In this document: piece by piece, positions 1 to 64,000 of the stretch
Layout of the letters: the number at the start of each line of letters is the position of its first letter
Numbering within the stretch: the first letter of the stretch is position 1
Source of the DNA: a virus
IMG/VR virus record: IMGVR_UViG_3300009157_000002
Location: 9,949 to 73,948 of that record
Strand: one strand, 5' to 3'
Length of the DNA stretch: 64,000 nucleotides
Position numbers and translations under genes: made by a program
Notes under the pieces: model-generated
Databases searched by the model: none
Seen by the model: the letters and a program-made list of their open reading frames with translations, nothing else
What the model was told of the DNA's origin: nothing

Positions 1-5
1 GAGAA

Positions 6-260
6 GTGTTTAAGCTTCAGTTGGATCATTTTCCCGTTCCAGTAGATTGGTTTGCAAACCATGATTCTGTTTTAGAGATTAAAGAATCTCCTGATTCGAG
101 CTTTATAACTGTTAAAGCTTTGGAAGTAGGAGAAAGTTATATTATTGTTCAAGGAGCAGGTGGTGCATCCAATAAAATTTTTATCGTTGTATTAGAAGAT
201 AAAAAGGAAGATAAAGCCAAAACCCTTGATGTTACCTTCGGGAAACCTATACCGAAATAA
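6..260 (+). CDS. Hypothetical protein, Ig-like beta-rich fragment, probably 5'-truncated by the window
   Basis: Open frame from window start; pattern resembles a bacterial Ig-like domain (ITVKALEVGESYIIV); converges on the leftward operon. Confidence 0.45.
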   Translation: MFKLQLDHFPVPVDWFANHDSVLEIKESPDSSFITVKALEVGESYIIVQGAGGASNKIFIVVLEDKKEDKAKTLDVTFGKPIPK

Positions 261-273
261 CGCACCCTTTGTT

Positions 274-498
274 TTATTTAAACAATTCGCTCTGTGGGAA
301 CAAATTGTTTTTGCTATATAAAACAACCAGTGTTTTATTAACCTGATCACACCATACCTTATATGGGTGCATTGCTCTTTGCCCATAAGGATAAGCGTCT
401 CTTAATTTTTTACGCATGGTTTTTTCATCGCAACCTTTATTTTCTTTTATCACTTGCAGGATTACTTTTTTTGCATGATCTCTCCAGGTATGTCTCAT
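274..498 (-). CDS. Phage hypothetical protein
   Basis: 74 aa, abuts upstream gene; YPYGQRAMHPYKVW motif typical of a small phage family. Confidence 0.65.
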   Translation of the reverse strand: MRHTWRDHAKKVILQVIKENKGCDEKTMRKKLRDAYPYGQRAMHPYKVWCDQVNKTLVVLYSKNNLFPQSELFK

Positions 499-499
499 T

Positions 500-832
500 T
501 TATAAAAACTCTAAATGTTCAATATTAAATTCAAAGAACTCACATCCTTTATCTGTTTTAACTTTGCGTACTACTGCCTCGAATATATCCCGATCATTAA
601 AGCTGTACTTTTTCTGTAGAACATCTTGTAGCGGTTTTACGGGATTATCCCAATCGCTTAAAGAATGGCTAAAGCCAAACTTATAGGTAACCTTATAAGG
701 CGGTTCTGGCAATATTATTTTAGGCAATAAGAACAATAGATCTTTTTCATATTGTTTATATTTAGGAGTTTTAAATCGCTCACCCTGCCAAGCTTCGTTA
801 ACACTTAACGGTTTAATTTGTATTCTTATCAT
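500..832 (-). CDS. rusA: RusA-family Holliday junction resolvase
   Basis: KPLSVN N-terminus, SDWDNPVKPLQD and NDRDI acidic motifs (DxDN-x-K-x3-D). Confidence 0.8.
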   Translation of the reverse strand: MIRIQIKPLSVNEAWQGERFKTPKYKQYEKDLLFLLPKIILPEPPYKVTYKFGFSHSLSDWDNPVKPLQDVLQKKYSFNDRDIFEAVVRKVKTDKGCEFFEFNIEHLEFL

Positions 833-1209
833 CTCTTAAAGGCTCTTATCGGGTATAATAATTTATACTCTTCGATAAGCTCCTTTTCCAATGCAAAAAT
901 TTTATCCCACCTTTCCAGCCCGACCAGTTCCTCTTTGTGATTATCCCACATGTGATGTTCATCGGGTCTCATTAACTTAATATTTCTTTTATCGAGCCTC
1001 ATTTTAGGATACTGCGACTTTCGCAGAATATGAGCCATAAAAAAAACGCTCATTATATTTCCAAGGTTGGTTTTAGACACCTCTGATTTTCGCTCCCGTT
1101 CGTCCCATATTTCCCTGAAAACTTTTCCTTCGCCTGTAGCTTTCCTTACTCTTCTTATCGACCCTTTAATACGTTTTTCAGCAATTTTTTTCTCATCCGG
1201 CCTAAACAT
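829..1209 (-). CDS. HNH/NinG-like nuclease-fold protein
   Basis: AHILRK..YPKMRLDKRNI..EHHMWD pattern; next to RusA. Confidence 0.55.
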   Translation of the reverse strand: MFRPDEKKIAEKRIKGSIRRVRKATGEGKVFREIWDERERKSEVSKTNLGNIMSVFFMAHILRKSQYPKMRLDKRNIKLMRPDEHHMWDNHKEELVGLERWDKIFALEKELIEEYKLLYPIRAFKR

Positions 1210-1211
1210 TA

Positions 1212-1469
1212 TTATTTTTGTTTTTTTATTTTTTTCGCAAGTCCTCCTTTGCGACCAATTTCTGCCATGTGCGCACGGTCATTACTAACCGTTGTACCTC
1301 CCTTACGGCCAATCTCCGCCATGTGATCTGTATCGGCACTTACTTTAGTACCACCCTTTTTTCCAATCTCCGACATGTGTTTTTTATCCTGACTTATAGC
1401 CTTACCGCCCATTGTTGCTACTTTTTTTCTTGTTTCATCGGATGCTGATGCTAGTCCTCGTTTTGACAT
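1212..1469 (-). CDS. KGG-repeat general stress protein (YciG/GsiB/Con-10-like)
   Basis: RGLASAS start plus four repeats ending MGG, IGKKGG, IGRKGG, IGRKGG. Confidence 0.85.
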   Translation of the reverse strand: MSKRGLASASDETRKKVATMGGKAISQDKKHMSEIGKKGGTKVSADTDHMAEIGRKGGTTVSNDRAHMAEIGRKGGLAKKIKKQK

Positions 1470-1503
1470 ATTAGATTTAGATTTTAAAGTTTAGAATTGC
1501 GAC

Positions 1504-1833
1504 TTACTTATACTTATTAATATTGCCTGACATACTACTTATACTTCCGGAAACATCTCGGCAGCCTACACTTCCACTCATAGTTTGTATGGAACCTTTT
1601 ACATTTCCGTTTATCTCTATATCTCCGGACATGGTTTTTATGTTACCAACCTCGCCGGTTACATTTATTTTATTGCAATATTCAGCCTCGATCTTTTCAA
1701 TATTTCCTTCCACAGTAATATTGATTTCTTTAGCATCCGGGGTAACATCTTGTCCGTTTACAATAACTTTGTTATTGCTAATGGTAATGGTGTTACCGTT
1801 AAAATTCATTCCATTTATATTAAATTTCGACAT
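1504..1833 (-). CDS. Beta-helix repeat protein (DUF4097-like)
   Basis: Repeated TMSG/SMSG-DI/SV/NI motifs. Confidence 0.65.
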   Translation of the reverse strand: MSKFNINGMNFNGNTITISNNKVIVNGQDVTPDAKEINITVEGNIEKIEAEYCNKINVTGEVGNIKTMSGDIEINGNVKGSIQTMSGSVGCRDVSGSISSMSGNINKYK

Positions 1834-1845
1834 TTTAGATAATTT

Positions 1846-2214
1846 TTATTTTGGCCCAACCAATATAGTTGGAGGAAGTGGTAAGATTATGCCTATGGGT
1901 CTCCATAGATGCAAGACAAATGGGTGACAGTTTACGTATTGAGATTTTGGAGGATGGTATTGTATAACCGTATCTTCCTCTTCCCAGAATAAACTTTTTA
2001 TAAAACACATTTCAGCCCAGGTAGGTGTTCGTTTAGTGTTTCCTTTAGTGTGATGGGCATGAACACTTACGTGCTCCCAGCCTCTGCCATCGGATGCAAT
2101 TATAATAAACTGAACATCGTTTTGCGGAACGATAAAACCTCCAAAGTTTCCTGCGTTTGCAGGCGAAGCCATTGGACCATCTTTTATTCGGTATTGTTCG
2201 GGAACTTTAAACAT
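1846..2214 (-). CDS. Conserved phage hypothetical protein
   Basis: GWEHVSV, RTPTWAEMCFIKSLFW and YVNCHPFVLHLWRP motifs. Confidence 0.8.
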   Translation of the reverse strand: MFKVPEQYRIKDGPMASPANAGNFGGFIVPQNDVQFIIIASDGRGWEHVSVHAHHTKGNTKRTPTWAEMCFIKSLFWEEEDTVIQYHPPKSQYVNCHPFVLHLWRPIGIILPLPPTILVGPK

Positions 2215-2231
2215 TTTATATATTTTAGTTT

Positions 2232-3464
2232 TTATTCAAATAAATTTATTTGCGTGTTTGGTGCTTTAGCCCTGCAAGCTGCAATCCTGGCCTCACTTAT
2301 TTTACAATACTCTTGTTCTTTTTCTATCAGTACATAGTTAAACCCTTCTTCCTCACAAGCAATCCCTGTTGTACCACTCCCGGCAAAAGGATCCAGACAT
2401 ATACCGCCTGGAGGTGTAACAAGTCTTACCAGGTATCGCATAAGACTTACTGGCTTAACCGTTGGATGATGATTTGCAACTTCTCTGGATCTATTCTCCG
2501 GATTTCTATTATTGTGAATTAACCCTTCATCGGTATGAATACCATAGCTTGCGTGTTTATTGTCTTTTAACTCAAATCCTTCAAGTCCTTTATTCCTTTC
2601 GCTTTGTGATGCTTTGGCGCAATAAAAAAAACGTGAAGCTCCTACCTTGCCGCTTTGTTCATCTAACATTTTTGAAGCTTCTTCATTAAAAATTATATTG
2701 GCTGGAAAACGGCCATCTTTACTTAAAACCTGAACCTTATCTGCTTCATGGTCTTGCATGCCCCAACCATCATTAACCTCTCTTACGTTTCTGTTAATAA
2801 CTCTTAGGTCTTTTTCGTCTTGTTTTTGCAGGTCAATCCTACACCCATCAATATTAATCCCTCCAACACCCCATTTTAAAAAATTATCTGCTACTGTTCC
2901 TTCTATTGGTTTTCTTGCTACACATATAGGCTCGTTGGCTGGCTTTAAGGAGGTACCCCAGCCAGCCCATTGTTTTGCTTTGTTGCAAAGGGGAATGTCT
3001 TGAGGTCTTGGACATTTACATGGATTACTAGAGCCAAACCATTTTCCACAACTCAAACACTTCTGATTTCCTGTTATACCAATCTTTCTATCTAGGCCCT
3101 CAAAATTATTATCCCTTTCTGCCCCTGCCTCCTTATCAAGCGCCTTACTAACATCTAAGCTTTTAGGAAAGCCACTTCCATAAATCCATTGCATCTGATC
3201 TCTGATCTCAAAACCTGCATCTTCAATATTCACTACCATTCTATGATAGGTCCTGGTTCCTCCAAAACTTAAAACATGACCACCTGGCTTTAACACACGA
3301 AACACCTCTTTCCAAAATTCAATACTAGGTACTTGATGGTCCCACTTCTTACCCATAAACGTCAACCCATACGGAGGATCTGTTACCACTGAATCGAAAT
3401 AATTATCGGGGTAAGCTTTTAACACATCCATGTTGTTTCCTTCAGTAATGGTTTGTGTACTCAC
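2232..3464 (-). CDS. DNA N6-A/N4-C methyltransferase (beta class)
   Basis: TDPPY motif IV near the N-terminus; HPTVKP and LDPFAGSGTT motif I at the C-terminus; likely GTG start at 3464 in a GTGA overlap with the upstream stop. Confidence 0.9.
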   Translation of the reverse strand: MSTQTITEGNNMDVLKAYPDNYFDSVVTDPPYGLTFMGKKWDHQVPSIEFWKEVFRVLKPGGHVLSFGGTRTYHRMVVNIEDAGFEIRDQMQWIYGSGFPKSLDVSKALDKEAGAERDNNFEGLDRKIGITGNQKCLSCGKWFGSSNPCKCPRPQDIPLCNKAKQWAGWGTSLKPANEPICVARKPIEGTVADNFLKWGVGGINIDGCRIDLQKQDEKDLRVINRNVREVNDGWGMQDHEADKVQVLSKDGRFPANIIFNEEASKMLDEQSGKVGASRFFYCAKASQSERNKGLEGFELKDNKHASYGIHTDEGLIHNNRNPENRSREVANHHPTVKPVSLMRYLVRLVTPPGGICLDPFAGSGTTGIACEEEGFNYVLIEKEQEYCKISEARIAACRAKAPNTQINLFE

Positions 3465-4303
3465 GTGCTTTGTTTTTCTTTGATCAGTTCTTCGATACTT
3501 ACTTCCATATCCTTGCAATCGATTTGAAATTGTTTCAATGCTAATCTTTTGGCATCGCATACGATCATCGCTTCTGTCTTAGGATCGTCACCAGACAGAA
3601 TTTTTTTTGTGGTGTGGGCGAAGTCGATAGATTGTTGATAGTTTTCTGCGCGTTCGCTGGCGTACTGCACCTTTAAAAGGTGCCTGGCATGACCCATAAA
3701 TTGTTTTTTAATTTCGCTGGTGAACGTTATCAGCCCTAGAGAATCCAGGTAGTCGTAAATAATATTACCGTAATCGAAAAATTTATACGTATCGGAAGTT
3801 ACGAACAAATTGTGCGATTCGATAAAATTTTTAATGCAATCATTCTTGGCTTTTTGCTTTTCCTCTTCGGTTGGTCCTTTTGATTCTTCCAGTAGCATAT
3901 ATTTTTTATATTCGGACATAGCGGTGGGTTTTTTAGCCAGAAACACCGTAATGCCCCTGTAAATTTCTTTTACACTTAAACCATGAAACTCCCCAAGCTG
4001 GCCTCTTACCAGCATCCTTATGGACATGGAAAGCTCTTCCAATGACATAAATGAGAAATCACAAAACACATCATTGATCACTCTGGTCATAAGGATTTCT
4101 AAATCGGGCCTCTGCAAGTTAGAGCCACAATCAATATGCGCTGCATTGATCATTTCCTTAATCCGATCTCCGGCAAAGCCTTTTCTGTGTGAGTTTATTT
4201 TACGTTGCATTGCAGCCCAAACAATCTGTCTGCTTTCCTCTTTCATCAAACAGTTTTCGGGAAGCGGGAGTTTTGAATCGTGGTATAGTTGCAGGCCAGT
4301 CAT
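3461..4303 (-). CDS. Replication-associated protein (helicase-loader position)
   Basis: 280 aa, ATGA-coupled directly downstream of the initiator; function from synteny only. Confidence 0.5.
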   Translation of the reverse strand: MTGLQLYHDSKLPLPENCLMKEESRQIVWAAMQRKINSHRKGFAGDRIKEMINAAHIDCGSNLQRPDLEILMTRVINDVFCDFSFMSLEELSMSIRMLVRGQLGEFHGLSVKEIYRGITVFLAKKPTAMSEYKKYMLLEESKGPTEEEKQKAKNDCIKNFIESHNLFVTSDTYKFFDYGNIIYDYLDSLGLITFTSEIKKQFMGHARHLLKVQYASERAENYQQSIDFAHTTKKILSGDDPKTEAMIVCDAKRLALKQFQIDCKDMEVSIEELIKEKQST

Positions 4304-5025
4304 TTTTTACCTAATTTTTCGTAGTCAATTTTTATTTCCTGATTCGCCTCGATCAACTTTTCAATTTTAGATTTGTTTTTATCCTCCGGATAGAATTTTT
4401 TATCGTTTCGCTTCCAAGTAACAAGCCGTCCGGCAATCTGGAATGTGCCCCCCTTTTTTTTGGCAATTTCCCATTTCATTTCATTTCCATTATTTTCGAT
4501 CCAATGCCGGATAAAATCATTAAGCATTTCACGCGGGTACTGGTCCGAAAATTTTTCCACTTCCGAACAAAAAAAATCTGATCTTTCTTGTATCGTTTCC
4601 TCTTTATTATTTACTTTACTTATCTTATCTTTACTTATCTTATCTTTAGAGGCGTTACGAACGTGTTCGTAACGCGTTACATTTTTTTCATTTCTCTGAC
4701 ATTCACGCCATTGCCGAATACGATCATTGTTTTTTTCATTTTTTATGTGGTACTTTTCACTAAACTTTAGCAATTGTTCGTTGAAAGTTTCACCATTGTT
4801 TGACGAAATAAGTTCGATTTGTTCCATAAACTTCCAACATTTTTCAAGCTTTTTTCCGACTTTTAATTGTGATTTTAGTACCACCGTTTTAATCGGTTTT
4901 TCCTGTAATGCAACTTTTTCCAACAGCGTATAAAACAACCCTAATCCTTCGTAACCAAATTCTAAAAACAGCTCTGCTATTTTCTCGTCCTGAAAGGATG
5001 TAGTACTGTGGAGGTAATACTTCAT
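4300..5025 (-). CDS. Phage replication initiator (DUF4373/Lin1244-like N-terminal wHTH)
   Basis: YYLHS..QDEKI..FGYEGLGLFYTLLE N-terminus, low-complexity linker with iterons, DnaB_2-like C-terminus (FIRHW..RLVTW). Confidence 0.75.
   Translation of the reverse strand: MKYYLHSTTSFQDEKIAELFLEFGYEGLGLFYTLLEKVALQEKPIKTVVLKSQLKVGKKLEKCWKFMEQIELISSNNGETFNEQLLKFSEKYHIKNEKNNDRIRQWRECQRNEKNVTRYEHVRNASKDKISKDKISKVNNKEETIQERSDFFCSEVEKFSDQYPREMLNDFIRHWIENNGNEMKWEIAKKKGGTFQIAGRLVTWKRNDKKFYPEDKNKSKIEKLIEANQEIKIDYEKLGKK
4605..4681. repeat. Probable replication origin inside the initiator gene
   Basis: Tandem TTTACTTATCTTATC x2; 11-bp inverted repeat GCGTTACGAAC-gt-GTTCGTAACGC (4652-4675); overlapping GTAACGCGTTAC palindrome. 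Confidence 0.55.
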
Positions 5026-5669
5026 AATCTACTACGCTCCTTATTTATGCTAAACTTAACCACCCATAACCAGGGATTTTTTTTTAAACTTTCACTTCCA
5101 TTTATGTCAATCCAAATATTAAAAAATCCTTCCCGGTAACTCACTTCAGAAATTTTACCAAAACCCAATAAACCGCCCAATGAAACCCCTTCGGCCATTG
5201 CGCTTTCTTCGGTAAGATCATGCAATCGTTCTACACTAATTTCGTTTACTGTAAGCCATAGTCGGGAATGTTCTTTTTTAAGATGGATAGAAGGTTTCCA
5301 TTTAACCCCTCCCATTATCAGATCAATAGCCAATGTCAGATCTGATCTTTCAGCATAATAGATAATACCATCTGTGCTGGGCGAAAACGGTAAAATATTA
5401 GCCCAGCTTTCCCGTACATAAAGGAGATCTCCTGGACTGCCATACGGACATTTAATGGTAAACATTTTATCATCATTTTTATTACGAAACACAGCACAGG
5501 AGCGACCAATATCAATCGTATCAACCTCTCGCGCGCACAACGCAAGCTCCCATTGATCCGGGTTTAGATTTATCATCTGTAAACCCGCAAGTCTCCTGGT
5601 CTGTGTTTTTATTTCTTTACAGATTGCCTGCACCATTTCTGTTTGGAAGAGTATCGGGTATTCTTTCAT
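5022..5669 (-). CDS. ASCH/PUA-like phage protein
   Basis: PILFQTEMVQAI..KTQTRR, CPYG..GDLLYVRESW, WKPSIHL, NPWLWVVKF. Confidence 0.8.
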   Translation of the reverse strand: MKEYPILFQTEMVQAICKEIKTQTRRLAGLQMINLNPDQWELALCAREVDTIDIGRSCAVFRNKNDDKMFTIKCPYGSPGDLLYVRESWANILPFSPSTDGIIYYAERSDLTLAIDLIMGGVKWKPSIHLKKEHSRLWLTVNEISVERLHDLTEESAMAEGVSLGGLLGFGKISEVSYREGFFNIWIDINGSESLKKNPWLWVVKFSINKERSRL

Positions 5670-5679
5670 TTTTATTTAT

Positions 5680-5848
5680 TTGTTAATCCCTTTCGGGAGC
5701 CGTCTTTCCGTGCTGTCATTAGGTGTACCTAAAATCATAAGCTCTATATGTGGGGTTTTAGAGCCTCTTTAAACCTCGGCCTCCACTAGCCGCCGCTTCC
5801 TGGTGTTTCCACTTCTGCGGGCTTTCGCATTACATCGCTTAGGGGTTG
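5680..5848 (-). ncRNA. GNRA-hairpin-rich structured RNA segment 3' of the tRNA-like element
   Basis: GC-GAAA-GC, GTG-GAAA-CAC, TCCC-GAAA-GGGA, CCGC/GCGG, CGGC/GCCG and GCTCTA/TAGAGC stems in an AT-rich genome. Confidence 0.45.
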
Positions 5849-6040
5849 TTCCGGTGGCAGGGTTCGAACCTGCATGATTGAGTTTTATCCGGGATCCCGC
5901 CTTTAAGACTTCGGACACTTTGCGCTTGCACCGTCCACCGTTTGGCCTACCAACTCTGCGCCTAATGCGAGTTGCTCAATCTATCCGATAAGCGTCTACA
6001 ATGAGATTGGTGCCCAGCCAATCCCTTCCGCCACACCGGA
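5849..6040 (-). ncRNA. tRNA-like RNA (tRNA-Leu-type acceptor, D and T arms; anticodon arm replaced by a large domain)
   Basis: Acceptor TCCGGTG/CACCGGA; TGGCGGAA..GTAGACGC D arm; GCAGG-TTCGAAC-CCTGC T arm; 192 nt. Confidence 0.7.
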
Positions 6041-6045
6041 AATTT

Positions 6046-6756
6046 TTAATGTTCGATCACTACTAAATCATCCTCAAAAAGGGTTACTTCTGCATCGATC
6101 AGTTTTCCACCTTCGGTAACGATTAACTCTTCGAGCTCCTGGCTTTCTAAATAAACACGGATGGTTGAATCGGTAGCATCCGTACCTATTTCAATCCGAA
6201 AGGTGCAAGCTGGTTGTCCTACAAAAATTGGCATAGTAAGCACGAACTCTAGTTGGATATTGGAGGTAACTTTTTTATCAATAAGCTTCCTTTCGTTTCC
6301 TTTGATGTCCTGCTTCTGTTCTAAATCAGTTTCAACTTTAGCGGTCATGGTATTAAGCGCGGTAACCACATCCATATTTTGCTCTTTTTTCGCAAAAAGA
6401 TGTTTCCGCATCTTTAAAAACTGTGCAAGATCTTTTGGAGTGCGGTATGTTTTGGTGTTCACCGAAAAGTCTACCAGGTCCGGGTTAATAATTAGCCTTC
6501 CGGTAATGGTATCGCAGAAGTAATCCCTTTCGTTAATATTTAAAATGATCTCCCTGGTTTTTTTGGAAAAGGTTACATGCGCCTTTTGTTTATCAATAAG
6601 TTCATGCCTTTTGTTATAAAATGCGCTAGGGCTGGTAATAGAGCCAACAATATTCAACGGAATTGGCTCACGAACAGGCAAAGCCACACCATGTCGAATA
6701 ACAACCTCGTTGGTGTCCGGATATAAATTGAGATTAAGTTTTTCCTGATTTTCCAT
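6046..6756 (-). CDS. Conserved phage protein (DUF2303-like)
   Basis: 236 aa; FVLTMPIFVG C-terminal pattern; paired with the upstream 142-aa gene. Confidence 0.6.
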   Translation of the reverse strand: MENQEKLNLNLYPDTNEVVIRHGVALPVREPIPLNIVGSITSPSAFYNKRHELIDKQKAHVTFSKKTREIILNINERDYFCDTITGRLIINPDLVDFSVNTKTYRTPKDLAQFLKMRKHLFAKKEQNMDVVTALNTMTAKVETDLEQKQDIKGNERKLIDKKVTSNIQLEFVLTMPIFVGQPACTFRIEIGTDATDSTIRVYLESQELEELIVTEGGKLIDAEVTLFEDDLVVIEH

Positions 6757-6783
6757 ATATAAATAATTAAACTGGTTAAATGA

Positions 6784-7212
6784 TTAAGCTGTTTTAGACT
6801 GATCGATAGAAAACACCCTGGCTTGTCCGGTGCGTTCATGCGGAAGTAATGGCCGGCTTTGTATTTCTATTCCGTTACGATCATAGTAGATCATTTTACG
6901 ATTTTCCTGATCATCGAACAGGTACACTTCGCCTTCTTCCTCTTCGTACTTACGCTTAATTCGAGTGTGAATACCTTTCGCCTCTGTTTGCAGCTCTTTA
7001 ATCTCTGCTTTAAAGGGGGCTGCTGCTTCCTGTAGCAGATCTTCTTTTTCTGAAATTACGATTGACTTATCGGCGAACTCAATCTTAAAAGTTTGGATTT
7101 CCTCTTCGGTAAACGGTCTGCGGATCTTCATCACTTCTTTTTTAAAGCAATTTGTTTCCAGTAATTGCAGGCGTTCTTCCGGTGACTCCTGTGGTCTGAA
7201 TTGATTTTCCAT
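6784..7212 (-). CDS. Conserved Bacteroidota phage protein
   Basis: Coiled coil followed by YYDRNG..SRPLLPHE motif. Confidence 0.65.
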   Translation of the reverse strand: MENQFRPQESPEERLQLLETNCFKKEVMKIRRPFTEEEIQTFKIEFADKSIVISEKEDLLQEAAAPFKAEIKELQTEAKGIHTRIKRKYEEEEGEVYLFDDQENRKMIYYDRNGIEIQSRPLLPHERTGQARVFSIDQSKTA

Positions 7213-7236
7213 AGATTAAAATTTAATTGTTAGTAA

Positions 7237-7590
7237 TTAGTTAACTGGACCCTTTGTGGTAGTTTGTGTTTTTATTTCTTTTTGATCATTCATAATACTC
7301 ATTAGTATTGTTTCTTTTAACCTTGAAACCATATCATTCTTCTCTATTTGATTAACTACTCTATAAAGTGTATAAAAAATAAAGGCGGCTTCTCGTTGGT
7401 TTTGTAAAACAAAACCATTTTGTTCCATTAAGGTTAAAGCATAGAGTTGGTTTGTACCAGATTTATCCAACGCCTCTTCCATTGAAGCAGAAAGCATTTG
7501 GAGAATATCATCTACTCTTTCTTTAACTATGCCAAAGGCTTCGAACATATCGTCTGTGTGAACATCTTTGATGTATTCGGTAAGTTTCAT
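7237..7590 (-). CDS. Hypothetical protein
   Basis: 117-aa ORF within the operon, A-rich leader. Confidence 0.6.
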   Translation of the reverse strand: MKLTEYIKDVHTDDMFEAFGIVKERVDDILQMLSASMEEALDKSGTNQLYALTLMEQNGFVLQNQREAAFIFYTLYRVVNQIEKNDMVSRLKETILMSIMNDQKEIKTQTTTKGPVN

Positions 7591-7629
7591 GTGTTATTCG
7601 TTTTTAATTTGTTTAACAATTGATTGAGT

Positions 7630-8499
7630 TTAGCTTGCCTCTTCGAATGTTGTTTCTTCTCCAAAAGTGTCTGCTATCGATTTTTTATTTTTGGGGATAG
7701 TTTCAAACCCCTCATTATTATTTTCAATTTCTAGCACGGCAGAAAGCTTTTCGTTTTTATCGGCGCTTCCGGAAACAAGTGTTTTAAAATCTTTTTTGAT
7801 CTTTGTTTTGCAGATCATTTCTTCCCGCCAATTTTTCCAGGGACTAAAAGAACTCGTTGCTGACTGGCTACTTTTTTCTGCTTTTAGTATCTGCCAGTAA
7901 GGAGTAAATTGAGTATAGATAACCGTGTTATCCATTAAAAGAACCTGACTATAAACTCCCTTATACTCACGCTTCTTTTGCTCCTCTTCGGTTTTAGCAT
8001 AAATCTTAATATGATTAGGAGCCAGAACAGGAGAATTTGATTCTTCAAAAACCTCGTCCTCGTACACAATGATTGCCTGAATGTCTTTAAGACAGCCGTA
8101 ATCTTTAAGAATCTTAACTAAGCCTTTATAGTCAAAATCAAGAATACATTCAGTAATGTATTGTTCACCGATCTTCTTTTTTCGCGGGATAAGATGAGCT
8201 AGTTTCATAATTGGGTTAAGCGTAATTCCTGTGCGCGCTACGTTAACCACTGCGTTTACAATACTGTCAAGAGTACATTTTTGTAAGTCCTGACTTTGTT
8301 GAATTAGCTGGCTTGCAAATCCCATTTCAACTTTAGTTCGTTCTGGATTTATTGCTAAGAATTTATTTTCAGCCTTGATTAATGCGTTTTGCCAAGGCTT
8401 ATAATTCTTTGCAACTTGTTCAGTAACTTTTGGTTCTTCCGGCTTGGCAGGAACATTCCCGCTATTATCGGTCAGCGATAATTGTTTTTTTTCAGTCAT
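7630..8499 (-). CDS. recT: RecT-family single-strand annealing protein
   Basis: LQKCTLDSIVNAV..GITLNP..AHLIP..DYKGL..PWKNWREEMICKT. Confidence 0.85.
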   Translation of the reverse strand: MTEKKQLSLTDNSGNVPAKPEEPKVTEQVAKNYKPWQNALIKAENKFLAINPERTKVEMGFASQLIQQSQDLQKCTLDSIVNAVVNVARTGITLNPIMKLAHLIPRKKKIGEQYITECILDFDYKGLVKILKDYGCLKDIQAIIVYEDEVFEESNSPVLAPNHIKIYAKTEEEQKKREYKGVYSQVLLMDNTVIYTQFTPYWQILKAEKSSQSATSSFSPWKNWREEMICKTKIKKDFKTLVSGSADKNEKLSAVLEIENNNEGFETIPKNKKSIADTFGEETTFEEAS

Positions 8500-8508
8500 A
8501 AGTTTTGA

Positions 8509-9435
8509 TTAAATGATCAGATGGTTTGCCTTGTATTTAGCGTATTCGGGAAGGATGAGAGGCAAGATTCCATCTTCACGTTCACTTTGAATATCGTAGC
8601 CCTTGTAAACATTTGTTTCACGGGCTTCTTTTAAACGGAGCAGGGCCATATTTACTAAGAAATTTCCGACCTCTAAAAAATCGGAAACCATGTTAACTTC
8701 GAACTCACTATTAATGTCGTAAATAGTACAGAGATATGGGCGCTTAGTTTCGATAGTAATCATATAACCGGTTTTTGGTCTGTATTTTACCGGCAGCACT
8801 TTATGCAAAACTCGCATATAAAAAGCTTCGGAAACATGATAGTTTAAATTCGCTGCATGTTTTGAAAACCCTTCCGGTGAGCCGTCCTGTGTAGATTTAA
8901 CAGAAACGTAATATTGTTTTTCCAAATTTATTGCATCTGGCCGTACTCGTACTTTAACAGCGAAAGATTCATCAACCTGTAGCTCCGAATAGAAACTATG
9001 TTCCACCAGGGTACCTTGCATAAGCTCCATCGCTTTTTTATTACTGCGAATGGATTCACCCATAATTATAAGCTCTTCCATCATTTTATCAGAAACAAGG
9101 GATCTTCCTTGTTGCATAGCTAATTCCATTGTAGCTGCGCGATGTCGTTTGTTTTGAGTGTTCCTAAAATCCTTATCAGGATAAGGTTTCATCTCGTTTG
9201 TGTAATGAAGGAAGCGTTTATGGAATTGGTCGGGTTCCAGCAGCAGACAATGAATTGCGGAGCCTTTGATAAAGTGTTCTTTTTCTTCTTCATCATCCTC
9301 TTCTTCCAGTGCTGACTTATAATGTTGCGTACTGTTAAGAAGCTGCTTTACCTGGCTACTTGAGAGGTAATCTTTTTTTTCCAGGTATTCCTCAAAGCTA
9401 TCCTGAATACCAAAGTCGGGGGTATTAACGGCCAT
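8509..9435 (-). CDS. RecE-like PD-(D/E)XK exonuclease (DUF3799/ExoVIII)
   Basis: YLSSSQVK, GSAIHCLLLEP, VRVRPD, VSVKST, YHVSEAFY motifs; adjacent to recT. Confidence 0.85.
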   Translation of the reverse strand: MAVNTPDFGIQDSFEEYLEKKDYLSSSQVKQLLNSTQHYKSALEEEDDEEEKEHFIKGSAIHCLLLEPDQFHKRFLHYTNEMKPYPDKDFRNTQNKRHRAATMELAMQQGRSLVSDKMMEELIIMGESIRSNKKAMELMQGTLVEHSFYSELQVDESFAVKVRVRPDAINLEKQYYVSVKSTQDGSPEGFSKHAANLNYHVSEAFYMRVLHKVLPVKYRPKTGYMITIETKRPYLCTIYDINSEFEVNMVSDFLEVGNFLVNMALLRLKEARETNVYKGYDIQSEREDGILPLILPEYAKYKANHLII

Positions 9436-9673
9436 TAATATAATTGATTGAGTCTGTTAAACATTTAATTTGTTCGTTCTTTGATTTGATTGTTTTATCC
9501 TGGGAGTAACATGTGTAACAAAGAATAGCAACCACTAATAGTAGTAGCTTAAACCCATATTTATAGGGCCTGTATCTTTTAGTGATCCGGTGATACTCCA
9601 TTGAATACGGTAATCCCGTATCAAGATCATTTATCATTCTACTTGTTCTCGTATACATTTTATTCGATTTCAA
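9425..9673 (-). CDS. Small membrane protein
   Basis: One hydrophobic segment (LLLLVVAILCY). Confidence 0.55.
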   Translation of the reverse strand: MKSNKMYTRTSRMINDLDTGLPYSMEYHRITKRYRPYKYGFKLLLLVVAILCYTCYSQDKTIKSKNEQIKCLTDSINYINGR

Positions 9674-9866
9674 TGATAACTGCTGTAGGACAAATAGCCC
9701 TGATTTTAGCTTGTATAGATCGTACAGAACCGCGAAGTACTTCTGTATGCGTTTGATCGTAAGCTTTGAATCTTACAACCCTTACGTCCTGGTCTGCCTT
9801 TTCCATTTCATGTTGAATTTTCTTTTCCATTTTGTCCTCCATTTCTTCCTTTTCAAATGGATTCAT
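9660..9866 (-). CDS. Hypothetical protein
   Basis: 68-aa ORF within the operon. Confidence 0.55.
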   Translation of the reverse strand: MNPFEKEEMEDKMEKKIQHEMEKADQDVRVVRFKAYDQTHTEVLRGSVRSIQAKIRAICPTAVIIEIE

Positions 9867-9989
9867 GGAATTATTTTTTTTTAAATTTCCTGTCTGTTTT
9901 TTTAGTGTATTCGGGGTGCTTTGATTTCATCGCTGAATAATATTCTCGTTTAGCAATCTTAATTTTATCCTTTTCGGATTCAGGGATTT

Positions 9990-10286
9990 TCATGGATTTA
10001 ATTTTTTATTTGATTTCCCAATCAGATAAGCATGAAGTGAGCTTTTGAGATATAGAACATCTTTGCCGGGTTTACTTGCTATGATCGGACTTCCAGGTTC
10101 GTCCCTGTATTTTGTAAGTGTAGTAACGCTTATATTCATAAATTCACATGCTTGGTCTGCTACTAACCATATTTCTTTTTGTCCTTGCATTTCTTCCATA
10201 ACAACCTTAATAGTGTTTATAGCTACGCTTTTTACAAGCTCATCAAATGCAGGTGTGTTTACTTCAAGGAGATTAATAGTTGACAT
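9990..10286 (-). CDS. Excisionase-like HTH (HTH_17) protein
   Basis: WLVADQACEFMNISVTTLTKYR..VLYLKSSL. Confidence 0.75.
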   Translation of the reverse strand: MSTINLLEVNTPAFDELVKSVAINTIKVVMEEMQGQKEIWLVADQACEFMNISVTTLTKYRDEPGSPIIASKPGKDVLYLKSSLHAYLIGKSNKKLNP

Positions 10287-10288
10287 GA

Positions 10289-10561
10289 TTATTTTTTTAG
10301 GATTAATTCCTTTTCGCTTTTTAGAAGATCAACCATTTGTTCAAGCTTTTCGGTGATTTCCTCGTTTGCAGATTGGGTTTGCAGACAAAGGCGAAAATCC
10401 TTTTTTATCTCATCTGTATTATCATCTGGAAAATACCGCTTAAAGAAGGTCCAGGTGTCTCTTATTTGCATACTCCTTAATGCTACCTTTGTAAGGATCA
10501 CTCTAATCTTTAAATATTCGCTTTCCGTTAGATGGTCTGATTGTATTATTATTTTTGACAT
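10289..10561 (-). CDS. First gene of the leftward operon (Cro position), putative DNA-binding protein
   Basis: Divergent from the cI-like gene; function from position only. Confidence 0.5.
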   Translation of the reverse strand: MSKIIIQSDHLTESEYLKIRVILTKVALRSMQIRDTWTFFKRYFPDDNTDEIKKDFRLCLQTQSANEEITEKLEQMVDLLKSEKELILKK

Positions 10562-10609
10562 AACCGATATTATTATTATCTTTACACGTGTACATTGCGT
10601 GGTGCAAAA

Positions 10610-10627
10610 TTACATTTAAAAATGTAA
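10610..10627. promoter_or_regulatory. Operator TTACATTTAAAAATGTAA (putative repressor site)
   Basis: 8-2-8 palindrome in the cI/cro interval next to a leftward TAATTTTG -7 box; related copies at 10724, 11767 and 26657. Confidence 0.65.
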
Positions 10628-10745
10628 CACATTTAAAATATTTTTAAAAATTTTTTAAAAACGCGATGGAAAGCCCTAAAATCGCAGACTTCTCAAACGG
10701 ACAACAATTATTGTGTATAAGGATTACATTTTAAACTGTAACAGT

Positions 10746-11294
10746 ATGGAAAACCCCCTTAAAATGGACATCAATGAGCGCATCAATGAGCTTATAAAAG
10801 TTTTAGGATTAAATATAAATAGTTTTGCTAGGGGATTAGGAATGCCACGTAGTACGGTTATCAGTCAAATTGTAAAAGGCATTATAAAAAATGGCGCTCT
10901 AACATTCACAAAGCCAAGCTACGAGACGATTATCGCTATCGTTACATTTTATAAAGTAAGTCCCTCTTGGTTATTATTGGGCGAAGGGCCTATGTTTAGT
11001 GTAGATGTAAGTATTGTAGATACTAAATTTTTAAAGGAAAAAGATGAACGAATAGCTATGCTTCAAAAAGCTTTAGCAGAAATGGTATTTCAGCAGGAGT
11101 TACTTGAAAAGACGATAGCGCAGATAGGAGGCGGGCAAGACCAACATGAAGTGATTGATATTATAAGGGCACGATTTGAAACTTTTGCAAAAACAACAGC
11201 GCAGATACCACAGGGACAAAAAGTTGCTATTAACAGACAAAACCCGTTACGCGATCACATTGAAAAAAACATAAAAAAGCCAAAGACAAGTTAA
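10746..11294 (+). CDS. CI-like repressor (XRE HTH), no S24 peptidase domain seen
   Basis: INERINELIKVLGLNINSFARGLG..KPSYETI..VSPSWLLLGEGPMF; start at 10746 or 10764. Confidence 0.8.
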   Translation: MENPLKMDINERINELIKVLGLNINSFARGLGMPRSTVISQIVKGIIKNGALTFTKPSYETIIAIVTFYKVSPSWLLLGEGPMFSVDVSIVDTKFLKEKDERIAMLQKALAEMVFQQELLEKTIAQIGGGQDQHEVIDIIRARFETFAKTTAQIPQGQKVAINRQNPLRDHIEKNIKKPKTS

Positions 11295-11686
11295 TTTTCA
11301 AAAGACACTCCAAGGACACAGATAAATTTTGAAATTTGTTCGTTGTTTAGCGTATAGAATCGAATAAGGGTATGATAGTGAATATTATGGTTATCATCTA
11401 CAAGAAACCAGAACCTAAAAATGGACTCTAAAAACAGCTTACTCATCATAAGACAATCAGTGGTCCTACTTTCTATAATCACAGGATAATTTTCATATTT
11501 TAAAAGCCCAATAATTTTAATCATTTTCGAAATATTCTCTATCTCTCTTTTTGTCTTTTTATCTGGCTCTTTAATAGAAGTTTGGTACAATTCAAGGATG
11601 TAATTCAAGGCATCGGAAACTACATCATAACCACCTGTTTTTTTAATAATAACATGGTCGAAAAAACTGTTGTTATTGCTTCTCAT
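11291..11686 (-). CDS. Hypothetical moron between cI and integrase
   Basis: 131-aa AT-rich ORF with its own upstream region containing an operator copy at 11767. Confidence 0.5.
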   Translation of the reverse strand: MRSNNNSFFDHVIIKKTGGYDVVSDALNYILELYQTSIKEPDKKTKREIENISKMIKIIGLLKYENYPVIIESRTTDCLMMSKLFLESIFRFWFLVDDNHNIHYHTLIRFYTLNNEQISKFICVLGVSFEN

Positions 11687-11906
11687 CTTGATTTTTAATA
11701 ATGGTTAAATAATATGATCGGTGAAATCAGTGTACAAAGGAAGGTACAGAAAGAAAGCTGTTGTGGTTACATTTAAAAATGCAAAATGCAAACGTACAAC
11801 TTTTTTGCAAAGATGTACAAAAAAACACACACGAAAAAAGATTAAAAGACAGAGATTGTCTTCATGTAAGATAAGTGTGAAAATAGATTGGTTTTGAATA
11901 GAAGGA

Positions 11907-13295
11907 TTAGCTTGGTTTTTTTTCTTCGAAATGCAAATGCTCTACCACCCTTTTGTTTATCAGAAGTGAATCTTCGTAATGATCTCCAATTATTTTATCG
12001 GTAGTATGTCCGGTAATTTCTTTAGCCCGATCACCAGAAATAGCTTTGAGATAAGTGATATAAGTTTTACGTAAACTCTTAAAACTTATCTTTGGTCTTG
12101 GATTTTCGATTTGCAAATAGTAATGTTTAAATCCTTTACACATACTATTATTTACGTAAGCTCTATTCGTTATTTGTGGAGCAATAATATATTCATCTTT
12201 CCCTTTCTTTTCTTTCCAGCCAATTTCTAATAAGAGGGTAGCCAATTGTGGGGTAATTGGAATTTCTATTGGTTCCTTTTCATCCCCTAACTTTTTATTT
12301 AAGATACGCTCAACCTTGTAATCATTATAGGATAGTAAGCCACCAAGTAGTTCTCCGGTTTCTTTATATGGCAAAACATCAATCCATTTTAGCATGACAA
12401 GTTCTTCTGCTCTTCGGCCTCCGCCTAACAAAGCTAGTTTAATGGCTGTTTTTAACCAGGGACGATACATATTTTTATTTAATACTCTAGGGCTTTGGGC
12501 TCTGGTATTATAATGAATGGAACAAATATGGTTACCATTGTCGATCTTATCTAATACTTGATGATACTCTTCCATGAGTGCCATTTTGGGTTTTGTTTTA
12601 GATGATCTGCGCTCAATATGTTTGAATGGGTTTTTACAAGGGTAATCGGCATTAACAAGGAATTCAAAGAATCTACTTACGCAGTCTACATAGGCATTGT
12701 ATCTGTATGAAGTAATTGTTTTACCATCTTTTTTCTTCTTATTAATAACGAACGTATAATATTTACCTGCATGTGAATCTGTGATTAAACGGATAGGAGT
12801 ATCTTTTCCTATACATACTTTTAAAACGTCTAATATTGCATAGTTATCTTTGAGCCAGCGAGGATTGCGGTTATGCTGCCTATGCTCTGGTACATTTTCA
12901 TTGCGCAAAAACTTTTCATAAAACTCAATCGCTGTGCCTATGGTAATATCTTTATCTGTAGGCTGATTGTTTTCTTTGTTAGGGTCATACTTTTCTATTT
13001 CATCCCTTAATTGTTTACATGTAATGAATGGCAATCTTTTTTCATTCGCATTAATATAGTTTATAGCTCTATCTTTTAAATTACTTATTTTTTGATTGGC
13101 CTCCGCACAATTTGGAAAAGGATCTTTTTTTAGAGTTTTAATAGAAAGCTTGCCTTCATCCCATTGAGGGATTGTACAAGAAAGTTTTGTTTTGATTGGT
13201 AAAGTATCTCCAAGGTGGCAGATACGAATTAAGATTGGATAGGTCTGATCCTCTTTGGAGCGACGTTTATCAAAGTAGATATATGCTGAAGCCAT
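11907..13295 (-). CDS. int: Tyrosine integrase with N-terminal arm-binding domain
   Basis: IYFDKRRSKEDQTYPILIRI arm domain; catalytic GGRRAEE (R), KSLRKTY (xxR), TGH and DHY residues. Confidence 0.9.
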   Translation of the reverse strand: MASAYIYFDKRRSKEDQTYPILIRICHLGDTLPIKTKLSCTIPQWDEGKLSIKTLKKDPFPNCAEANQKISNLKDRAINYINANEKRLPFITCKQLRDEIEKYDPNKENNQPTDKDITIGTAIEFYEKFLRNENVPEHRQHNRNPRWLKDNYAILDVLKVCIGKDTPIRLITDSHAGKYYTFVINKKKKDGKTITSYRYNAYVDCVSRFFEFLVNADYPCKNPFKHIERRSSKTKPKMALMEEYHQVLDKIDNGNHICSIHYNTRAQSPRVLNKNMYRPWLKTAIKLALLGGGRRAEELVMLKWIDVLPYKETGELLGGLLSYNDYKVERILNKKLGDEKEPIEIPITPQLATLLLEIGWKEKKGKDEYIIAPQITNRAYVNNSMCKGFKHYYLQIENPRPKISFKSLRKTYITYLKAISGDRAKEITGHTTDKIIGDHYEDSLLINKRVVEHLHFEEKKPS

Positions 13296-13304
13296 CGTTT
13301 ATTA

Positions 13305-13605
13305 ATTTGCCAGTAATTTGCCAGTAAAATGTTATTTCATCTTGTTTCATCTTGTTTCATCCGAGATAAAATCTTTGAAATTTTAGTAAATTTAAGTGTT
13401 TGGGCAAAGATGAAAGTAGTAATTTCTAGTTTAGAAAACTGTTGCTCTATCCAGTTGAGCTAAGGGATCAAAACTTATATATCCTTATCTAGTGCTGTGT
13501 TGCACGAATTTGGCAAATTTGATTTACCAAAATAAATACTTCCATTTGCCAGTAATTTGCCAGTAAAGTATAAAATTGGTTCATTTTGGTTCATTTTGGT
13601 TCATT
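13305..13605. mobile_element. attP site
   Basis: Identical 24-bp ATTTGCCAGTAATTTGCCAGTAAA at 13305 and 13544; triple 10-bp repeats at 13335-13361 and 13576-13605; tRNA fragment between them; adjacent to int. Confidence 0.8.
13428..13469 (-). pseudogene. 5' half of tRNA-Arg(UCU) (att core)
   Basis: GATCCCTTAGCTCAACTGGATAGAGCAACAGTTTTCTAAACT: acceptor 5' strand, D arm and anticodon loop with TCT; no T arm follows. Confidence 0.75.
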
Positions 13606-13688
13606 TATATGATTATCGAGTGCAAAGTTAATAAATCTATTTACATACACGTGGATCAACATTATACTAATTTGTTTTTTGAATGTTT

Positions 13689-14108
13689 TCATTTTCTTAT
13701 TATTGAATGAAAGTACCAGTGCTGTGCTTTGTTTTTAATTTTCTCTATTTCTTCCGCTGTTGGAGTTGATTGCCCTGGCAGCACGGCAAAAAAATCCAGA
13801 TAATTTCCTCTGTTTACACTAAAAATCATTAAGGGCTGTTTTTTTAAACAAATAACAAATTTAGCTCCCGGTAGGGTTGGCACATTATCGGAGAAAATAA
13901 AATTCGGAAATGGATTATTAGATTTAATTTTAGCAATCATTTTTAGTAATTCAGGATCTTTAAATAACTCTTCAATTTCCTGATCGGAGGCTTTTGTAAG
14001 CCGTTGATCTATCTCAATTAAAATAGCTTTACAGTAAACACAAACGTGCAGCTTATCGCTTACCTGTGATTCAGGAGTTACGATCCTTTTGCAATTGGGA
14101 CACATCAT
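13689..14108 (-). CDS. Zn-ribbon hypothetical protein
   Basis: CPNC..CVYC N-terminus. Confidence 0.6.
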   Translation of the reverse strand: MMCPNCKRIVTPESQVSDKLHVCVYCKAILIEIDQRLTKASDQEIEELFKDPELLKMIAKIKSNNPFPNFIFSDNVPTLPGAKFVICLKKQPLMIFSVNRGNYLDFFAVLPGQSTPTAEEIEKIKNKAQHWYFHSIIRK

Positions 14109-14113
14109 ACTTT

Positions 14114-14323
14114 TTATATTTCAGGCTTGTTTAAAAATTTTTCGCAGGCTTCTTTTATGGCTTTAATTTTCTTTGTGATATTTTTTAGTTGTTCCGGTGT
14201 AAATCTTTCATTTACTAAATTCTGGTTAAGTTTATTTTGAAGTTCCCCCCTGCTTATTCCAATTGATTTGGCAAAATTAGATTTCTTTATGTCGGCTAAT
14301 TTTAATAGCTCTGTTAGTTTCAT
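14114..14323 (-). CDS. Small HTH DNA-binding protein
   Basis: KKSNFAKSIGISRGELQNKLN..RFTPEQL. Confidence 0.7.
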   Translation of the reverse strand: MKLTELLKLADIKKSNFAKSIGISRGELQNKLNQNLVNERFTPEQLKNITKKIKAIKEACEKFLNKPEI

Positions 14324-14399
14324 TTTTCTTCCCTTTATTAACGTTCAAATATACAGTTATTTTTATTTTACGTTTGATTGCTTTTTTAAATTTCTTTAT

Positions 14400-14516
14400 T
14401 ACATTTGTCCTGAGTCCAATGACTTGTTATTGAAGCCCTAATTTTGTAGGGTATGTATAACAAAATTGTGATTTGCTTTCAAAATGTAGTCCCCGGCATA
14501 TACCGGGGACTTTTTT
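14400..14516 (+). ncRNA. Putative sRNA (promoter, hairpin, terminator; no long ORF)
   Basis: TACATTTG -7 box at 14400; TTGTTAT/ATAACAA and CCCTA/TAGGG stems; strong terminator. Confidence 0.45.
14488..14516 (+). terminator. Intrinsic terminator
   Basis: AGTCCCCGG-catata-CCGGGGACT followed by a T run. Confidence 0.8.
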
Positions 14517-14598
14517 ATTTGTCTTTTAAAATTTGTATGGCATAGTCTAAAATTTTGCCTCAGTATAAATGTGTAATATTTGTTACTTCTAGTTCGGT

Positions 14599-14949
14599 TT
14601 ACTTTTTGGTTCGTTCTAAAAATTCTCTTGCAAAAGTAACAGCGGCTTCTCTTGCCATTTGAAGTGTAGGCATTTGGATTGTTTCCTCAATCTGGAACCC
14701 GTGTTTTTTCACTCGACAATAAAATGTATCTGATAATTTATGATCTGAAATGATAACCTTATAAGGGATAAATTCTAAAAAAATTGCAGCCCAGGTTTCA
14801 GCGGCTTGCCGGGCAAGCTCAGGGGCTTCATAGGGGTATGAGTTATGAATTCTTGTTGCATTGTCCCATATACTGCATTTGTACTCATCTCGTACTGGAT
14901 GATATTTTTCAATAAACTTAAAAGCATGAGCATTCTTTGAGTTTTTCAT
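14599..14949 (-). CDS. Hypothetical early protein
   Basis: 116 aa; leader shared with the 19883-20065 gene. Confidence 0.6.
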   Translation of the reverse strand: MKNSKNAHAFKFIEKYHPVRDEYKCSIWDNATRIHNSYPYEAPELARQAAETWAAIFLEFIPYKVIISDHKLSDTFYCRVKKHGFQIEETIQMPTLQMAREAAVTFAREFLERTKK

Positions 14950-15163
14950 TTGGCTTTACCGTTACTGTGGTTCTCAGGTTCTTAAATGATGGTTAATTAT
15001 TACAAACTTTTGGGCTGAAATTTTGCCTCATTGTAAGCGTTCGATACGTTTGGCGCTTGGCACAAGTGGCATTTGTGGCATTTTATTCGTGTCGTTTGTG
15101 CCATTAGTGCCACAAACGCCAATACTATTTGTTAGTAGTTAAGTTTATTCATTTCTCATTGGT

Positions 15164-15502
15164 TTATTTTGCAATGCTATTTATAAGCTCCAATAATTTA
15201 GCGGCGGATTTCGCTTTAGGATCAAAGCATTTACCCCCTATATGCCAATTGTATTTTGATTTCCTGAACTCTTCTACTTCTGGGTATCGGCTATGATACA
15301 AATTAGTTGATTTGTAATCGTATATTGTAACGATTTCCCCTGTTTCGGTATCTTCCAAAACCCATTCGGTAGAAACTTTGTCCCCGCTTTCCCCATTAGG
15401 CTCTCCAAATACCTCTACTAACTGGTTAAAAGTTATTGGTTTTGTCTCTCCAAATAACCCCGTGTTAAGAGGTTTATTTGTTGGTTTAAATGTGTGTTTC
15501 AT
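15164..15502 (-). CDS. Conserved phage early protein
   Basis: LVEVFGEP..DKVSTEW..TIYDYK..WHIGG motif set. Confidence 0.75.
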   Translation of the reverse strand: MKHTFKPTNKPLNTGLFGETKPITFNQLVEVFGEPNGESGDKVSTEWVLEDTETGEIVTIYDYKSTNLYHSRYPEVEEFRKSKYNWHIGGKCFDPKAKSAAKLLELINSIAK

Positions 15503-15617
15503 GGTAGTTAGTTTTTTTGTGGTTAATTACTAAATTTCGCCTTATAATAGAGGGCTGATAAGGTTTATTTTCAGTTACGTTTAATTCTTTTGCTCTTCTT
15601 TCCAGGTTGCTTCAAAA

Positions 15618-15935
15618 TCAAATTGTTATATAGTAGTAATTTTTTGTTTCGGATATTTCTACAGCAAAATCTACCGTAGTCCTACAAACAAACGCTTTCT
15701 TAATTCGATCTTTATATTCAAAAATGGCATAACATTTACCGTTTTTAATCATATAATCTGTGTAAAATGTTCCTATAGGCTTTTCTATTTTATATTTTTC
15801 AGGCCCATGTTTATATGCGTCAATCATTGCTTGTTTTGCATCTTTAAAAGTTACCGGAGTATCTATATTTAACTTTTTCATGCAGGCCCAAAATTTTACT
15901 TGTTCCTTAGTTGGATCAAATGGTTTCTTTTTCAT
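15618..15935 (-). CDS. Hypothetical early protein
   Basis: 105 aa; AAAACTAACTACCATG leader identical to that of the 15502 gene. Confidence 0.6.
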   Translation of the reverse strand: MKKKPFDPTKEQVKFWACMKKLNIDTPVTFKDAKQAMIDAYKHGPEKYKIEKPIGTFYTDYMIKNGKCYAIFEYKDRIKKAFVCRTTVDFAVEISETKNYYYITI

Positions 15936-15946
15936 GGTAGTTAGTT

Positions 15947-16426
15947 TTAAATTTTTGCAAGAGTTTCACTTATTTCTTTTAAATCGTTTTCGTGTTTTTC
16001 ATCCCAAAAATCCGGTGCATCGTACTTTAAATTTGTAAGCGCGGCGGCGGCTCTGAGTAAAGCAAGTTTCATTTCTGGTGCTGCTTTTAATAATGGAGCA
16101 ATAGCGGTTAAATTTTTAGTATTTTGTTTTGCCGGAAATTCGCCGCCGTCTTCATTATGATCCTCTTGTGCTGCAATTTCTTCGTATGCGAGGGTTATTA
16201 AATCTTCAATAATTTGTTTTTGTTTTTTAATGGATACGTTTTTCTCTTTTTTAAACGGGGCTTTTTCTATTTTACCTCCGAACATTCGAGCCTTTTTAAT
16301 AGCCTCCCCCCTTGTATACTCAATTGGATTATCTTCGTGCGGATAACCTAAATATCCGTTTTTATGTTGATCTTCCTTTGCTGTGTGACCTATGAGTAAT
16401 TTTACTCTGTACATTTGATTTTTCAT
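15947..16426 (-). CDS. Hypothetical early protein
   Basis: Likely start MKNQMY at 16426; C-terminal LLKAAPEM motif common in phage proteins. Confidence 0.6.
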   Translation of the reverse strand: MKNQMYRVKLLIGHTAKEDQHKNGYLGYPHEDNPIEYTRGEAIKKARMFGGKIEKAPFKKEKNVSIKKQKQIIEDLITLAYEEIAAQEDHNEDGGEFPAKQNTKNLTAIAPLLKAAPEMKLALLRAAAALTNLKYDAPDFWDEKHENDLKEISETLAKI

Positions 16427-16457
16427 GTTGTTTGTTTTAAATTTGGTTAAATTATTT

Positions 16458-16925
16458 TTATATTTTTCCTTGGTCTGCAAAACTGTAAAAACTTTCATTT
16501 GTTAAAATAATGTGATCTAAAAGGTTTATTTCTAAAAGTAGCGCAGCTTGTTTTAATTTTTCTGTTAATTTTATATCTGCATTGCTTGGTTCATAATTTC
16601 CCGACGGGTGGTTATGGCATAGAATTATAGCGTGTGCGTTCATTAGTAATGCAGCTTGTAAAACAATTTTGGTATCAACTACGGTTGCTGCTGTTCCTCC
16701 AATGGATATTTTAAAAAACCCAATAACCTTGCACCCTCTGTTTAATCCTATCATTGTCATTTCCTCTATGTAGTCCATTTTATTAGACCACATAGCGCGA
16801 AAGATTTCTACTGATTCGGTGGAGTTGCTAATTTTTTTCATTTGACTGAGCGGCCTCTTTGATTTATAATTTAGTTCAACCTCTGAAACTAAATTTCCTG
16901 CGAATAAATTTGTCTGGTTTTCCAT
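16458..16925 (-). CDS. radC: RadC/JAB-domain protein
   Basis: E..ISIGG..HNHPSGNYEPSNAD..LLDHII JAMM motif. Confidence 0.92.
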   Translation of the reverse strand: MENQTNLFAGNLVSEVELNYKSKRPLSQMKKISNSTESVEIFRAMWSNKMDYIEEMTMIGLNRGCKVIGFFKISIGGTAATVVDTKIVLQAALLMNAHAIILCHNHPSGNYEPSNADIKLTEKLKQAALLLEINLLDHIILTNESFYSFADQGKI

Positions 16926-16952
16926 CTTGTATATATTGGTTAAAAATTTCGC

Positions 16953-17471
16953 CTATTCATTTCTCATTGTTCCATCTTCTTCAAACGTATAACCGTTCGC
17001 CTCAATTGTTTCAATTATAGATGTATCACTTTGTAGATATTCAGATTCCTTTTGTAACATCATGGAATAATCTTCCAAAAGAGATTTTAAAAAATCCTCT
17101 TCCATTTCGTTCGCCTTTTCGTCAAAATCTTGCGTATCGCCGTTATCAATTTGTTGCTGGTATTCGCTTACAAGTTTATCCCAATCCTCGATAAAAGAAG
17201 CGGCTGTTTTATATGTTTCGCAATGTTTCCCGTGATTCTCTTTTATCTTATGGGCTACTTCATAAGCATTTAATAAAAATTCTCCTTCTGCGTGCCTATT
17301 CCTATCAAGTCCGAAGTATGTAATTTTCAAACCAATATTTTTAGCGTCTTCGTAAGTAGTGTTCCACCAATCATAATAAACATTTAAATCTCTTAAATTG
17401 TTTAATGCGTTTTCCTTTGCGTCTTCGCTTAATTCTTTAAACTCGTAAATATTTGTTTTTATAGTTTTCAT
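16953..17471 (-). CDS. Acidic putative antirestriction protein
   Basis: IYEFKELSEDAKENA..EYLQSD..IEANGYTFEEDG; very acidic; next to radC. Confidence 0.55.
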   Translation of the reverse strand: MKTIKTNIYEFKELSEDAKENALNNLRDLNVYYDWWNTTYEDAKNIGLKITYFGLDRNRHAEGEFLLNAYEVAHKIKENHGKHCETYKTAASFIEDWDKLVSEYQQQIDNGDTQDFDEKANEMEEDFLKSLLEDYSMMLQKESEYLQSDTSIIETIEANGYTFEEDGTMRNE

Positions 17472-17476
17472 GTTAT

Positions 17477-17761
17477 TTATTTTTTAAGGGTTAAAGATTT
17501 ATTATGTGCATTTAATGTGTGACCATATCCGGCATAACAACAATAGCATAAACTATTATATTTTATATTTTCGGATATACTGGAAGACAAATCCGTTATT
17601 CCGTCACACATAACACTTTCAAGTGTTTCTTCCCCTGTTCTTTTAGATTTCCATAGATCCATTCGAAAAAAGCTATTATCTACCGGAAAATAGTATTTAG
17701 GCGTGCTAAATCCGTATGTACATTCGAAAGGTTCAGCGAAGGGGATAATTATGTTTTTCAT
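17477..17761 (-). CDS. Hypothetical protein (CYCC..HT..AH C-terminus)
   Basis: Likely start MKNIII at 17761. Confidence 0.55.
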   Translation of the reverse strand: MKNIIIPFAEPFECTYGFSTPKYYFPVDNSFFRMDLWKSKRTGEETLESVMCDGITDLSSSISENIKYNSLCYCCYAGYGHTLNAHNKSLTLKK

Positions 17762-17873
17762 TTTTGTAGGGGTTTTTAAAGGTTTAAAAATCATTATTAA
17801 TAAGTTGAATTTTTGCCTCATTGTAGAGGGGTGTATGGTTTTACTATTTGTTAGCGTTAATTAGTTCTTTCCA

Positions 17874-18080
17874 TTATTTGTGATAAATTCCATTATTAGG
17901 ATGTGGGTAAAAGCTGCCTTTATCCCCCTGTTTAGTGAATCCCATTGAACTATCATTTAACACAGTATCAAATAAGTGGTTTATATTTAGTGCGTTCCTG
18001 TGGCTTCTTAAATTGATTCGCTGGTGTACATTAAACTTCTTACACAGGCTTTCAAATGAATGTTTGGTTATACTTTTCAT
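17874..18080 (-). CDS. Hypothetical early protein
   Basis: 68 aa in a tightly packed operon. Confidence 0.55.
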   Translation of the reverse strand: MKSITKHSFESLCKKFNVHQRINLRSHRNALNINHLFDTVLNDSSMGFTKQGDKGSFYPHPNNGIYHK

Positions 18081-18091
18081 AGCAGCTATCT

Positions 18092-18355
18092 TTAATTTTT
18101 AGTTTTTAAGAAAACAGTACTTTTAATACCTCTTTCATTTCCGGGGAGACTTTTAATTTTATTCCATTGTTCTATATATTCCTCTGTAAGCCTTCTACGT
18201 TTAATTAGCCGATGCGGGGATGGTTCATTATCATTATAGCATTTAAGTTGCACCTTTGCGGCTTTAAATGTTTCCTCTGTGGTTGCATCTTCCCAGCCTT
18301 GACCGTAATACCCCTGTATTACATAATCGAATGTCCATTTATTTATCTTTTTCAT
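18092..18355 (-). CDS. Conserved small phage early protein
   Basis: VIQGYYGQGWED..CYNDNE..RLIKRR. Confidence 0.65.
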   Translation of the reverse strand: MKKINKWTFDYVIQGYYGQGWEDATTEETFKAAKVQLKCYNDNEPSPHRLIKRRRLTEEYIEQWNKIKSLPGNERGIKSTVFLKTKN

Positions 18356-18376
18356 GTCTTAAATTATTACTGTTAG

Positions 18377-18907
18377 TTAAATCATATCATAATTAACACC
18401 CGCATATTTTTTCTTTAACTCACTATTCCAGGGAAGATTTAAAAACAATGGTATCCAATGCGCTCCATAAAAAGAATATCCGCAGCCCCTTACAAATAAG
18501 ATTTGGTTAAAGTCTCCTAGCCCTTCAATAATCCCGAACCCCGCTTCAATAGCTGCGTTTATAACGTTATCATATTCTTTCTGTTTAAACTCGAAACAAG
18601 TGTTCCACATTGGATAATTCCTTTGCTCTATCTCTTCTCTTGCTGTTTCATATTCTGGGCACTCCTCAACGGTTTTATACTTTCTTTTCAATTGCTTTGC
18701 TGTTAAATTTGAATATTCGGCGATATTATCGAAAGTCAATTTCTCTTGCCTTATACATTCCATCAAACTGGTATTTTCTTTTTCTGCTACTATATTTAAT
18801 ACATCTAATTGTATAAAATTAAATGTCTCTACCCATTTAGATGTAAGGCTTCGTAATTCATTTGCAAGATTTAAATTTTCTTGTTCTGTTAATTTTTTAG
18901 TTTTCAT
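18377..18907 (-). CDS. Conserved phage early protein
   Basis: YPMWNTCF..GCGYSFYGAHWIPLF motif. Confidence 0.7.
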   Translation of the reverse strand: MKTKKLTEQENLNLANELRSLTSKWVETFNFIQLDVLNIVAEKENTSLMECIRQEKLTFDNIAEYSNLTAKQLKRKYKTVEECPEYETAREEIEQRNYPMWNTCFEFKQKEYDNVINAAIEAGFGIIEGLGDFNQILFVRGCGYSFYGAHWIPLFLNLPWNSELKKKYAGVNYDMI

Positions 18908-18934
18908 ATTTTGTTTTTTAAGGTTATTATTTAA

Positions 18935-19117
18935 TTAGCTTCTTTTTTTATTATAATTAAACATAAGTTCATAGTTTATATACAAGTCTCTTTTAGTGTA
19001 TGAGCGAAAACCAAAAACAACATGCTCAATATCCCAGCCTTGTATTACCATACTTTCGATTAAATAAACTATCATTTTTCGTCTGGTTAATTTTTTAAAT
19101 TCGTTTAATGTTTTCAT
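18935..19117 (-). CDS. Hypothetical early protein
   Basis: 60 aa, in operon. Confidence 0.5.
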   Translation of the reverse strand: MKTLNEFKKLTRRKMIVYLIESMVIQGWDIEHVVFGFRSYTKRDLYINYELMFNYNKKRS

Positions 19118-19203
19118 AGCTACAGTTTAATAAATGTTAATACCAAATGTTGTTGAACAAAACAATAGAACGGCAATAAAAATAGACAAAATAAAACTTA
19201 CAA

Positions 19204-19869
19204 TTAGCTGCGGATACGTGTATAAGGTTTTCTTGTTAATTCCTTGTAATTATCATACTTTCTAAATTCGCGCCTCACTCCATTTACTTCTACTATTATA
19301 GCCGTCCCTTTTGATTCCCATATAAGTAAGCCCGTTACTATTTCGATTCCTTGAAAGTTATACCTCTGACCTTTTCCCTTTCTCCACAAATTATGCTCTA
19401 ACTGAACCCAGATTTTTTTATTTTTTATTTTTTTTGCACGTTCTGAATCTTTACGCTTTTTGCAAATATTATATAATCGTTCTATTCTTGTTTTCTTTTT
19501 AACCTCCAAAAAATCCGCGAAATTTTTAGCTTCAGTTCTTTTATTATGCAATTCCAATGCTGTAAAATCTTTAACATCTATTGAAATAACTTCATAAATT
19601 TCATTGCTTGCATTATATTTTGCCACTACCCAGCCGGTTAGCTTATTATTAGGCACATCTGTAATGCAATGGTAACTGCCTTGACTGTAAAAATTCCAAT
19701 GATCTGAAACACGTATAATATTATCAGGTGTATTGTTCCATGTTTTACCCTCCTTAGAGTAAAATGAGCCGCTTGCATAGCGGTTATAAGGCGAAGCACT
19801 TACGCAAGTGTTTAATACGTAATTTCGCAGTTCTGCGGGCATTGCTAAAATTCCTGTTTCTATTTTCAT
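19204..19869 (-). CDS. Hypothetical early protein
   Basis: SASPY..SFYS..IRVSDHWNF motif. Confidence 0.65.
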   Translation of the reverse strand: MKIETGILAMPAELRNYVLNTCVSASPYNRYASGSFYSKEGKTWNNTPDNIIRVSDHWNFYSQGSYHCITDVPNNKLTGWVVAKYNASNEIYEVISIDVKDFTALELHNKRTEAKNFADFLEVKKKTRIERLYNICKKRKDSERAKKIKNKKIWVQLEHNLWRKGKGQRYNFQGIEIVTGLLIWESKGTAIIVEVNGVRREFRKYDNYKELTRKPYTRIRS

Positions 19870-19882
19870 TTTTTTTGGTCTA

Positions 19883-20065
19883 TTATATTAAATTTAAATT
19901 TGGTTTTAATTTGTTAATACATTTTCCCGAAGGGAACCAGGCACACGAAACCCATTTTTTCCCATTCCAAATAAGTCCAACCCAAATTTTTGCAGTTGCA
20001 TTAAATATTAGGTTATGAACCTTTACACCTGTTTTCGTTTCTATTGTATTTTTAAAGTTTTTCAT
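19883..20065 (-). CDS. Hypothetical early protein
   Basis: 60 aa, Trp-rich. Confidence 0.55.
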   Translation of the reverse strand: MKNFKNTIETKTGVKVHNLIFNATAKIWVGLIWNGKKWVSCAWFPSGKCINKLKPNLNLI

Positions 20066-20115
20066 TATTATTTACCGTTGCTGTGGCTCTCAGTTTTTTA
20101 GTGTTGGTTAAATTT

Positions 20116-20274
20116 TTAGTTTTTAATAATGATTTTATAAAGGTCATTTAGTCTTGTTGTTGCCTTCAATATATCCGCTTGTTTTTTTGCCTCTTTTTTA
20201 TTTTCCGCAGTAATATTTATTGTTTGTAATTCATTCCCTTCTTTATCTTCTAAAATCAGTTTGAAGTTTTTCAT
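20116..20274 (-). CDS. First small gene of the early leftward operon
   Basis: Likely start MKNFKL at 20274; upstream TAAATTTG and TACGTTTG -7 boxes on the minus strand. Confidence 0.5.
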   Translation of the reverse strand: MKNFKLILEDKEGNELQTINITAENKKEAKKQADILKATTRLNDLYKIIIKN

Positions 20275-20397
20275 GTTATTAGTTTTATATCTTATTACGC
20301 TACTTTTTTTAAAAGGTTTCAAGATAGTTGTTATTATTGAATACGAATCTACACAAACGTATTGACATAGCAAATTTAATACATTGTATTGTAACAC

Positions 20398-21683
20398 GTG
20401 CAGGCAAAGGGTTTTATAATATACACTATCTTGAAAGCCTTACTACCAAAGGACAATAACAGAATGAAAATAAATATTTAAATAAATTATTAAAAAACAA
20501 TGAAACACAATGAAAAGCAATGCAGTAAAGGGATTGAGCTATATATAATATATTTGAAGGTTAAAAGATTAGTAAGCTTAGTAAGAACTAAAGTATGAGT
20601 AAAAACTAAAGTAAGACTAAGAATAAAACGAACAGCTTTAGATCAAATCAAAACAATCCAGCGGTTGCACCCCCGAAGGGGAAGATAACACCCACCCAAA
20701 CCAAACAAAGAATTAACAGCAGCTTAAACAAGATCAAAAAAAAAACAACCTAACTAAATAACAATACATCATATATATTAAACGTAAATACTATAATTAA
20801 AAGCAAAGGCGCGCAAACGTAAGCGGGTGATACATTACCATTACCATACATGAGATCGTTCGCCATATCAATGCTAATGCAGCCATATTATTTAGAATCA
20901 TTCTAAATAAGGTTAAAAAGCTGTTTTAAGTGCATCTACGTTCAAATGGCTTCATTTGGTTGACTTTTTGAGTAAATAAAAAAAAAGGTAATCATATTGA
21001 ACCATTACTCAATAGATGAACGTAGAATAGGGTAAATTCCTGAATTATAGAAATTAACTTTCCTTTTAGCTCAAAATAAAGCTCAAAAACCCTCAAATTG
21101 AACGAATTTTACCGGCTGGAGACAAAAATACATAGCCGCTTATACTTGTCTTATAATTATTATTATGTTAAATAGAATTGAACTATCAATGTTTTCTTGC
21201 CCATTTAGGCAGTATTTAGCTTATCCCCTACCCTATCGCTTTCCTTTTACAGTTGTAGAAATATAAGATCCCCTATAAGGCAAAATATATAAGGCATGAA
21301 TAAATAAGCTAATGAATAATAGATCGTGGAACTAAGCGCAGGAAAAGCCCCTAAAAAAAGCATTCTTTTTTGTACAGGGGGCCGCCTTGATTCAAAAATA
21401 CATTCTCTTTTTACTGACCGGCAGGGGTCATATTATACCATTATACTCCTACTAAGACAAATCCACTTTGGTTATTGGTATTGTTGATTGATTCCTGCTA
21501 GTACCTTTTCAATTTAGGATTGGTATTGTTGTTAGATTGTATTCTTACTAACATAATCTTTCTCTTGGTTATAGGGAACAATAGTTGGTTGTTGGGTGTT
21601 ACTCTTTACTAAGACATTTCTGGTTTATGTAGTAGAATAATTGTCTTTTGTTTGTTATATAATCTTGGTAGGGTTAACGAGGG
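20398..21683. other. Long non-coding region (candidate genome end/pac or control region)
   Basis: About 1.3 kb with no ORF in the track; A-rich to T/G-rich skew switch; inverted repeats; one 23-bp box. Confidence 0.5.
20888..20910. promoter_or_regulatory. 23-bp palindromic operator (Fur/PerR-like box), copy 1
   Basis: TTATTTAGAATCATTCTAAATAA. Confidence 0.75.
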
Positions 21684-21968
21684 TTATGGTCCCTTTTCAC
21701 AGTCCCTTTGTTCTTTTAATTCAAATCGTTTAACCATTCTGTTATACATTTTGAGTTCAAAGGAAAGATCTTCTTCATATCGGATAGCTCGTGTTTGCCA
21801 TTCTTGAAAGCAGGTTTTACAGTAGTAAGAATTTAACACGGCGATATAAAATCCAGTGGTGGGTTTTTCAATACAGGAGTCGCAGAAACCGGGACCAATT
21901 TGCATGATTTCCTGATCTGACATTTCCAAAATGAGGAATCCGGAAGAGTGGATGATTTGTTTAGCCAT
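21684..21968 (-). CDS. Zn-finger phage protein
   Basis: CDSC..GFYIAVLN.YYCKTC. Confidence 0.7.
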   Translation of the reverse strand: MAKQIIHSSGFLILEMSDQEIMQIGPGFCDSCIEKPTTGFYIAVLNSYYCKTCFQEWQTRAIRYEEDLSFELKMYNRMVKRFELKEQRDCEKGP

Positions 21969-22068
21969 GTATATTTTTTATATCCGAGCCATCTTAGATA
22001 CTCCCTATATGTGATCGCATATAATTTCGTGTTTTTGCCCAAAATCGATGCGATCACATATAATAAAC

Positions 22069-22269
22069 TTAGGTTATTGTGTTTCTTTGATCAATTTCTG
22101 CCTTTATCATAGCACATATTTCAAAGTTTTCTGCTTGCTCGTTGGTTATGAGCATATTTTCCAGCCAATCTGTCGGACATGATCTAAATAATAAGGGATA
22201 GTTATTACAAAATAGTTTCATCTCAAATTCTTCGGCGAAACAATTGTGTTCAGGTAGAAATACTTTCAT
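22069..22269 (-). CDS. Small protein with UVR-like C-terminal motif
   Basis: ENFEICAMIKAEI. Confidence 0.55.
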   Translation of the reverse strand: MKVFLPEHNCFAEEFEMKLFCNNYPLLFRSCPTDWLENMLITNEQAENFEICAMIKAEIDQRNTIT

Positions 22270-22278
22270 TGGTTGGGA

Positions 22279-22815
22279 TCATAGTAGTTGAATTCTCATA
22301 GTCATGTCATGCTGGGCGGGTTGATCACCGCCAGCATAGGGAAAGTTATACCTGCCAAAAATAGGAACCCCTGAAAAGTCAAAGGGTACTGCTCTAAGTT
22401 TGGCATTTGTTGTTTCTGTATCTGAAATAACTAATACTTGATTCTTTTTCCTGTTAAAAAGCAAATCAAAACGGTGTGGTTCACCTGGCGGAGCTTCAAA
22501 TAATAATGCTTTTCCAGGATCTTCATTAGGTCCAGGATCTCTTACACCGTGATTATGGGCGTAGTAATGATACTGGAGGAGGCCATTTTGTTTGTAGCAA
22601 TTCCAGCCGGACCTAAAGCTATTATTATCTGGGTCCCAACCCCAGGTTACGCCAAAGAATTTATTGATGTCCTGGTTGTTTGCGTTTCCAAGATTATATA
22701 CACAGTTGGCATCCGGTGTAACTATAAAGGACAGGCTCTCTAATCCAAAATGAGTTTTGAAGTTTATTCCACTTGCGTAGAAGTTTCCTTCTTTTATTGT
22801 GTAGAGTTCTTTCAT
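22279..22815 (-). CDS. Hypothetical beta-sandwich protein (lectin/lyase-like?)
   Basis: DINKFFG..NSFRSGW..FPYAGGDQPAQHD; fold guess only. Confidence 0.5.
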   Translation of the reverse strand: MKELYTIKEGNFYASGINFKTHFGLESLSFIVTPDANCVYNLGNANNQDINKFFGVTWGWDPDNNSFRSGWNCYKQNGLLQYHYYAHNHGVRDPGPNEDPGKALLFEAPPGEPHRFDLLFNRKKNQVLVISDTETTNAKLRAVPFDFSGVPIFGRYNFPYAGGDQPAQHDMTMRIQLL

Positions 22816-22979
22816 GGCATTTTATTTATTGCTTCGATTATACCTTTAAATGTTAACAACAATACTTCTTTCTTTGCAGATGGATCTATTTGCACGTAAA
22901 CATCATAAACATCGTTTCCTTCCTCCGATTTTTTTATTGATGGATGTAGTTCAACTTTTGCAATCAATTTTACACTCAT
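22812..22979 (-). CDS. Hypothetical protein
   Basis: Likely start MSVKL; ATGA coupling to the next gene. Confidence 0.5.
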   Translation of the reverse strand: MSVKLIAKVELHPSIKKSEEGNDVYDVYVQIDPSAKKEVLLLTFKGIIEAINKMP

Positions 22980-22989
22980 AGTCCTTTTG

Positions 22990-23373
22990 TTATTTTTTAT
23001 CATTATTAAACCAATCTGCCAATTCTTGCTCACTGTATGAGCTTAGAACCTCGATTGCTTTTTTCTTTAGTGTTGCATAGTCCAACGTTTTTATTTCTTC
23101 CTTCTCTTCTTTCTCCTTTGAGGTGAGGGCTTTATATTCCTCCAATACTTGCGAAAAAGTGTTATATGGCAATACTCCTGCTCTATAAAAATAACGACCT
23201 ATTTTCTCTATCTCTTCGTCCGTTATTGATTGAGTAGGTAGTGCTTGTTTAAAACCATCTATAAATGAATCTTTAAAATTAACTTGATTTGTATTTGTAT
23301 ACCCTTTCAGCTTTGGATATTTAACTAAAACATAATCAATCGCTAAATTCTCTATTTCTTCTTCCGTTTTCAT
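22990..23373 (-). CDS. Hypothetical protein
   Basis: TEEEIE/TDEEIE repeated motif. Confidence 0.6.
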   Translation of the reverse strand: MKTEEEIENLAIDYVLVKYPKLKGYTNTNQVNFKDSFIDGFKQALPTQSITDEEIEKIGRYFYRAGVLPYNTFSQVLEEYKALTSKEKEEKEEIKTLDYATLKKKAIEVLSSYSEQELADWFNNDKK

Positions 23374-23666
23374 TATGTTTTTGTTATTATTAACCAGGTT
23401 GAAAATACTACAAATGCAATAGCGATTATCCCTACAACAATTGCCTCTACCTTTTTTCCATCAAACACCCATGTATTCCTAATTCCAGCAAAAACAGCTA
23501 ATAGAACAGATCCTCCAAGTAGAGAGAATATAATTAAGGGCAGGATTCCTACGTCTATATTGAATAGCTTTCCTGCCGTTATTCCAAGGACTAGCAAGAC
23601 AATTAACGTGATGGTGTAGTATTTATATTTCTTTAACGCTTCCCAAATTCGTTTTAACGTTTTCAT
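23373..23666 (-). CDS. Membrane protein (3 TM)
   Basis: Three hydrophobic segments. Confidence 0.65.
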   Translation of the reverse strand: MKTLKRIWEALKKYKYYTITLIVLLVLGITAGKLFNIDVGILPLIIFSLLGGSVLLAVFAGIRNTWVFDGKKVEAIVVGIIAIAFVVFSTWLIITKT

Positions 23667-23679
23667 AGGTTTGGTTTAT

Positions 23680-23916
23680 TTAGTTTTGTTGCGTTTTTTC
23701 ATAATCAATAGCTTTATTCAAATCTGGCTCGTAAGTTCCTGCTTTGCAAGGTATTTCCATGACAATCTCGTCATTTACGTGCAGATAGCCGGCGTTAATT
23801 TTACACCATTTAATAGCCAATTGTTTTGTTGGAGCCTCAACATTTTCTCCAGCAAATTCAACCAACTCGCCTGTTATATTATGAATTGCAAAAATTGATG
23901 TTCCCCAAACTTTCAT
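23680..23916 (-). CDS. Hypothetical protein
   Basis: Likely start MKVWGT. Confidence 0.55.
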   Translation of the reverse strand: MKVWGTSIFAIHNITGELVEFAGENVEAPTKQLAIKWCKINAGYLHVNDEIVMEIPCKAGTYEPDLNKAIDYEKTQQN

Positions 23917-23999
23917 AGGTTGATTATTACAATAAAGATAAATATTTATTCCGTGTCTAAACCATAGCCCATAGCAGGTTGTCTGCCGCATTGATTTCT

Positions 24000-24248
24000 C
24001 TAATCCTGCTCGTAAACCTTTAATTCATTTTCATCGAGATCGCTTTTGGTTATAGGTTTGAAGTTTAATTTTTCATAGTTGTTAAGGTCCTGTAATATAC
24101 AAGAATGTGCTATTTTTAATAGGTTTACTACTTTCGTTATAAACTTTGACCCACCCTCTTTAACGTGCTCGTTTCCTTCCTTAATAAGAGATTCAAATCT
24201 TTTTAAGTGAGAGCGTTCAAACTGGTATCCTTCTTCGTTGAGTATCAT
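24000..24248 (-). CDS. Hypothetical protein with HigA-N-like ILNEEGY start
   Basis: 82 aa, ATGA-coupled. Confidence 0.5.
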   Translation of the reverse strand: MILNEEGYQFERSHLKRFESLIKEGNEHVKEGGSKFITKVVNLLKIAHSCILQDLNNYEKLNFKPITKSDLDENELKVYEQD

Positions 24249-24496
24249 TTTTTAATAGTTTTTTGTTCGCCAGGAGTTCTTCTTCTTATAATTATTTCGA
24301 AATCTCCACTTATTTCCATTGTATTCAACATTAGAATATCCGTTTCTATGGTTATGTTATTATACCTAAACCCATCTCCAAAAATAGTATTCTCGAAAGT
24401 TATTCCAAACCGTTGATTTTTAAATAGCCGTTGTAGTAGCTCCATTAGTTTCTTATCTTTAGCATTGGCTAATGTAATTGGCGTTTTTTTCTTCAT
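24245..24496 (-). CDS. Hypothetical protein
   Basis: 83 aa, coupled. Confidence 0.5.
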   Translation of the reverse strand: MKKKTPITLANAKDKKLMELLQRLFKNQRFGITFENTIFGDGFRYNNITIETDILMLNTMEISGDFEIIIRRRTPGEQKTIKK

Positions 24497-24873
24497 AGCT
24501 TTATTGTGTTAATTGTTTCTTCATACTCTTTTACATTTTCTAGCAGGAAGTTATTAGCCGCTTGCAGCTTTTTTAGTTTTTCTACTTGTTGATTTTCCGC
24601 CCCAATGCTATTATTGTAAGAGATAATTGCATTTCCCTTTTCAATAAGCTTTTGAGTGTTTTTTATTAGCGTAAGGCAGTGCTGGTATTGCTCTTCATTC
24701 TGTATCATTTGGAAGTTTTTTGTTTGTATCAGGGTCATAAAATCATCATCGACTATGGCATCGGCAAGTACTATATATTTTTCAACATCCTTAGAATTTG
24801 TTGCTTTTAAAAGTTTGCCTAGCACATACCCTCTCCAAAAAGCTGCGTATGCGTTGTCTGTCGTATTATTCAT
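24493..24873 (-). CDS. Hypothetical protein with HigA-N-like IQNEEQY segment
   Basis: 126 aa. Confidence 0.5.
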   Translation of the reverse strand: MNNTTDNAYAAFWRGYVLGKLLKATNSKDVEKYIVLADAIVDDDFMTLIQTKNFQMIQNEEQYQHCLTLIKNTQKLIEKGNAIISYNNSIGAENQQVEKLKKLQAANNFLLENVKEYEETINTIKL

Positions 24874-24899
24874 AGAGTGATAGTGTTGGTTTTAAATTA

Positions 24900-25382
24900 T
24901 TATTCCGTAATATCATCTAACGAATAACCCATAGATTCTAGGAGTTTTTGAATGATGGTTATGGTAACATCTGCTTTGCCGTTTTCTATTCTGTGGATAG
25001 TTTGAGAAAGTATGCCAGACAAGGCATGTAAATCGTTGATGCTGATCTTCTTTTTTTCACGCAGTTGTCTTAGCTTTTTACCCATTTTTATTCGCTGCCC
25101 TTTCGAATGTTCATTAAAGAGCAATTGTAATTCCGGATGTGTGCCTCTTAAAATATCCCAAGGAATTATTATTCTAGTTGGCTTTGCAGGAACCGTTATC
25201 TCAAACGGATCAAAGCTTAAATTTAACCAGCGAACATCGGTATATCCAGGAGGAATAAATCGGTAAATATCATTGAATTGCACCATCTCCCCATTCTCAA
25301 AATAAATTTTAAGGCTGCCGTCAACCATTTTTGCATTTTCAATGCGTTGGTAGGCCGGATCATCCCAAGGGTTTTTTTTCAT
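24900..25382 (-). CDS. DUF2442-like domain plus XRE HTH protein
   Basis: LKIYFENGE..IPWD N-domain; GKKLRQLREKK..TIHRIENGK HTH. Confidence 0.75.
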   Translation of the reverse strand: MKKNPWDDPAYQRIENAKMVDGSLKIYFENGEMVQFNDIYRFIPPGYTDVRWLNLSFDPFEITVPAKPTRIIIPWDILRGTHPELQLLFNEHSKGQRIKMGKKLRQLREKKKISINDLHALSGILSQTIHRIENGKADVTITIIQKLLESMGYSLDDITE

Positions 25383-25632
25383 CTTGCTTTTTTAATTCGT
25401 TCTGTACGTAATTGTTTACCTGATCGAGTAAGTTTTGCAATGTTGAATTAATTTGATCCTTTTCTAATTTAAAAACTTCATCAAAAAGTAGTAATAACAT
25501 TTGTGAGGATGCAATCATAAAAACGTGTTTTAGCTGCTTGCGCTGTGTCGGCGGCATCTCTTCCTCAGTAAGATTCTTTCTTTTTAAGAAAAGCGAATAC
25601 TGATATTCTAAATTAAAAATCTCTTTTTTCAT
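25360..25632 (-). CDS. Hypothetical protein
   Basis: MPPTQRKQLKHVF motif, 90 aa. Confidence 0.6.
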   Translation of the reverse strand: MKKEIFNLEYQYSLFLKRKNLTEEEMPPTQRKQLKHVFMIASSQMLLLLFDEVFKLEKDQINSTLQNLLDQVNNYVQNELKKQDEKKPLG

Positions 25633-25688
25633 TTTTTTTATGGTTTGTTTATACTAAATAATTTTACTTCTTTTTACTCCATCCCATA

Positions 25689-26546
25689 TTAGACAAAGAG
25701 ATTTTGTTGCGAAACATAAGGAGTAAGCCTCTTTATAGTCATTTCGCAATACTCTTTGCTTATTTCGGACATCACACATTTTCTATTCATTAAATGACAC
25801 ATTTTTGCAACCGTTCCACTCCCACCGAAAGGCTCATAAATAACATCACCTTCGTTGCTCCAACTGTAAATATGGTCCTGTGCTAACTCTTCTGGAAAAG
25901 GAGCAGGATGCCCTGTTGGATTGCTTCCCGTTCCATAGCACCATAAATTCGCTCTGCGGCTAAATTCTGGAGTGGTGAAAAACTCATTCTTTTTAACGTT
26001 TGCCCCTTTATTTATAACCGCATCCTTTTTTCTTTTTGTCCCTACTGTCTTATTTACATGGTCGCATATAAAATTTATCGTTTTCGGTTTCCCTTTACTT
26101 AGAACAAACATATACTCAATCACATTGTAGTATCTTCCTTCTGTTGGTATTCTTGATGCTTTCTCGTAAAACATGGTATCATATAAGTTAAAGCCAATTT
26201 CTTTAAAGTATAAAGCCTGTTTAAATGAACTTCCTGTTTCGCTTCCATTTATAGTAGCATCACCCACAACCCATATTACTACGCCGCCTTCTTTTGTAAT
26301 TCTAAATAAGTTATCCGCCACATTTTTAAAAAAGAATGAATACCCATTATATATCCTCATTTGATCATACGGCGGTGAAGTCACCGTTAAATCAATGCAG
26401 TTATTCGGCATCCTAATCATAGTATCAAGGTTACTCTCATTATAAATCTCAATGCCGGAGTGCTTCCAAAAAGGCTCTGTATAAATTTGCATTGGCAATA
26501 TGCCTGCATGATGATCTAATTTCAATTTGTCACTTTGCATTGTCAT
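25689..26546 (-). CDS. DNA N4-C/N6-A methyltransferase (beta class)
   Basis: TSPPY, HPAPFP and EPFGGSGT motifs. Confidence 0.9.
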   Translation of the reverse strand: MTMQSDKLKLDHHAGILPMQIYTEPFWKHSGIEIYNESNLDTMIRMPNNCIDLTVTSPPYDQMRIYNGYSFFFKNVADNLFRITKEGGVVIWVVGDATINGSETGSSFKQALYFKEIGFNLYDTMFYEKASRIPTEGRYYNVIEYMFVLSKGKPKTINFICDHVNKTVGTKRKKDAVINKGANVKKNEFFTTPEFSRRANLWCYGTGSNPTGHPAPFPEELAQDHIYSWSNEGDVIYEPFGGSGTVAKMCHLMNRKCVMSEISKEYCEMTIKRLTPYVSQQNLFV

Positions 26547-26656
26547 TTTTATAACTCTTCTTTAATTTTATTTATGTCTACAGTTTTAAGCCACAATACA
26601 AAAAGATTGCTGCTCCTTTGCCTGGACTAACTTTCGCGCGATTGCAGAAAATTATT

Positions 26657-26674
26657 TTACATTTTTAAATGTAA
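26657..26674. promoter_or_regulatory. Operator, exact reverse complement of the 10610 site
   Basis: TTACATTTTTAAATGTAA in a divergent promoter interval; TACATTTG -7 box at 26691. Confidence 0.65.
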
Positions 26675-26759
26675 ATGTAATATGAAAGTTTACATTTGTA
26701 CCAATTTTTTCGAAATAATAGTTTACTTTTTTAAAATCTAAAATAAAACTAACTTTTTA

Positions 26760-27083
26760 ATGATAAAAACCTCACAAGAAATACTGGATGAAATAAGCAT
26801 CAAAAAAACCGGAGAGAGTTTTTACTTCGCGTGGCAGAAAGTAGGTGGCAGTTTAATGTCTCAAATTGTAACTGAAGCGATGGAAAAATTTAGATCTCTT
26901 TCCTTTTGGACCGAATATGATTGGAATAAACTAGAGAGTAGACCACCGGAATACGGAAAATATTTTGTTCATCGTAAAGATGGCAAGGTTCATTGGGAAA
27001 CATGGAACGGTAGCGGATGGGCCTATAACAAAAAAGTTATTACTCATTATGCGATAATTAAACCTGTTGAAAATAAAGCATGA
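26760..27083 (+). CDS. DUF551-like protein
   Basis: RPPEYGKYFV..WNGSGW..VITHY. Confidence 0.6.
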   Translation: MIKTSQEILDEISIKKTGESFYFAWQKVGGSLMSQIVTEAMEKFRSLSFWTEYDWNKLESRPPEYGKYFVHRKDGKVHWETWNGSGWAYNKKVITHYAIIKPVENKA

Positions 27084-27289
27084 CCGACCCAAGAATCATA
27101 GAGGCACGCAGACTTTTAATGGAAGTCACTAAAGAGCAACGAGCTAAAAGAAAAAAAGAATCGGATAATACTTTGTGTATGTGCGGTCATAAGTTTAAAG
27201 ATCATTCCATTAGGTATAGTGTTAATTATACTGCTGGAATGTGCGGGAAGTGTGATTGCCAAAATTATTTAGAAACAAATAAAAAATGA
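27080..27289 (+). CDS. Small Zn-binding protein
   Basis: CMCGH..H..CGKCDC. Confidence 0.6.
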   Translation: MTDPRIIEARRLLMEVTKEQRAKRKKESDNTLCMCGHKFKDHSIRYSVNYTAGMCGKCDCQNYLETNKK

Positions 27290-27486
27290 GCGAGGTAAGC
27301 GAGCAAATAATTTTTTTACGAAAAACAAAAAAAATATCACAGGCAAAACTTGCCAAGGTATTAGGGATAAGTCGGGGATACTATATAAGAATGGAGAGTA
27401 ATGACGACCTGTTTACAAAAAAAAGGATCAAACAGATCGGGGAGTATTTTGGTAAAAAAGTTTTAATATTATTTATAGATGAGTAA
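27286..27486 (+). CDS. XRE-family HTH protein
   Basis: LRKTKKISQAKLAKVLGISRGYYIRME. Confidence 0.8.
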   Translation: MSEVSEQIIFLRKTKKISQAKLAKVLGISRGYYIRMESNDDLFTKKRIKQIGEYFGKKVLILFIDE

Positions 27487-28111
27487 ATACCAATTAACAG
27501 AACAACTTAACGGGCGCGTTGATGTGTGTTTAAAAGAAAAAAGGCATAGCTATATAAATACCATAAGGGCTGGATTGGATCACTATATTGAAGAATATAA
27601 AAGAGCCTTGAAGTATGAAGAACCTCAAAATGTAGCCTGCGGCTTTTACGGATTGGTTGATGAAAAGTTAAAAGAACAGAGTGTATCGGATTTTGCAAGC
27701 TGTAAAAAATCCTGTAATTTTTGTTGCAGAATAGCCGTTAATATAAGCAAAGAAGAGGCTTATCTATTAAGAAATGAATTTAAGGATATAGTTAATGAAA
27801 AGCAGTCACAACTAGCTATTCAGAAATCCTGTAAAACTGCGGAGGATTGGAATAAACTCTCTTATAAGGACAAGGCTTGTATTTTTCTTGGAGATGATGG
27901 AGCTTGCAGAGTTTACCAATACAGACCTATTAGTTGTAGAAAATATCATGTTGCATCACCAGCAGAACGGTGTGATAATGAAATAAATCCTGAAGGCATA
28001 GTAGCTGGTTTAGTTCACGACGAAGTTGAAATTATCGCTTCCGCTATTATTAATGTAAGCGAAGTTAAATTACTTCCTGAAATGATTTTAAAAGCAGAAC
28101 TAGAAAAATGA
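27479..28111 (+). CDS. YkgJ-family (CxxCxxCC) Fe-S/Zn cluster protein
   Basis: SCKKSCNFCC..CIFL..CRVYQYRPISCR. Confidence 0.85.
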   Translation: MSKYQLTEQLNGRVDVCLKEKRHSYINTIRAGLDHYIEEYKRALKYEEPQNVACGFYGLVDEKLKEQSVSDFASCKKSCNFCCRIAVNISKEEAYLLRNEFKDIVNEKQSQLAIQKSCKTAEDWNKLSYKDKACIFLGDDGACRVYQYRPISCRKYHVASPAERCDNEINPEGIVAGLVHDEVEIIASAIINVSEVKLLPEMILKAELEK

Positions 28112-28136
28112 CACACACTTAAAATTAGTTAAAAAA

Positions 28137-28355
28137 ATGGAAACAGTAAAAAAAAAGACGGTAAAAAAGCAATGGCGAAAAATAGGTAGCGATATCCTAT
28201 TTTATGTTAGCGGAATCTTGTTTATGTATTACGCCTTTTTAACAAAAGACGTTCATAGTACGGTTGTGTCTGGATTTAGTCTATCCATATTCACGATTAC
28301 CACAATCTATTTTGAAATTATAGACGCTTTAATAAAATGGAAAAATAATGGATAA
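28137..28355 (+). CDS. Small membrane protein
   Basis: Two hydrophobic segments. Confidence 0.55.
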   Translation: METVKKKTVKKQWRKIGSDILFYVSGILFMYYAFLTKDVHSTVVSGFSLSIFTITTIYFEIIDALIKWKNNG

Positions 28356-28734
28356 ACTAAAAAATTATTTTAAAAGACTTTTTAGGAAATATAAGCAAGA
28401 AAAATCTAAAGATTCATTCGAAGACCTGGTTAAAGGGTATCGTAAACGAAAAGATTTATCTGAGAAGTATTTACGATGGGCGATAATTGCGAATATGATC
28501 TTCCAATTTTTATCTCTCGTTACAATGCTGTATTATGGATTATGGAAAAAGGACATCTGTTTAACTATAATTTGGGGAGTTAATTATGTATATAGCCATA
28601 TTACTGATACCAGGCATGGTATTTATAAAAAGATAGAGCAATCAGATGAGGCTAATGAATTTTTAATTACAAAAGTATATGAATTACAAATAGAAAAATT
28701 AAAAAAAGACGATGAAAAAAACAACCGATTTTAA
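28348..28734 (+). CDS. Membrane protein
   Basis: Two hydrophobic segments; resembles the preceding gene in layout. Confidence 0.55.
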   Translation: MDKLKNYFKRLFRKYKQEKSKDSFEDLVKGYRKRKDLSEKYLRWAIIANMIFQFLSLVTMLYYGLWKKDICLTIIWGVNYVYSHITDTRHGIYKKIEQSDEANEFLITKVYELQIEKLKKDDEKNNRF

Positions 28735-28951
28735 GATTGGAACACCGGTATGTTATATTTCAAAAACAGCACTTAAGGGAGAAAGCGGAAAAATGGTTGA
28801 AACAAAAAATCTTGGCAGGGTTACATCCGTTAATGATAAATTTGTTTTTGTTCGATATAATAGCAGCAATACATCACAGGCTACAGACCCAGAGGATCTG
28901 TTTTTTTTAAACAACAGACCTGATTTAGTAGCTTTAATTAAAGAAAAATAA
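28712..28951 (+). CDS. Small SH3-like phage protein
   Basis: GRVTSVNDKFVFVRY..QATDPEDL. Confidence 0.65.
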   Translation: MKKTTDFKIGTPVCYISKTALKGESGKMVETKNLGRVTSVNDKFVFVRYNSSNTSQATDPEDLFFLNNRPDLVALIKEK

Positions 28952-28952
28952 C

Positions 28953-29330
28953 ATGCAATACTCACCAAAATTAAAAATTGCGATGGAGGAAATCAAGGCC
29001 ATCCTAAAAAAACATGACATAGCTGCCTCCGTTGTCCTTCATACACCAGGGCATAGCGAATACCTGCTAAAAATCAATCCATCGTATTCCTGCGCTTTTT
29101 GTGAAGGGAATCATATACGAATTAGAGCCAAATTACAGCAAGATTTTAATGGAGACAAAAATGCCTGGTCACAAAAAGTAAGTGATACTTATAATATGAT
29201 TGATTTATTGGGAAAGGTTAGCGGTGAAACTGCTTTATCGCTTTTTGATATTATGGACCTTTTAAATAAAGTCGTAGAGGCAGAGAGCTTTGACGGAGGT
29301 CATACTTCCCATACCACACAAAATAATTAA
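28953..29330 (+). CDS. Hypothetical protein
   Basis: 125 aa, in operon. Confidence 0.65.
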   Translation: MQYSPKLKIAMEEIKAILKKHDIAASVVLHTPGHSEYLLKINPSYSCAFCEGNHIRIRAKLQQDFNGDKNAWSQKVSDTYNMIDLLGKVSGETALSLFDIMDLLNKVVEAESFDGGHTSHTTQNN

Positions 29331-29331
29331 C

Positions 29332-29658
29332 ATGGAAGGCATGAAAAAAAGTACAAATAAAGAACTGGTCGAAGAGCTAACTGCTCTTAATGTTAACGGA
29401 AAATATGACCATATTATAAAAGAGGCAATGGATGGTGAGTACCATGACTTTAAGAATGAAAAATACGTATGCGGCAAAGTACAATTAGTTAATGAACTTT
29501 CTTTATTTCCGGAGCTTTCCAGTATCCGCGCCGCTGTTATTGATGGTAAATACGATGAATCTCCCGATGAAGAAGATAAAAAAAAGATGCGCCAGGAAAT
29601 TATTGAAAATACATCGCCTGAAAAAGTAGATGCATTTTTAAAAATGCTAGGGCTATGA
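29332..29658 (+). CDS. Hypothetical protein
   Basis: GEYHDFK..VIDGKYD; start probably MEGMKK. Confidence 0.6.
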   Translation: MEGMKKSTNKELVEELTALNVNGKYDHIIKEAMDGEYHDFKNEKYVCGKVQLVNELSLFPELSSIRAAVIDGKYDESPDEEDKKKMRQEIIENTSPEKVDAFLKMLGL

Positions 29659-29900
29659 TGATTAGCGATTATAAAGAATTATTGGCTGGAGTAACCTGTA
29701 GATGGTGTGATCACAAGGTCGAGTTAACCGGACCAGTAGAAGGCTCTAATCATTCCGGCGGCTTTGTTGTAGAAGGATACAAAGAAAAACAATGGTTGTT
29801 TACCGTTTGTCCAGGTTGCGGTTATGGATGGTCCCTAATTAAACTGGCACGAATGATTAACAAAGGAGAAGATAAAAAAATCACAAAATTTTTAATATAG
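29655..29900 (+). CDS. Zn-ribbon protein
   Basis: CRWC..CPGCGY. Confidence 0.6.
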   Translation: MMISDYKELLAGVTCRWCDHKVELTGPVEGSNHSGGFVVEGYKEKQWLFTVCPGCGYGWSLIKLARMINKGEDKKITKFLI

Positions 29901-29906
29901 ATTAAG

Positions 29907-30155
29907 ATGGGAAATATCGTAACCGCTCCAAGCGAAAAAATGAATGATTTAGAATTAAGTTTTAAAATATCTTATAAAACTGGCAAAGAAGAAACTTTGG
30001 TGTTTAATATAAGAACCAATATTAAACCTGACGACATGGAGGTTGTAATGGAGAACTGGTTGGTAAGAACGGAAGAGTACACCGTAGAGTCCCTGGTTGA
30101 ATACATAAACAGTAAATCAAAATTTGGTTTTATTGCATTAGCAATACGTAAATGA
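29907..30155 (+). CDS. Hypothetical protein
   Basis: 82 aa, in operon. Confidence 0.55.
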   Translation: MGNIVTAPSEKMNDLELSFKISYKTGKEETLVFNIRTNIKPDDMEVVMENWLVRTEEYTVESLVEYINSKSKFGFIALAIRK

Positions 30156-30307
30156 AATTGAAAAAGAAAACAATTTTTAGTCTTGTTATAATTATTATTT
30201 TAATTGGAACGGCTAAGTACACACCTCCAACCATAATACTTCCGATGGCTTGTTTTGTATTCGGTTTTTTAGCAGCAAAAGGACTTAAGAATTAATAGAT
30301 ATAAAAA

Positions 30308-30694
30308 ATGAGACCACTTATTATTAATCAGCAGATCATAGACATAATACAGGGAATTATTAAGCATGCAGAGCGCAATCCATTTTCGATGGATGATTTG
30401 TTAGATAGGATGAATAAACAAGTACCCCAGCCTGGAGACATGGATGAATTTAGATGTATTATTCCATTTGGTTATCAGGTTGTTTTCTCTATTGAGGATC
30501 AGGTTCGATCTAAAGTACGGCATCTTTCTGTATCAGTTCCAGTCAAAGGAGCCTTGCCAAGCGTTGAATCGGTAAGAGAAATTATAACCCTATTCGGGTT
30601 TAAAAATAAACTTGAAGACTGTATGGTAAAAACATTCGACAATTTTGAAGACTGCGAATACGGGGGGGTTGATGTTTTAGAAATTATTGAATAA
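30308..30694 (+). CDS. Hypothetical protein
   Basis: VVFSIEDQ..RHLSVSV..LP motif. Confidence 0.65.
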   Translation: MRPLIINQQIIDIIQGIIKHAERNPFSMDDLLDRMNKQVPQPGDMDEFRCIIPFGYQVVFSIEDQVRSKVRHLSVSVPVKGALPSVESVREIITLFGFKNKLEDCMVKTFDNFEDCEYGGVDVLEIIE

Positions 30695-30751
30695 TCAGAT
30701 GATAAAAAACTCATAATTTAAACCAAAAACTAAACTAAAAAACAGAAAAAA

Positions 30752-31693
30752 ATGGAAAGAATTGCAGTAAAAACAAATCATCAAGAAAAAAATGGCTCAC
30801 CTGTAATAAGGAAGATTTTTAAATTAAATTCAGATGGGAGTGTTTCACTCGTAATGGCGAAATTTCTTAAATTGGAACCATTGCCAACGCTGGCATTTGA
30901 AGAGATTACTCCAGACATCGCAAAAAAAATGTTAGATCATGGTAGAGGCCGCAATAGACCGATAACAAAATCTAATCTTGCTTCCATTACAACAGATATG
31001 CTTGCCGACAAATATGCTATTACTGGTGAGACTGTTATTGTAGCAGTAAGTGGAAAACTACTGGACGGCCAACATCGCTTATATTCTATTATTGAATCTA
31101 AGAAATCACAGGTGATTGCAGTTGCAAGGAATATCCCAGATAATTCGTTTCAATTTATTGATACAGGAAGAACACGAAGAGCCTCTGATGTGTTAGGAAT
31201 TCAAGGAATTGATAAACCAACAAGGGTCGCGGCTGTCGTTAAATTTATTATCTATTTTCAAAATGCACGCTATGGTTCAACTGTTAAAGGTGTGGGCTCC
31301 GGAGATAAATTTCGTGTAAACAATGATCAGGTGGCTAAATTTGCAATCAAACATGAAAAATCTATTTTTGAATCTCTTCCGGTTGGTTTTCATAAAGGGG
31401 TTAAGCTTGTTACACCTGTATCGTTATCCGCACTTCATTATATATTTAAGCAGATAAATGAACAACAAGCCGATGATTTTTGCTGGAAGGTAACCGTTGG
31501 TGAAAGCTTAACAAAAACCAATCCGATACATTTATTACGAAATGAACTTATTGCAGATATGCGCTCGAAGAGACCAATGAGAGGACTTGAAAAAATAGGT
31601 CTGATATGCAAAACATGGAATTTGTACCGGACAAAGAAAACAGTTTCCGTGTTAGAGTGGAATCCTAAAGAAGAGTTTCCGAAACCAATATAG
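30752..31693 (+). CDS. ParB/Srx-fold (DGQHR) protein
   Basis: ITPDIAKKML..NRPI..LLDGQHRL..IDTGRTR. Confidence 0.8.
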   Translation: MERIAVKTNHQEKNGSPVIRKIFKLNSDGSVSLVMAKFLKLEPLPTLAFEEITPDIAKKMLDHGRGRNRPITKSNLASITTDMLADKYAITGETVIVAVSGKLLDGQHRLYSIIESKKSQVIAVARNIPDNSFQFIDTGRTRRASDVLGIQGIDKPTRVAAVVKFIIYFQNARYGSTVKGVGSGDKFRVNNDQVAKFAIKHEKSIFESLPVGFHKGVKLVTPVSLSALHYIFKQINEQQADDFCWKVTVGESLTKTNPIHLLRNELIADMRSKRPMRGLEKIGLICKTWNLYRTKKTVSVLEWNPKEEFPKPI

Positions 31694-31872
31694 AAAATGT
31701 CAGAAGGATATAAATTAATCCCGATGGCTGATATTCATCCGGAGATACGCAAGATTGCAGTAGAATGGGGAGAGAACGCCCCCTACTACTTTCATCTATG
31801 GGACAAACACAAACTAGCCTCTGATATACAAAACGCATGTTTAATAATGATTAAAGAAAACAATAAAATAAA

Positions 31873-32268
31873 ATGAAAGACGATAAAAAAACAGAAGAAT
31901 CTAAAACACACCCTGACTATCCAGGCTATTTATTCTATAATGATGGCAGGGTACAAAACATTAAAGAACCGGAGCTCTACAAATTCAAGTCAAAACACAC
32001 CATGCACTCTGGAAAATTCGTGACACAATTTACACGCAAAAGTGGTCTTATCGCTGTTGGAATATTTAATAAAAATAACATACGGACTACTGTAAAATTA
32101 GCAAAAGTTATAGCGGAGCTTTTTGTTGAAAATCCGGAAGGAAAAAAATTTGCAGTCCCTAAAGACGGAAACAAAAGCAACATCCACTATACCAATTTGG
32201 AATGGAGTGATGCCAAAACTTCAATTGAAGAAAATATTAAAAAATGGGATAAGTTTTTAAAGGAATAG
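31873..32268 (+). CDS. Degenerate NUMOD4/HNH homing-endonuclease-like protein
   Basis: YPGYLFYNDGRV..VIAELFVENP..KDGNKSNIHYTNLEW; the catalytic His is absent. Confidence 0.65.
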   Translation: MKDDKKTEESKTHPDYPGYLFYNDGRVQNIKEPELYKFKSKHTMHSGKFVTQFTRKSGLIAVGIFNKNNIRTTVKLAKVIAELFVENPEGKKFAVPKDGNKSNIHYTNLEWSDAKTSIEENIKKWDKFLKE

Positions 32269-32271
32269 AAA

Positions 32272-32523
32272 ATGGAAAAAGATTTTAAAGCGTTTAATCA
32301 CGGAAAAAAAAAGATAGATCTAAGCGAGTACCATCCAATACTAATGCGACCAATCGAAATTCATTTAAAAGAAGACGGCAGTATTACTAACGAACCCACC
32401 CTGACAATTGTTATGATACACCCTTCAATGGACTATTTTGTAATAGCAGGAGAGGTCTCATTGAAGATGTTTAATGATGGTATTAAAGACATTGGATACG
32501 AACTAAAAAAAATTGAAACATAA
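32272..32523 (+). CDS. Hypothetical protein
   Basis: 83 aa, coupled. Confidence 0.55.
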   Translation: MEKDFKAFNHGKKKIDLSEYHPILMRPIEIHLKEDGSITNEPTLTIVMIHPSMDYFVIAGEVSLKMFNDGIKDIGYELKKIET

Positions 32524-32897
32524 TGGAACTAACAGTAGAAAATTTAGAATCGGTCGTAAGTGATTGCTTGTTTAAAAAAGATGAAGATAGAGGCAATTAC
32601 GTAGAAGGCAGCGGAGTTATACTTCGCTTTGGCTTTCATCCGGAACGATTGGAAAAACATAGAGCAGATATTGAGGACATGCTTAACCAATTACCCGATG
32701 AGTTTAAAAAGAATAGTGGCGGCGGCTACTCTTTTGGAATGGCTTATAGAAGAAAGGACGGAGTTCATTGGGGCGAACATCGGCATATTGATACGTTACT
32801 TTGCCTGGGTATAGCTATTGGTAAAGCCAGGACACAATTTCCAAGGGATATGTGGAATATATTTCCTGGAGGTTTACCTTATTTTGTTATTAATTAA
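32523..32897 (+). CDS. Conserved phage hypothetical protein
   Basis: FGFHPERLE..GGGYSF..WGEH..PGGLPYF. Confidence 0.7.
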   Translation: MELTVENLESVVSDCLFKKDEDRGNYVEGSGVILRFGFHPERLEKHRADIEDMLNQLPDEFKKNSGGGYSFGMAYRRKDGVHWGEHRHIDTLLCLGIAIGKARTQFPRDMWNIFPGGLPYFVIN

Positions 32898-32907
32898 AAA
32901 TTAAGCC

Positions 32908-33249
32908 ATGTATTATATATTAGATGGGAAAACACCGAAGCGTGTTGATTTGATGGAATGGGCTAAGTTTATAGAAACCAACTGTAATCGTCATATTGGC
33001 GATACTCTTTTGAAGGTGAATAGGCATGTAAGAGTACGCATATCAACCATATTTTTAGGACTTGATTATTCTTCCTTTATTGGAGGACCGCCAATACTTT
33101 TTGAAACCATGATATTCGGAATTAAGGATGATAGCTACCAATGGCGATACACCACCTGGGAAGCGGCAGAGAAGGGCCACAAGTATGCTGTAAACCTTGC
33201 TAAAAACCATATTAAATGGATGCAAAAAACAATTAAGACCAAGGGTTAA
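32908..33249 (+). CDS. Conserved phage hypothetical protein
   Basis: STIFLGLD..PILFETMIFG..RYTTWEAAEKGH. Confidence 0.75.
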   Translation: MYYILDGKTPKRVDLMEWAKFIETNCNRHIGDTLLKVNRHVRVRISTIFLGLDYSSFIGGPPILFETMIFGIKDDSYQWRYTTWEAAEKGHKYAVNLAKNHIKWMQKTIKTKG

Positions 33250-33479
33250 TCCTCCTGCTCTTCCAAATTTTTTTCCTCTTCTTTCATATCCCTGGTTTCC
33301 TTCATCTGCTTATAAGCAATATTCGAAAGTATCCGTATTTCTGTTCTAAGAACAAGGTATTGTTTTCTTAGCCGGGTAAGGTTTACGTAACTGTTAGCCA
33401 CGTCAACCGAAGCTGCCGCATGATCCATAGCCACAATAAGTTTGATAAGCTCTTTGTGTTTTTCTAAAAAGAATCCCAT
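33246..33479 (-). CDS. Hypothetical helical protein
   Basis: 77 aa; divergent from the HTH gene across the double box. Confidence 0.55.
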   Translation of the reverse strand: MGFFLEKHKELIKLIVAMDHAAASVDVANSYVNLTRLRKQYLVLRTEIRILSNIAYKQMKETRDMKEEEKNLEEQED

Positions 33480-33502
33480 ATCTATTTTTAGACAAAAATA
33501 AC

Positions 33503-33561
33503 TTATTTAGAATGATTCTAAATAATGTATTATATTTGTTATTTAGAATCATTCTAAATAA
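33503..33561. promoter_or_regulatory. Tandem 23-bp operators (copies 2 and 3) flanking a TATATTTG -7 box
   Basis: Boxes at 33503-33525 and 33539-33561; -7 at 33531; reverse -7 at 33493-33500. Confidence 0.8.
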
Positions 33562-33566
33562 GAGAT

Positions 33567-33836
33567 ATGGAAACAGCTACAGAAAAAAAGCCCTGGGTAT
33601 CAGAAGGCATAACAGAAAAAGATCTCTGCAATCTCACCAAATATTTTCGAACGCATATCTTAAAAGTAGAAGTTGCTGACTTCGCAAAAAAGGCGGGAAT
33701 TCCGAGTTATCGAATTTCAAATTGGGAAGCACATAAAGTCACCTCAACACCATCGGATAAAATCGGACTAGCCGCAATACGAAAGATCGCAGACGCTTAC
33801 GGATATGATGCTGAAATAGTTCTCACTAAAAAATAA
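33567..33836 (+). CDS. XRE-like HTH regulator
   Basis: VADFAKKAGIPSYRISNWE..IRKIADAYG. Confidence 0.7.
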   Translation: METATEKKPWVSEGITEKDLCNLTKYFRTHILKVEVADFAKKAGIPSYRISNWEAHKVTSTPSDKIGLAAIRKIADAYGYDAEIVLTKK

Positions 33837-33840
33837 TCCA

Positions 33841-34152
33841 ATGATCCCAGTAAGTTATATCGATAAAAGCTCTTCAGTAAACGCTTTAATCACTGGCAAA
33901 ATAGCCATTTCATCGGACGGCGTAACTTGGGAATATCTCACTACTGACGACATGAGTATTGGAAAAATTTTTTCCGGAGCTCCCGGATTAAACTATCCAT
34001 TTCTTACAAAAACTATTGTAGTACTAAGATACACAGATGGTCCTTCTTACGCCTTTGACATTCAGACCGTAAAAAACCAACCCACCTGGCAGGGAGGCAC
34101 TCAGGCCGAATTAAAGATAGCAGTTGACGACATCGCAGCATGGTTGAACTAA
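33841..34152 (+). CDS. Hypothetical (possibly virion) protein
   Basis: 103 aa; NQPTWQ..AVDDIAAWL. Confidence 0.6.
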   Translation: MIPVSYIDKSSSVNALITGKIAISSDGVTWEYLTTDDMSIGKIFSGAPGLNYPFLTKTIVVLRYTDGPSYAFDIQTVKNQPTWQGGTQAELKIAVDDIAAWLN

Positions 34153-34328
34153 GCGAAGGAAGAGGATTCCTGTTTTTTATAAAGAACAAAAAAAATGCCC
34201 GTTCACCGGACATTCACTTGCGCTTGATCGAAGGTGGAAAGGAAGTAAAAATGGTAGGTTGGAAAAAGCTTGATCAAAACAAAGATGTCTACTACACACT
34301 GGAAAAATCTATTGAAAAACCCAAATAA
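34140..34328 (+). CDS. Small hypothetical protein
   Basis: KNKKNARSPD..VGWKK. Confidence 0.5.
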   Translation: MVELSEGRGFLFFIKNKKNARSPDIHLRLIEGGKEVKMVGWKKLDQNKDVYYTLEKSIEKPK

Positions 34329-34363
34329 GTTACTTACAAAAGAAAGAGTAAACACCTAGCATT

Positions 34364-34798
34364 ATGGAACTAACGAAACAGGAAGCACAGAATTTATTTA
34401 ACGACATTCAACCATTAACCAAAGCACCCATTGGAGCGCTTTACCCAATATCGGCGGTTGTTGCAGAAAATTATATGATATTAAAACGCGGTGTTATAGA
34501 AGATATAAAGCGCCGCCACGCTAAAATTATATTTGAACTGGCAAAAAAAGATGAGAAAGGTAAACCCATAGAAAACCCTAAAGGTGTTTATGATTTTGCC
34601 GATAACACGGAAGAAGCCGAAAAACGGTATACTGAAATGATGGATGAAGTTATTGACATCAAGTTTGCAACCATTACCGAACGTTATGCGTTAGAATGCA
34701 AAGCTCCTTCCGAATATTTATTTCCGCTTTACAAATACATCATTATACCAACGCACCCACAAACGGTTATCTCAGAACCTCAACGGGTACAAGTATAG
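34364..34798 (+). CDS. DUF1617-like phage protein
   Basis: AKKDEKGKPI..YTEMMDEVIDI pattern. Confidence 0.55.
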   Translation: MELTKQEAQNLFNDIQPLTKAPIGALYPISAVVAENYMILKRGVIEDIKRRHAKIIFELAKKDEKGKPIENPKGVYDFADNTEEAEKRYTEMMDEVIDIKFATITERYALECKAPSEYLFPLYKYIIIPTHPQTVISEPQRVQV

Positions 34799-37187
34799 TG
34801 TTCCAGTTAGTAGATTTATTGCACACATATCGCATTTGAGTGGTCTTTGCAGCCGATTCAGAGGTGTTAATTGGCTTAAGGTGTGAGAAGCAAATGGAAG
34901 CGATATATGCGTATGTAATAGAGTCGATCACATCATCGAAATAATACTTGGGATCATCAACCTTAAATACCTCAATTCCGCTCTGTGTAGTTTTACGGAC
35001 AAATGTTTTTAGCTGAATAAAAAACTCATTAACACGAATATTGCCAGCGTGCATTTCCATAAGCTCCAGTAGCTTATTTGTTATATACCGGGAGGTTCCG
35101 GCCTTTTTACCGATCCCAATAGGTTCGGCACTATTCATTTGCAGATAATCAGGGAGCATAGTCTGAGGGATAAGTGTATTATAAAGCCCAAGCTCATCCA
35201 CCATATTTATATATTCTCCACCAACGTTAAACTCTGGTAGTTCTTGAGGATGTCCGTAATAAACTCCGAGTAAAACAGATTGCAGATAATCATACCTGTA
35301 ATCGTGTGTACGGTGATTAAGACATGCGGAAACAGTGTTTTCTTTAGCATCCCATATAGCACTGGAAAACTTAGAGTGCCCACTTTTCGCAAAAATAGGA
35401 TCCGTACCTTTATAGTAACGATTCAACCATTTTTGTTCCGGATGATTAACAATTACGGTAGTGGTACGATCATCAATATCGGAAGTAGGAATAAAATTAG
35501 CACCTCTTATCCGGAAGGGCACATATCCGGTAAGCTTAACACTGGTATCGTAGATTGGCTCAAAGTATCCGTACTGCGGCTTCTGTTTAACAGGAAGTAA
35601 ATTGATACGTTTTATATGATCATTAAGAGTGTCAAGGGGGATAATGGTTTCTGCATTTCTTAAAAACATATCCTCAATGGTAATGGGATGATGCTGGTGA
35701 AACTGAACCTTAAATTTTATCTGGCCGCTGATTTTCCACTTCTCATAGTAAATCGCTTTTTGTTCATCGTAGTATTCCTGGGTTACACCGGGTCGGGCAA
35801 AAAAATCAAAGAACACGGGCACCACGCCGCTACTAAACTTCCGTTCGCTCCACATATTAAGCGCGGCACGAAATTCCGTTTCAAAAGCGTCTCCGCCTTT
35901 TTCCATATCGCCACCAGTACCCCAGCCGATTAACTGACGAACTAATTTTAACCTTTTAAGCTCATAATCGTAAGCGTATAAAGTTGGCAGTACTTCATTG
36001 ATCATACTGGAGAGATTGTTGATCATACCTACCTCATCGAGCAATACCATTGTTGGTGAACCACCATTTATCTCAATCTCGTTGGGAACTCCAACCAATA
36101 TCCTGCTATCGGCTCCACCTCTGGTTCCTTTTTTACCATCTATCTTTCGGGAAATTTTAAATAATCCATCCCTGTCATTACTTACCGAACACTTGATCCA
36201 GTCAGGCAACGAGTAAAAAGAGAATTTAATCTTATCCTCAAAAATTTCCTCTCCCTTCTTTTTATCGTGTGTAATAAATTTAATAAAATGTGACCGATGG
36301 AAATTTGTTTTTTTGATCATAATGGCACCCATCGTAGTGGTAAAAAAGATCTGGCGACCTTTCCCGATCATTAAATTATACCCCGAATCGGTTAGGAATA
36401 AAAGTACCTGTTGCGCATCGTAAGCGATATACTTCCGGGAACCACCTGTAGATTTATCATCTTTAAAGCGCACATATTTATCAAGAAAATAAAGTGTGTT
36501 TTGCTGAATCCTGTTTTTTTCGCGCACCACGAATTCCCAACGTTCATCCCTGGTTTTACAATTTTCATAAAGATCATTTTTCGCGATCCATATTTTAGAC
36601 TGGAGCACATACTTGTTAAATCTTTCGTATGGAATCCGATTTAAAAAGCCTGAATTGATCGAATCAATCCAGCGTATAAATTCATCCGGATAGTTTTTTT
36701 CTTCAATCGGCAAGGGCATCCATTCGCGACTATCAATCTCATCCTTTTCGACTAGCTTGGCAAGTTCTTTCTTTCGTTCCTTTTCCCTTTTATAAAGCTC
36801 CTTTGTAACATCATCAATGCTTTTTATGATCTTGCCATTATTAAGCTTAACCCTTTGTTTGGATTCTTTGATAAATCCAGCATCAATAAGTTCCATTTTT
36901 TTTTGTGATCCTATCTCATAACCTGCCGAATAGAGATCGAATAACCAGGTTAACCGCTCTTCATTAACCAAAGGCTGTGCTGCCTGAACCCTGATACCCG
37001 GATCAACAGTAGATATAACCGGCAGGTAGTTTTCACGGACACCGCTTTTATATTTTAGTACAGATTCCTCATCATACTCATAGCGCCCATCTGCCTGTAA
37101 AGTACCACCAATATAACCTGTGGCATAAAGATTATAAAGCTTAACCCTGTCAATTCCTAGAATAGCACGAACTTCTTTTGCTTTCAT
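34767..37187 (-). CDS. terL: Terminase large subunit with N-terminal MerR-like HTH
   Basis: Walker A-like GKGRQIFFTT, Walker B VLLDEVG, coupling motif WGTGG, nuclease GTDP and DDVIDS; next to portal. Confidence 0.85.
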   Translation of the reverse strand: MKAKEVRAILGIDRVKLYNLYATGYIGGTLQADGRYEYDEESVLKYKSGVRENYLPVISTVDPGIRVQAAQPLVNEERLTWLFDLYSAGYEIGSQKKMELIDAGFIKESKQRVKLNNGKIIKSIDDVTKELYKREKERKKELAKLVEKDEIDSREWMPLPIEEKNYPDEFIRWIDSINSGFLNRIPYERFNKYVLQSKIWIAKNDLYENCKTRDERWEFVVREKNRIQQNTLYFLDKYVRFKDDKSTGGSRKYIAYDAQQVLLFLTDSGYNLMIGKGRQIFFTTTMGAIMIKKTNFHRSHFIKFITHDKKKGEEIFEDKIKFSFYSLPDWIKCSVSNDRDGLFKISRKIDGKKGTRGGADSRILVGVPNEIEINGGSPTMVLLDEVGMINNLSSMINEVLPTLYAYDYELKRLKLVRQLIGWGTGGDMEKGGDAFETEFRAALNMWSERKFSSGVVPVFFDFFARPGVTQEYYDEQKAIYYEKWKISGQIKFKVQFHQHHPITIEDMFLRNAETIIPLDTLNDHIKRINLLPVKQKPQYGYFEPIYDTSVKLTGYVPFRIRGANFIPTSDIDDRTTTVIVNHPEQKWLNRYYKGTDPIFAKSGHSKFSSAIWDAKENTVSACLNHRTHDYRYDYLQSVLLGVYYGHPQELPEFNVGGEYINMVDELGLYNTLIPQTMLPDYLQMNSAEPIGIGKKAGTSRYITNKLLELMEMHAGNIRVNEFFIQLKTFVRKTTQSGIEVFKVDDPKYYFDDVIDSITYAYIASICFSHLKPINTSESAAKTTQMRYVCNKSTNWNTILVPVEVLR

Positions 37188-37248
37188 TATTTCTATTTAA
37201 CAATCGATTATAAGCTCAAAAACAGATATTTAATATAACAAAAATAAC

Positions 37249-37310
37249 TTATTTAGAATGATTCTAAATAAGGAATTTTTAATTATATTTGTTTTCTAGT
37301 ATTCTAAATA
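37249..37310. promoter_or_regulatory. 23-bp operator (copy 4) plus degenerate half copy in the terL/head divergent promoter
   Basis: Box 37249-37271; TATATTTG 37284-37291; reverse -7 at 37239-37246; ATTCTAAATA half site ending at 37310. Confidence 0.8.
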
Positions 37311-37364
37311 CTCTTTTTTGATTGGGAAATAGGGAGAAAACCATAAACCTAAAACAACTACAGC

Positions 37365-38114
37365 ATGCACTACTATAAACCAGCGAACCTACTAGGCTCC
37401 GTCGTTTACAATCCCCTTTTAGTAAGCGGGGGAGATGTATCCATATCAAAAGGAAGAATATTTTTTGGTGGTCTGCCAGATGGGATTAAACTCTCTGATA
37501 TAAAAAGTTATACAAGGACTGTTTATGCTGCGGGTACGCAAGAGGTAAGAACCTTGGATTTAACAGGTATAGCCGTAGCCAACAGCACTCAGTACAGAAT
37601 TATCATACAACGATTAGATACAGGGGAAAGAAAAACCTACCTTATTTTTACAGAGCCTTCCGGAAATACCGCTTCAACCATAGCTGAACAGATAAGACTT
37701 GCGATCAACAACGATCCAAGCAGAATTGCAACCGCTACGGGAGCAACAGATGTCGTAATACTAACAGAAATAAACACCGATACAAAGGGATTTATTTTTA
37801 CAGAAATCCCAATTGGGGCTACTGACGTAGATACCACTCCGCATGTTGAGCCAAGCGGTACATATCCAGAAGCTTTTGCTTATGACCCTATCAATTCCGT
37901 TCCGGCAGGACAATACACCAAGTATACCATCGTGTATAAAAAAGATGTAAACAATGCAGGGAATTCAGGAGGCGGATACGCATGGGTAGTAGCTGTTATT
38001 TTCGCAGACGAGGGAGATGCTAACTATGGCGATTTTGATGATGCTTTAACAGCTATTGTAACCGCATCCGGTGTTACCGATGCAGTAGCAGAGCCTTACG
38101 TACAGATCGCGTAA
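37365..38114 (+). CDS. Putative structural protein (auxiliary capsid-like)
   Basis: T/A/G-rich beta protein, first gene of the head operon, followed by a terminator-like hairpin. Confidence 0.55.
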   Translation: MHYYKPANLLGSVVYNPLLVSGGDVSISKGRIFFGGLPDGIKLSDIKSYTRTVYAAGTQEVRTLDLTGIAVANSTQYRIIIQRLDTGERKTYLIFTEPSGNTASTIAEQIRLAINNDPSRIATATGATDVVILTEINTDTKGFIFTEIPIGATDVDTTPHVEPSGTYPEAFAYDPINSVPAGQYTKYTIVYKKDVNNAGNSGGGYAWVVAVIFADEGDANYGDFDDALTAIVTASGVTDAVAEPYVQIA

Positions 38115-38123
38115 TAAAAAAAT

Positions 38124-38162
38124 AAAGACGTACCCTGCTTGAATGCGGGGTGCGTCTTTTTA
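38124..38162 (+). terminator. Intrinsic terminator
   Basis: AAAGACGTACCC..GGGGTGCGTCTTT followed by Ts. Confidence 0.6.
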
Positions 38163-38168
38163 CTATAT

Positions 38169-38726
38169 ATGGGAAAAGTCTATCTATTTAGGCCGCGTAA
38201 CCAACACTCTTTGTTGACCGACTATCCGGAACTTAAAGGGATTAAGGAGTTTAGGCTTTCGTCTAAACAGATGGCATTTGTTAATCTATATGCTAATCCA
38301 ACAAGCGAGTATAATGATGTTAAGCCAGAAAGAACACGACTGGAAAAATGTATAAAGAAAGCTTTTGGAAATTCACTTCCAGAGAACGAAAAAGCAAAGT
38401 ACTTGGTTGGCGAATTCCCTTCGTACATCATATCGGCTATCAATAAGATGAAGAGTTTTAACCCTGATGCCAGGTTTAGATCCAGAGCCATTATCAATAA
38501 AGTGTTTGATAAGCTGGAAGGACTCGTTGATATGGAGGATGAGGAAATGAAAAAATTGCAGATTGAGGATAAAAAAAGATATGCCGAACTCTTAATAAAA
38601 ATAGCCGAAGGGCAACAAGGATTAATAAGTCAACTCGAAGGTGGTTATGGAATAACAGAGGACGAAGACAATGGCCCTGGTGATGGGTCTGCAATGATGG
38701 AACAGGCACTAGAGCAAGAGATATGA
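38169..38726 (+). CDS. Conserved packaging-region protein upstream of portal
   Basis: FVNLYANPTSEY motif; start MGKV; ATGA-coupled to portal. Confidence 0.6.
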   Translation: MGKVYLFRPRNQHSLLTDYPELKGIKEFRLSSKQMAFVNLYANPTSEYNDVKPERTRLEKCIKKAFGNSLPENEKAKYLVGEFPSYIISAINKMKSFNPDARFRSRAIINKVFDKLEGLVDMEDEEMKKLQIEDKKRYAELLIKIAEGQQGLISQLEGGYGITEDEDNGPGDGSAMMEQALEQEI

Positions 38727-40957
38727 ACACGAACCTGATAGATCAAACGATTAGGCCAAATCGTCTTGAGACAAAAGACAAGGGTAAGGAATACCACGCC
38801 CAATATGGCAGGTGGGGTGTGGCTTCTGCGATTAACCATCCGCTTCATCGTGCTTTTGTTATAAACACTATTATATACTGGCGCTTTTATTCTAACGACC
38901 AATGGATACTTGATGATGATCTGGAAGGATTTTTATCTGACGAAACCGGGTTTGCCAGAAACCGCTTAAAGCTACGGGAAAACATTATCATGCCGATGGT
39001 TAACCAATTTGAAGGTAATGCCATACGTCTTGATTTTAATGCCAAGGCTGTAAACGTATCACCCTATGTAATTAACAGGCGTGAGAACCAGCTTAGGGAA
39101 AAATTGATGATGAATGATGTCGCGGAGGCGGCACCTTCAATGAAAGAGCACATAAAAAACAAATACGGTATCGGTGATACCAAGGCTGAAACAGAACAGC
39201 TATTTAACCATTCCTTTGTTGATGAGCACACCCGCGATATCAATGAACTTTTAGTATGGTCTAAAGGCCGGAATAATTTCGAAGACAACCTGACAAGAAT
39301 TGCCACACACATGGCAATCAGCGGAATCGGTATACATAAAGGCTATGAGCAGGCAGGAGAACAACAGTGGGAGGTAACGGATTCCCTCTTTTATTTTTTT
39401 GATCGCGGCGCAAAAAGACCGGACCTGAAAGATGCAGGGTATATGGGAGAACTACTTTTTGGAAACCCGGCAGAGGTGTTTGAAAAATATCAGGACTTAA
39501 CACATGATGAACGCAAAAGGATTGAAAACTATTGCATAAACAATTATGATCACATCGGGTACCTCTGGCACTTGTTTATGGCAAACAAAGATAGGGTTCC
39601 TATGTACGAAATATACTGGAAAGATATTGAACGACAAGAATATGGATATGTGATGGATGATTACGGGTATGAGTTTTTTACGCAGATCAACGCAGAAGGA
39701 ATAAAATATACTGATAAAGATCTGATCATACCCAAAGGCGAAAATTATAAAAAGGTTCTTGGCAAAAAAAACAAAACAAAAAAAACAGTAAAGTTTGTTG
39801 ACGTGCTAAGATTTTGTGTTTTTACGCCATCCGAAATTATTGGCGGGGCAACCGGAGAAGATATTGTTTATGACTATGGTATTGCAAGATATCAGGAAAC
39901 CTATAATCTGGACCCATCGTTAGTTGAATATCCATATAAAGCAAGATGTGTGCATTACCATAATGGGGAAATATTAAGTCCGATACAAAATGTAATAGAT
40001 CCACAACGGATGCTAAACCGTACCCTGTCAGTACTTGATAGTCACATGAATAATGCGATGGGTTTCGGGCCTATTATAGATACCAGTGTAGTGAGTGCCC
40101 AGGGTGCGCAAAATGAAGTGATCCGGAACATGAATTTAAGCAAGCCTGTATTTGTTGACGCTAAACGCGGAGGTGTGCAAAACATGACGGGGAACTACGG
40201 CTCTAACGCAAGTCAGCAAATGGGAGCATTTATGCAAATGGCCCAACTAATGCGAACCGTTGCACAAAATACAAGTGGTGTAAATGAATCCATGCAAGGC
40301 ACAGCCGGCGGCTCCAATAAGCTTGTAGGAGTTGAACAGCTTAAAATAGACAGGGGCTCTTTACAACAGGAGGGCTTTTATTATTGCCTTAACAATATTA
40401 TGCTACAAACATTTCAGTCAGTAGCTACCCAGGGAAAACGTATTTATGCGGATAGCCCGCGAAGGCTGTCAATGATTGTTGGAGATGTTGGAGCTAAAGA
40501 GATTCGCATTACCAAGGAAATGAACAACGAAGATTTCCGGGTATTCGTTAAGAAATCTATTCCAGATAATGAGGAAAAGATGCAGGTAAACGCTTTAATC
40601 TTGCAGCTTAAACAATTTGACCTGATCGGCGAAAAACAAGCAGCGGATTTATTTAATCGTGGCGACATGGAATTGGTTGCGGAGAAAATGCGTGAGTACT
40701 TTAATGAGAAACAAATCGCTGCCGTTCTGGAATCTAAAAAAGCAGAGGCGCAAAATCAGGAAGTTATGGCTGCTGCATCACAGGATAGTGAGCAGGCTAA
40801 AATCGAAATGGAAGAACAAAAACGTTATCAGGAATATTTAATAAACAAAGAAGCCGAGAATAAAGATCAAAATCAAATGGTTAAGGATGCCGGGAAGCTA
40901 CAGCAGATTGCAAAAAAGCAAGAAGGAGAAATGCTGAACAATCAGTTTAAAGTGTAA
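38723..40957 (+). CDS. Portal protein (P22/crAss-type)
   Basis: 744 aa; ENIIMPMVNQFEG, TSGVNESMQG; C-terminal Q/E coiled-coil barrel; synteny. Confidence 0.85.
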   Translation: MNTNLIDQTIRPNRLETKDKGKEYHAQYGRWGVASAINHPLHRAFVINTIIYWRFYSNDQWILDDDLEGFLSDETGFARNRLKLRENIIMPMVNQFEGNAIRLDFNAKAVNVSPYVINRRENQLREKLMMNDVAEAAPSMKEHIKNKYGIGDTKAETEQLFNHSFVDEHTRDINELLVWSKGRNNFEDNLTRIATHMAISGIGIHKGYEQAGEQQWEVTDSLFYFFDRGAKRPDLKDAGYMGELLFGNPAEVFEKYQDLTHDERKRIENYCINNYDHIGYLWHLFMANKDRVPMYEIYWKDIERQEYGYVMDDYGYEFFTQINAEGIKYTDKDLIIPKGENYKKVLGKKNKTKKTVKFVDVLRFCVFTPSEIIGGATGEDIVYDYGIARYQETYNLDPSLVEYPYKARCVHYHNGEILSPIQNVIDPQRMLNRTLSVLDSHMNNAMGFGPIIDTSVVSAQGAQNEVIRNMNLSKPVFVDAKRGGVQNMTGNYGSNASQQMGAFMQMAQLMRTVAQNTSGVNESMQGTAGGSNKLVGVEQLKIDRGSLQQEGFYYCLNNIMLQTFQSVATQGKRIYADSPRRLSMIVGDVGAKEIRITKEMNNEDFRVFVKKSIPDNEEKMQVNALILQLKQFDLIGEKQAADLFNRGDMELVAEKMREYFNEKQIAAVLESKKAEAQNQEVMAAASQDSEQAKIEMEEQKRYQEYLINKEAENKDQNQMVKDAGKLQQIAKKQEGEMLNNQFKV

Positions 40958-40974
40958 ACTAAAAAATAATTACC

Positions 40975-41172
40975 ATGATGAAAGTACTGATCATTATACT
41001 CGAATGGATTAAAGCACATCCTGAAATAGTTACTACTCAATTAGCTGTTCTTTGGGAGATTATATTTCGGGTAAAGCCCACAGAAAAAGACTGGTCAATT
41101 ATTAACCTAATCAAAAGAATTTTAGATAAAATTTTCAAGAATAAAAAAACTATAGGCGGATGTCACCTTTAA
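40975..41172 (+). CDS. Putative holin-like small protein
   Basis: 65 aa, amphipathic/hydrophobic, directly before the endolysin. Confidence 0.5.
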   Translation: MMKVLIIILEWIKAHPEIVTTQLAVLWEIIFRVKPTEKDWSIINLIKRILDKIFKNKKTIGGCHL

Positions 41173-41525
41173 AGAGTATTAGGGAAAGACAATCAGTATT
41201 CGTGCTTAATATTGCATTACTTATTCAACATACCTACTCAATAGGTTACGAACTTACTTTTGGGGAGGCGCTAAGAACACCAGAACAACAAGCTATTTAT
41301 ATAAAAAACGGCAGATCAAAAACAATAAACAGTAAGCACCTTACCAGACTAGCAATTGATTTAAACCTATTTAAAGATGGGGTGTATCTTACAGCTACCG
41401 AAGATTACAGACTACTTGGCGATTACTGGAAAAACCTAAACCAGGAGAATGTTTGGGGTGGAGACTTTGGCGATGGAAATCATTTTCAAATGACTAAAAT
41501 AGAAATGAAAGTTACAGCGGCTTAA
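41160..41525 (+). CDS. Endolysin, peptidase M15 family
   Basis: GEALRTPEQQ, SKHLTRLAIDL and WGGDF.DGNHF motifs. Confidence 0.88.
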   Translation: MSPLKSIRERQSVFVLNIALLIQHTYSIGYELTFGEALRTPEQQAIYIKNGRSKTINSKHLTRLAIDLNLFKDGVYLTATEDYRLLGDYWKNLNQENVWGGDFGDGNHFQMTKIEMKVTAA

Positions 41526-41772
41526 TTGACAAGCCGTATTCCATTACATTTTTTATAAATGCAGTAACTTCGGAAAGGCATTTCAATAGATACTCTTTTG
41601 TTAATTTATCCTTTTTTACTCGATTAACGTAAGCCTCAAAAATCATAAATTCTATATCAGTACAATGCTCAGTAATAGTAAACCAGCCAAAAGTATTTTC
41701 CTCGTGTGTATAATCATCTAAATGAAAAAATTGTTGTTTTTCATTAAACTCTAATCTGTAAGTTGGTTCCAT
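41512..41772 (-). CDS. Hypothetical moron protein
   Basis: LEFNEKQQFFH; co-transcribed with the XRE gene. Confidence 0.6.
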   Translation of the reverse strand: MEPTYRLEFNEKQQFFHLDDYTHEENTFGWFTITEHCTDIEFMIFEAYVNRVKKDKLTKEYLLKCLSEVTAFIKNVMEYGLSIKPL

Positions 41773-41774
41773 TT

Positions 41775-42005
41775 TTAAAGTTTGGTGTTAAGAACTCTGG
41801 CAATATTTAATAAAGTGGAAAGCGTTGGATTGTAAGTGGGATCATTTTCGATGTGTTGAATAATTCTGGTAGAGGTATCAATATAAAAAGCAAGTTCAGA
41901 TTGCGACCATTTTCTTTTTTTCCTCACCTCCTTAACCAAGGGCCCGATCAACGCCATTCTCTCCATAAGAAATCCTTTTTTTTCTTCACGGGTCAATTGT
42001 TCCAT
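41775..42005 (-). CDS. XRE-family HTH protein
   Basis: VRKKRKWSQSELA..IQHIEND..NPTLSTLLNIARVL; start MEQLTR. Confidence 0.8.
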   Translation of the reverse strand: MEQLTREEKKGFLMERMALIGPLVKEVRKKRKWSQSELAFYIDTSTRIIQHIENDPTYNPTLSTLLNIARVLNTKL

Positions 42006-42009
42006 GTTT

Positions 42010-42038
42010 TTATTTAGTGATTCTAAATAACAAATATA
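42010..42038 (-). promoter_or_regulatory. 21-bp variant operator directly after a TATATTTG -7 box
   Basis: Minus strand reads TATATTTG-TTATTTAGAATCACTAAATAA-AAAC-ATG. Confidence 0.65.
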
Positions 42039-42134
42039 AAAATAAAATTTCAAAATGTGCGGTTTAAGGCGCGCTTTATATAGCGTTTTAAATACGATGT
42101 ATGGGATGTTCCTTTGTATAAAAGCAATAGCGCC

Positions 42135-43346
42135 ATGCCAGAAACAGCCGAGCAACAAGTAACAGCAGCAACTACCGAAACAGAAAATAAAGAGCCAATT
42201 ACTGCCGAAAATCAGCCACCGGTTCAAGAGGTTCAACAGATTCAGCAAGAACCTCTAACACCGCAAGGCCAGCAACTTGCAGAGCTGTTGAACTTTGTAA
42301 AAGCCAATCCGGAGGCAGCAAAAACACCCGAAGTAAAAGCCTTACTTGATGATCTGGAAAAATTTAAAGCTGCAAAAAATAAAACTAATGTCCAAACGGA
42401 TGCTGCAATTCCTTCTGAACCTCTTAAGCAAGAGGAAGCGCCACAAACAGAGCCAGAAGTTAAAAAACCAGAAATCAAATCTGCCTTTTTCGGGGCACCA
42501 GCCTCCAACAAAGTAGAATTTAAAACTCCGGAAGAATGGAAAGGCTACATCGACAAAAAATTTTCTATTAAAGACGAATCTACTTTTTTTGATTCTGTTG
42601 AAAAGTGGAGAAAAGACAGCCAGGAAAAAGGCGACCTGGAAAGAGACAAAAATAATTACGACAGGTTATTTGAAGAAATACCAGAGCCCATTTACAATGC
42701 AATAGAAAGCTGGGGCAAAGGAGAAGATTGGATCGATAAATTAAAAAAAACGATACCAAGTATTGACTATAACAAAGATTTTGAATCGCAAAGTATATAC
42801 GAAATAGTGAACAACTATTTCCCTGATAAATTTGAAAGGGAGGAACTATCAGGCTCCTACAAAGATTTCGACATTACCGTACAGAAAGCAGTAGACGTTG
42901 CAAAAGAGAAGTACAACTTTGAAAGACAGCAGTTCAGTAACAGACGTGCTGAGGTTCAGAAAAAAGCGGATGAGCAAATTCAGAAGCTTCGAAATTCTGC
43001 ACTCAGTTCCGTAAAAAAACTAGAACAATCATTTCCTGATTTTGACAAAAACGAGATCGCGCAGATCTCTAAAGTCCTAAACAGTGGTGACACAAGCAGC
43101 CTGATCCAGAACAAAGATGGAACCTACAAAGAAGATGCGGCGGAACGGGTTGCATATATGCTTTTCGGTAAAAGAGAGATCAGCAATTTGAAGCAGTTAA
43201 TGGGAGCTTCGCAGCAACAGTTACAAGATACTGTTACCAGAAAAAGTGACACCCCGCGTATTCACGGCAACCAGGACTCCACAATTACACCTGAGAAAAA
43301 AGCGGCGGAAAATCTTCAAAGGCTAGTCCCTAAAACCTACTACTAA
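42135..43346 (+). CDS. Capsid scaffolding protein
   Basis: Acidic/Q/P-rich N-terminus, helical body, immediately upstream of the major capsid gene. Confidence 0.7.
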   Translation: MPETAEQQVTAATTETENKEPITAENQPPVQEVQQIQQEPLTPQGQQLAELLNFVKANPEAAKTPEVKALLDDLEKFKAAKNKTNVQTDAAIPSEPLKQEEAPQTEPEVKKPEIKSAFFGAPASNKVEFKTPEEWKGYIDKKFSIKDESTFFDSVEKWRKDSQEKGDLERDKNNYDRLFEEIPEPIYNAIESWGKGEDWIDKLKKTIPSIDYNKDFESQSIYEIVNNYFPDKFEREELSGSYKDFDITVQKAVDVAKEKYNFERQQFSNRRAEVQKKADEQIQKLRNSALSSVKKLEQSFPDFDKNEIAQISKVLNSGDTSSLIQNKDGTYKEDAAERVAYMLFGKREISNLKQLMGASQQQLQDTVTRKSDTPRIHGNQDSTITPEKKAAENLQRLVPKTYY

Positions 43347-43364
43347 TCTTCTAAAAAATAACTA

Positions 43365-44618
43365 ATGTCACAAATATATACCCCCACCATACCCCCTTCC
43401 AATGCGTTAAGCAATATTGACTTAAACGCATTTGGCTCTAACTATGCAAGCTCCTATGGTCACAACGTAACCGGTCTAATCAGACGAGAAGTACAGCGTG
43501 TAATTTACGATGCCGCTCCCAAGGGATACTTTACGGATTTGCAACTTCTAATGCAAAAACCAAGAGAAAAATGGCCGACCGATGAAGCATATTATGACGA
43601 ACGCACCTTTGGGCGCAAGCCTATTGTTGCAACCGCTAACGTAGCAGGTGGAACTCAAACACAGGTAATTCCTGTTACTAACCTGAGCACCTCTGCTGTC
43701 TCTTTAAATTTTATTGTTGTTTATCCGAATAACCAAAAAGGAACGGTAATAGCAATTGATCAGACTCTTAATACGATCACCGTAAAAGCATATACCAATC
43801 AGGTACTACCTGCTGTAACGGCGACCGATGTTATTTCTCTTCAATCAAGTATGCTTGGCGACAGCAGAAACAGAATCGACACCTATTCACGTATTGACGT
43901 AATTGAACGTTACAACTTTATCCAACAATTTGCCCGTGCAACACGCTTCGGAAAAATGGAGTTGTATAAATACAAAAACGTAGGCACTACCAACTTCCTG
44001 GATGAAAACAAAAGGGATGTAATGGATCAGTACCGAATAGATCTTTCTAACTCTTGGTGGAACGGAGAACGCGGTGAAGCTATTATGGACGATGGTACCC
44101 CGACCAAAACAATGGGTGGAATATTTCCAAGCATGACAGCGGCAGGATCACCAAGCACGATCACTACTATTGCCACTATCGGAGATGCGATGGAAGATAT
44201 TGTTTTGGCAACTCAATTCGGAACATCTTCTCAGCGTAAATTCTTGTTTGCTACTCCTACACTTTTACACGGTTTATCCAAGTTTTATAAGAGCGCTCTT
44301 ACCCGTTACACTCCGAATGATATGATCGCTAAACTAGAGCTGAACCAAATAGAAATGCAAGGTGGTATCGTTGTTTTAGTTCCTATGCAACGCTTCCAGG
44401 AAATTTCCTGCTTCCCTGCATCATTCGCAAACAGAATGATCCTGGTTGATATGGAAAATATAAGCTGTGCTGAAACCTGGGGAGAAGACATTGTAGATGA
44501 GACTCCGGATATTTCTTCCGGAATCAATCAGAACACTTACAAAGACTTCTGGATCACAGGTCAGTTAAGTATGAAAATGCCTAACCCATTATCAAATGGA
44601 TGGATTGATGTAGTTTAA
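43365..44618 (+). CDS. Major capsid protein (HK97 fold, DUF5309/SU10-like)
   Basis: 417 aa; ERYNFIQQF, WWNGER, KTMGGI motifs; followed by a strong terminator. Confidence 0.85.
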   Translation: MSQIYTPTIPPSNALSNIDLNAFGSNYASSYGHNVTGLIRREVQRVIYDAAPKGYFTDLQLLMQKPREKWPTDEAYYDERTFGRKPIVATANVAGGTQTQVIPVTNLSTSAVSLNFIVVYPNNQKGTVIAIDQTLNTITVKAYTNQVLPAVTATDVISLQSSMLGDSRNRIDTYSRIDVIERYNFIQQFARATRFGKMELYKYKNVGTTNFLDENKRDVMDQYRIDLSNSWWNGERGEAIMDDGTPTKTMGGIFPSMTAAGSPSTITTIATIGDAMEDIVLATQFGTSSQRKFLFATPTLLHGLSKFYKSALTRYTPNDMIAKLELNQIEMQGGIVVLVPMQRFQEISCFPASFANRMILVDMENISCAETWGEDIVDETPDISSGINQNTYKDFWITGQLSMKMPNPLSNGWIDVV

Positions 44619-44629
44619 GTTTGATGGTT

Positions 44630-44661
44630 AAAAGGATTCCGTTAGGCCGGAATCCTTTTTT
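44630..44661 (+). terminator. Intrinsic terminator after the major capsid gene
   Basis: AAAAGGATTCCG-ttaggc-CGGAATCCTTTT. Confidence 0.8.
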
Positions 44662-44682
44662 ATAAATCTAAAAATAAATAGT

Positions 44683-45567
44683 ATGCTAAAAACCTCTGAG
44701 AACGGCGACACAAAGCCAAATATTGAAATTAATGGGGAGGCGATAAATGTTCCCCTGGCAAAAACAATAACGGAACAGGCTAAAGGTCCACAGGTCACAC
44801 CACCTGTTCCAAATTTAGAGCCAGAGCCTATGATTAAACTTTCACAGGTTGACGAGATGATTAATAACCGTCTGAGTGAACTTAAAAAAGAACTAACTAA
44901 AAAGTCAGGAGGAGATTTTAACGCGAAAGATCTTACTCAGGTGCTTTCAGAAGCATTATCCAGGGATCGAGGACAGAATGGATCTACAGCATTAGTCAAA
45001 GAAGAAGATATTGACATTAATGATGTGCTTGCCGAGGATGTTATTTTCTGGAGCTATGGACATACATTCGGGATTAACAGCGAAAAGCGGAACGGACATA
45101 ATGTAATACCTCCTTACGGAAGAGCGATCCATTTTACACACAGTTGGACTGATATCCGGGGAATGGGAAAAAACAAAACTGTTTTTAAAGTGAACACTTT
45201 TAAAACAAGTTCAAAAAAAGTTGCTGATTGGTTGAGAAAAAGTCCACTGTATAAAACAAGGATTTTTGAAAACATTAAATCAGTAGCCAATATTGATATG
45301 TACTTCGCACAGAAATTAACCGATGCCGCTAATACCATTTCAGGTCTTGAGCCACCACAGGTATTACAACGGGCGCAAAACGCAGGTCTTGAAATCACAT
45401 CGGATTATGATTCTATTAGAAATCAGTTGATTCAAAAAATAGCGATGGAAGAATATGAAAAATCTAAACAAATAAGCTTAGATGCTGCGGCTCCAACGGA
45501 TCTTTCGCCTGATAAGATAATAAAGCGAACAGTTAGCAAGTCTACGACTCCAGCACCTATCTATTAA
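44683..45567 (+). CDS. Hypothetical head-region protein
   Basis: 294 aa, between major capsid and ring proteins. Confidence 0.6.
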   Translation: MLKTSENGDTKPNIEINGEAINVPLAKTITEQAKGPQVTPPVPNLEPEPMIKLSQVDEMINNRLSELKKELTKKSGGDFNAKDLTQVLSEALSRDRGQNGSTALVKEEDIDINDVLAEDVIFWSYGHTFGINSEKRNGHNVIPPYGRAIHFTHSWTDIRGMGKNKTVFKVNTFKTSSKKVADWLRKSPLYKTRIFENIKSVANIDMYFAQKLTDAANTISGLEPPQVLQRAQNAGLEITSDYDSIRNQLIQKIAMEEYEKSKQISLDAAAPTDLSPDKIIKRTVSKSTTPAPIY

Positions 45568-45586
45568 AAAATCTGTGTTGTTTGTT

Positions 45587-45616
45587 AAAGACCCTCGGCT
45601 TTGTTCGGGGGTTTTT
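45587..45616 (+). terminator. Intrinsic terminator
   Basis: AAAGACCCTCGG..TCGGGGGTTTTT. Confidence 0.65.
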
Positions 45617-45636
45617 ATTAATAAATAAAAAACAAA

Positions 45637-46395
45637 TTGATAATCACAAACACTATACGCGATAAGGTAAAAGCGGATTTAGATGCTGAAGGGTCGGACT
45701 ATTATACCGACTTACAGGATTACATACCAGCTATCAACAAATCAATTGACTGGTGCGTAGCTGTAGTTAACATGGCATACGCCCAGAAAAAAATATCGGA
45801 AGAGGCTTTTGTTGATCTTACGCGTGTACGTATTTACCAGACAAATACTTTTTCAAGAATATTGTTACCCGGCGCAACGCAAACAGATACGATATGGACT
45901 ATACTTTCCGTGCTTCCGTTGCCTGTTACCTATCCAAACAATAGTATAACACCTACCGCCTCGGATGTCGAATCGTTCTTTCGTGAAGATCTTTCTTTCA
46001 GGTCATGTCCAAACACCTGTGAAAGACTTACTGTTGAAGAATGGGAACAAAATGCGAATAACCCGTTTGAGGCGGGACATAACGTAGAGATCGGAGAAAC
46101 GGCGAAGGTTTACGGATATCTGGCTCCGCAGGATTATACCAGTAGTGGTTACGTAGTACCAGGATCAGAAATAGAAATAAGACCCGCCCTATCAAAACAA
46201 TTATGTGCGATACGGTACGCAAAGGTGCCGGCACAAATAGTTACTATTTTAGATAACATTGAATTTCCGCAAAGCATGGCGGATATTATTTATTTAAAAA
46301 CACTTGCGAACATAGGAATTAAACAGGGCGATCAGAGTACCATCATCGGGAACGCTGACAAAGATTTAAAGATATTATTATCAGCATTTATGTAA
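45637..46395 (+). CDS. Tail ring/adaptor protein
   Basis: About 250 aa; IEIRP..IRYAKVP..IEFP; crAss-type ring position. Confidence 0.6.
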   Translation: MIITNTIRDKVKADLDAEGSDYYTDLQDYIPAINKSIDWCVAVVNMAYAQKKISEEAFVDLTRVRIYQTNTFSRILLPGATQTDTIWTILSVLPLPVTYPNNSITPTASDVESFFREDLSFRSCPNTCERLTVEEWEQNANNPFEAGHNVEIGETAKVYGYLAPQDYTSSGYVVPGSEIEIRPALSKQLCAIRYAKVPAQIVTILDNIEFPQSMADIIYLKTLANIGIKQGDQSTIIGNADKDLKILLSAFM

Positions 46396-46402
46396 TTAAT
46401 AC

Positions 46403-47116
46403 ATGGCAACATACCGGTATTTAGCGAATGATATTCTTAAAGAACATAAGCAAGTTAATGTAACCTCCTCATTAAAAATTGCCCAGGTGGTTTTTTGGCT
46501 CAATACCATTGCAAACAGATATCGCGGAAAGCATATTGAGAAAGGCTATTTAACAGGGGCTTACCTGAATATTTTTCCAAACATTCCCGTGCTATCTGCT
46601 ATTACAAACACTACGAAGAATATTATAAAAACCAGAAAATATTTTGTACTGCCGACTAATATCTATGATTTTAGAAATGAAAAAGCCATTGATTACATCA
46701 CGTATGAAAACTTTACTGTTGAAGGATTCCGGCGTATTAAGTTCCAGCCGACCACGCCGGACAAAGCCGAGATCCTGGAATACACCAATTACGAACGTCC
46801 AAGTCCAAGCAATCCCTATTTCTATAGAGTGCATGAGTACGTCTACTTATTGGGGGTAGAAGGTATAGCAGTCCCCAGAGTGGAGGTCGGATTATATTCT
46901 GCGCTTTTAACTAAAACAAATTTAGTAAACCTGGACGATGAAATTGATCTCGACGAGCAAAGCATATCGCAATTAAGGATTGAAGTTTTATCGTTAGGGA
47001 AATTTATGATGGTAGCCCCTACATCGGATCGCGAAAATGATGGCTCCGAAAACATTAATGCGGCACCACTGGAAAGAGCAAGAACACCACAACCACCACC
47101 TGAACAACAAGAATAG
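46403..47116 (+). CDS. Tail ring/adaptor protein
   Basis: PYFYRVHEYVYL, SDRENDG C-terminal motif. Confidence 0.6.
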   Translation: MATYRYLANDILKEHKQVNVTSSLKIAQVVFWLNTIANRYRGKHIEKGYLTGAYLNIFPNIPVLSAITNTTKNIIKTRKYFVLPTNIYDFRNEKAIDYITYENFTVEGFRRIKFQPTTPDKAEILEYTNYERPSPSNPYFYRVHEYVYLLGVEGIAVPRVEVGLYSALLTKTNLVNLDDEIDLDEQSISQLRIEVLSLGKFMMVAPTSDRENDGSENINAAPLERARTPQPPPEQQE

Positions 47117-47118
47117 CC

Positions 47119-47955
47119 ATGCAACAAGGAGCGAATGATTTTGTAAGTATCAATATTTTACTGGCAGACATACTTCGGTTCTGCAATGATGAAGATCTGC
47201 GAAGTGGATACACGAAAGGATTTTATATTTCTTCGATTCAATCTGCATTGGAGGCGCTCGCTTATGATACTTTTTTCCTGCAACTCGTTATTGATGTTCC
47301 GATGGATAACCATAAGCTCCAGGTAGAAATCCCTAACAATATTTTCAATATACGGGAATTATATCTATGGAGTGGAGAATGTTGCGGTCCTACAAATTCT
47401 GTTGCAGTCCACTATAAAAGATTATTTAATAACATGAATAGCGGAGGCATTGGATATAGCTCAAGAATAAAAGGAGGGGGCACTACTTCTGATCCAATTT
47501 ATCCGGTACATTATAACACAGACCCTATACATACCATTGATAACAATCATCCTTCGGATCCCTTGTACCCAAGGCACTACAATGGCTTTGGAGGAAGCAG
47601 TCTGAGATGGGCCAATATTCAAAATGGCATTTTAATGTTTAGTTCCGGTTGTGGTGGTTACCAGAATGTGCGGATTGTTGCCAATGGAACCGCTGGAGCA
47701 ATAGGAGATGCCCCGATCATACCACGCTATTTCAGAGAGGCAATTATTGATTATGTATGCGAACAATATTTCCGTGTGCAAATGGCAAAAGATCCAAGAA
47801 TTTTTGCACCAATGCAGCAAATGTATGAACTGCGGCTAAACGGTAAACGTGGAAACGGTACAGATGGAAGCTGGTGCACCGCAGAGAACAGAGTAAAAAC
47901 AATGGATAGCTGGGAGCGGGATGAATTGATTGAATATATGTCAAAAAAATGGTAA
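47119..47955 (+). CDS. Tail ring/adaptor protein
   Basis: FVSINILLAD N-terminus, PIIPRYFREAIIDY. Confidence 0.6.
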   Translation: MQQGANDFVSINILLADILRFCNDEDLRSGYTKGFYISSIQSALEALAYDTFFLQLVIDVPMDNHKLQVEIPNNIFNIRELYLWSGECCGPTNSVAVHYKRLFNNMNSGGIGYSSRIKGGGTTSDPIYPVHYNTDPIHTIDNNHPSDPLYPRHYNGFGGSSLRWANIQNGILMFSSGCGGYQNVRIVANGTAGAIGDAPIIPRYFREAIIDYVCEQYFRVQMAKDPRIFAPMQQMYELRLNGKRGNGTDGSWCTAENRVKTMDSWERDELIEYMSKKW

Positions 47956-47965
47956 ACGAAATAAC

Positions 47966-50900
47966 ATGCCGCAATTACAACATTTTAAGTGGTTATTAAA
48001 ACACTTCTTTCGTGGTGCAGAGCCGGATAATAACAAAGAGTTAAGCGGCGAAAAAGATAGCGGGGCTTATATTGACGCTAATAATATGCGTTATGATAAC
48101 GAGGCTGGAGAAAACTATGTCCTAAAAAAAATAAACGGGGAAGAAAACAAATATCCAAATGTAGATAATGCCTGCACAACAAATACTATGCTGCCTTTAT
48201 CTACTTCTTACAAATGTATTGGCATTGCTAAATTTTTTTCGCAGGAAGATAAACGTTATCACGAAATCGAATTTTGGGCTGATACCTTAGCCGTTGATCC
48301 ATCACTAATCAGAATAGACGGTAAGATCGTTTTAAGAAGCGTAAGATTTCCAATTGACACCGATCACCCTTTGCAGATTGCTGTTAATGATTCCTGTATA
48401 GGTGGAGAAATTTATACTGTTGATTTCCTTCATTCCCCAATGCTATTCAACCTAAAGGACTTGATGGTAAATAGCAGTATGCTTCCGGATGAGAGCGGAA
48501 ACCTGATTTGCACTCAAAAATATTTTAATGAATTTAATATTTCAGAATTTTTACTGGAACTTAATTTACCTGTGGACCATCCGGTATTTGTGCAACTTTC
48601 TACCTCCGCTCCATTTGGTGAAGATTCTACACATTTAGTATTTCTCAACCCTTCAGGAGGATTTAAGGTCGGACAAGTTCAATACGCTATTCGTTTTGTA
48701 ACCTCTCAGGGAGATAAAACAGCCTGGAGTATGGCTACTCCTTTAATAGCTATTCCTTTCCGCTTAACTACGGAAAACCCACCGTATCCCTGGGTGAGAT
48801 CAATTGGAGCGCCACCTACTACAGTAACTCCATACGGAGTTCATTTTAGATTCCGTTGTGTAAATATTTTAAATTACGATTTTATACAAGTTAAGCGGAT
48901 CAGTTATGTTACCAATAGCGCGCTTGGAACATTGGGTATTGAAGAACAGTTAGCAACCAATATTGATATTACAAATGGTCAGATTGGTATTATTGATGTA
49001 TATGACCGTGCCTCTATCGGGATCCCTTTAAGCGACAACCAGGCTATAACGGGATTAGCAGGCATTGAGACTGCAAAAGCAATCAGGTATCTTAACCAAC
49101 GGTTATTTCTGCTGAACGTAAAATACTCCACCCGCGACCTGGACAATACGGTAATATTTAAAACCATTAATGGAGAAGAAACATTTCCTGTTATCCAGAA
49201 CATTGACAAGGGTGGACATAATGATCCCTATACCCGCTCGTATTACAAATCAGAAATACGTGGAGAAAAGGCCAGTCATTCCGTAACGTTTTTTGATAAT
49301 AAAGGTATTAGCTCCTTTGCGGTTCCATTAACAACTAATTATCAATTCCCCAATAGAAGAGATGAGTTAGCTGCTGGTTCAAATTCCGAAACGTATTCGC
49401 AGGATGGAGTAGTAAAAGCTGCAAACGTAAATGGCAGTGTAACCAATACCTTTGAAGTCTTTGACCTGAGCAATGCGATCACAAAAACGGATGCGTGCTC
49501 ATTTAAAAATATTCTTAAAGATATTACTGTATTAGGTGTGCATGTGGCTGGAAAAGGAGTAGATAAAGTAAATGCCGTAGATTGTAATCCAGTATCAGCA
49601 TCACATCCCCCTAGCAACCTGTATACAACAGATTCAGTAGGATACCAGCCGTTTCGTCCAACCGGCCAGGGAGACAGCGGCACAACCAGCCATGACTATT
49701 GGATCAATACTAAAGTACGCCGCACAGGAGGCACAGATGATATTGATTATAACCCGAAAGGATTCGCGCCAACCTATTATTCAATGGGTCTTGGTATGGC
49801 CGGGGTAGATGTTAATTCATTACCGTATTGGGTACAATCATTTTCCATTAACCGTTCCAAATCTGCGAAACGAGTTTTTTGCCAGGGGCTTGGTTACTAC
49901 AAATTAGTAACGGCGACTGGTCTCTCAACCAACACCTCAAAAGTATTAGAACAAATCTGGTTTCACAGTCCGGATATTCACCAACAAGCTCTTGCATTCA
50001 TACAAACAGTGGTTGACGATGTTGCAGCCGGAGGAACCAGGTTTAAATTACAACTTGTATCACCGTTGGGATTTTTTAGCGAAGTATACAACGGGGATCT
50101 GGCAACAACAGGAGCTTCCAATCAGATAGACATGATCAACTATTGCCGGATCATTAGGGAGAACGGCGACATTAATACAGGCGATGGAGATGGTAATGTA
50201 GGTATTAATGGTGGCGACGGTTACGGATACGTAGCCTATGGCAAATGGAGAAATCCTAATAAACCAAATAATGTCCAACGGTTTGCAGAATGCGGTGATG
50301 GAAATCAGTTATTCGATATAACCTCCATTGCTTCCACGATGGTTGGAAGACAAGAGTTTTACACGATTGCAACATCCATTACGATGTTTAACCATCAGCT
50401 TGTAGGAGGCACAGCACATGATTTTGATGATGAGAACGTAAAAAAATTCCACGAGCCTGTGTACATGGTAAACATCATTGACACCCAAGCGGATATTCCA
50501 AATACCAATATTAATGATTACTTAGAGACCAGTCACTATCAAAAAATTGATGCCATTATTGGCAAAAGCAACGCATCTAAATTACAGGTGTTTCCACTGG
50601 TCGATGAACGAAGAGAAGACTGCATTCCGGATGTTGGAAACAGCGCACAAAATTGTATAGCCTTCGTTAAGTTTAATGGAAGTGTATCCGCCTGGCTCAA
50701 CGTAGTGGAAAAAAGCCCAGCACAACTTTTAGTTATTCTGAATGGAATCCAGGCGGGAACATTAACTGTTACATTTAATGGTGTTGTTTATACGATCAAA
50801 GGAGTTTACACCAGCACAAAAACTACAATCAGTATTGTACAGTCAGAATATGAAATTGTTTTTGATGCAGCTTTAAACCCCGGATTATTGTATCCGCCTT

Positions 50901-52837
50901 CCATGTTTGTGCCTTTACTCGATAGTTTTATAACAGTAAAATATGACTCTTCCATACCGATAAAAGTATTTGGGGGCGAAGGAATTATAGGAGAATCGGT
51001 ATTTGCTCCCCTGGATCTAACCAATAACGATGAGGGAACGATGGACACAACCTTTTCCATTAACATAGGCTGGCCGTATCGGGCTTTTCAAATCAACCCG
51101 CGCGTGTATATTGTTAACCGTGCAAACGGGGTAAGTAATTTTATTAACGACAATAACGAAGTAAAGCTTTTTGCTTCCTCAAGTGTTTTAGGTGGGAAAA
51201 TGAGACAGTTATTAGCAATGTACACCTGCGAAAGCAGGATAGATATGTGTTACGCCTATAACCTTGAAACGGGTTCACTAAGCCATGATATGTACTTCCC
51301 GCAAGTCCATTACATTATGCGGCCAAACCAGTGGAGTAACCCCGATAACATACAGGCACAGTATTTTGTTGATTATCCATCGGAAGAAACAATTTGGGGA
51401 AACGGAGGTTTTCGCTTTCTTCCTCAAACGCTACTTGACTATTCACACCTTCCTGAAACACAAACGGCCACCGGAAAACCGAAGATTGGGTTTAAAGAAG
51501 AAACGGATTTTTGTACACGCATTATCTGGAGCGAACTAAGACCAATCAACATTGTAAATGCACCAGGAGTAAGGTCATTTAACCCACTTAACTTTTTTGA
51601 TATTTCCGATAATACAGGGCAAATAAAATATGCCTATGATGATCGGACGGATAAGAACGGTGCCAATCTATATGCGTTTACCAATAGCGGAGTTTGTTTG
51701 TTAATGACAGACAAAAGAGTTTTACATGAACTTACAGGTTCTCAACTTGCTGCAATGGGATCGGATGAGACAAGTGTGATCCTTCAACAAATATGGATGT
51801 CGAAAGTGATTGGGATGGACGATGAAATGTGGAGAAGTGCGGCAGAACACAGTAATGTGATCTGGTGGACGAACTACGATTCAGTATATCAACTGGAAGA
51901 CGGCAAGATCACAGACATTGCCAGAGCCTCTCATTATCACAGCAAAATTTATAACGAATTTATTGATACCATTCAGCCAGGATATCAGGATGATGTGATG
52001 GCTATTTTCGACACCTTAAATAACGAATATTGGGTTGGAGGTAGAAGGCATGCCCCGCTTAAAAGAAGCTTTTCATTTGCTACAAACTTAGTTTCTGTCA
52101 AAGATATATTTATTGAGTACACTTCCCTGGTACCATTGGGAGTACTAACGGTGTTACCAGGAACACTGGTGCCAGGAGATTCTATTTATATAGAAGTTTC
52201 TTTAGCATCCGAAAGTTTCAAGATTATTTTTATTGGTCCCTCCATTTTGATCGATGCAGAGCCGGGAGACATCTGGAAGATTACACTTGGAGTTGGTAGC
52301 GTTTTTCAACCTTATCCATTTTCGGCCACCAAAGTAAATGGCAAAATGTATGTTTATTCAAACGCGGAAGACAAAAAACATTTTGTAGGAACATTCGATT
52401 ATAGCTACGACAAATTTGTTTGCGTAGATAATATTGTGCTTGGAGCAAGGCGTATGGAAACAGATACGCTTAACGAAGGATTTGTAATAAATGGGACCGA
52501 CATCTTTGGATATTCAACACAGGTTTATTCGCCAGAACAATTTAAAGATAAAGAATTTATCCGATACCGTGCCAATACCGACACCAAGCCATCGCGGGTA
52601 GAATTCTTTTATAATATGGACGAGTATCACAGCGAATCACCCATCTGTATTCTGGATACTACAGCAAACGATTTTGCCTTACGTAACCGGAACGGTTGGG
52701 AACAATATATCAATCGTGAAGATGCGGTAACAAGGAAACGCGCGCAAGGCAGATCGCTTATTGTAAAGACTATACATGACCGTCCAGAGGATTACAAAAT
52801 GATCGACGAAGGAATTCAGTTCAAGGTTATTAAATAG
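47966..52837 (+). CDS. Tail muzzle/stabilisation protein (P22 gp10/crAss muzzle-like)
   Basis: About 1620 aa, beta-rich; YIDANNMR N-terminal motif; RIIWSE..GQIK. Confidence 0.7.
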   Translation: MPQLQHFKWLLKHFFRGAEPDNNKELSGEKDSGAYIDANNMRYDNEAGENYVLKKINGEENKYPNVDNACTTNTMLPLSTSYKCIGIAKFFSQEDKRYHEIEFWADTLAVDPSLIRIDGKIVLRSVRFPIDTDHPLQIAVNDSCIGGEIYTVDFLHSPMLFNLKDLMVNSSMLPDESGNLICTQKYFNEFNISEFLLELNLPVDHPVFVQLSTSAPFGEDSTHLVFLNPSGGFKVGQVQYAIRFVTSQGDKTAWSMATPLIAIPFRLTTENPPYPWVRSIGAPPTTVTPYGVHFRFRCVNILNYDFIQVKRISYVTNSALGTLGIEEQLATNIDITNGQIGIIDVYDRASIGIPLSDNQAITGLAGIETAKAIRYLNQRLFLLNVKYSTRDLDNTVIFKTINGEETFPVIQNIDKGGHNDPYTRSYYKSEIRGEKASHSVTFFDNKGISSFAVPLTTNYQFPNRRDELAAGSNSETYSQDGVVKAANVNGSVTNTFEVFDLSNAITKTDACSFKNILKDITVLGVHVAGKGVDKVNAVDCNPVSASHPPSNLYTTDSVGYQPFRPTGQGDSGTTSHDYWINTKVRRTGGTDDIDYNPKGFAPTYYSMGLGMAGVDVNSLPYWVQSFSINRSKSAKRVFCQGLGYYKLVTATGLSTNTSKVLEQIWFHSPDIHQQALAFIQTVVDDVAAGGTRFKLQLVSPLGFFSEVYNGDLATTGASNQIDMINYCRIIRENGDINTGDGDGNVGINGGDGYGYVAYGKWRNPNKPNNVQRFAECGDGNQLFDITSIASTMVGRQEFYTIATSITMFNHQLVGGTAHDFDDENVKKFHEPVYMVNIIDTQADIPNTNINDYLETSHYQKIDAIIGKSNASKLQVFPLVDERREDCIPDVGNSAQNCIAFVKFNGSVSAWLNVVEKSPAQLLVILNGIQAGTLTVTFNGVVYTIKGVYTSTKTTISIVQSEYEIVFDAALNPGLLYPPSMFVPLLDSFITVKYDSSIPIKVFGGEGIIGESVFAPLDLTNNDEGTMDTTFSINIGWPYRAFQINPRVYIVNRANGVSNFINDNNEVKLFASSSVLGGKMRQLLAMYTCESRIDMCYAYNLETGSLSHDMYFPQVHYIMRPNQWSNPDNIQAQYFVDYPSEETIWGNGGFRFLPQTLLDYSHLPETQTATGKPKIGFKEETDFCTRIIWSELRPINIVNAPGVRSFNPLNFFDISDNTGQIKYAYDDRTDKNGANLYAFTNSGVCLLMTDKRVLHELTGSQLAAMGSDETSVILQQIWMSKVIGMDDEMWRSAAEHSNVIWWTNYDSVYQLEDGKITDIARASHYHSKIYNEFIDTIQPGYQDDVMAIFDTLNNEYWVGGRRHAPLKRSFSFATNLVSVKDIFIEYTSLVPLGVLTVLPGTLVPGDSIYIEVSLASESFKIIFIGPSILIDAEPGDIWKITLGVGSVFQPYPFSATKVNGKMYVYSNAEDKKHFVGTFDYSYDKFVCVDNIVLGARRMETDTLNEGFVINGTDIFGYSTQVYSPEQFKDKEFIRYRANTDTKPSRVEFFYNMDEYHSESPICILDTTANDFALRNRNGWEQYINREDAVTRKRAQGRSLIVKTIHDRPEDYKMIDEGIQFKVIK

Positions 52838-52868
52838 TATATTTGTTATTTAGAATGATTCTAAATAA
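52838..52868 (+). promoter_or_regulatory. TATATTTG -7 box immediately followed by 23-bp operator (copy 5)
   Basis: TATATTTG-TTATTTAGAATGATTCTAAATAA upstream of the ejection genes. Confidence 0.8.
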
Positions 52869-52906
52869 GGAAATATGGATAGCGTAGTTTTTTAATCATA
52901 CCACAA

Positions 52907-53689
52907 ATGGGAAAAATCGGATCAATAATAGGAAGTACGCTCGGTGGCGCACTGGGAACATTGGTCGCTCCTGGATTTGGTACTACTATTGGGGCATCGT
53001 TAGGCGGAGCTCTTGGTGGATCAGTTGGAAAAAATGGTGGTAGCGGTGATACTGGCGGTGGCGGCGGTGGTAGTACTACTGGTACCGGAGGAGCAAGCAG
53101 TCCTGGAGCTGGTATAGCTGGTGGCGCACTTGGCGCACTCCAATTAATACAAGGAATGGCTCAACAACGGAAAGCCAATAAGCTAAGGCCGGGATTGGAA
53201 GATCCGGAACAACGGATGTTTCTTAACGAAATAAACCAACGCAGAAAAGCGATGCGAAGTGGCAGTGCTTATACAGAAGATTTAAGACTGCTTGGAGGCC
53301 AGCAAGCTTCCACAAATCAGGGACTAGTTAGTGCAGGTGGCGGAGCTGGAGGCGCAACGATAAACGCATTACTTAAATCGCAAAGAGGAACAGGTGCCGC
53401 TTATGGTGGCATACTGGCAAACGCAGAAAAAACAGCAAGCGCCTACGATTCCATGTATGAAGGAGTGTTGGAGAAAGTAGCAAGCCGAAAGCTGGATCTG
53501 CAAACCTTTGAATATAATCGGGCTTTAGCAAACGCAGCTAAAAACAAACAAGCCGGAGAATCTAATATACTTGCAGCACTCGCCAGACAGGGGCCGATAA
53601 CAATGCCTGGGGCACAAAACAATACGCAGGAAGTACCAGATGAAAATGCTCCAGATGAAGGAATAATACAATATGGTGATTCTGGTTAA
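52907..53689 (+). CDS. Ejection/internal virion protein (Gly-zipper)
   Basis: GxxxG-rich hydrophobic N-terminus, A/Q-rich helices. Confidence 0.7.
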   Translation: MGKIGSIIGSTLGGALGTLVAPGFGTTIGASLGGALGGSVGKNGGSGDTGGGGGGSTTGTGGASSPGAGIAGGALGALQLIQGMAQQRKANKLRPGLEDPEQRMFLNEINQRRKAMRSGSAYTEDLRLLGGQQASTNQGLVSAGGGAGGATINALLKSQRGTGAAYGGILANAEKTASAYDSMYEGVLEKVASRKLDLQTFEYNRALANAAKNKQAGESNILAALARQGPITMPGAQNNTQEVPDENAPDEGIIQYGDSG

Positions 53690-53709
53690 CAGTAATTGCA
53701 ACAACTACA

Positions 53710-55479
53710 ATGACAGAAGAGATCTATGACAACCCGGACGCGCCGGAAGAAAGAAGCCTTGAGGAAGAGCAAGCCGCTGAAGCTGAAAGACTAGCTAATC
53801 AGCCTATTGTTACAGCCGGAGGTGTGGTTTTGCCTACACGGACCAACCGAAGTACTCCTATTGCTTCATTGATCGGAAAAAAAGATTTTGGAATAGAGCC
53901 TCTGGGCTTAAAAGATTACTATCCTACTGCCGGAGATCCGATACTGGTAGGACATTCGGCAGGAAGATATATAGGAAATCAGCCGATATATTCCGGTGCA
54001 GGAGCTTTGTATCCGTATGCTATTGTAGATGCCAGAAGAAGGGCTCTTGAACAGGCTGCCATGCTGAGTAAATTACAGGAGGAACAGGCAAGGAATGTAA
54101 AGCATGAACCTATGCCAAGTCTTACCGCTACCAAATCGGGGTTCCATGAAATTTCAATGTATAGAGCTCAAAATGAGATTAAAAAAATAAAGGCTAAATA
54201 CCCAAATGAAGCGGCTTTTTGGAAGGATTATGATGCAAGGGGAGATTCCTATTTTGAGATACAAATGGTAGCAAAGAATACAGAATCTTTTAAGCAAGGC
54301 GTGGATCAAATTTTTGTTATGAGCGATAGAATGCAAGCGGCGGAGAAGGATGGAAAATTTGTTCCAAAAGAATATCGGAATGAGTTAAACAAAATAACCC
54401 GGCAAGGCGCTGATGTAGCAGATCCGGAAATGATGTCAAAACTTACTAAATTATTTGGCCAACCTATTACCGAAAATATGGAAATTCCTATAAAGGATGC
54501 TATAGAAAATCTCTCCAAAAGAGTAGAAGAAAAATATGCAGACATTGCCAAGATAGCAAATAGAGGAGGTATGTCTGAGACAAACATAGCAGGCTTGCGA
54601 TTAAAAGAAGAGAAATCAATTTATAACGAACAAAACATAGCGGCGGAGGCAGAGAGAATTTTAGAAAACCATAAAGCAGGTGCGATCAATCAATATACAA
54701 CCCGTGAGGAAAGAGAAAAATATGAAGACGACGAACCTAAATTAATAGCCATTGCAAAAGAGGAGCTAATAAAAACGATCACCAAAACTACTCCGGTTAA
54801 ATTTAAAGAACAAATAGAAGGTTCGGTGGATAAATTACAAACAGCATATAGTTCCGGATCGGGAGAAAATTCGTATGCTAAAATGCAGGTCGCGGATGCC
54901 CCCGCCGTTTTTTTACCAAAAGAAATATCAACAAGAGAGGCACTGGGACTTGACAATGTAACTAAAGGAAAACAAGACTTTGTGGTTGATATTACATACC
55001 TGAATCCAAAGGGTATCAATCCGGAGATAGAACTACCAGCAGGAGATATTTATTCGATAGAAGAAAATGAACTTGGAAATACAGTTATTGATAAGCTGGA
55101 ACCGTTACAGGGAGTAAATTATTTTAAACCGAACCGTTTCAGAAATATTGACGGTAAACTTTTTCTTGAGGTTACTAAGAAAACAATTGAAACGGAATAT
55201 GATCCATTGACAGGACAGATTAAAACTCCTGTTGAAAGCAAATACCTAATGCCAGCTACTCCTGAGATTAAAAACAAATTGGATACCGAATTCGGAATTA
55301 GTGTTGATAAGATTATTGATTCCTATAAAAAAACAGGTGAGAAAAAAACAGAAAAATCAGGAACCAAAAAAACAAGTGTAAAGACTATTAAAAATCTGGT
55401 CGGTAAGCCAGGATATGAAGGCTATACAGAAAAAGAACTGATCGAACACTACAAAAAAGATGGGTATCAAATAGAATAA
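53710..55479 (+). CDS. Ejection/internal virion protein
   Basis: 589 aa, helical, between the Gly-zipper and giant proteins. Confidence 0.6.
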   Translation: MTEEIYDNPDAPEERSLEEEQAAEAERLANQPIVTAGGVVLPTRTNRSTPIASLIGKKDFGIEPLGLKDYYPTAGDPILVGHSAGRYIGNQPIYSGAGALYPYAIVDARRRALEQAAMLSKLQEEQARNVKHEPMPSLTATKSGFHEISMYRAQNEIKKIKAKYPNEAAFWKDYDARGDSYFEIQMVAKNTESFKQGVDQIFVMSDRMQAAEKDGKFVPKEYRNELNKITRQGADVADPEMMSKLTKLFGQPITENMEIPIKDAIENLSKRVEEKYADIAKIANRGGMSETNIAGLRLKEEKSIYNEQNIAAEAERILENHKAGAINQYTTREEREKYEDDEPKLIAIAKEELIKTITKTTPVKFKEQIEGSVDKLQTAYSSGSGENSYAKMQVADAPAVFLPKEISTREALGLDNVTKGKQDFVVDITYLNPKGINPEIELPAGDIYSIEENELGNTVIDKLEPLQGVNYFKPNRFRNIDGKLFLEVTKKTIETEYDPLTGQIKTPVESKYLMPATPEIKNKLDTEFGISVDKIIDSYKKTGEKKTEKSGTKKTSVKTIKNLVGKPGYEGYTEKELIEHYKKDGYQIE

Positions 55480-58400
55480 ATGGACGAAGAATTATTACCA
55501 CCGCCGCCGCCAAAGAAAAAAGTAGCTCCTGCACAATCGGGTGGTGAGGGCTTATTGCCTCCTCCTCCCAAAAAAAAAATTGCAGATACTACTTCCACAG
55601 AATCGGCAACTTCTTTAGAGCCATCAGCAACTCCATTACCAGTTTCTTCGGATTCGAAATTACCATCCGGATCAGGAGAGCCGGTAAGGAATAAAGTAGG
55701 CACAGTTACAGATGAGGAAAAGTCTGCTATAGAGGAATTTTTAAATAAGCCCGCGCCTGTTGTTACCGGAGGTAAAAAAATAAATTTAACTACGCCACCT
55801 GATCCTGCAAAAAATTTACTAACGCAAAAGCCAAAAGAGTTATTTGCAGAAGAAAACAAAATTGCTGTTGAAAAACGAAACGAACTAAATCAAAAGATTA
55901 AAACGGACCTTACTGGCAACTTTAAAAACTTTGTCTTAAAAGATAACCTTAGTACGGAGCAATATTTTTCTGGTCTTGAAAAAGCAGGTTATAATCCTAT
56001 TGACGTTCAGGATGCCAAGAAAACATTTTTAGAATCGGAGGGTATTAACTTAAACCCAGAGCCAAAGATTAATAAATTTTATTCCACCTTAAATACATTT
56101 AATCAGCGGTTAACCGATGCGGCTATGGCAATACCGGAGGCAATTGCTATTGGCGCTTATCAGATCGATAATAAACTATTAGGAGTAGATAAGAATCTGG
56201 AGGAGTACGCCACTTACCAACTGGCTAAGGCAACAAAAAAATTAGCCAAAGAATTTTGGCCGACCAACCCTGAGTTTGAAAGTGACTTAACCACAAAGCT
56301 TGCCTCTGGAGGAGCAGACATTGTTTCATTTATGGCTGGAGGTGCTCTGGCAAAGGGACTTAAAATATCAGCCACAGCAACAATGGCTGGTATGGGAGCG
56401 GTACAAAACGCTGTTCCGGAATTTGAAACCGCACGTAATATTACCACTGATGTAAACAACCTTAGCTTTGAACAGTTTGTTCAAAAATATGCTAAATCCG
56501 AACAAGATTATCCAACGCTCTTAGCGCAATATAATCAGTTAAAAGGTAAAGATCCGGATCAAGTAGGATGGGATATGTTTATTAAAGCGGGCTTGGTAGG
56601 GACTACCGAAGCCATTCCAATAAATCTTGCACTATCCAGGTTTGATAAAATAACCGGTGGTAAGATGCGAAATGTTATTTTAAATTCTGTAAAAGGGGGG
56701 ACCGAAGAAGCGTTCCAGGAGATTGTATCGCAATACCTGAATAATATAGCGGCAACATCTGTTTACGATGAGCAACGAAATATTTATACAGGAATGGTTG
56801 ATGCTGGCGTGCCTGCGTTTATACTTGGAAGTTTATTAAATGGAATAGGCTCTTCGATAGCAGCAAAAATACAAGAGCCGGGTTTAACCAAAGAACAACT
56901 TGCCGAATTACAACTAGCGCAAAAAGAAAACACCGAATTGATTGAATCGCTCCCGGAAGATAAAGGTGAGGTCGTTAAAAAACCTATTACGAACGAAAAA
57001 ATCAGTGCCCTGGAGAAACAAAAGGAAAGTATAGAAAACCAGATTGCAGGCAATGAAAATATTTCTCCACAGGCAAGGACCTTACTGATTACACAGGTAG
57101 AAAAAATAGATGAACAGATCGAGAATGAAAAAGCTACTGAAACAGAGAATAGGATTACCCAAGGAAAGAACGATGCTGCTGTTGCCAGATTAAATGAGGA
57201 GAAAGCAAAACTGGAAGAAGACATTAAAAACGTTCCCGATGAAGCTAAGAATGTTATTCAGCAAGAAATCAATGCTATTGAAACGCAGATAAAGGAACTT
57301 ACTGAACCAAAAACTCCTGTTGATGATATAGGAGGACAAAGTAAAGATGTCAATGCTAAAAACGATGCAGAACTATTGTCCGAGGATATTAATAAAAAGA
57401 AAAAGCAGCTATTGGAACTGGAAGAAGATATGACACTGGATCCCAATATTAAGGCCGCGAAAATGGCCCCTATTGAAAATGATATTAAAGAATTAAGCAC
57501 CAAATTACAAGCTATATACGATCCAAAATTAAAAGCGGAGCTGGAAGCAAAAGCCGCAAAGGAAGCAGAAAAAAATGCAAAGGCCGAAACCCCTCCAGCA
57601 AAAAAGGTGGAAACGGAAAAAACAAAAGAAGAGGCGCAAGAAGGGTTTGACCAAGCAGGTAAAAAATCAAAAGAAGAAAATAGCGGAAAACCTCTTGCCG
57701 AATATTTATTACAAAATTCAAAAGTTGGTGATACGATTACCGATAAGAATGGCGAAGGCTATGAAGTAACCGAAGTTAGAACCACAAGAAAAGGCACAAA
57801 AGAATTGATGTTAATTCCGTTTACAATAGTTGATGGCAAGAAAATCTATAATTATCAAGGGGTGAGATTGATCTCGGAAACATTGAAGAAAGGAGCCGAG
57901 GATTTATATGAGCTTCATTATAGCAATTATGAAGGCGAGAGGATTATAGAAAGATATACTTATAATAAAAAAACAGAAGAAACAAAACCAGATGAAACCA
58001 AAAAAACCCAAAAAGCCGAAGTACTAAAACAGGAACCAGAAGATGTTTTACCAGAAGAACGTAAATTTTCTTCGGAAGGTGAATACAATAGGTATGTTTC
58101 TACAGAAAGTAATGATCCACATGAGATTATACAGTCTTACCAATCCACAAGAGATTTAAACAAAACGGATGTTAAAGAATCCATTTTAGCGGAAGGCTTA
58201 GGAAAAATTAAAGAAAGTGGCTATATTCGTTTTGGCGATAAGAATAACCTAGTTGATAAGAATAATAAAAAAACGGGGAAGGCCAGGGTATATTTCAGCG
58301 AGAAAGGTTTACACATTGACCAGGCTGCTCAGGAACTATCAAGTCAGTATGGCATAGAAATAACGCCGAATGATATTATTGAATTTATTGATAAATACCC

Positions 58401-61400
58401 GAATGGCAAAAAGGATTTCTATAAGCAGGAAAACGAATTAGCAGGAAAATTAAAAGAACGCTATAAGAAAGTTACCGGGAAAAACTTAACCGAAAAAGAA
58501 ATTTTACGCCGCAAGGCTGAACTTGGAAAACAATTGGATCCTGGTGGTGTTTCGCAAAACATACTCCAAGAAATAAATTCAGTATTAGAAACACCGTTTA
58601 CCGATATTACAGATTTTGAGAGCGACCTAGCAAAGGCGAAAGATAAAAAAGCATTCTTTAAACCATTAAACAATCTAACATCCAAACGCTTAAAGGAATT
58701 ACAGGCGCTTGTAAACGAAATAAAAAATGGAAAAACCATCATCCACTTCGACGAAGCAACCGGCAAGTACTCCGCTGTTGGACTTCCTTATCGAGGAAGC
58801 GACAAGGCGGGCGGACAAAAAGCAGAAGAACCTCCCTCCAGCTACACCCCCTCCAACTCCACCCAAAGAGAAGTAGTAAAAGCGCCTGCGCCTAAAAAAC
58901 TTTCCGGAAAAAAACTGTCCGAACTTTCTGATCAGGAATTAAAAGACCTTGGATTTTCCAGTATCCACGAGGCACTAAACAGCACAAAAAAACGCGTAGA
59001 AGGCGCGAACGATCCTGCTTTATTTAGTGGTGATGAATCTACAGCAGTAACAGCGGAAACAATGCCGGTTGAATATGTTGAAGCGGCAAGCAAACACAGA
59101 CAGGAAGAAGCAAAAGTAATAGCTGAAGAAGAGCGGGCAAAAGTTATAGAAGGCTTGGATCAAAAAATTAAAGAACTAGAAAAATCTGTTTTTGGCACAG
59201 CTACCAAAGAGCCTAGCGACTTTAAACCAAAAGAGGGCGCAAATCAAAACCGTGTTTTACCAGGAGTAGTGGAATCTGGAAAATTACAAGACAAATTTTT
59301 TGCAGATCGCATGAGTAAGTTTGGAGAGGGGCTGGCTAGAGAAGTAGAAAAATTATCTGTATCCAACAACCAAATAGCCAGAGCGGTAGCAGATGTTATA
59401 CGAGCCATCTTTCCAACCACAGCTATAACCAAAGGACAAATTATTAGATCCGAAGACTTTCACGGGGATATTAATAGAGCCACAGGAGACCCAGGAAAAA
59501 TAAACGAACTTTTAAAAGAAATCATTGGCAATGATAAAATTTCCTTATCGAAAATAGACCGCGTTATAGATCCTGATTTTTATAAACAGCTTACCAAAGA
59601 AGAGTTTATTGAAAAAGTTAAGGCGGAGATGGATGAAAACTCTCCATTGCTGGACTTGTATGATGAATACAATGAAAAATTCAAATCACAACCACCAATT
59701 ACTTATGAGGATCTGACACCAGCAGAAAAAATAGTTCACGATCTGGTAAAGAAAATTAATGATCTCGTACACGATGTAAGTTTTGCAACAGGCGGAATTA
59801 CCCATGAGACCTACTTAAAAAACAAAGACAAATACGCAGGGAGGTTGTATGATATTTTTGAGCTTCCATCCGATATGCAAAAATCAATCAACGAACAATA
59901 TAGCAAGGCAACCGATAAAATATTTAAACAACGTACAGAGGTTGACGACTGGAAGAAGCTGCATAAAATAGAAGATCCCGTTTACGCAGCGGCAACCCGT
60001 TTAAGACAAGTAATGATCAACAAGGCGGTATTTGATTACGCAGAACACGTTGTTAAAACAAAACCTGAATTTGTTTCGGATGTGGAAAAACCAGGCTTTA
60101 CAAAACTGGCTGACAAAGGATATGGTAAACTATCCGGTAAATATGTTACTCAAAATATTGCAGAAGATTTTAAAGGGTTTTTCTATCAAAACGAAACACT
60201 TAATAAGCTTTACGATATATTAAAAAAGTATGACACCTGGGGGCCGAGACGTTTTTACAAAAAACTTTTTACGGTATATAATCCAGGTGTTCACGTTGGC
60301 AATATAATGGGAGATAATATGTTTGCTTTTTTACAAGGTATTGATTTTATTAGCTTAAATTATAATTTAGGATTTGCAAAAAGGGAGATCAACGGATACG
60401 GAGCCACCTATCGTTATCTTATAAAAAAGGGATTATTAAAGAGCGATCTTACACGCGGGGACCTTGTTAAATCGTTGGAGGTTTTATCAAACATGCAAGA
60501 GGAGGCAGCCGCTTCTACAACACCATTTAAAACATTTTTAAAAAACATAAAGAAAAACGTAAACAAAGGGGCGGGCAAAGCAGAAAGTGTATACGGTGGA
60601 GTGGATGATCTTTATAAAATATCTGCCTTTAAATGTTTAGTTGATGGTGGCTATACTGCGGAACAAGCTGTTGAATTGGTTGCAGAAGGATTTCAAAATT
60701 ACAAACGAGTCGGTAAGCTATACGATTTCACGTCCAAAATCCCGGTAGTTGGTCAACCCTTTGGAAAATTCTCAGGCGACTTAGCCAGGATCCTTAAAAA
60801 CGCAGGGGCAAAACGGCCATTAAATCTGATCGCTTTTGGAGCAACGTTACATGCTATAGCTGCACTTGCAAGCCATTCGTCAGGTGAATCAGAAGAAGAA
60901 AGAAAACTTAGGGAGAACAGGCCAGGAGCAGCAAAAATTCCGTTACCAGATATACTTGGTGGCAATATCTCACTGGATTGGTTGTTGGGTAACAAAGTTT
61001 TAAACGTAGCCCGCTTTGTAAGCCCTGTATACATTTATGGAAACTTAGATGAAAATAATGACAAATTAGAGTTAATTAAGAAACTGCTTCCTATTTCCTT
61101 TGAGACCGTTGACCGTACCAATAATCCAACAGGGCCAACAGCCGTAACCATTGCAAAAAACATTAATGATCCGTTATTTACTTGGTTGCAGTTGCTACCT
61201 AAAATAGATAGTGATTTTAAAGGGAGGCCAACTATTGACCCAACCGCTACAAAATATAAACCAAGCAAAATAAGCGATAATGAGCGGGTATTTAATGTGT
61301 TGCGGTTCTTTGGAAGACAGTATATCCCTTATGGTGCATTGGGAGACGACTTAATATACGCTGCACTGGGTAAGGAAGGCTATTATAGTAAAAAAACAGT

Positions 61401-61749
61401 AACCGAGGTGTTCGCTAGATTTGTGGGCGTGAAACTGGAAGCTTTTCCAGAGGAAAGATATAAAGAAATTAGTACCAATAAAATAAAATCTCTTCATTAT
61501 CAATTTAAGGATGATTTAGGCGAGAAGATGCAAAATATCCCAATGGATAAGCCAATAGATAAAGATGAACGGATCAAGATTAATAAAATAGAAACTATTA
61601 AGTCCAAATTTATAAACAACGCGACAAAAATCAGCAGAGTAAGGGCTTTGCTAGAGAAAAAGAAAATCACCTTTCAGCAATCTAATAATATTATAGCCCC
61701 TATACTCGAAGAACAGGCCAAACTTTTAGCCGACTTGAAAGATCTATAA
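55480..61749 (+). CDS. Giant ejection (polyvalent-type) virion protein
   Basis: 2089 aa; hydrophobic G/A segments with GGTEEAFQE motif, long coiled coil, C-terminal NPGVHVGN..FGKF domain. Confidence 0.7.
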   Translation: MDEELLPPPPPKKKVAPAQSGGEGLLPPPPKKKIADTTSTESATSLEPSATPLPVSSDSKLPSGSGEPVRNKVGTVTDEEKSAIEEFLNKPAPVVTGGKKINLTTPPDPAKNLLTQKPKELFAEENKIAVEKRNELNQKIKTDLTGNFKNFVLKDNLSTEQYFSGLEKAGYNPIDVQDAKKTFLESEGINLNPEPKINKFYSTLNTFNQRLTDAAMAIPEAIAIGAYQIDNKLLGVDKNLEEYATYQLAKATKKLAKEFWPTNPEFESDLTTKLASGGADIVSFMAGGALAKGLKISATATMAGMGAVQNAVPEFETARNITTDVNNLSFEQFVQKYAKSEQDYPTLLAQYNQLKGKDPDQVGWDMFIKAGLVGTTEAIPINLALSRFDKITGGKMRNVILNSVKGGTEEAFQEIVSQYLNNIAATSVYDEQRNIYTGMVDAGVPAFILGSLLNGIGSSIAAKIQEPGLTKEQLAELQLAQKENTELIESLPEDKGEVVKKPITNEKISALEKQKESIENQIAGNENISPQARTLLITQVEKIDEQIENEKATETENRITQGKNDAAVARLNEEKAKLEEDIKNVPDEAKNVIQQEINAIETQIKELTEPKTPVDDIGGQSKDVNAKNDAELLSEDINKKKKQLLELEEDMTLDPNIKAAKMAPIENDIKELSTKLQAIYDPKLKAELEAKAAKEAEKNAKAETPPAKKVETEKTKEEAQEGFDQAGKKSKEENSGKPLAEYLLQNSKVGDTITDKNGEGYEVTEVRTTRKGTKELMLIPFTIVDGKKIYNYQGVRLISETLKKGAEDLYELHYSNYEGERIIERYTYNKKTEETKPDETKKTQKAEVLKQEPEDVLPEERKFSSEGEYNRYVSTESNDPHEIIQSYQSTRDLNKTDVKESILAEGLGKIKESGYIRFGDKNNLVDKNNKKTGKARVYFSEKGLHIDQAAQELSSQYGIEITPNDIIEFIDKYPNGKKDFYKQENELAGKLKERYKKVTGKNLTEKEILRRKAELGKQLDPGGVSQNILQEINSVLETPFTDITDFESDLAKAKDKKAFFKPLNNLTSKRLKELQALVNEIKNGKTIIHFDEATGKYSAVGLPYRGSDKAGGQKAEEPPSSYTPSNSTQREVVKAPAPKKLSGKKLSELSDQELKDLGFSSIHEALNSTKKRVEGANDPALFSGDESTAVTAETMPVEYVEAASKHRQEEAKVIAEEERAKVIEGLDQKIKELEKSVFGTATKEPSDFKPKEGANQNRVLPGVVESGKLQDKFFADRMSKFGEGLAREVEKLSVSNNQIARAVADVIRAIFPTTAITKGQIIRSEDFHGDINRATGDPGKINELLKEIIGNDKISLSKIDRVIDPDFYKQLTKEEFIEKVKAEMDENSPLLDLYDEYNEKFKSQPPITYEDLTPAEKIVHDLVKKINDLVHDVSFATGGITHETYLKNKDKYAGRLYDIFELPSDMQKSINEQYSKATDKIFKQRTEVDDWKKLHKIEDPVYAAATRLRQVMINKAVFDYAEHVVKTKPEFVSDVEKPGFTKLADKGYGKLSGKYVTQNIAEDFKGFFYQNETLNKLYDILKKYDTWGPRRFYKKLFTVYNPGVHVGNIMGDNMFAFLQGIDFISLNYNLGFAKREINGYGATYRYLIKKGLLKSDLTRGDLVKSLEVLSNMQEEAAASTTPFKTFLKNIKKNVNKGAGKAESVYGGVDDLYKISAFKCLVDGGYTAEQAVELVAEGFQNYKRVGKLYDFTSKIPVVGQPFGKFSGDLARILKNAGAKRPLNLIAFGATLHAIAALASHSSGESEEERKLRENRPGAAKIPLPDILGGNISLDWLLGNKVLNVARFVSPVYIYGNLDENNDKLELIKKLLPISFETVDRTNNPTGPTAVTIAKNINDPLFTWLQLLPKIDSDFKGRPTIDPTATKYKPSKISDNERVFNVLRFFGRQYIPYGALGDDLIYAALGKEGYYSKKTVTEVFARFVGVKLEAFPEERYKEISTNKIKSLHYQFKDDLGEKMQNIPMDKPIDKDERIKINKIETIKSKFINNATKISRVRALLEKKKITFQQSNNIIAPILEEQAKLLADLKDL

Positions 61750-61752
61750 AAA

Positions 61753-62007
61753 CTAATCTCTTTCTATTTTAACTTTTATGGCAGGGGCATAATTAAACGC
61801 AAACGCGTCAACCTCTTTAACTTTAACATCAAGGATGGAGGGCATGGACACTACTTTAACGTTCATGGATCCATCGGTATTTAAAGGAACATTTACAAAC
61901 CTTGATTCAGCGTTTGCATTTGTAATACCGATGTTACGGAATACAATTACTGTTAACGCGATAGCAATAACAGTAAGAATGGTTTTTGTGTAGAGGTCAG
62001 TTTTCAT
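61753..62007 (-). CDS. Small exported/membrane moron protein
   Basis: MKTDLYTKTILTVIAIAL signal/TM; opposite strand to the virion genes. Confidence 0.65.
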   Translation of the reverse strand: MKTDLYTKTILTVIAIALTVIVFRNIGITNANAESRFVNVPLNTDGSMNVKVVSMPSILDVKVKEVDAFAFNYAPAIKVKIERD

Positions 62008-62065
62008 ATTTTTTTAGGTTTTGAATAAAGGTAATAAACAGTCATACGACATTTTTAAATATTTG

Positions 62066-62107
62066 TTATTTAGAACGATTCTAAATAAGGAAATTGTGTT
62101 ATATTTG
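62066..62107 (+). promoter_or_regulatory. 23-bp operator (copy 6) and TATATTTG -7 box
   Basis: TTATTTAGAACGATTCTAAATAA at 62066-62088; -7 at 62100-62107. Confidence 0.8.
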
Positions 62108-62162
62108 TAACAAACCAGCCCGGAACCAGGATGATTATTAGGAGGCTAATACATCCACTGTT

Positions 62163-62924
62163 ATGGCATCATCGGCAGGTACAGAATTTAAAGCTTCCTT
62201 ATTCAATCCGGCGACACCAACTGTTTTTGATTATATCCTCACGCCAGACGGCTTAAATCTTTTATTTTCCGATTATTCAAACTACACAACCAATTATGAT
62301 TCTGGTCATTTGCTTGCATTTTTTACTTTATACCGTAAAGTAATTATAACCCATCACAGCGGAGCTGTTTACACAATGTCCAGCCTTGGCGATGGGAATG
62401 AGCTAATCAGTTCCGCCGCTGCCGGATCAATGTTATTTAACTATTTTCTGCAAAACAAAGACGGAGTTTATTCTATTAAGTTACTGACCGTCCCCACCTA
62501 TAGTTTCGGAGCAAATTACCTGGGTGGAATAAGCACGGTATGGTTGCCATCGACTGCTAAATTATATAAAGCCATAACAAGCAATGCTCTTACGCCACCT
62601 GATCTTAACCCTGCGGATTGGGAAGTGATCGAGGATGAAGATCTTTCCATGAAATATACAGACGTAGCAGATGCTCTAGTGACTTTCGATGCGGATAAAT
62701 GCAAATGTAAGCTCACAAAAAAAGCAGCGTGTTTAATCAAATCAAATCCGTGTAACCCCGACTTGCTTTGTAAAAGTCCTTGCCTTCTTAATGCTGTGAA
62801 AGTAATGATCCTTCTTGAATCTGCTAATCAATCATTCATCGACCTGGACCTAAACTGTGCCGGAACCGATATTGACCTTATCAAACAAATATGTGAATGC
62901 GATTGCGGTTGTCCTGATTGTTAA
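62163..62924 (+). CDS. Virion protein with Cys-rich C-terminus
   Basis: CBM-like LYKAITSN..PPD..DW segment; ends ICECDCGCPDC. Confidence 0.6.
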   Translation: MASSAGTEFKASLFNPATPTVFDYILTPDGLNLLFSDYSNYTTNYDSGHLLAFFTLYRKVIITHHSGAVYTMSSLGDGNELISSAAAGSMLFNYFLQNKDGVYSIKLLTVPTYSFGANYLGGISTVWLPSTAKLYKAITSNALTPPDLNPADWEVIEDEDLSMKYTDVADALVTFDADKCKCKLTKKAACLIKSNPCNPDLLCKSPCLLNAVKVMILLESANQSFIDLDLNCAGTDIDLIKQICECDCGCPDC

Positions 62925-62936
62925 CACACGATAGCT

Positions 62937-63491
62937 ATGATAAATCTTACACCTGACGAAATAATAGCAATCGGTAAAGCAAACCTAGCAAAGAACGTAT
63001 GTGATCTTGCCTTCAATGAAATATTTGGCCTGTCGCAATGTAAGAATAGCTGGTCAAAAGAACTGTTAAGATTCTTAGTGTTGGATGCCTATGATAAATG
63101 TCCTGGCAGACAAGCCATGTGCGAGATTTCTATAAACTATGATCCATTTGATATTTCCTATGAGCTAGAAATTATAGACACCACATCTAATATTGTATTT
63201 AACATTAACAATGTTACTAACCCGGCTACAACATTAACAGAAATTGTTGCCATTGTTAATGATATGCTTATCGGAATTGGCTTTATAATGGACGAGTTTG
63301 AGCCGCTTAAATTTAGAATATACGCTCCTACAACAGGAAAAAAATACAACGGATATCTGGTAAATTTTTCATACCAAGGATCGCTAAAACCATTCCTTGC
63401 TACATCTGGTGCTTTAAGCGGAGGGCTGGACACGGTAAGCCAGTTCGATCAAAAAACAATTGATTGTTATTACTCAGTACTAAACACATAG
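62937..63491 (+). CDS. Putative tail-associated protein
   Basis: 184 aa; IYAPT.GKKYNG..LSGG. Confidence 0.55.
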   Translation: MINLTPDEIIAIGKANLAKNVCDLAFNEIFGLSQCKNSWSKELLRFLVLDAYDKCPGRQAMCEISINYDPFDISYELEIIDTTSNIVFNINNVTNPATTLTEIVAIVNDMLIGIGFIMDEFEPLKFRIYAPTTGKKYNGYLVNFSYQGSLKPFLATSGALSGGLDTVSQFDQKTIDCYYSVLNT

Positions 63492-63494
63492 AAG

Positions 63495-64000
63495 ATGCCA
63501 ATATTTTATACATCCGCAGTTCAACGATACAATGGTCAGGTACTTAATTACATTACATACACTGCCGCTTCGTCCTTAAACGATATTTTAAAAAGTATTG
63601 ATACTAAGTTTGGCCTGATCATTAACAACCCGGTATCTGCTGTTTCATCCGCGATCACCTACAACGGACAAACGGATATTTGCGATCCTCAAGTTCAGTT
63701 TCCTGCCGGAAACATTAACGGGGTACTTGAATACATTGGAAATACACTATGCGGGCTAAACCATGCGTTATTCAATGAAGGCGGAGATATTATAGAAGTA
63801 GATCCACTTGCGGTATATGACATACCTGTATACTCTCCTGGCTATGTATATCCGGTGCTCCCTGCAATTCCTACATCTAAGCCGGTATCAACATACATTT
63901 ATCCGCCAACTACAGGAATAATCAATTATAATCCATCGGACGGAAGGATAGCCGGGCATTTTGAAGGCGTGATTGGCGCTTTAGATTTCGCCGACAACTA
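63495..64000 (+). CDS. Putative tail fibre protein, 3'-truncated by the window
   Basis: Read by hand: open frame MPIFYTSAVQRYNGQVLNYI.. to the window end; missing from the ORF track. Confidence 0.6.
   Translation, partial: MPIFYTSAVQRYNGQVLNYITYTAASSLNDILKSIDTKFGLIINNPVSAVSSAITYNGQTDICDPQVQFPAGNINGVLEYIGNTLCGLNHALFNEGGDIIEVDPLAVYDIPVYSPGYVYPVLPAIPTSKPVSTYIYPPTTGIINYNPSDGRIAGHFEGVIGALDFADN

Follow-up and report, generated by a model that had tools for sequence, protein, structure and literature searches.

This 74-kb temperate phage of Bacteroidota raises the question of which protein reads the 23-bp palindrome, TTATTTAGAATnATTCTAAATAA, that recurs between its operons. In the window, the 64,000-nt stretch of the 73,948-bp genome that was analysed, the palindrome occurs in five exact copies and one copy with a single mismatch, whereas 100 dinucleotide shuffles of the window gave no match to it. 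Additional 23-mer copies were not found in the first 9.9 kb of the genome. Every copy is intergenic according to the ORF list of the window, and the sites are real and non-random. A preliminary description of this DNA had listed the same sites, including the 21-bp variant at 42010 and the degenerate site at 37292, had placed them only between ORFs and had assigned a -7 box to all except the 20888 copy; on re-examination each of these sites and -7 boxes was recovered at its position, and no -7 box was found near the 20888 copy.

Table 1 Palindrome boxes, -7 boxes and associated genes (window coordinates).
Feature	Position	Strand	Context
Perfect Fur box, centre C	20888..20910	none	Orphan in 1.29-kb non-coding region 20398-21683
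Perfect Fur box	33503..33525	none	Between leftward and rightward -7 boxes; 2 nt from the leftward -7 box of gene 33246-33479(-); rightward -7 box 33531-33538 begins 5 nt downstream
Perfect Fur box	33539..33561	none	Immediately after -7 box 33531-33538; spans expected transcription start; gp33567 ATG 5 nt past box end
Perfect Fur box	37249..37271	none	In 37188-37364 divergent region; 2 nt from leftward -7 box of terL; rightward -7 box of portal operon, 37284-37291, 12 nt downstream
Decayed box	37292..37310	none	Immediately after -7 box 37284; family D7; right arm ATTCTAAATA intact, left arm degenerate
21-bp box variant, 2 nt missing from one arm	42010..42030	none	Immediately after - strand -7 box; HTH gene ATG 4 nt on
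Perfect Fur box	52846..52868	none	Immediately after -7 box 52838-52845, which lies past the stop codon of the 1635-aa gene
Fur box, one mismatch	62066..62088	none	11 nt upstream of -7 box 62100-62107
-7 boxes TATATTTG	33531, 37284, 52838, 62100	+	
-7 box TATATTTG	42031-42038	-	
-7 boxes TATTTTTG	33493-33500, 37239-37246	-	
Putative XRE-type HTH regulator gp33567, 89 aa	33567..33836	+	First gene after double box
Terminase large subunit (TerL), 806 aa	34767..37187	-	Leftward from 37188-37364 divergent region
Portal protein, 744 aa	38723..40957	+	Operon start 37365
XRE-family HTH protein, 76 aa	41775..42005	-	Pfam HTH_3, PF01381, E 5e-13
Major capsid protein (SU10/crAss-type)	43365..44618	+	Operon from 42114
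Large-protein operon, 260 + 589 + 2089 aa	52907-61749		Behind box 52846..52868
Last operon	62163 to genome end		Behind box 62066..62088

The boxes are closely tied to promoters. Six of the seven copies lie 0–12 nt from a TAnnTTTG box, at the core promoter or start site and near a start codon, and five of the nine occurrences of TATATTTG in the window fall within 12 nt of a palindrome box. Two placements are seen, with the palindrome either covering the -33 to -12 region, at 2, 5, 11 or 12 nt ahead of the -7 box, or following the -7 box directly and covering the transcription start. The spacings between box and promoter in host genomes (-3, 4–6 and 11–12 nt) agree with those in the phage. The late promoters are copies of one cassette (repeat families D1, D2 and D7), so duplication, rather than selection at each site, may be part of the reason why the boxes are perfect.

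The genes led by boxes encode TerL, the portal, large virion proteins and two small HTH proteins. TerL was identified by tblastn against annotated TerL (E 3e-6, query coverage 65%) and belongs to a family of 80+ proteins found on 60–73-kb phage contigs, while the portal has an Atlas feature score of 0.98 and a TM of 0.75 to P22_portal-type clusters. The major capsid protein has a feature score of 0.98, with a TM of 0.84 to SU10_MCP clusters and a weak PDB match to a capsid protein. No box-linked promoter was found for its operon; the earlier view of boxes on packaging and virion promoters is supported for most of these operons. Of the two HTH proteins, gp33567 matches phrog_8 of PHROGs (E 1.6e-5), and its single-sequence model (pLDDT 49) was used for its five-helix secondary structure only; the HTH_3 gene stands behind the broken box variant. 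Most late proteins have no Pfam or PHROGs match, and no Rfam family or tRNA was found in the window.

The inner 19-mer of the palindrome is the Fur box of Riemerella anatipestifer. This published box, ATTTAGAATTATTCTAAAT, is carried by promoter fragments that Fur shifts in EMSA (PMC5609570), and a gene of a bidirectional promoter is derepressed when its Fur box is deleted, when fur is deleted or when iron is limiting (PMC11967795). Five phage copies agree with the 19-bp consensus at 18 of 18 specified bases and a sixth departs from it at one base, the consensus and the EMSA being those of R. anatipestifer, whereas the host of the phage may be another species. The Flavobacteriales Fur box that the preliminary description had named is thus a published one with EMSA support (PMC5609570). 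In bacterial DNA, more than 120 genome stretches contain the exact 23-mer, and these come from all orders of Bacteroidota. Among 100 ORFs starting within 200 nt of a box, 13 encode a TonB Plug domain, and further host genes led by boxes encode imelysin, DUF4856, a P-type ATPase, Fe/Mn SOD, hemA, FUR and FeoAB; among 100 control ORFs at least 2 kb from a box at the same loci, no TonB family had two members. The genome scan proposed earlier therefore places the motif upstream of TonB receptors and feo, as had been expected. The option of PerR and peroxide, offered alongside Fur, is unsupported because the host regulon context is iron uptake. A PerR box of the TTATAATnATTATAA type was also rejected on the bases themselves, position 4 and its mirror being G/C and not T/A, and the sole literature match to a PerR list is a weak, unregulated site. 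The best reading, to which we assign a probability of about 65%, is that the palindrome is the Fur operator of Bacteroidota and that host Fur would repress the late promoters.

The phage itself offers no obvious Fur. A search for PF01475 had no hit at E ≤ 1 anywhere in the 73,948 bp of the genome, the Fur protein of phage Freya gave a best E of 0.93 against it in tblastn, and sigma-70 region 2 (PF04542) had no match in the phage, in line with the earlier statement that neither a Fur gene nor a sigma factor was recognised in the window. A phage with its own Fur, of the Freyavirus type, was accordingly set aside, no FUR-family gene having been found in the genome. Two further candidates were rejected: a virion RNA polymerase among the 2089-aa and 1635-aa proteins, which show no PDB match and no DxDxD motif, and iron-binding tail-fibre motifs, HxH being absent or single in the large proteins.

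The box recurs in other viruses. It was found in exact form in more than 116 viral contigs, compared with 0 for a reversed-palindrome control, and the genes directly behind exact boxes in unrelated viral contigs encode portal, TerL, TerS, head protease and tail fibre proteins; portal genes account for five cases from at least three PHROG families. Two prophage tail-fibre genes in bacterial genomes also stand behind boxes. Among cultured phages, the Polaribacter phages Freya and Danklef (Freyavirus; NC_062746, NC_062745) carry boxes in front of their portal, tail and tail-protein operons, and in Leeuwenhoekiella phage Arctus_1 (PP314354) boxes precede the portal and tail fibre. Like those of the phage studied here, their boxes are perfect or near-perfect and G/C-centred, and lie 1–15 nt upstream of TATATTTG, although all three have siphovirus-type genomes with no relationship to that of this phage. 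Next to terS, Freya and Danklef have a gene for a divergent 142-aa member of the Fur family that lacks a CxxC motif, whereas no Fur homolog was found in this phage. The main text of the paper on Freya and Danklef does not mention Fur or iron.

Within the wider family of this phage the layout is not conserved, because 80 TerL relatives (40–45% identity) carry boxes at chance level only. No other repeated palindromes were found in these relatives. Close relatives were not found by megablast of the phage collection or by single-protein scans of viral and metagenome contigs, nor were prophage relatives found among 401 Bacteroidota genomes. The exact promoter-cassette strings are in no other viral contig, and the 41 metagenome stretches that carry the combination of TTTG and box show no relationship to this phage. 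We tentatively propose, at somewhat less than even odds, that Fur boxes on virion operons are a widespread and repeatedly arisen strategy of Bacteroidota phages (marine Flavobacteriia, gut Bacteroidales and prophages), phage-typical in their G/C centre, by which host iron status would directly set particle output, and that at least one genus, Freyavirus, captured a Fur without CxxC to run or override the gate.

An alternative, which we consider unlikely, is that the box is read mainly by a DNA-binding protein of the phage itself, either gp33567 or the HTH_3 protein, which would act as a late repressor, an activator or a competitor that displaces Fur, the likeness to a Fur box being mimicry or site sharing. 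Both HTH genes lie directly behind a cassette of -7 box plus palindrome, the usual spot for an autoregulated regulator, and the Fur homolog beside terS in Freya and Danklef is a precedent for a box reader supplied by the phage. In addition, phage boxes are set apart from chromosomal ones by their centre base, which is G/C in phages against the background, and by the first flanking base; this signature is not accounted for by Fur binding alone and could indicate a second reader. However, all 22 specified bases are those of the host operator, and the box is found in more than 100 unrelated viral stretches and before host iron genes. Neither HTH protein has a homolog in 0.98 Mb of box-bearing viral DNA (E 1e-3), the two proteins are unrelated to each other, and the box of the HTH_3 gene itself is a broken variant. 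The immunity and early regions of the phage also contain another operator family, TTACATTTnnAAATGTAA, which is better suited to its own repressor than the palindrome. The HTH alternative raised in the preliminary description is thus weakened but keeps a small probability. A private operator of the CI/Cro type was rejected, since the box is phylum-wide in hosts and occurs in unrelated phages without the HTH proteins of the window, and TerL relatives lack it.

It is less probable still, and in our view quite improbable, that the boxes act mainly in trans as a sponge, with five to seven top-affinity sites per replicating copy soaking up Fur and derepressing host iron uptake, possibly including a TonB-type phage receptor, and with control of the phage's own promoters secondary. 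The density of perfect sites, five in 74 kb compared with one in each of five host genomes of 2.6–6.6 Mb and thus more than 200 times that of the hosts, would suit such a role, as would the orphan 20888 copy without a promoter. Six of the seven copies nevertheless hold a strict promoter-overlap geometry that a sponge does not need, and most other box-bearing phages have only one to four boxes, at the starts of virion operons. A structural element without a regulator, such as an RNA hairpin, terminator or packaging site, is very improbable. In its favour, the palindrome forms a perfect inverted repeat in the spaces between operons, and longer palindromes enclose some of the viral copies. Against it, the arms are A+T-rich around a 1-nt centre and lack a consistent U-run; several copies, being upstream of their -7 box, would not be transcribed from it; the genome has seven copies; the identical sequence precedes host iron-uptake genes; and no Rfam family matches.

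Returning to the host Fur reading, we infer from the sequence that iron-loaded Fur would bind the boxes and block RNA polymerase at most late promoters, which are host-type promoters with a near-consensus -7 box. The gated units would be terL, the portal operon, the operons at 52907 and 62163, and the two small HTH genes, and the packaging and virion operons would be kept off in iron-replete cells, the lysogen included. Because classical Fur logic would shut virion genes in iron-replete cells, lytic growth would need an override; release may follow from the loss of metal by Fur, or may come once replication has made phage DNA more abundant than the available Fur. Methylation was considered as such an override, since a box with a G/C centre contains a GANTC site and two beta-class N6/N4 methylases are encoded by the phage. 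The idea was dropped because PF01555 shows no association with centre type: among box-bearing viral records it is present in 4 of the 20 with a G/C centre and in 4 of the 13 with an A/T centre, and it is missing from three complete phages of the G/C type. Since host Fur boxes stand on most packaging and virion promoters, production of virus particles is probably tied to the iron state of the host.

Among the nutrients that are limiting in the sea, iron is a major one, and in the gut it is contested. If the Fur reading is true, virus production would be linked to iron supply across an abundant phylum, in unrelated phages. The idea is testable now because cultured pairs, Polaribacter with Freya or Danklef and Leeuwenhoekiella with Arctus_1, share the layout, and the box offers a way to find late-gene promoters in unannotated Bacteroidota phages.

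Host sensors are read by other phages through the sensor's own operator, as with LexA boxes in temperate phages such as CTXphi, 186 and GIL01 and with NtcA and PhoB sites in cyanophages. Those cases resemble the present one in that a host stress or nutrient sensor is involved, but here the sensor would be Fur, the signal iron and the targets late structural operons. Fur regulation of an accessory gene on a phage is known from the stx1 promoter. Lambdoid coliphages also carry Fur-regulated accessory genes in their sitABCD operon (PMC6969025), and a Fur site is present on one prophage operon of Clostridioides difficile, although expression of this operon goes down, not up, in a fur mutant (PMC6311696). 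In all three, as in this phage, a host Fur operator lies on phage DNA and phage-borne genes join the iron regulon. The sitABCD and stx1 sites, however, are single sites on cargo (moron) genes and the C. difficile case is one prophage operon; unlike this phage, none has most of its virion operons under Fur boxes. The closest counterpart in a bacterium is the Fur regulon of R. anatipestifer, in which Fur represses when iron is present and which shares the identical 19-bp core (PMC5609570, PMC11967795). Its sites likewise overlap -33/-7-type promoters about 100 bp or less from the start codon, including one that is bidirectional. In contrast, the phage targets are packaging and virion operons rather than iron-uptake genes, and the phage sites are perfect, number five to seven in 74 kb and are all G/C-centred. 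Where only a few Fur sites on cargo genes were known before, this phage would place the host iron sensor on most of its packaging and virion operons.

The exact 23-bp palindrome TTATTTAGAATnATTCTAAATAA (the box) occurs five times in the window and once more with a single mismatch, and 100 dinucleotide-preserving shuffles yielded no match to it. Two further sites are a shortened variant and a partial box, and every copy lies between ORFs. The source record, a 73,948-bp genome that has direct terminal repeats and is rated as complete, extends beyond the window (bases 9949–73948) and has no further copy there. The box positions of the preliminary description, its two degraded sites, their intergenic placement and all of the -7 boxes that it named were recovered, as was the lack of an adjoining -7 box at the 20888 copy. 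This copy lies within a 1.29-kb stretch (20398–21683) devoid of ORFs of ≥60 aa, where searches for Rfam families and tRNAs found nothing; an origin, an ncRNA or a regulatory hub are candidate functions of the stretch.

Of nine TATATTTG octamers in the window, five are no more than 12 nt away from a box. Two layouts recur. In layout 1, TATATTTG is followed without a gap by the box, which lies over the expected transcription start, and in layout 2 the box precedes the -7 box by 2, 5, 11 or 12 nt and sits where the -33 element is expected. A 34-nt string is common to the divergent regions 33480–33566 and 37188–37364, and the late promoters constitute the repeat families D1, D2 and D7, indicating that these promoters are copies of one promoter cassette.

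Coordinates of boxes, promoter layouts and related genes (window positions unless a phage locus is named)
Feature	Position	Strand	Remark
Exact box	20888; 33503; 33539; 37249; 52846
Box with one mismatch	62066
Box variant	42010-42030		one arm short by 2 nt
Partial box	37292-37310		single arm kept
Layout 1 sites (-7 box/box)	33531/33539; 52838/52846; 42038/42030; 37284/37292		third on minus strand; fourth decayed
Layout 2, leftward promoters	gene 33246-33479; terL
Layout 2, rightward promoters	33531; 37284; 62100
HTH_3 regulator	41775-42005	-	E 5e-13; directly behind box
89-aa protein	33567	+	weak match to transcription-regulator PHROG; directly behind box
Operator family TTACATTTnnAAATGTAA	10610-10627; 10724-10741; 11767-11784; 26657-26674		palindromic
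Beta-class N6/N4 DNA methylases	2232-3560; 25689-26546	- (both)
TerL, 806 aa	34767-37187	-
PF03692 protein	27479-28111		early region
Freya_1 gp09	L379:4082-4510		Fur-family protein, 142 aa
Danklef_1 gp73	L381:44806-45234		Fur-family protein, 142 aa

By sequence comparison, the 806-aa protein is the terminase large subunit (tblastn E 3e-6 to an annotated TerL over 65% of its length). Its family (alignment A2), found on phage contigs of 60–73 kb, is large: it comprises at least 80 clusters and 277 viral loci, and the Pfam terminase models match none of its members. By features and predicted structure alike, the 744-aa protein matches portal clusters of P22 type, and the 417-aa protein capsid clusters of SU10/crAss type. 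The 1635-, 589- and 2089-aa proteins, like most late proteins of this phage, have no recognisable family. Boxes lie at the promoters of terL and of the portal operon; for the capsid-gene operon, no TAnnTTTG box was found between 42031 and its start at 42114. The left arm encodes an integrase with a Bacteroidota-type arm-binding domain, RecT, a PDDEXK nuclease and two DNA methylases, a gene content that identifies the phage as temperate. As previously described, neither a Fur-family protein nor a sigma-70 region 2 was found in the phage genome. The PF03692 protein (E 1.4e-6) carries a CxxCxxCC domain described as 'putative zinc- or iron-chelating', so that a phage with iron-sensor sites on its late genes also has a metal-related gene.

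Judged by sequence and genomic context, the palindrome is the Fur operator of Bacteroidota. A literal text search located the 19-mer ATTTAGAATTATTCTAAAT, which the preliminary description had given as a Flavobacteriales Fur box, in Guo et al. 2017 as the Riemerella anatipestifer Fur box predicted from genes deregulated by fur deletion (PMC5609570). Purified R. anatipestifer Fur shifts promoter fragments carrying ATTTAGAATTATTCTAAAT (PMC5609570), and deletion of one such box from a bidirectional promoter derepressed the gene, as did fur deletion and iron limitation (PMC11967795). The exact 23-mer is present in at least 120 stretches of bacterial genomes, and those listed are nearly all from Bacteroidota, of every order, with Balneolaceae and Ignavibacteriaceae also represented. 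Among the matches listed, 100 ORFs were taken that begin no more than 200 nt from a box and read away from it: 13 encode a TonB Plug domain, and others encode imelysin, DUF4856, P-type ATPases, cation efflux proteins, Fe/Mn superoxide dismutase, glutamyl-tRNA reductase, c-type cytochromes and FUR itself, and FeoAB follows the box in a further set. The expected association with TonB receptors and feo was borne out; among 100 control ORFs at least 2 kb from a box at the same loci, no TonB family had two members. Box-to-promoter spacings peak at -3, 4–6 and 11–12 nt in host genomes and likewise in the phage. The published box, the iron-gene context with its negative control and the matching spacings together support the Fur half of the original Fur/PerR assignment; the PerR half was not supported, since the genes of the regulon point to iron uptake and the fourth base of either arm is a different one in the Per box.

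The exact 23-mer also occurs in at least 116 stretches of IMG/VR contigs, and a reversed palindrome of equal composition has no IMG/VR occurrence. Among the matches listed, the flanks of the viral boxes fall into 43 unrelated groups, and the genes directly behind belong to phage functions and not to iron metabolism. Where a function is known, they are portal genes (five cases, representing three or more PHROG families), TerL, TerS, a head maturation protease, a tail fibre common to eight contigs, and one primase. The most frequent viral geometry is the box, 12 nt and the -7 box. Complete box-bearing phages carry one to four boxes and this phage six. The central base differs between the two settings among the matches listed: chromosomal boxes outside prophage-like DNA follow the background composition (70 A/T versus 38 G/C, n = 108), whereas G/C prevails in prophage-like copies (2 versus 10), in IMG/VR (14 versus 88, n = 102) and by independent flank group (13 versus 30, n = 43). 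All six window boxes are G/C-centred, as are those of the cultured phages Freya, Danklef and Arctus_1 and two boxes that precede prophage tail-fibre genes in bacterial genomes. Viral boxes also favour G at the first flanking base. As a G/C centre creates GANTC, phage N6/N4 methylases were considered as its partner, and no association was found. With 132 GANTC sites against ~170 expected (z -2.9), the window is depleted in this motif.

Searching deposited phage genomes by blastn revealed near-perfect boxes in Polaribacter phages Freya/Danklef, Leeuwenhoekiella phage Arctus_1 and Prevotella Lak phages; in the Lak-B gut megaphages (MK250020–MK250028, ~353,900) they have 2 mismatches over 27 nt. 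Three boxes in Freya_1/Danklef_1, 1–15 nt upstream of TATATTTG, precede the portal gene, the tail operon and a large tail protein. Directly upstream of terS these phages encode a 'ferric uptake regulator family protein', which exceeds the Pfam FUR threshold (32 bits) and shares 26% identity with a host Fur, but is divergent, having four histidines only and no CxxC motif. No FUR match was found in 33 other box-bearing viral records (eight complete), and the main text of the paper describing Freya/Danklef does not mention Fur or iron. Arctus_1 has boxes with 1–3 mismatches at four places: its immunity region, behind a methylase gene, between terL and the portal gene, and at the tail-fibre gene, whose -7 box follows 11 nt downstream. 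Its 3-mismatch Fur-like box (L382:1694) lies in the divergent region between an S24-peptidase (CI-like) gene and the early operon; in this phage, iron sensing may also extend to the lysis-lysogeny switch.

Five host genomes of 2.6–6.6 Mb, picked for having a perfect box, contain exactly one perfect copy and 1–6 copies within two mismatches each, against five perfect copies in 74 kb of phage. Conservation in related phages, which the preliminary description had proposed to check, was not seen: 80 relatives retrieved with the TerL profile (0.9 Mb, 40–45% identity) have boxes at shuffle level only, and no other repeated palindrome was found in them. The exact cassette strings of the window occur in no other viral contig. 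On these comparisons, the multi-box layout is a trait of this lineage, not one passed down from the wider family.

We consider it probable (roughly 0.65) that host Fur with iron represses the box-carrying late promoters and releases them on metal loss. Iron-loaded Fur would occupy the boxes and block host RNA polymerase, so that the virion programme would stay shut down both in iron-replete cells and in the lysogen. A possible second release is titration of Fur by rising phage genome number, each genome offering 5–7 top-affinity sites. A phage HTH protein is an unlikely main reader of the box: both HTH genes lie directly behind boxes and Freya sets a precedent for a phage-borne reader, but the two proteins are mutually unrelated, homologs are absent from 0.98 Mb of box-bearing viral DNA, and the phage's own repressor is suited by TTACATTTnnAAATGTAA, found in the immunity and early regions. 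Of the four TTACATTTnnAAATGTAA copies, three lie near the integrase/immunity region; the fourth is in the divergent early promoter region, where additional TTACATTTG half sites are also present. This family is probably the operator of that repressor. A pure Fur sponge, which would have no need of strict promoter geometry, is improbable. A hairpin, terminator or packaging site is highly implausible given copies upstream of their promoters and the identical sequence at host iron genes; Rfam gave no match.

Phages are well known to use host sensors such as LexA as switches. Our literature search found no paper on Fur boxes at a whole set of virion operons, a design recurring among unrelated phages of which some encode a Fur themselves. 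Fur sites are already known on phage cargo genes, namely sitABCD (PMC6969025), and on one C. difficile prophage operon (PMC6311696).
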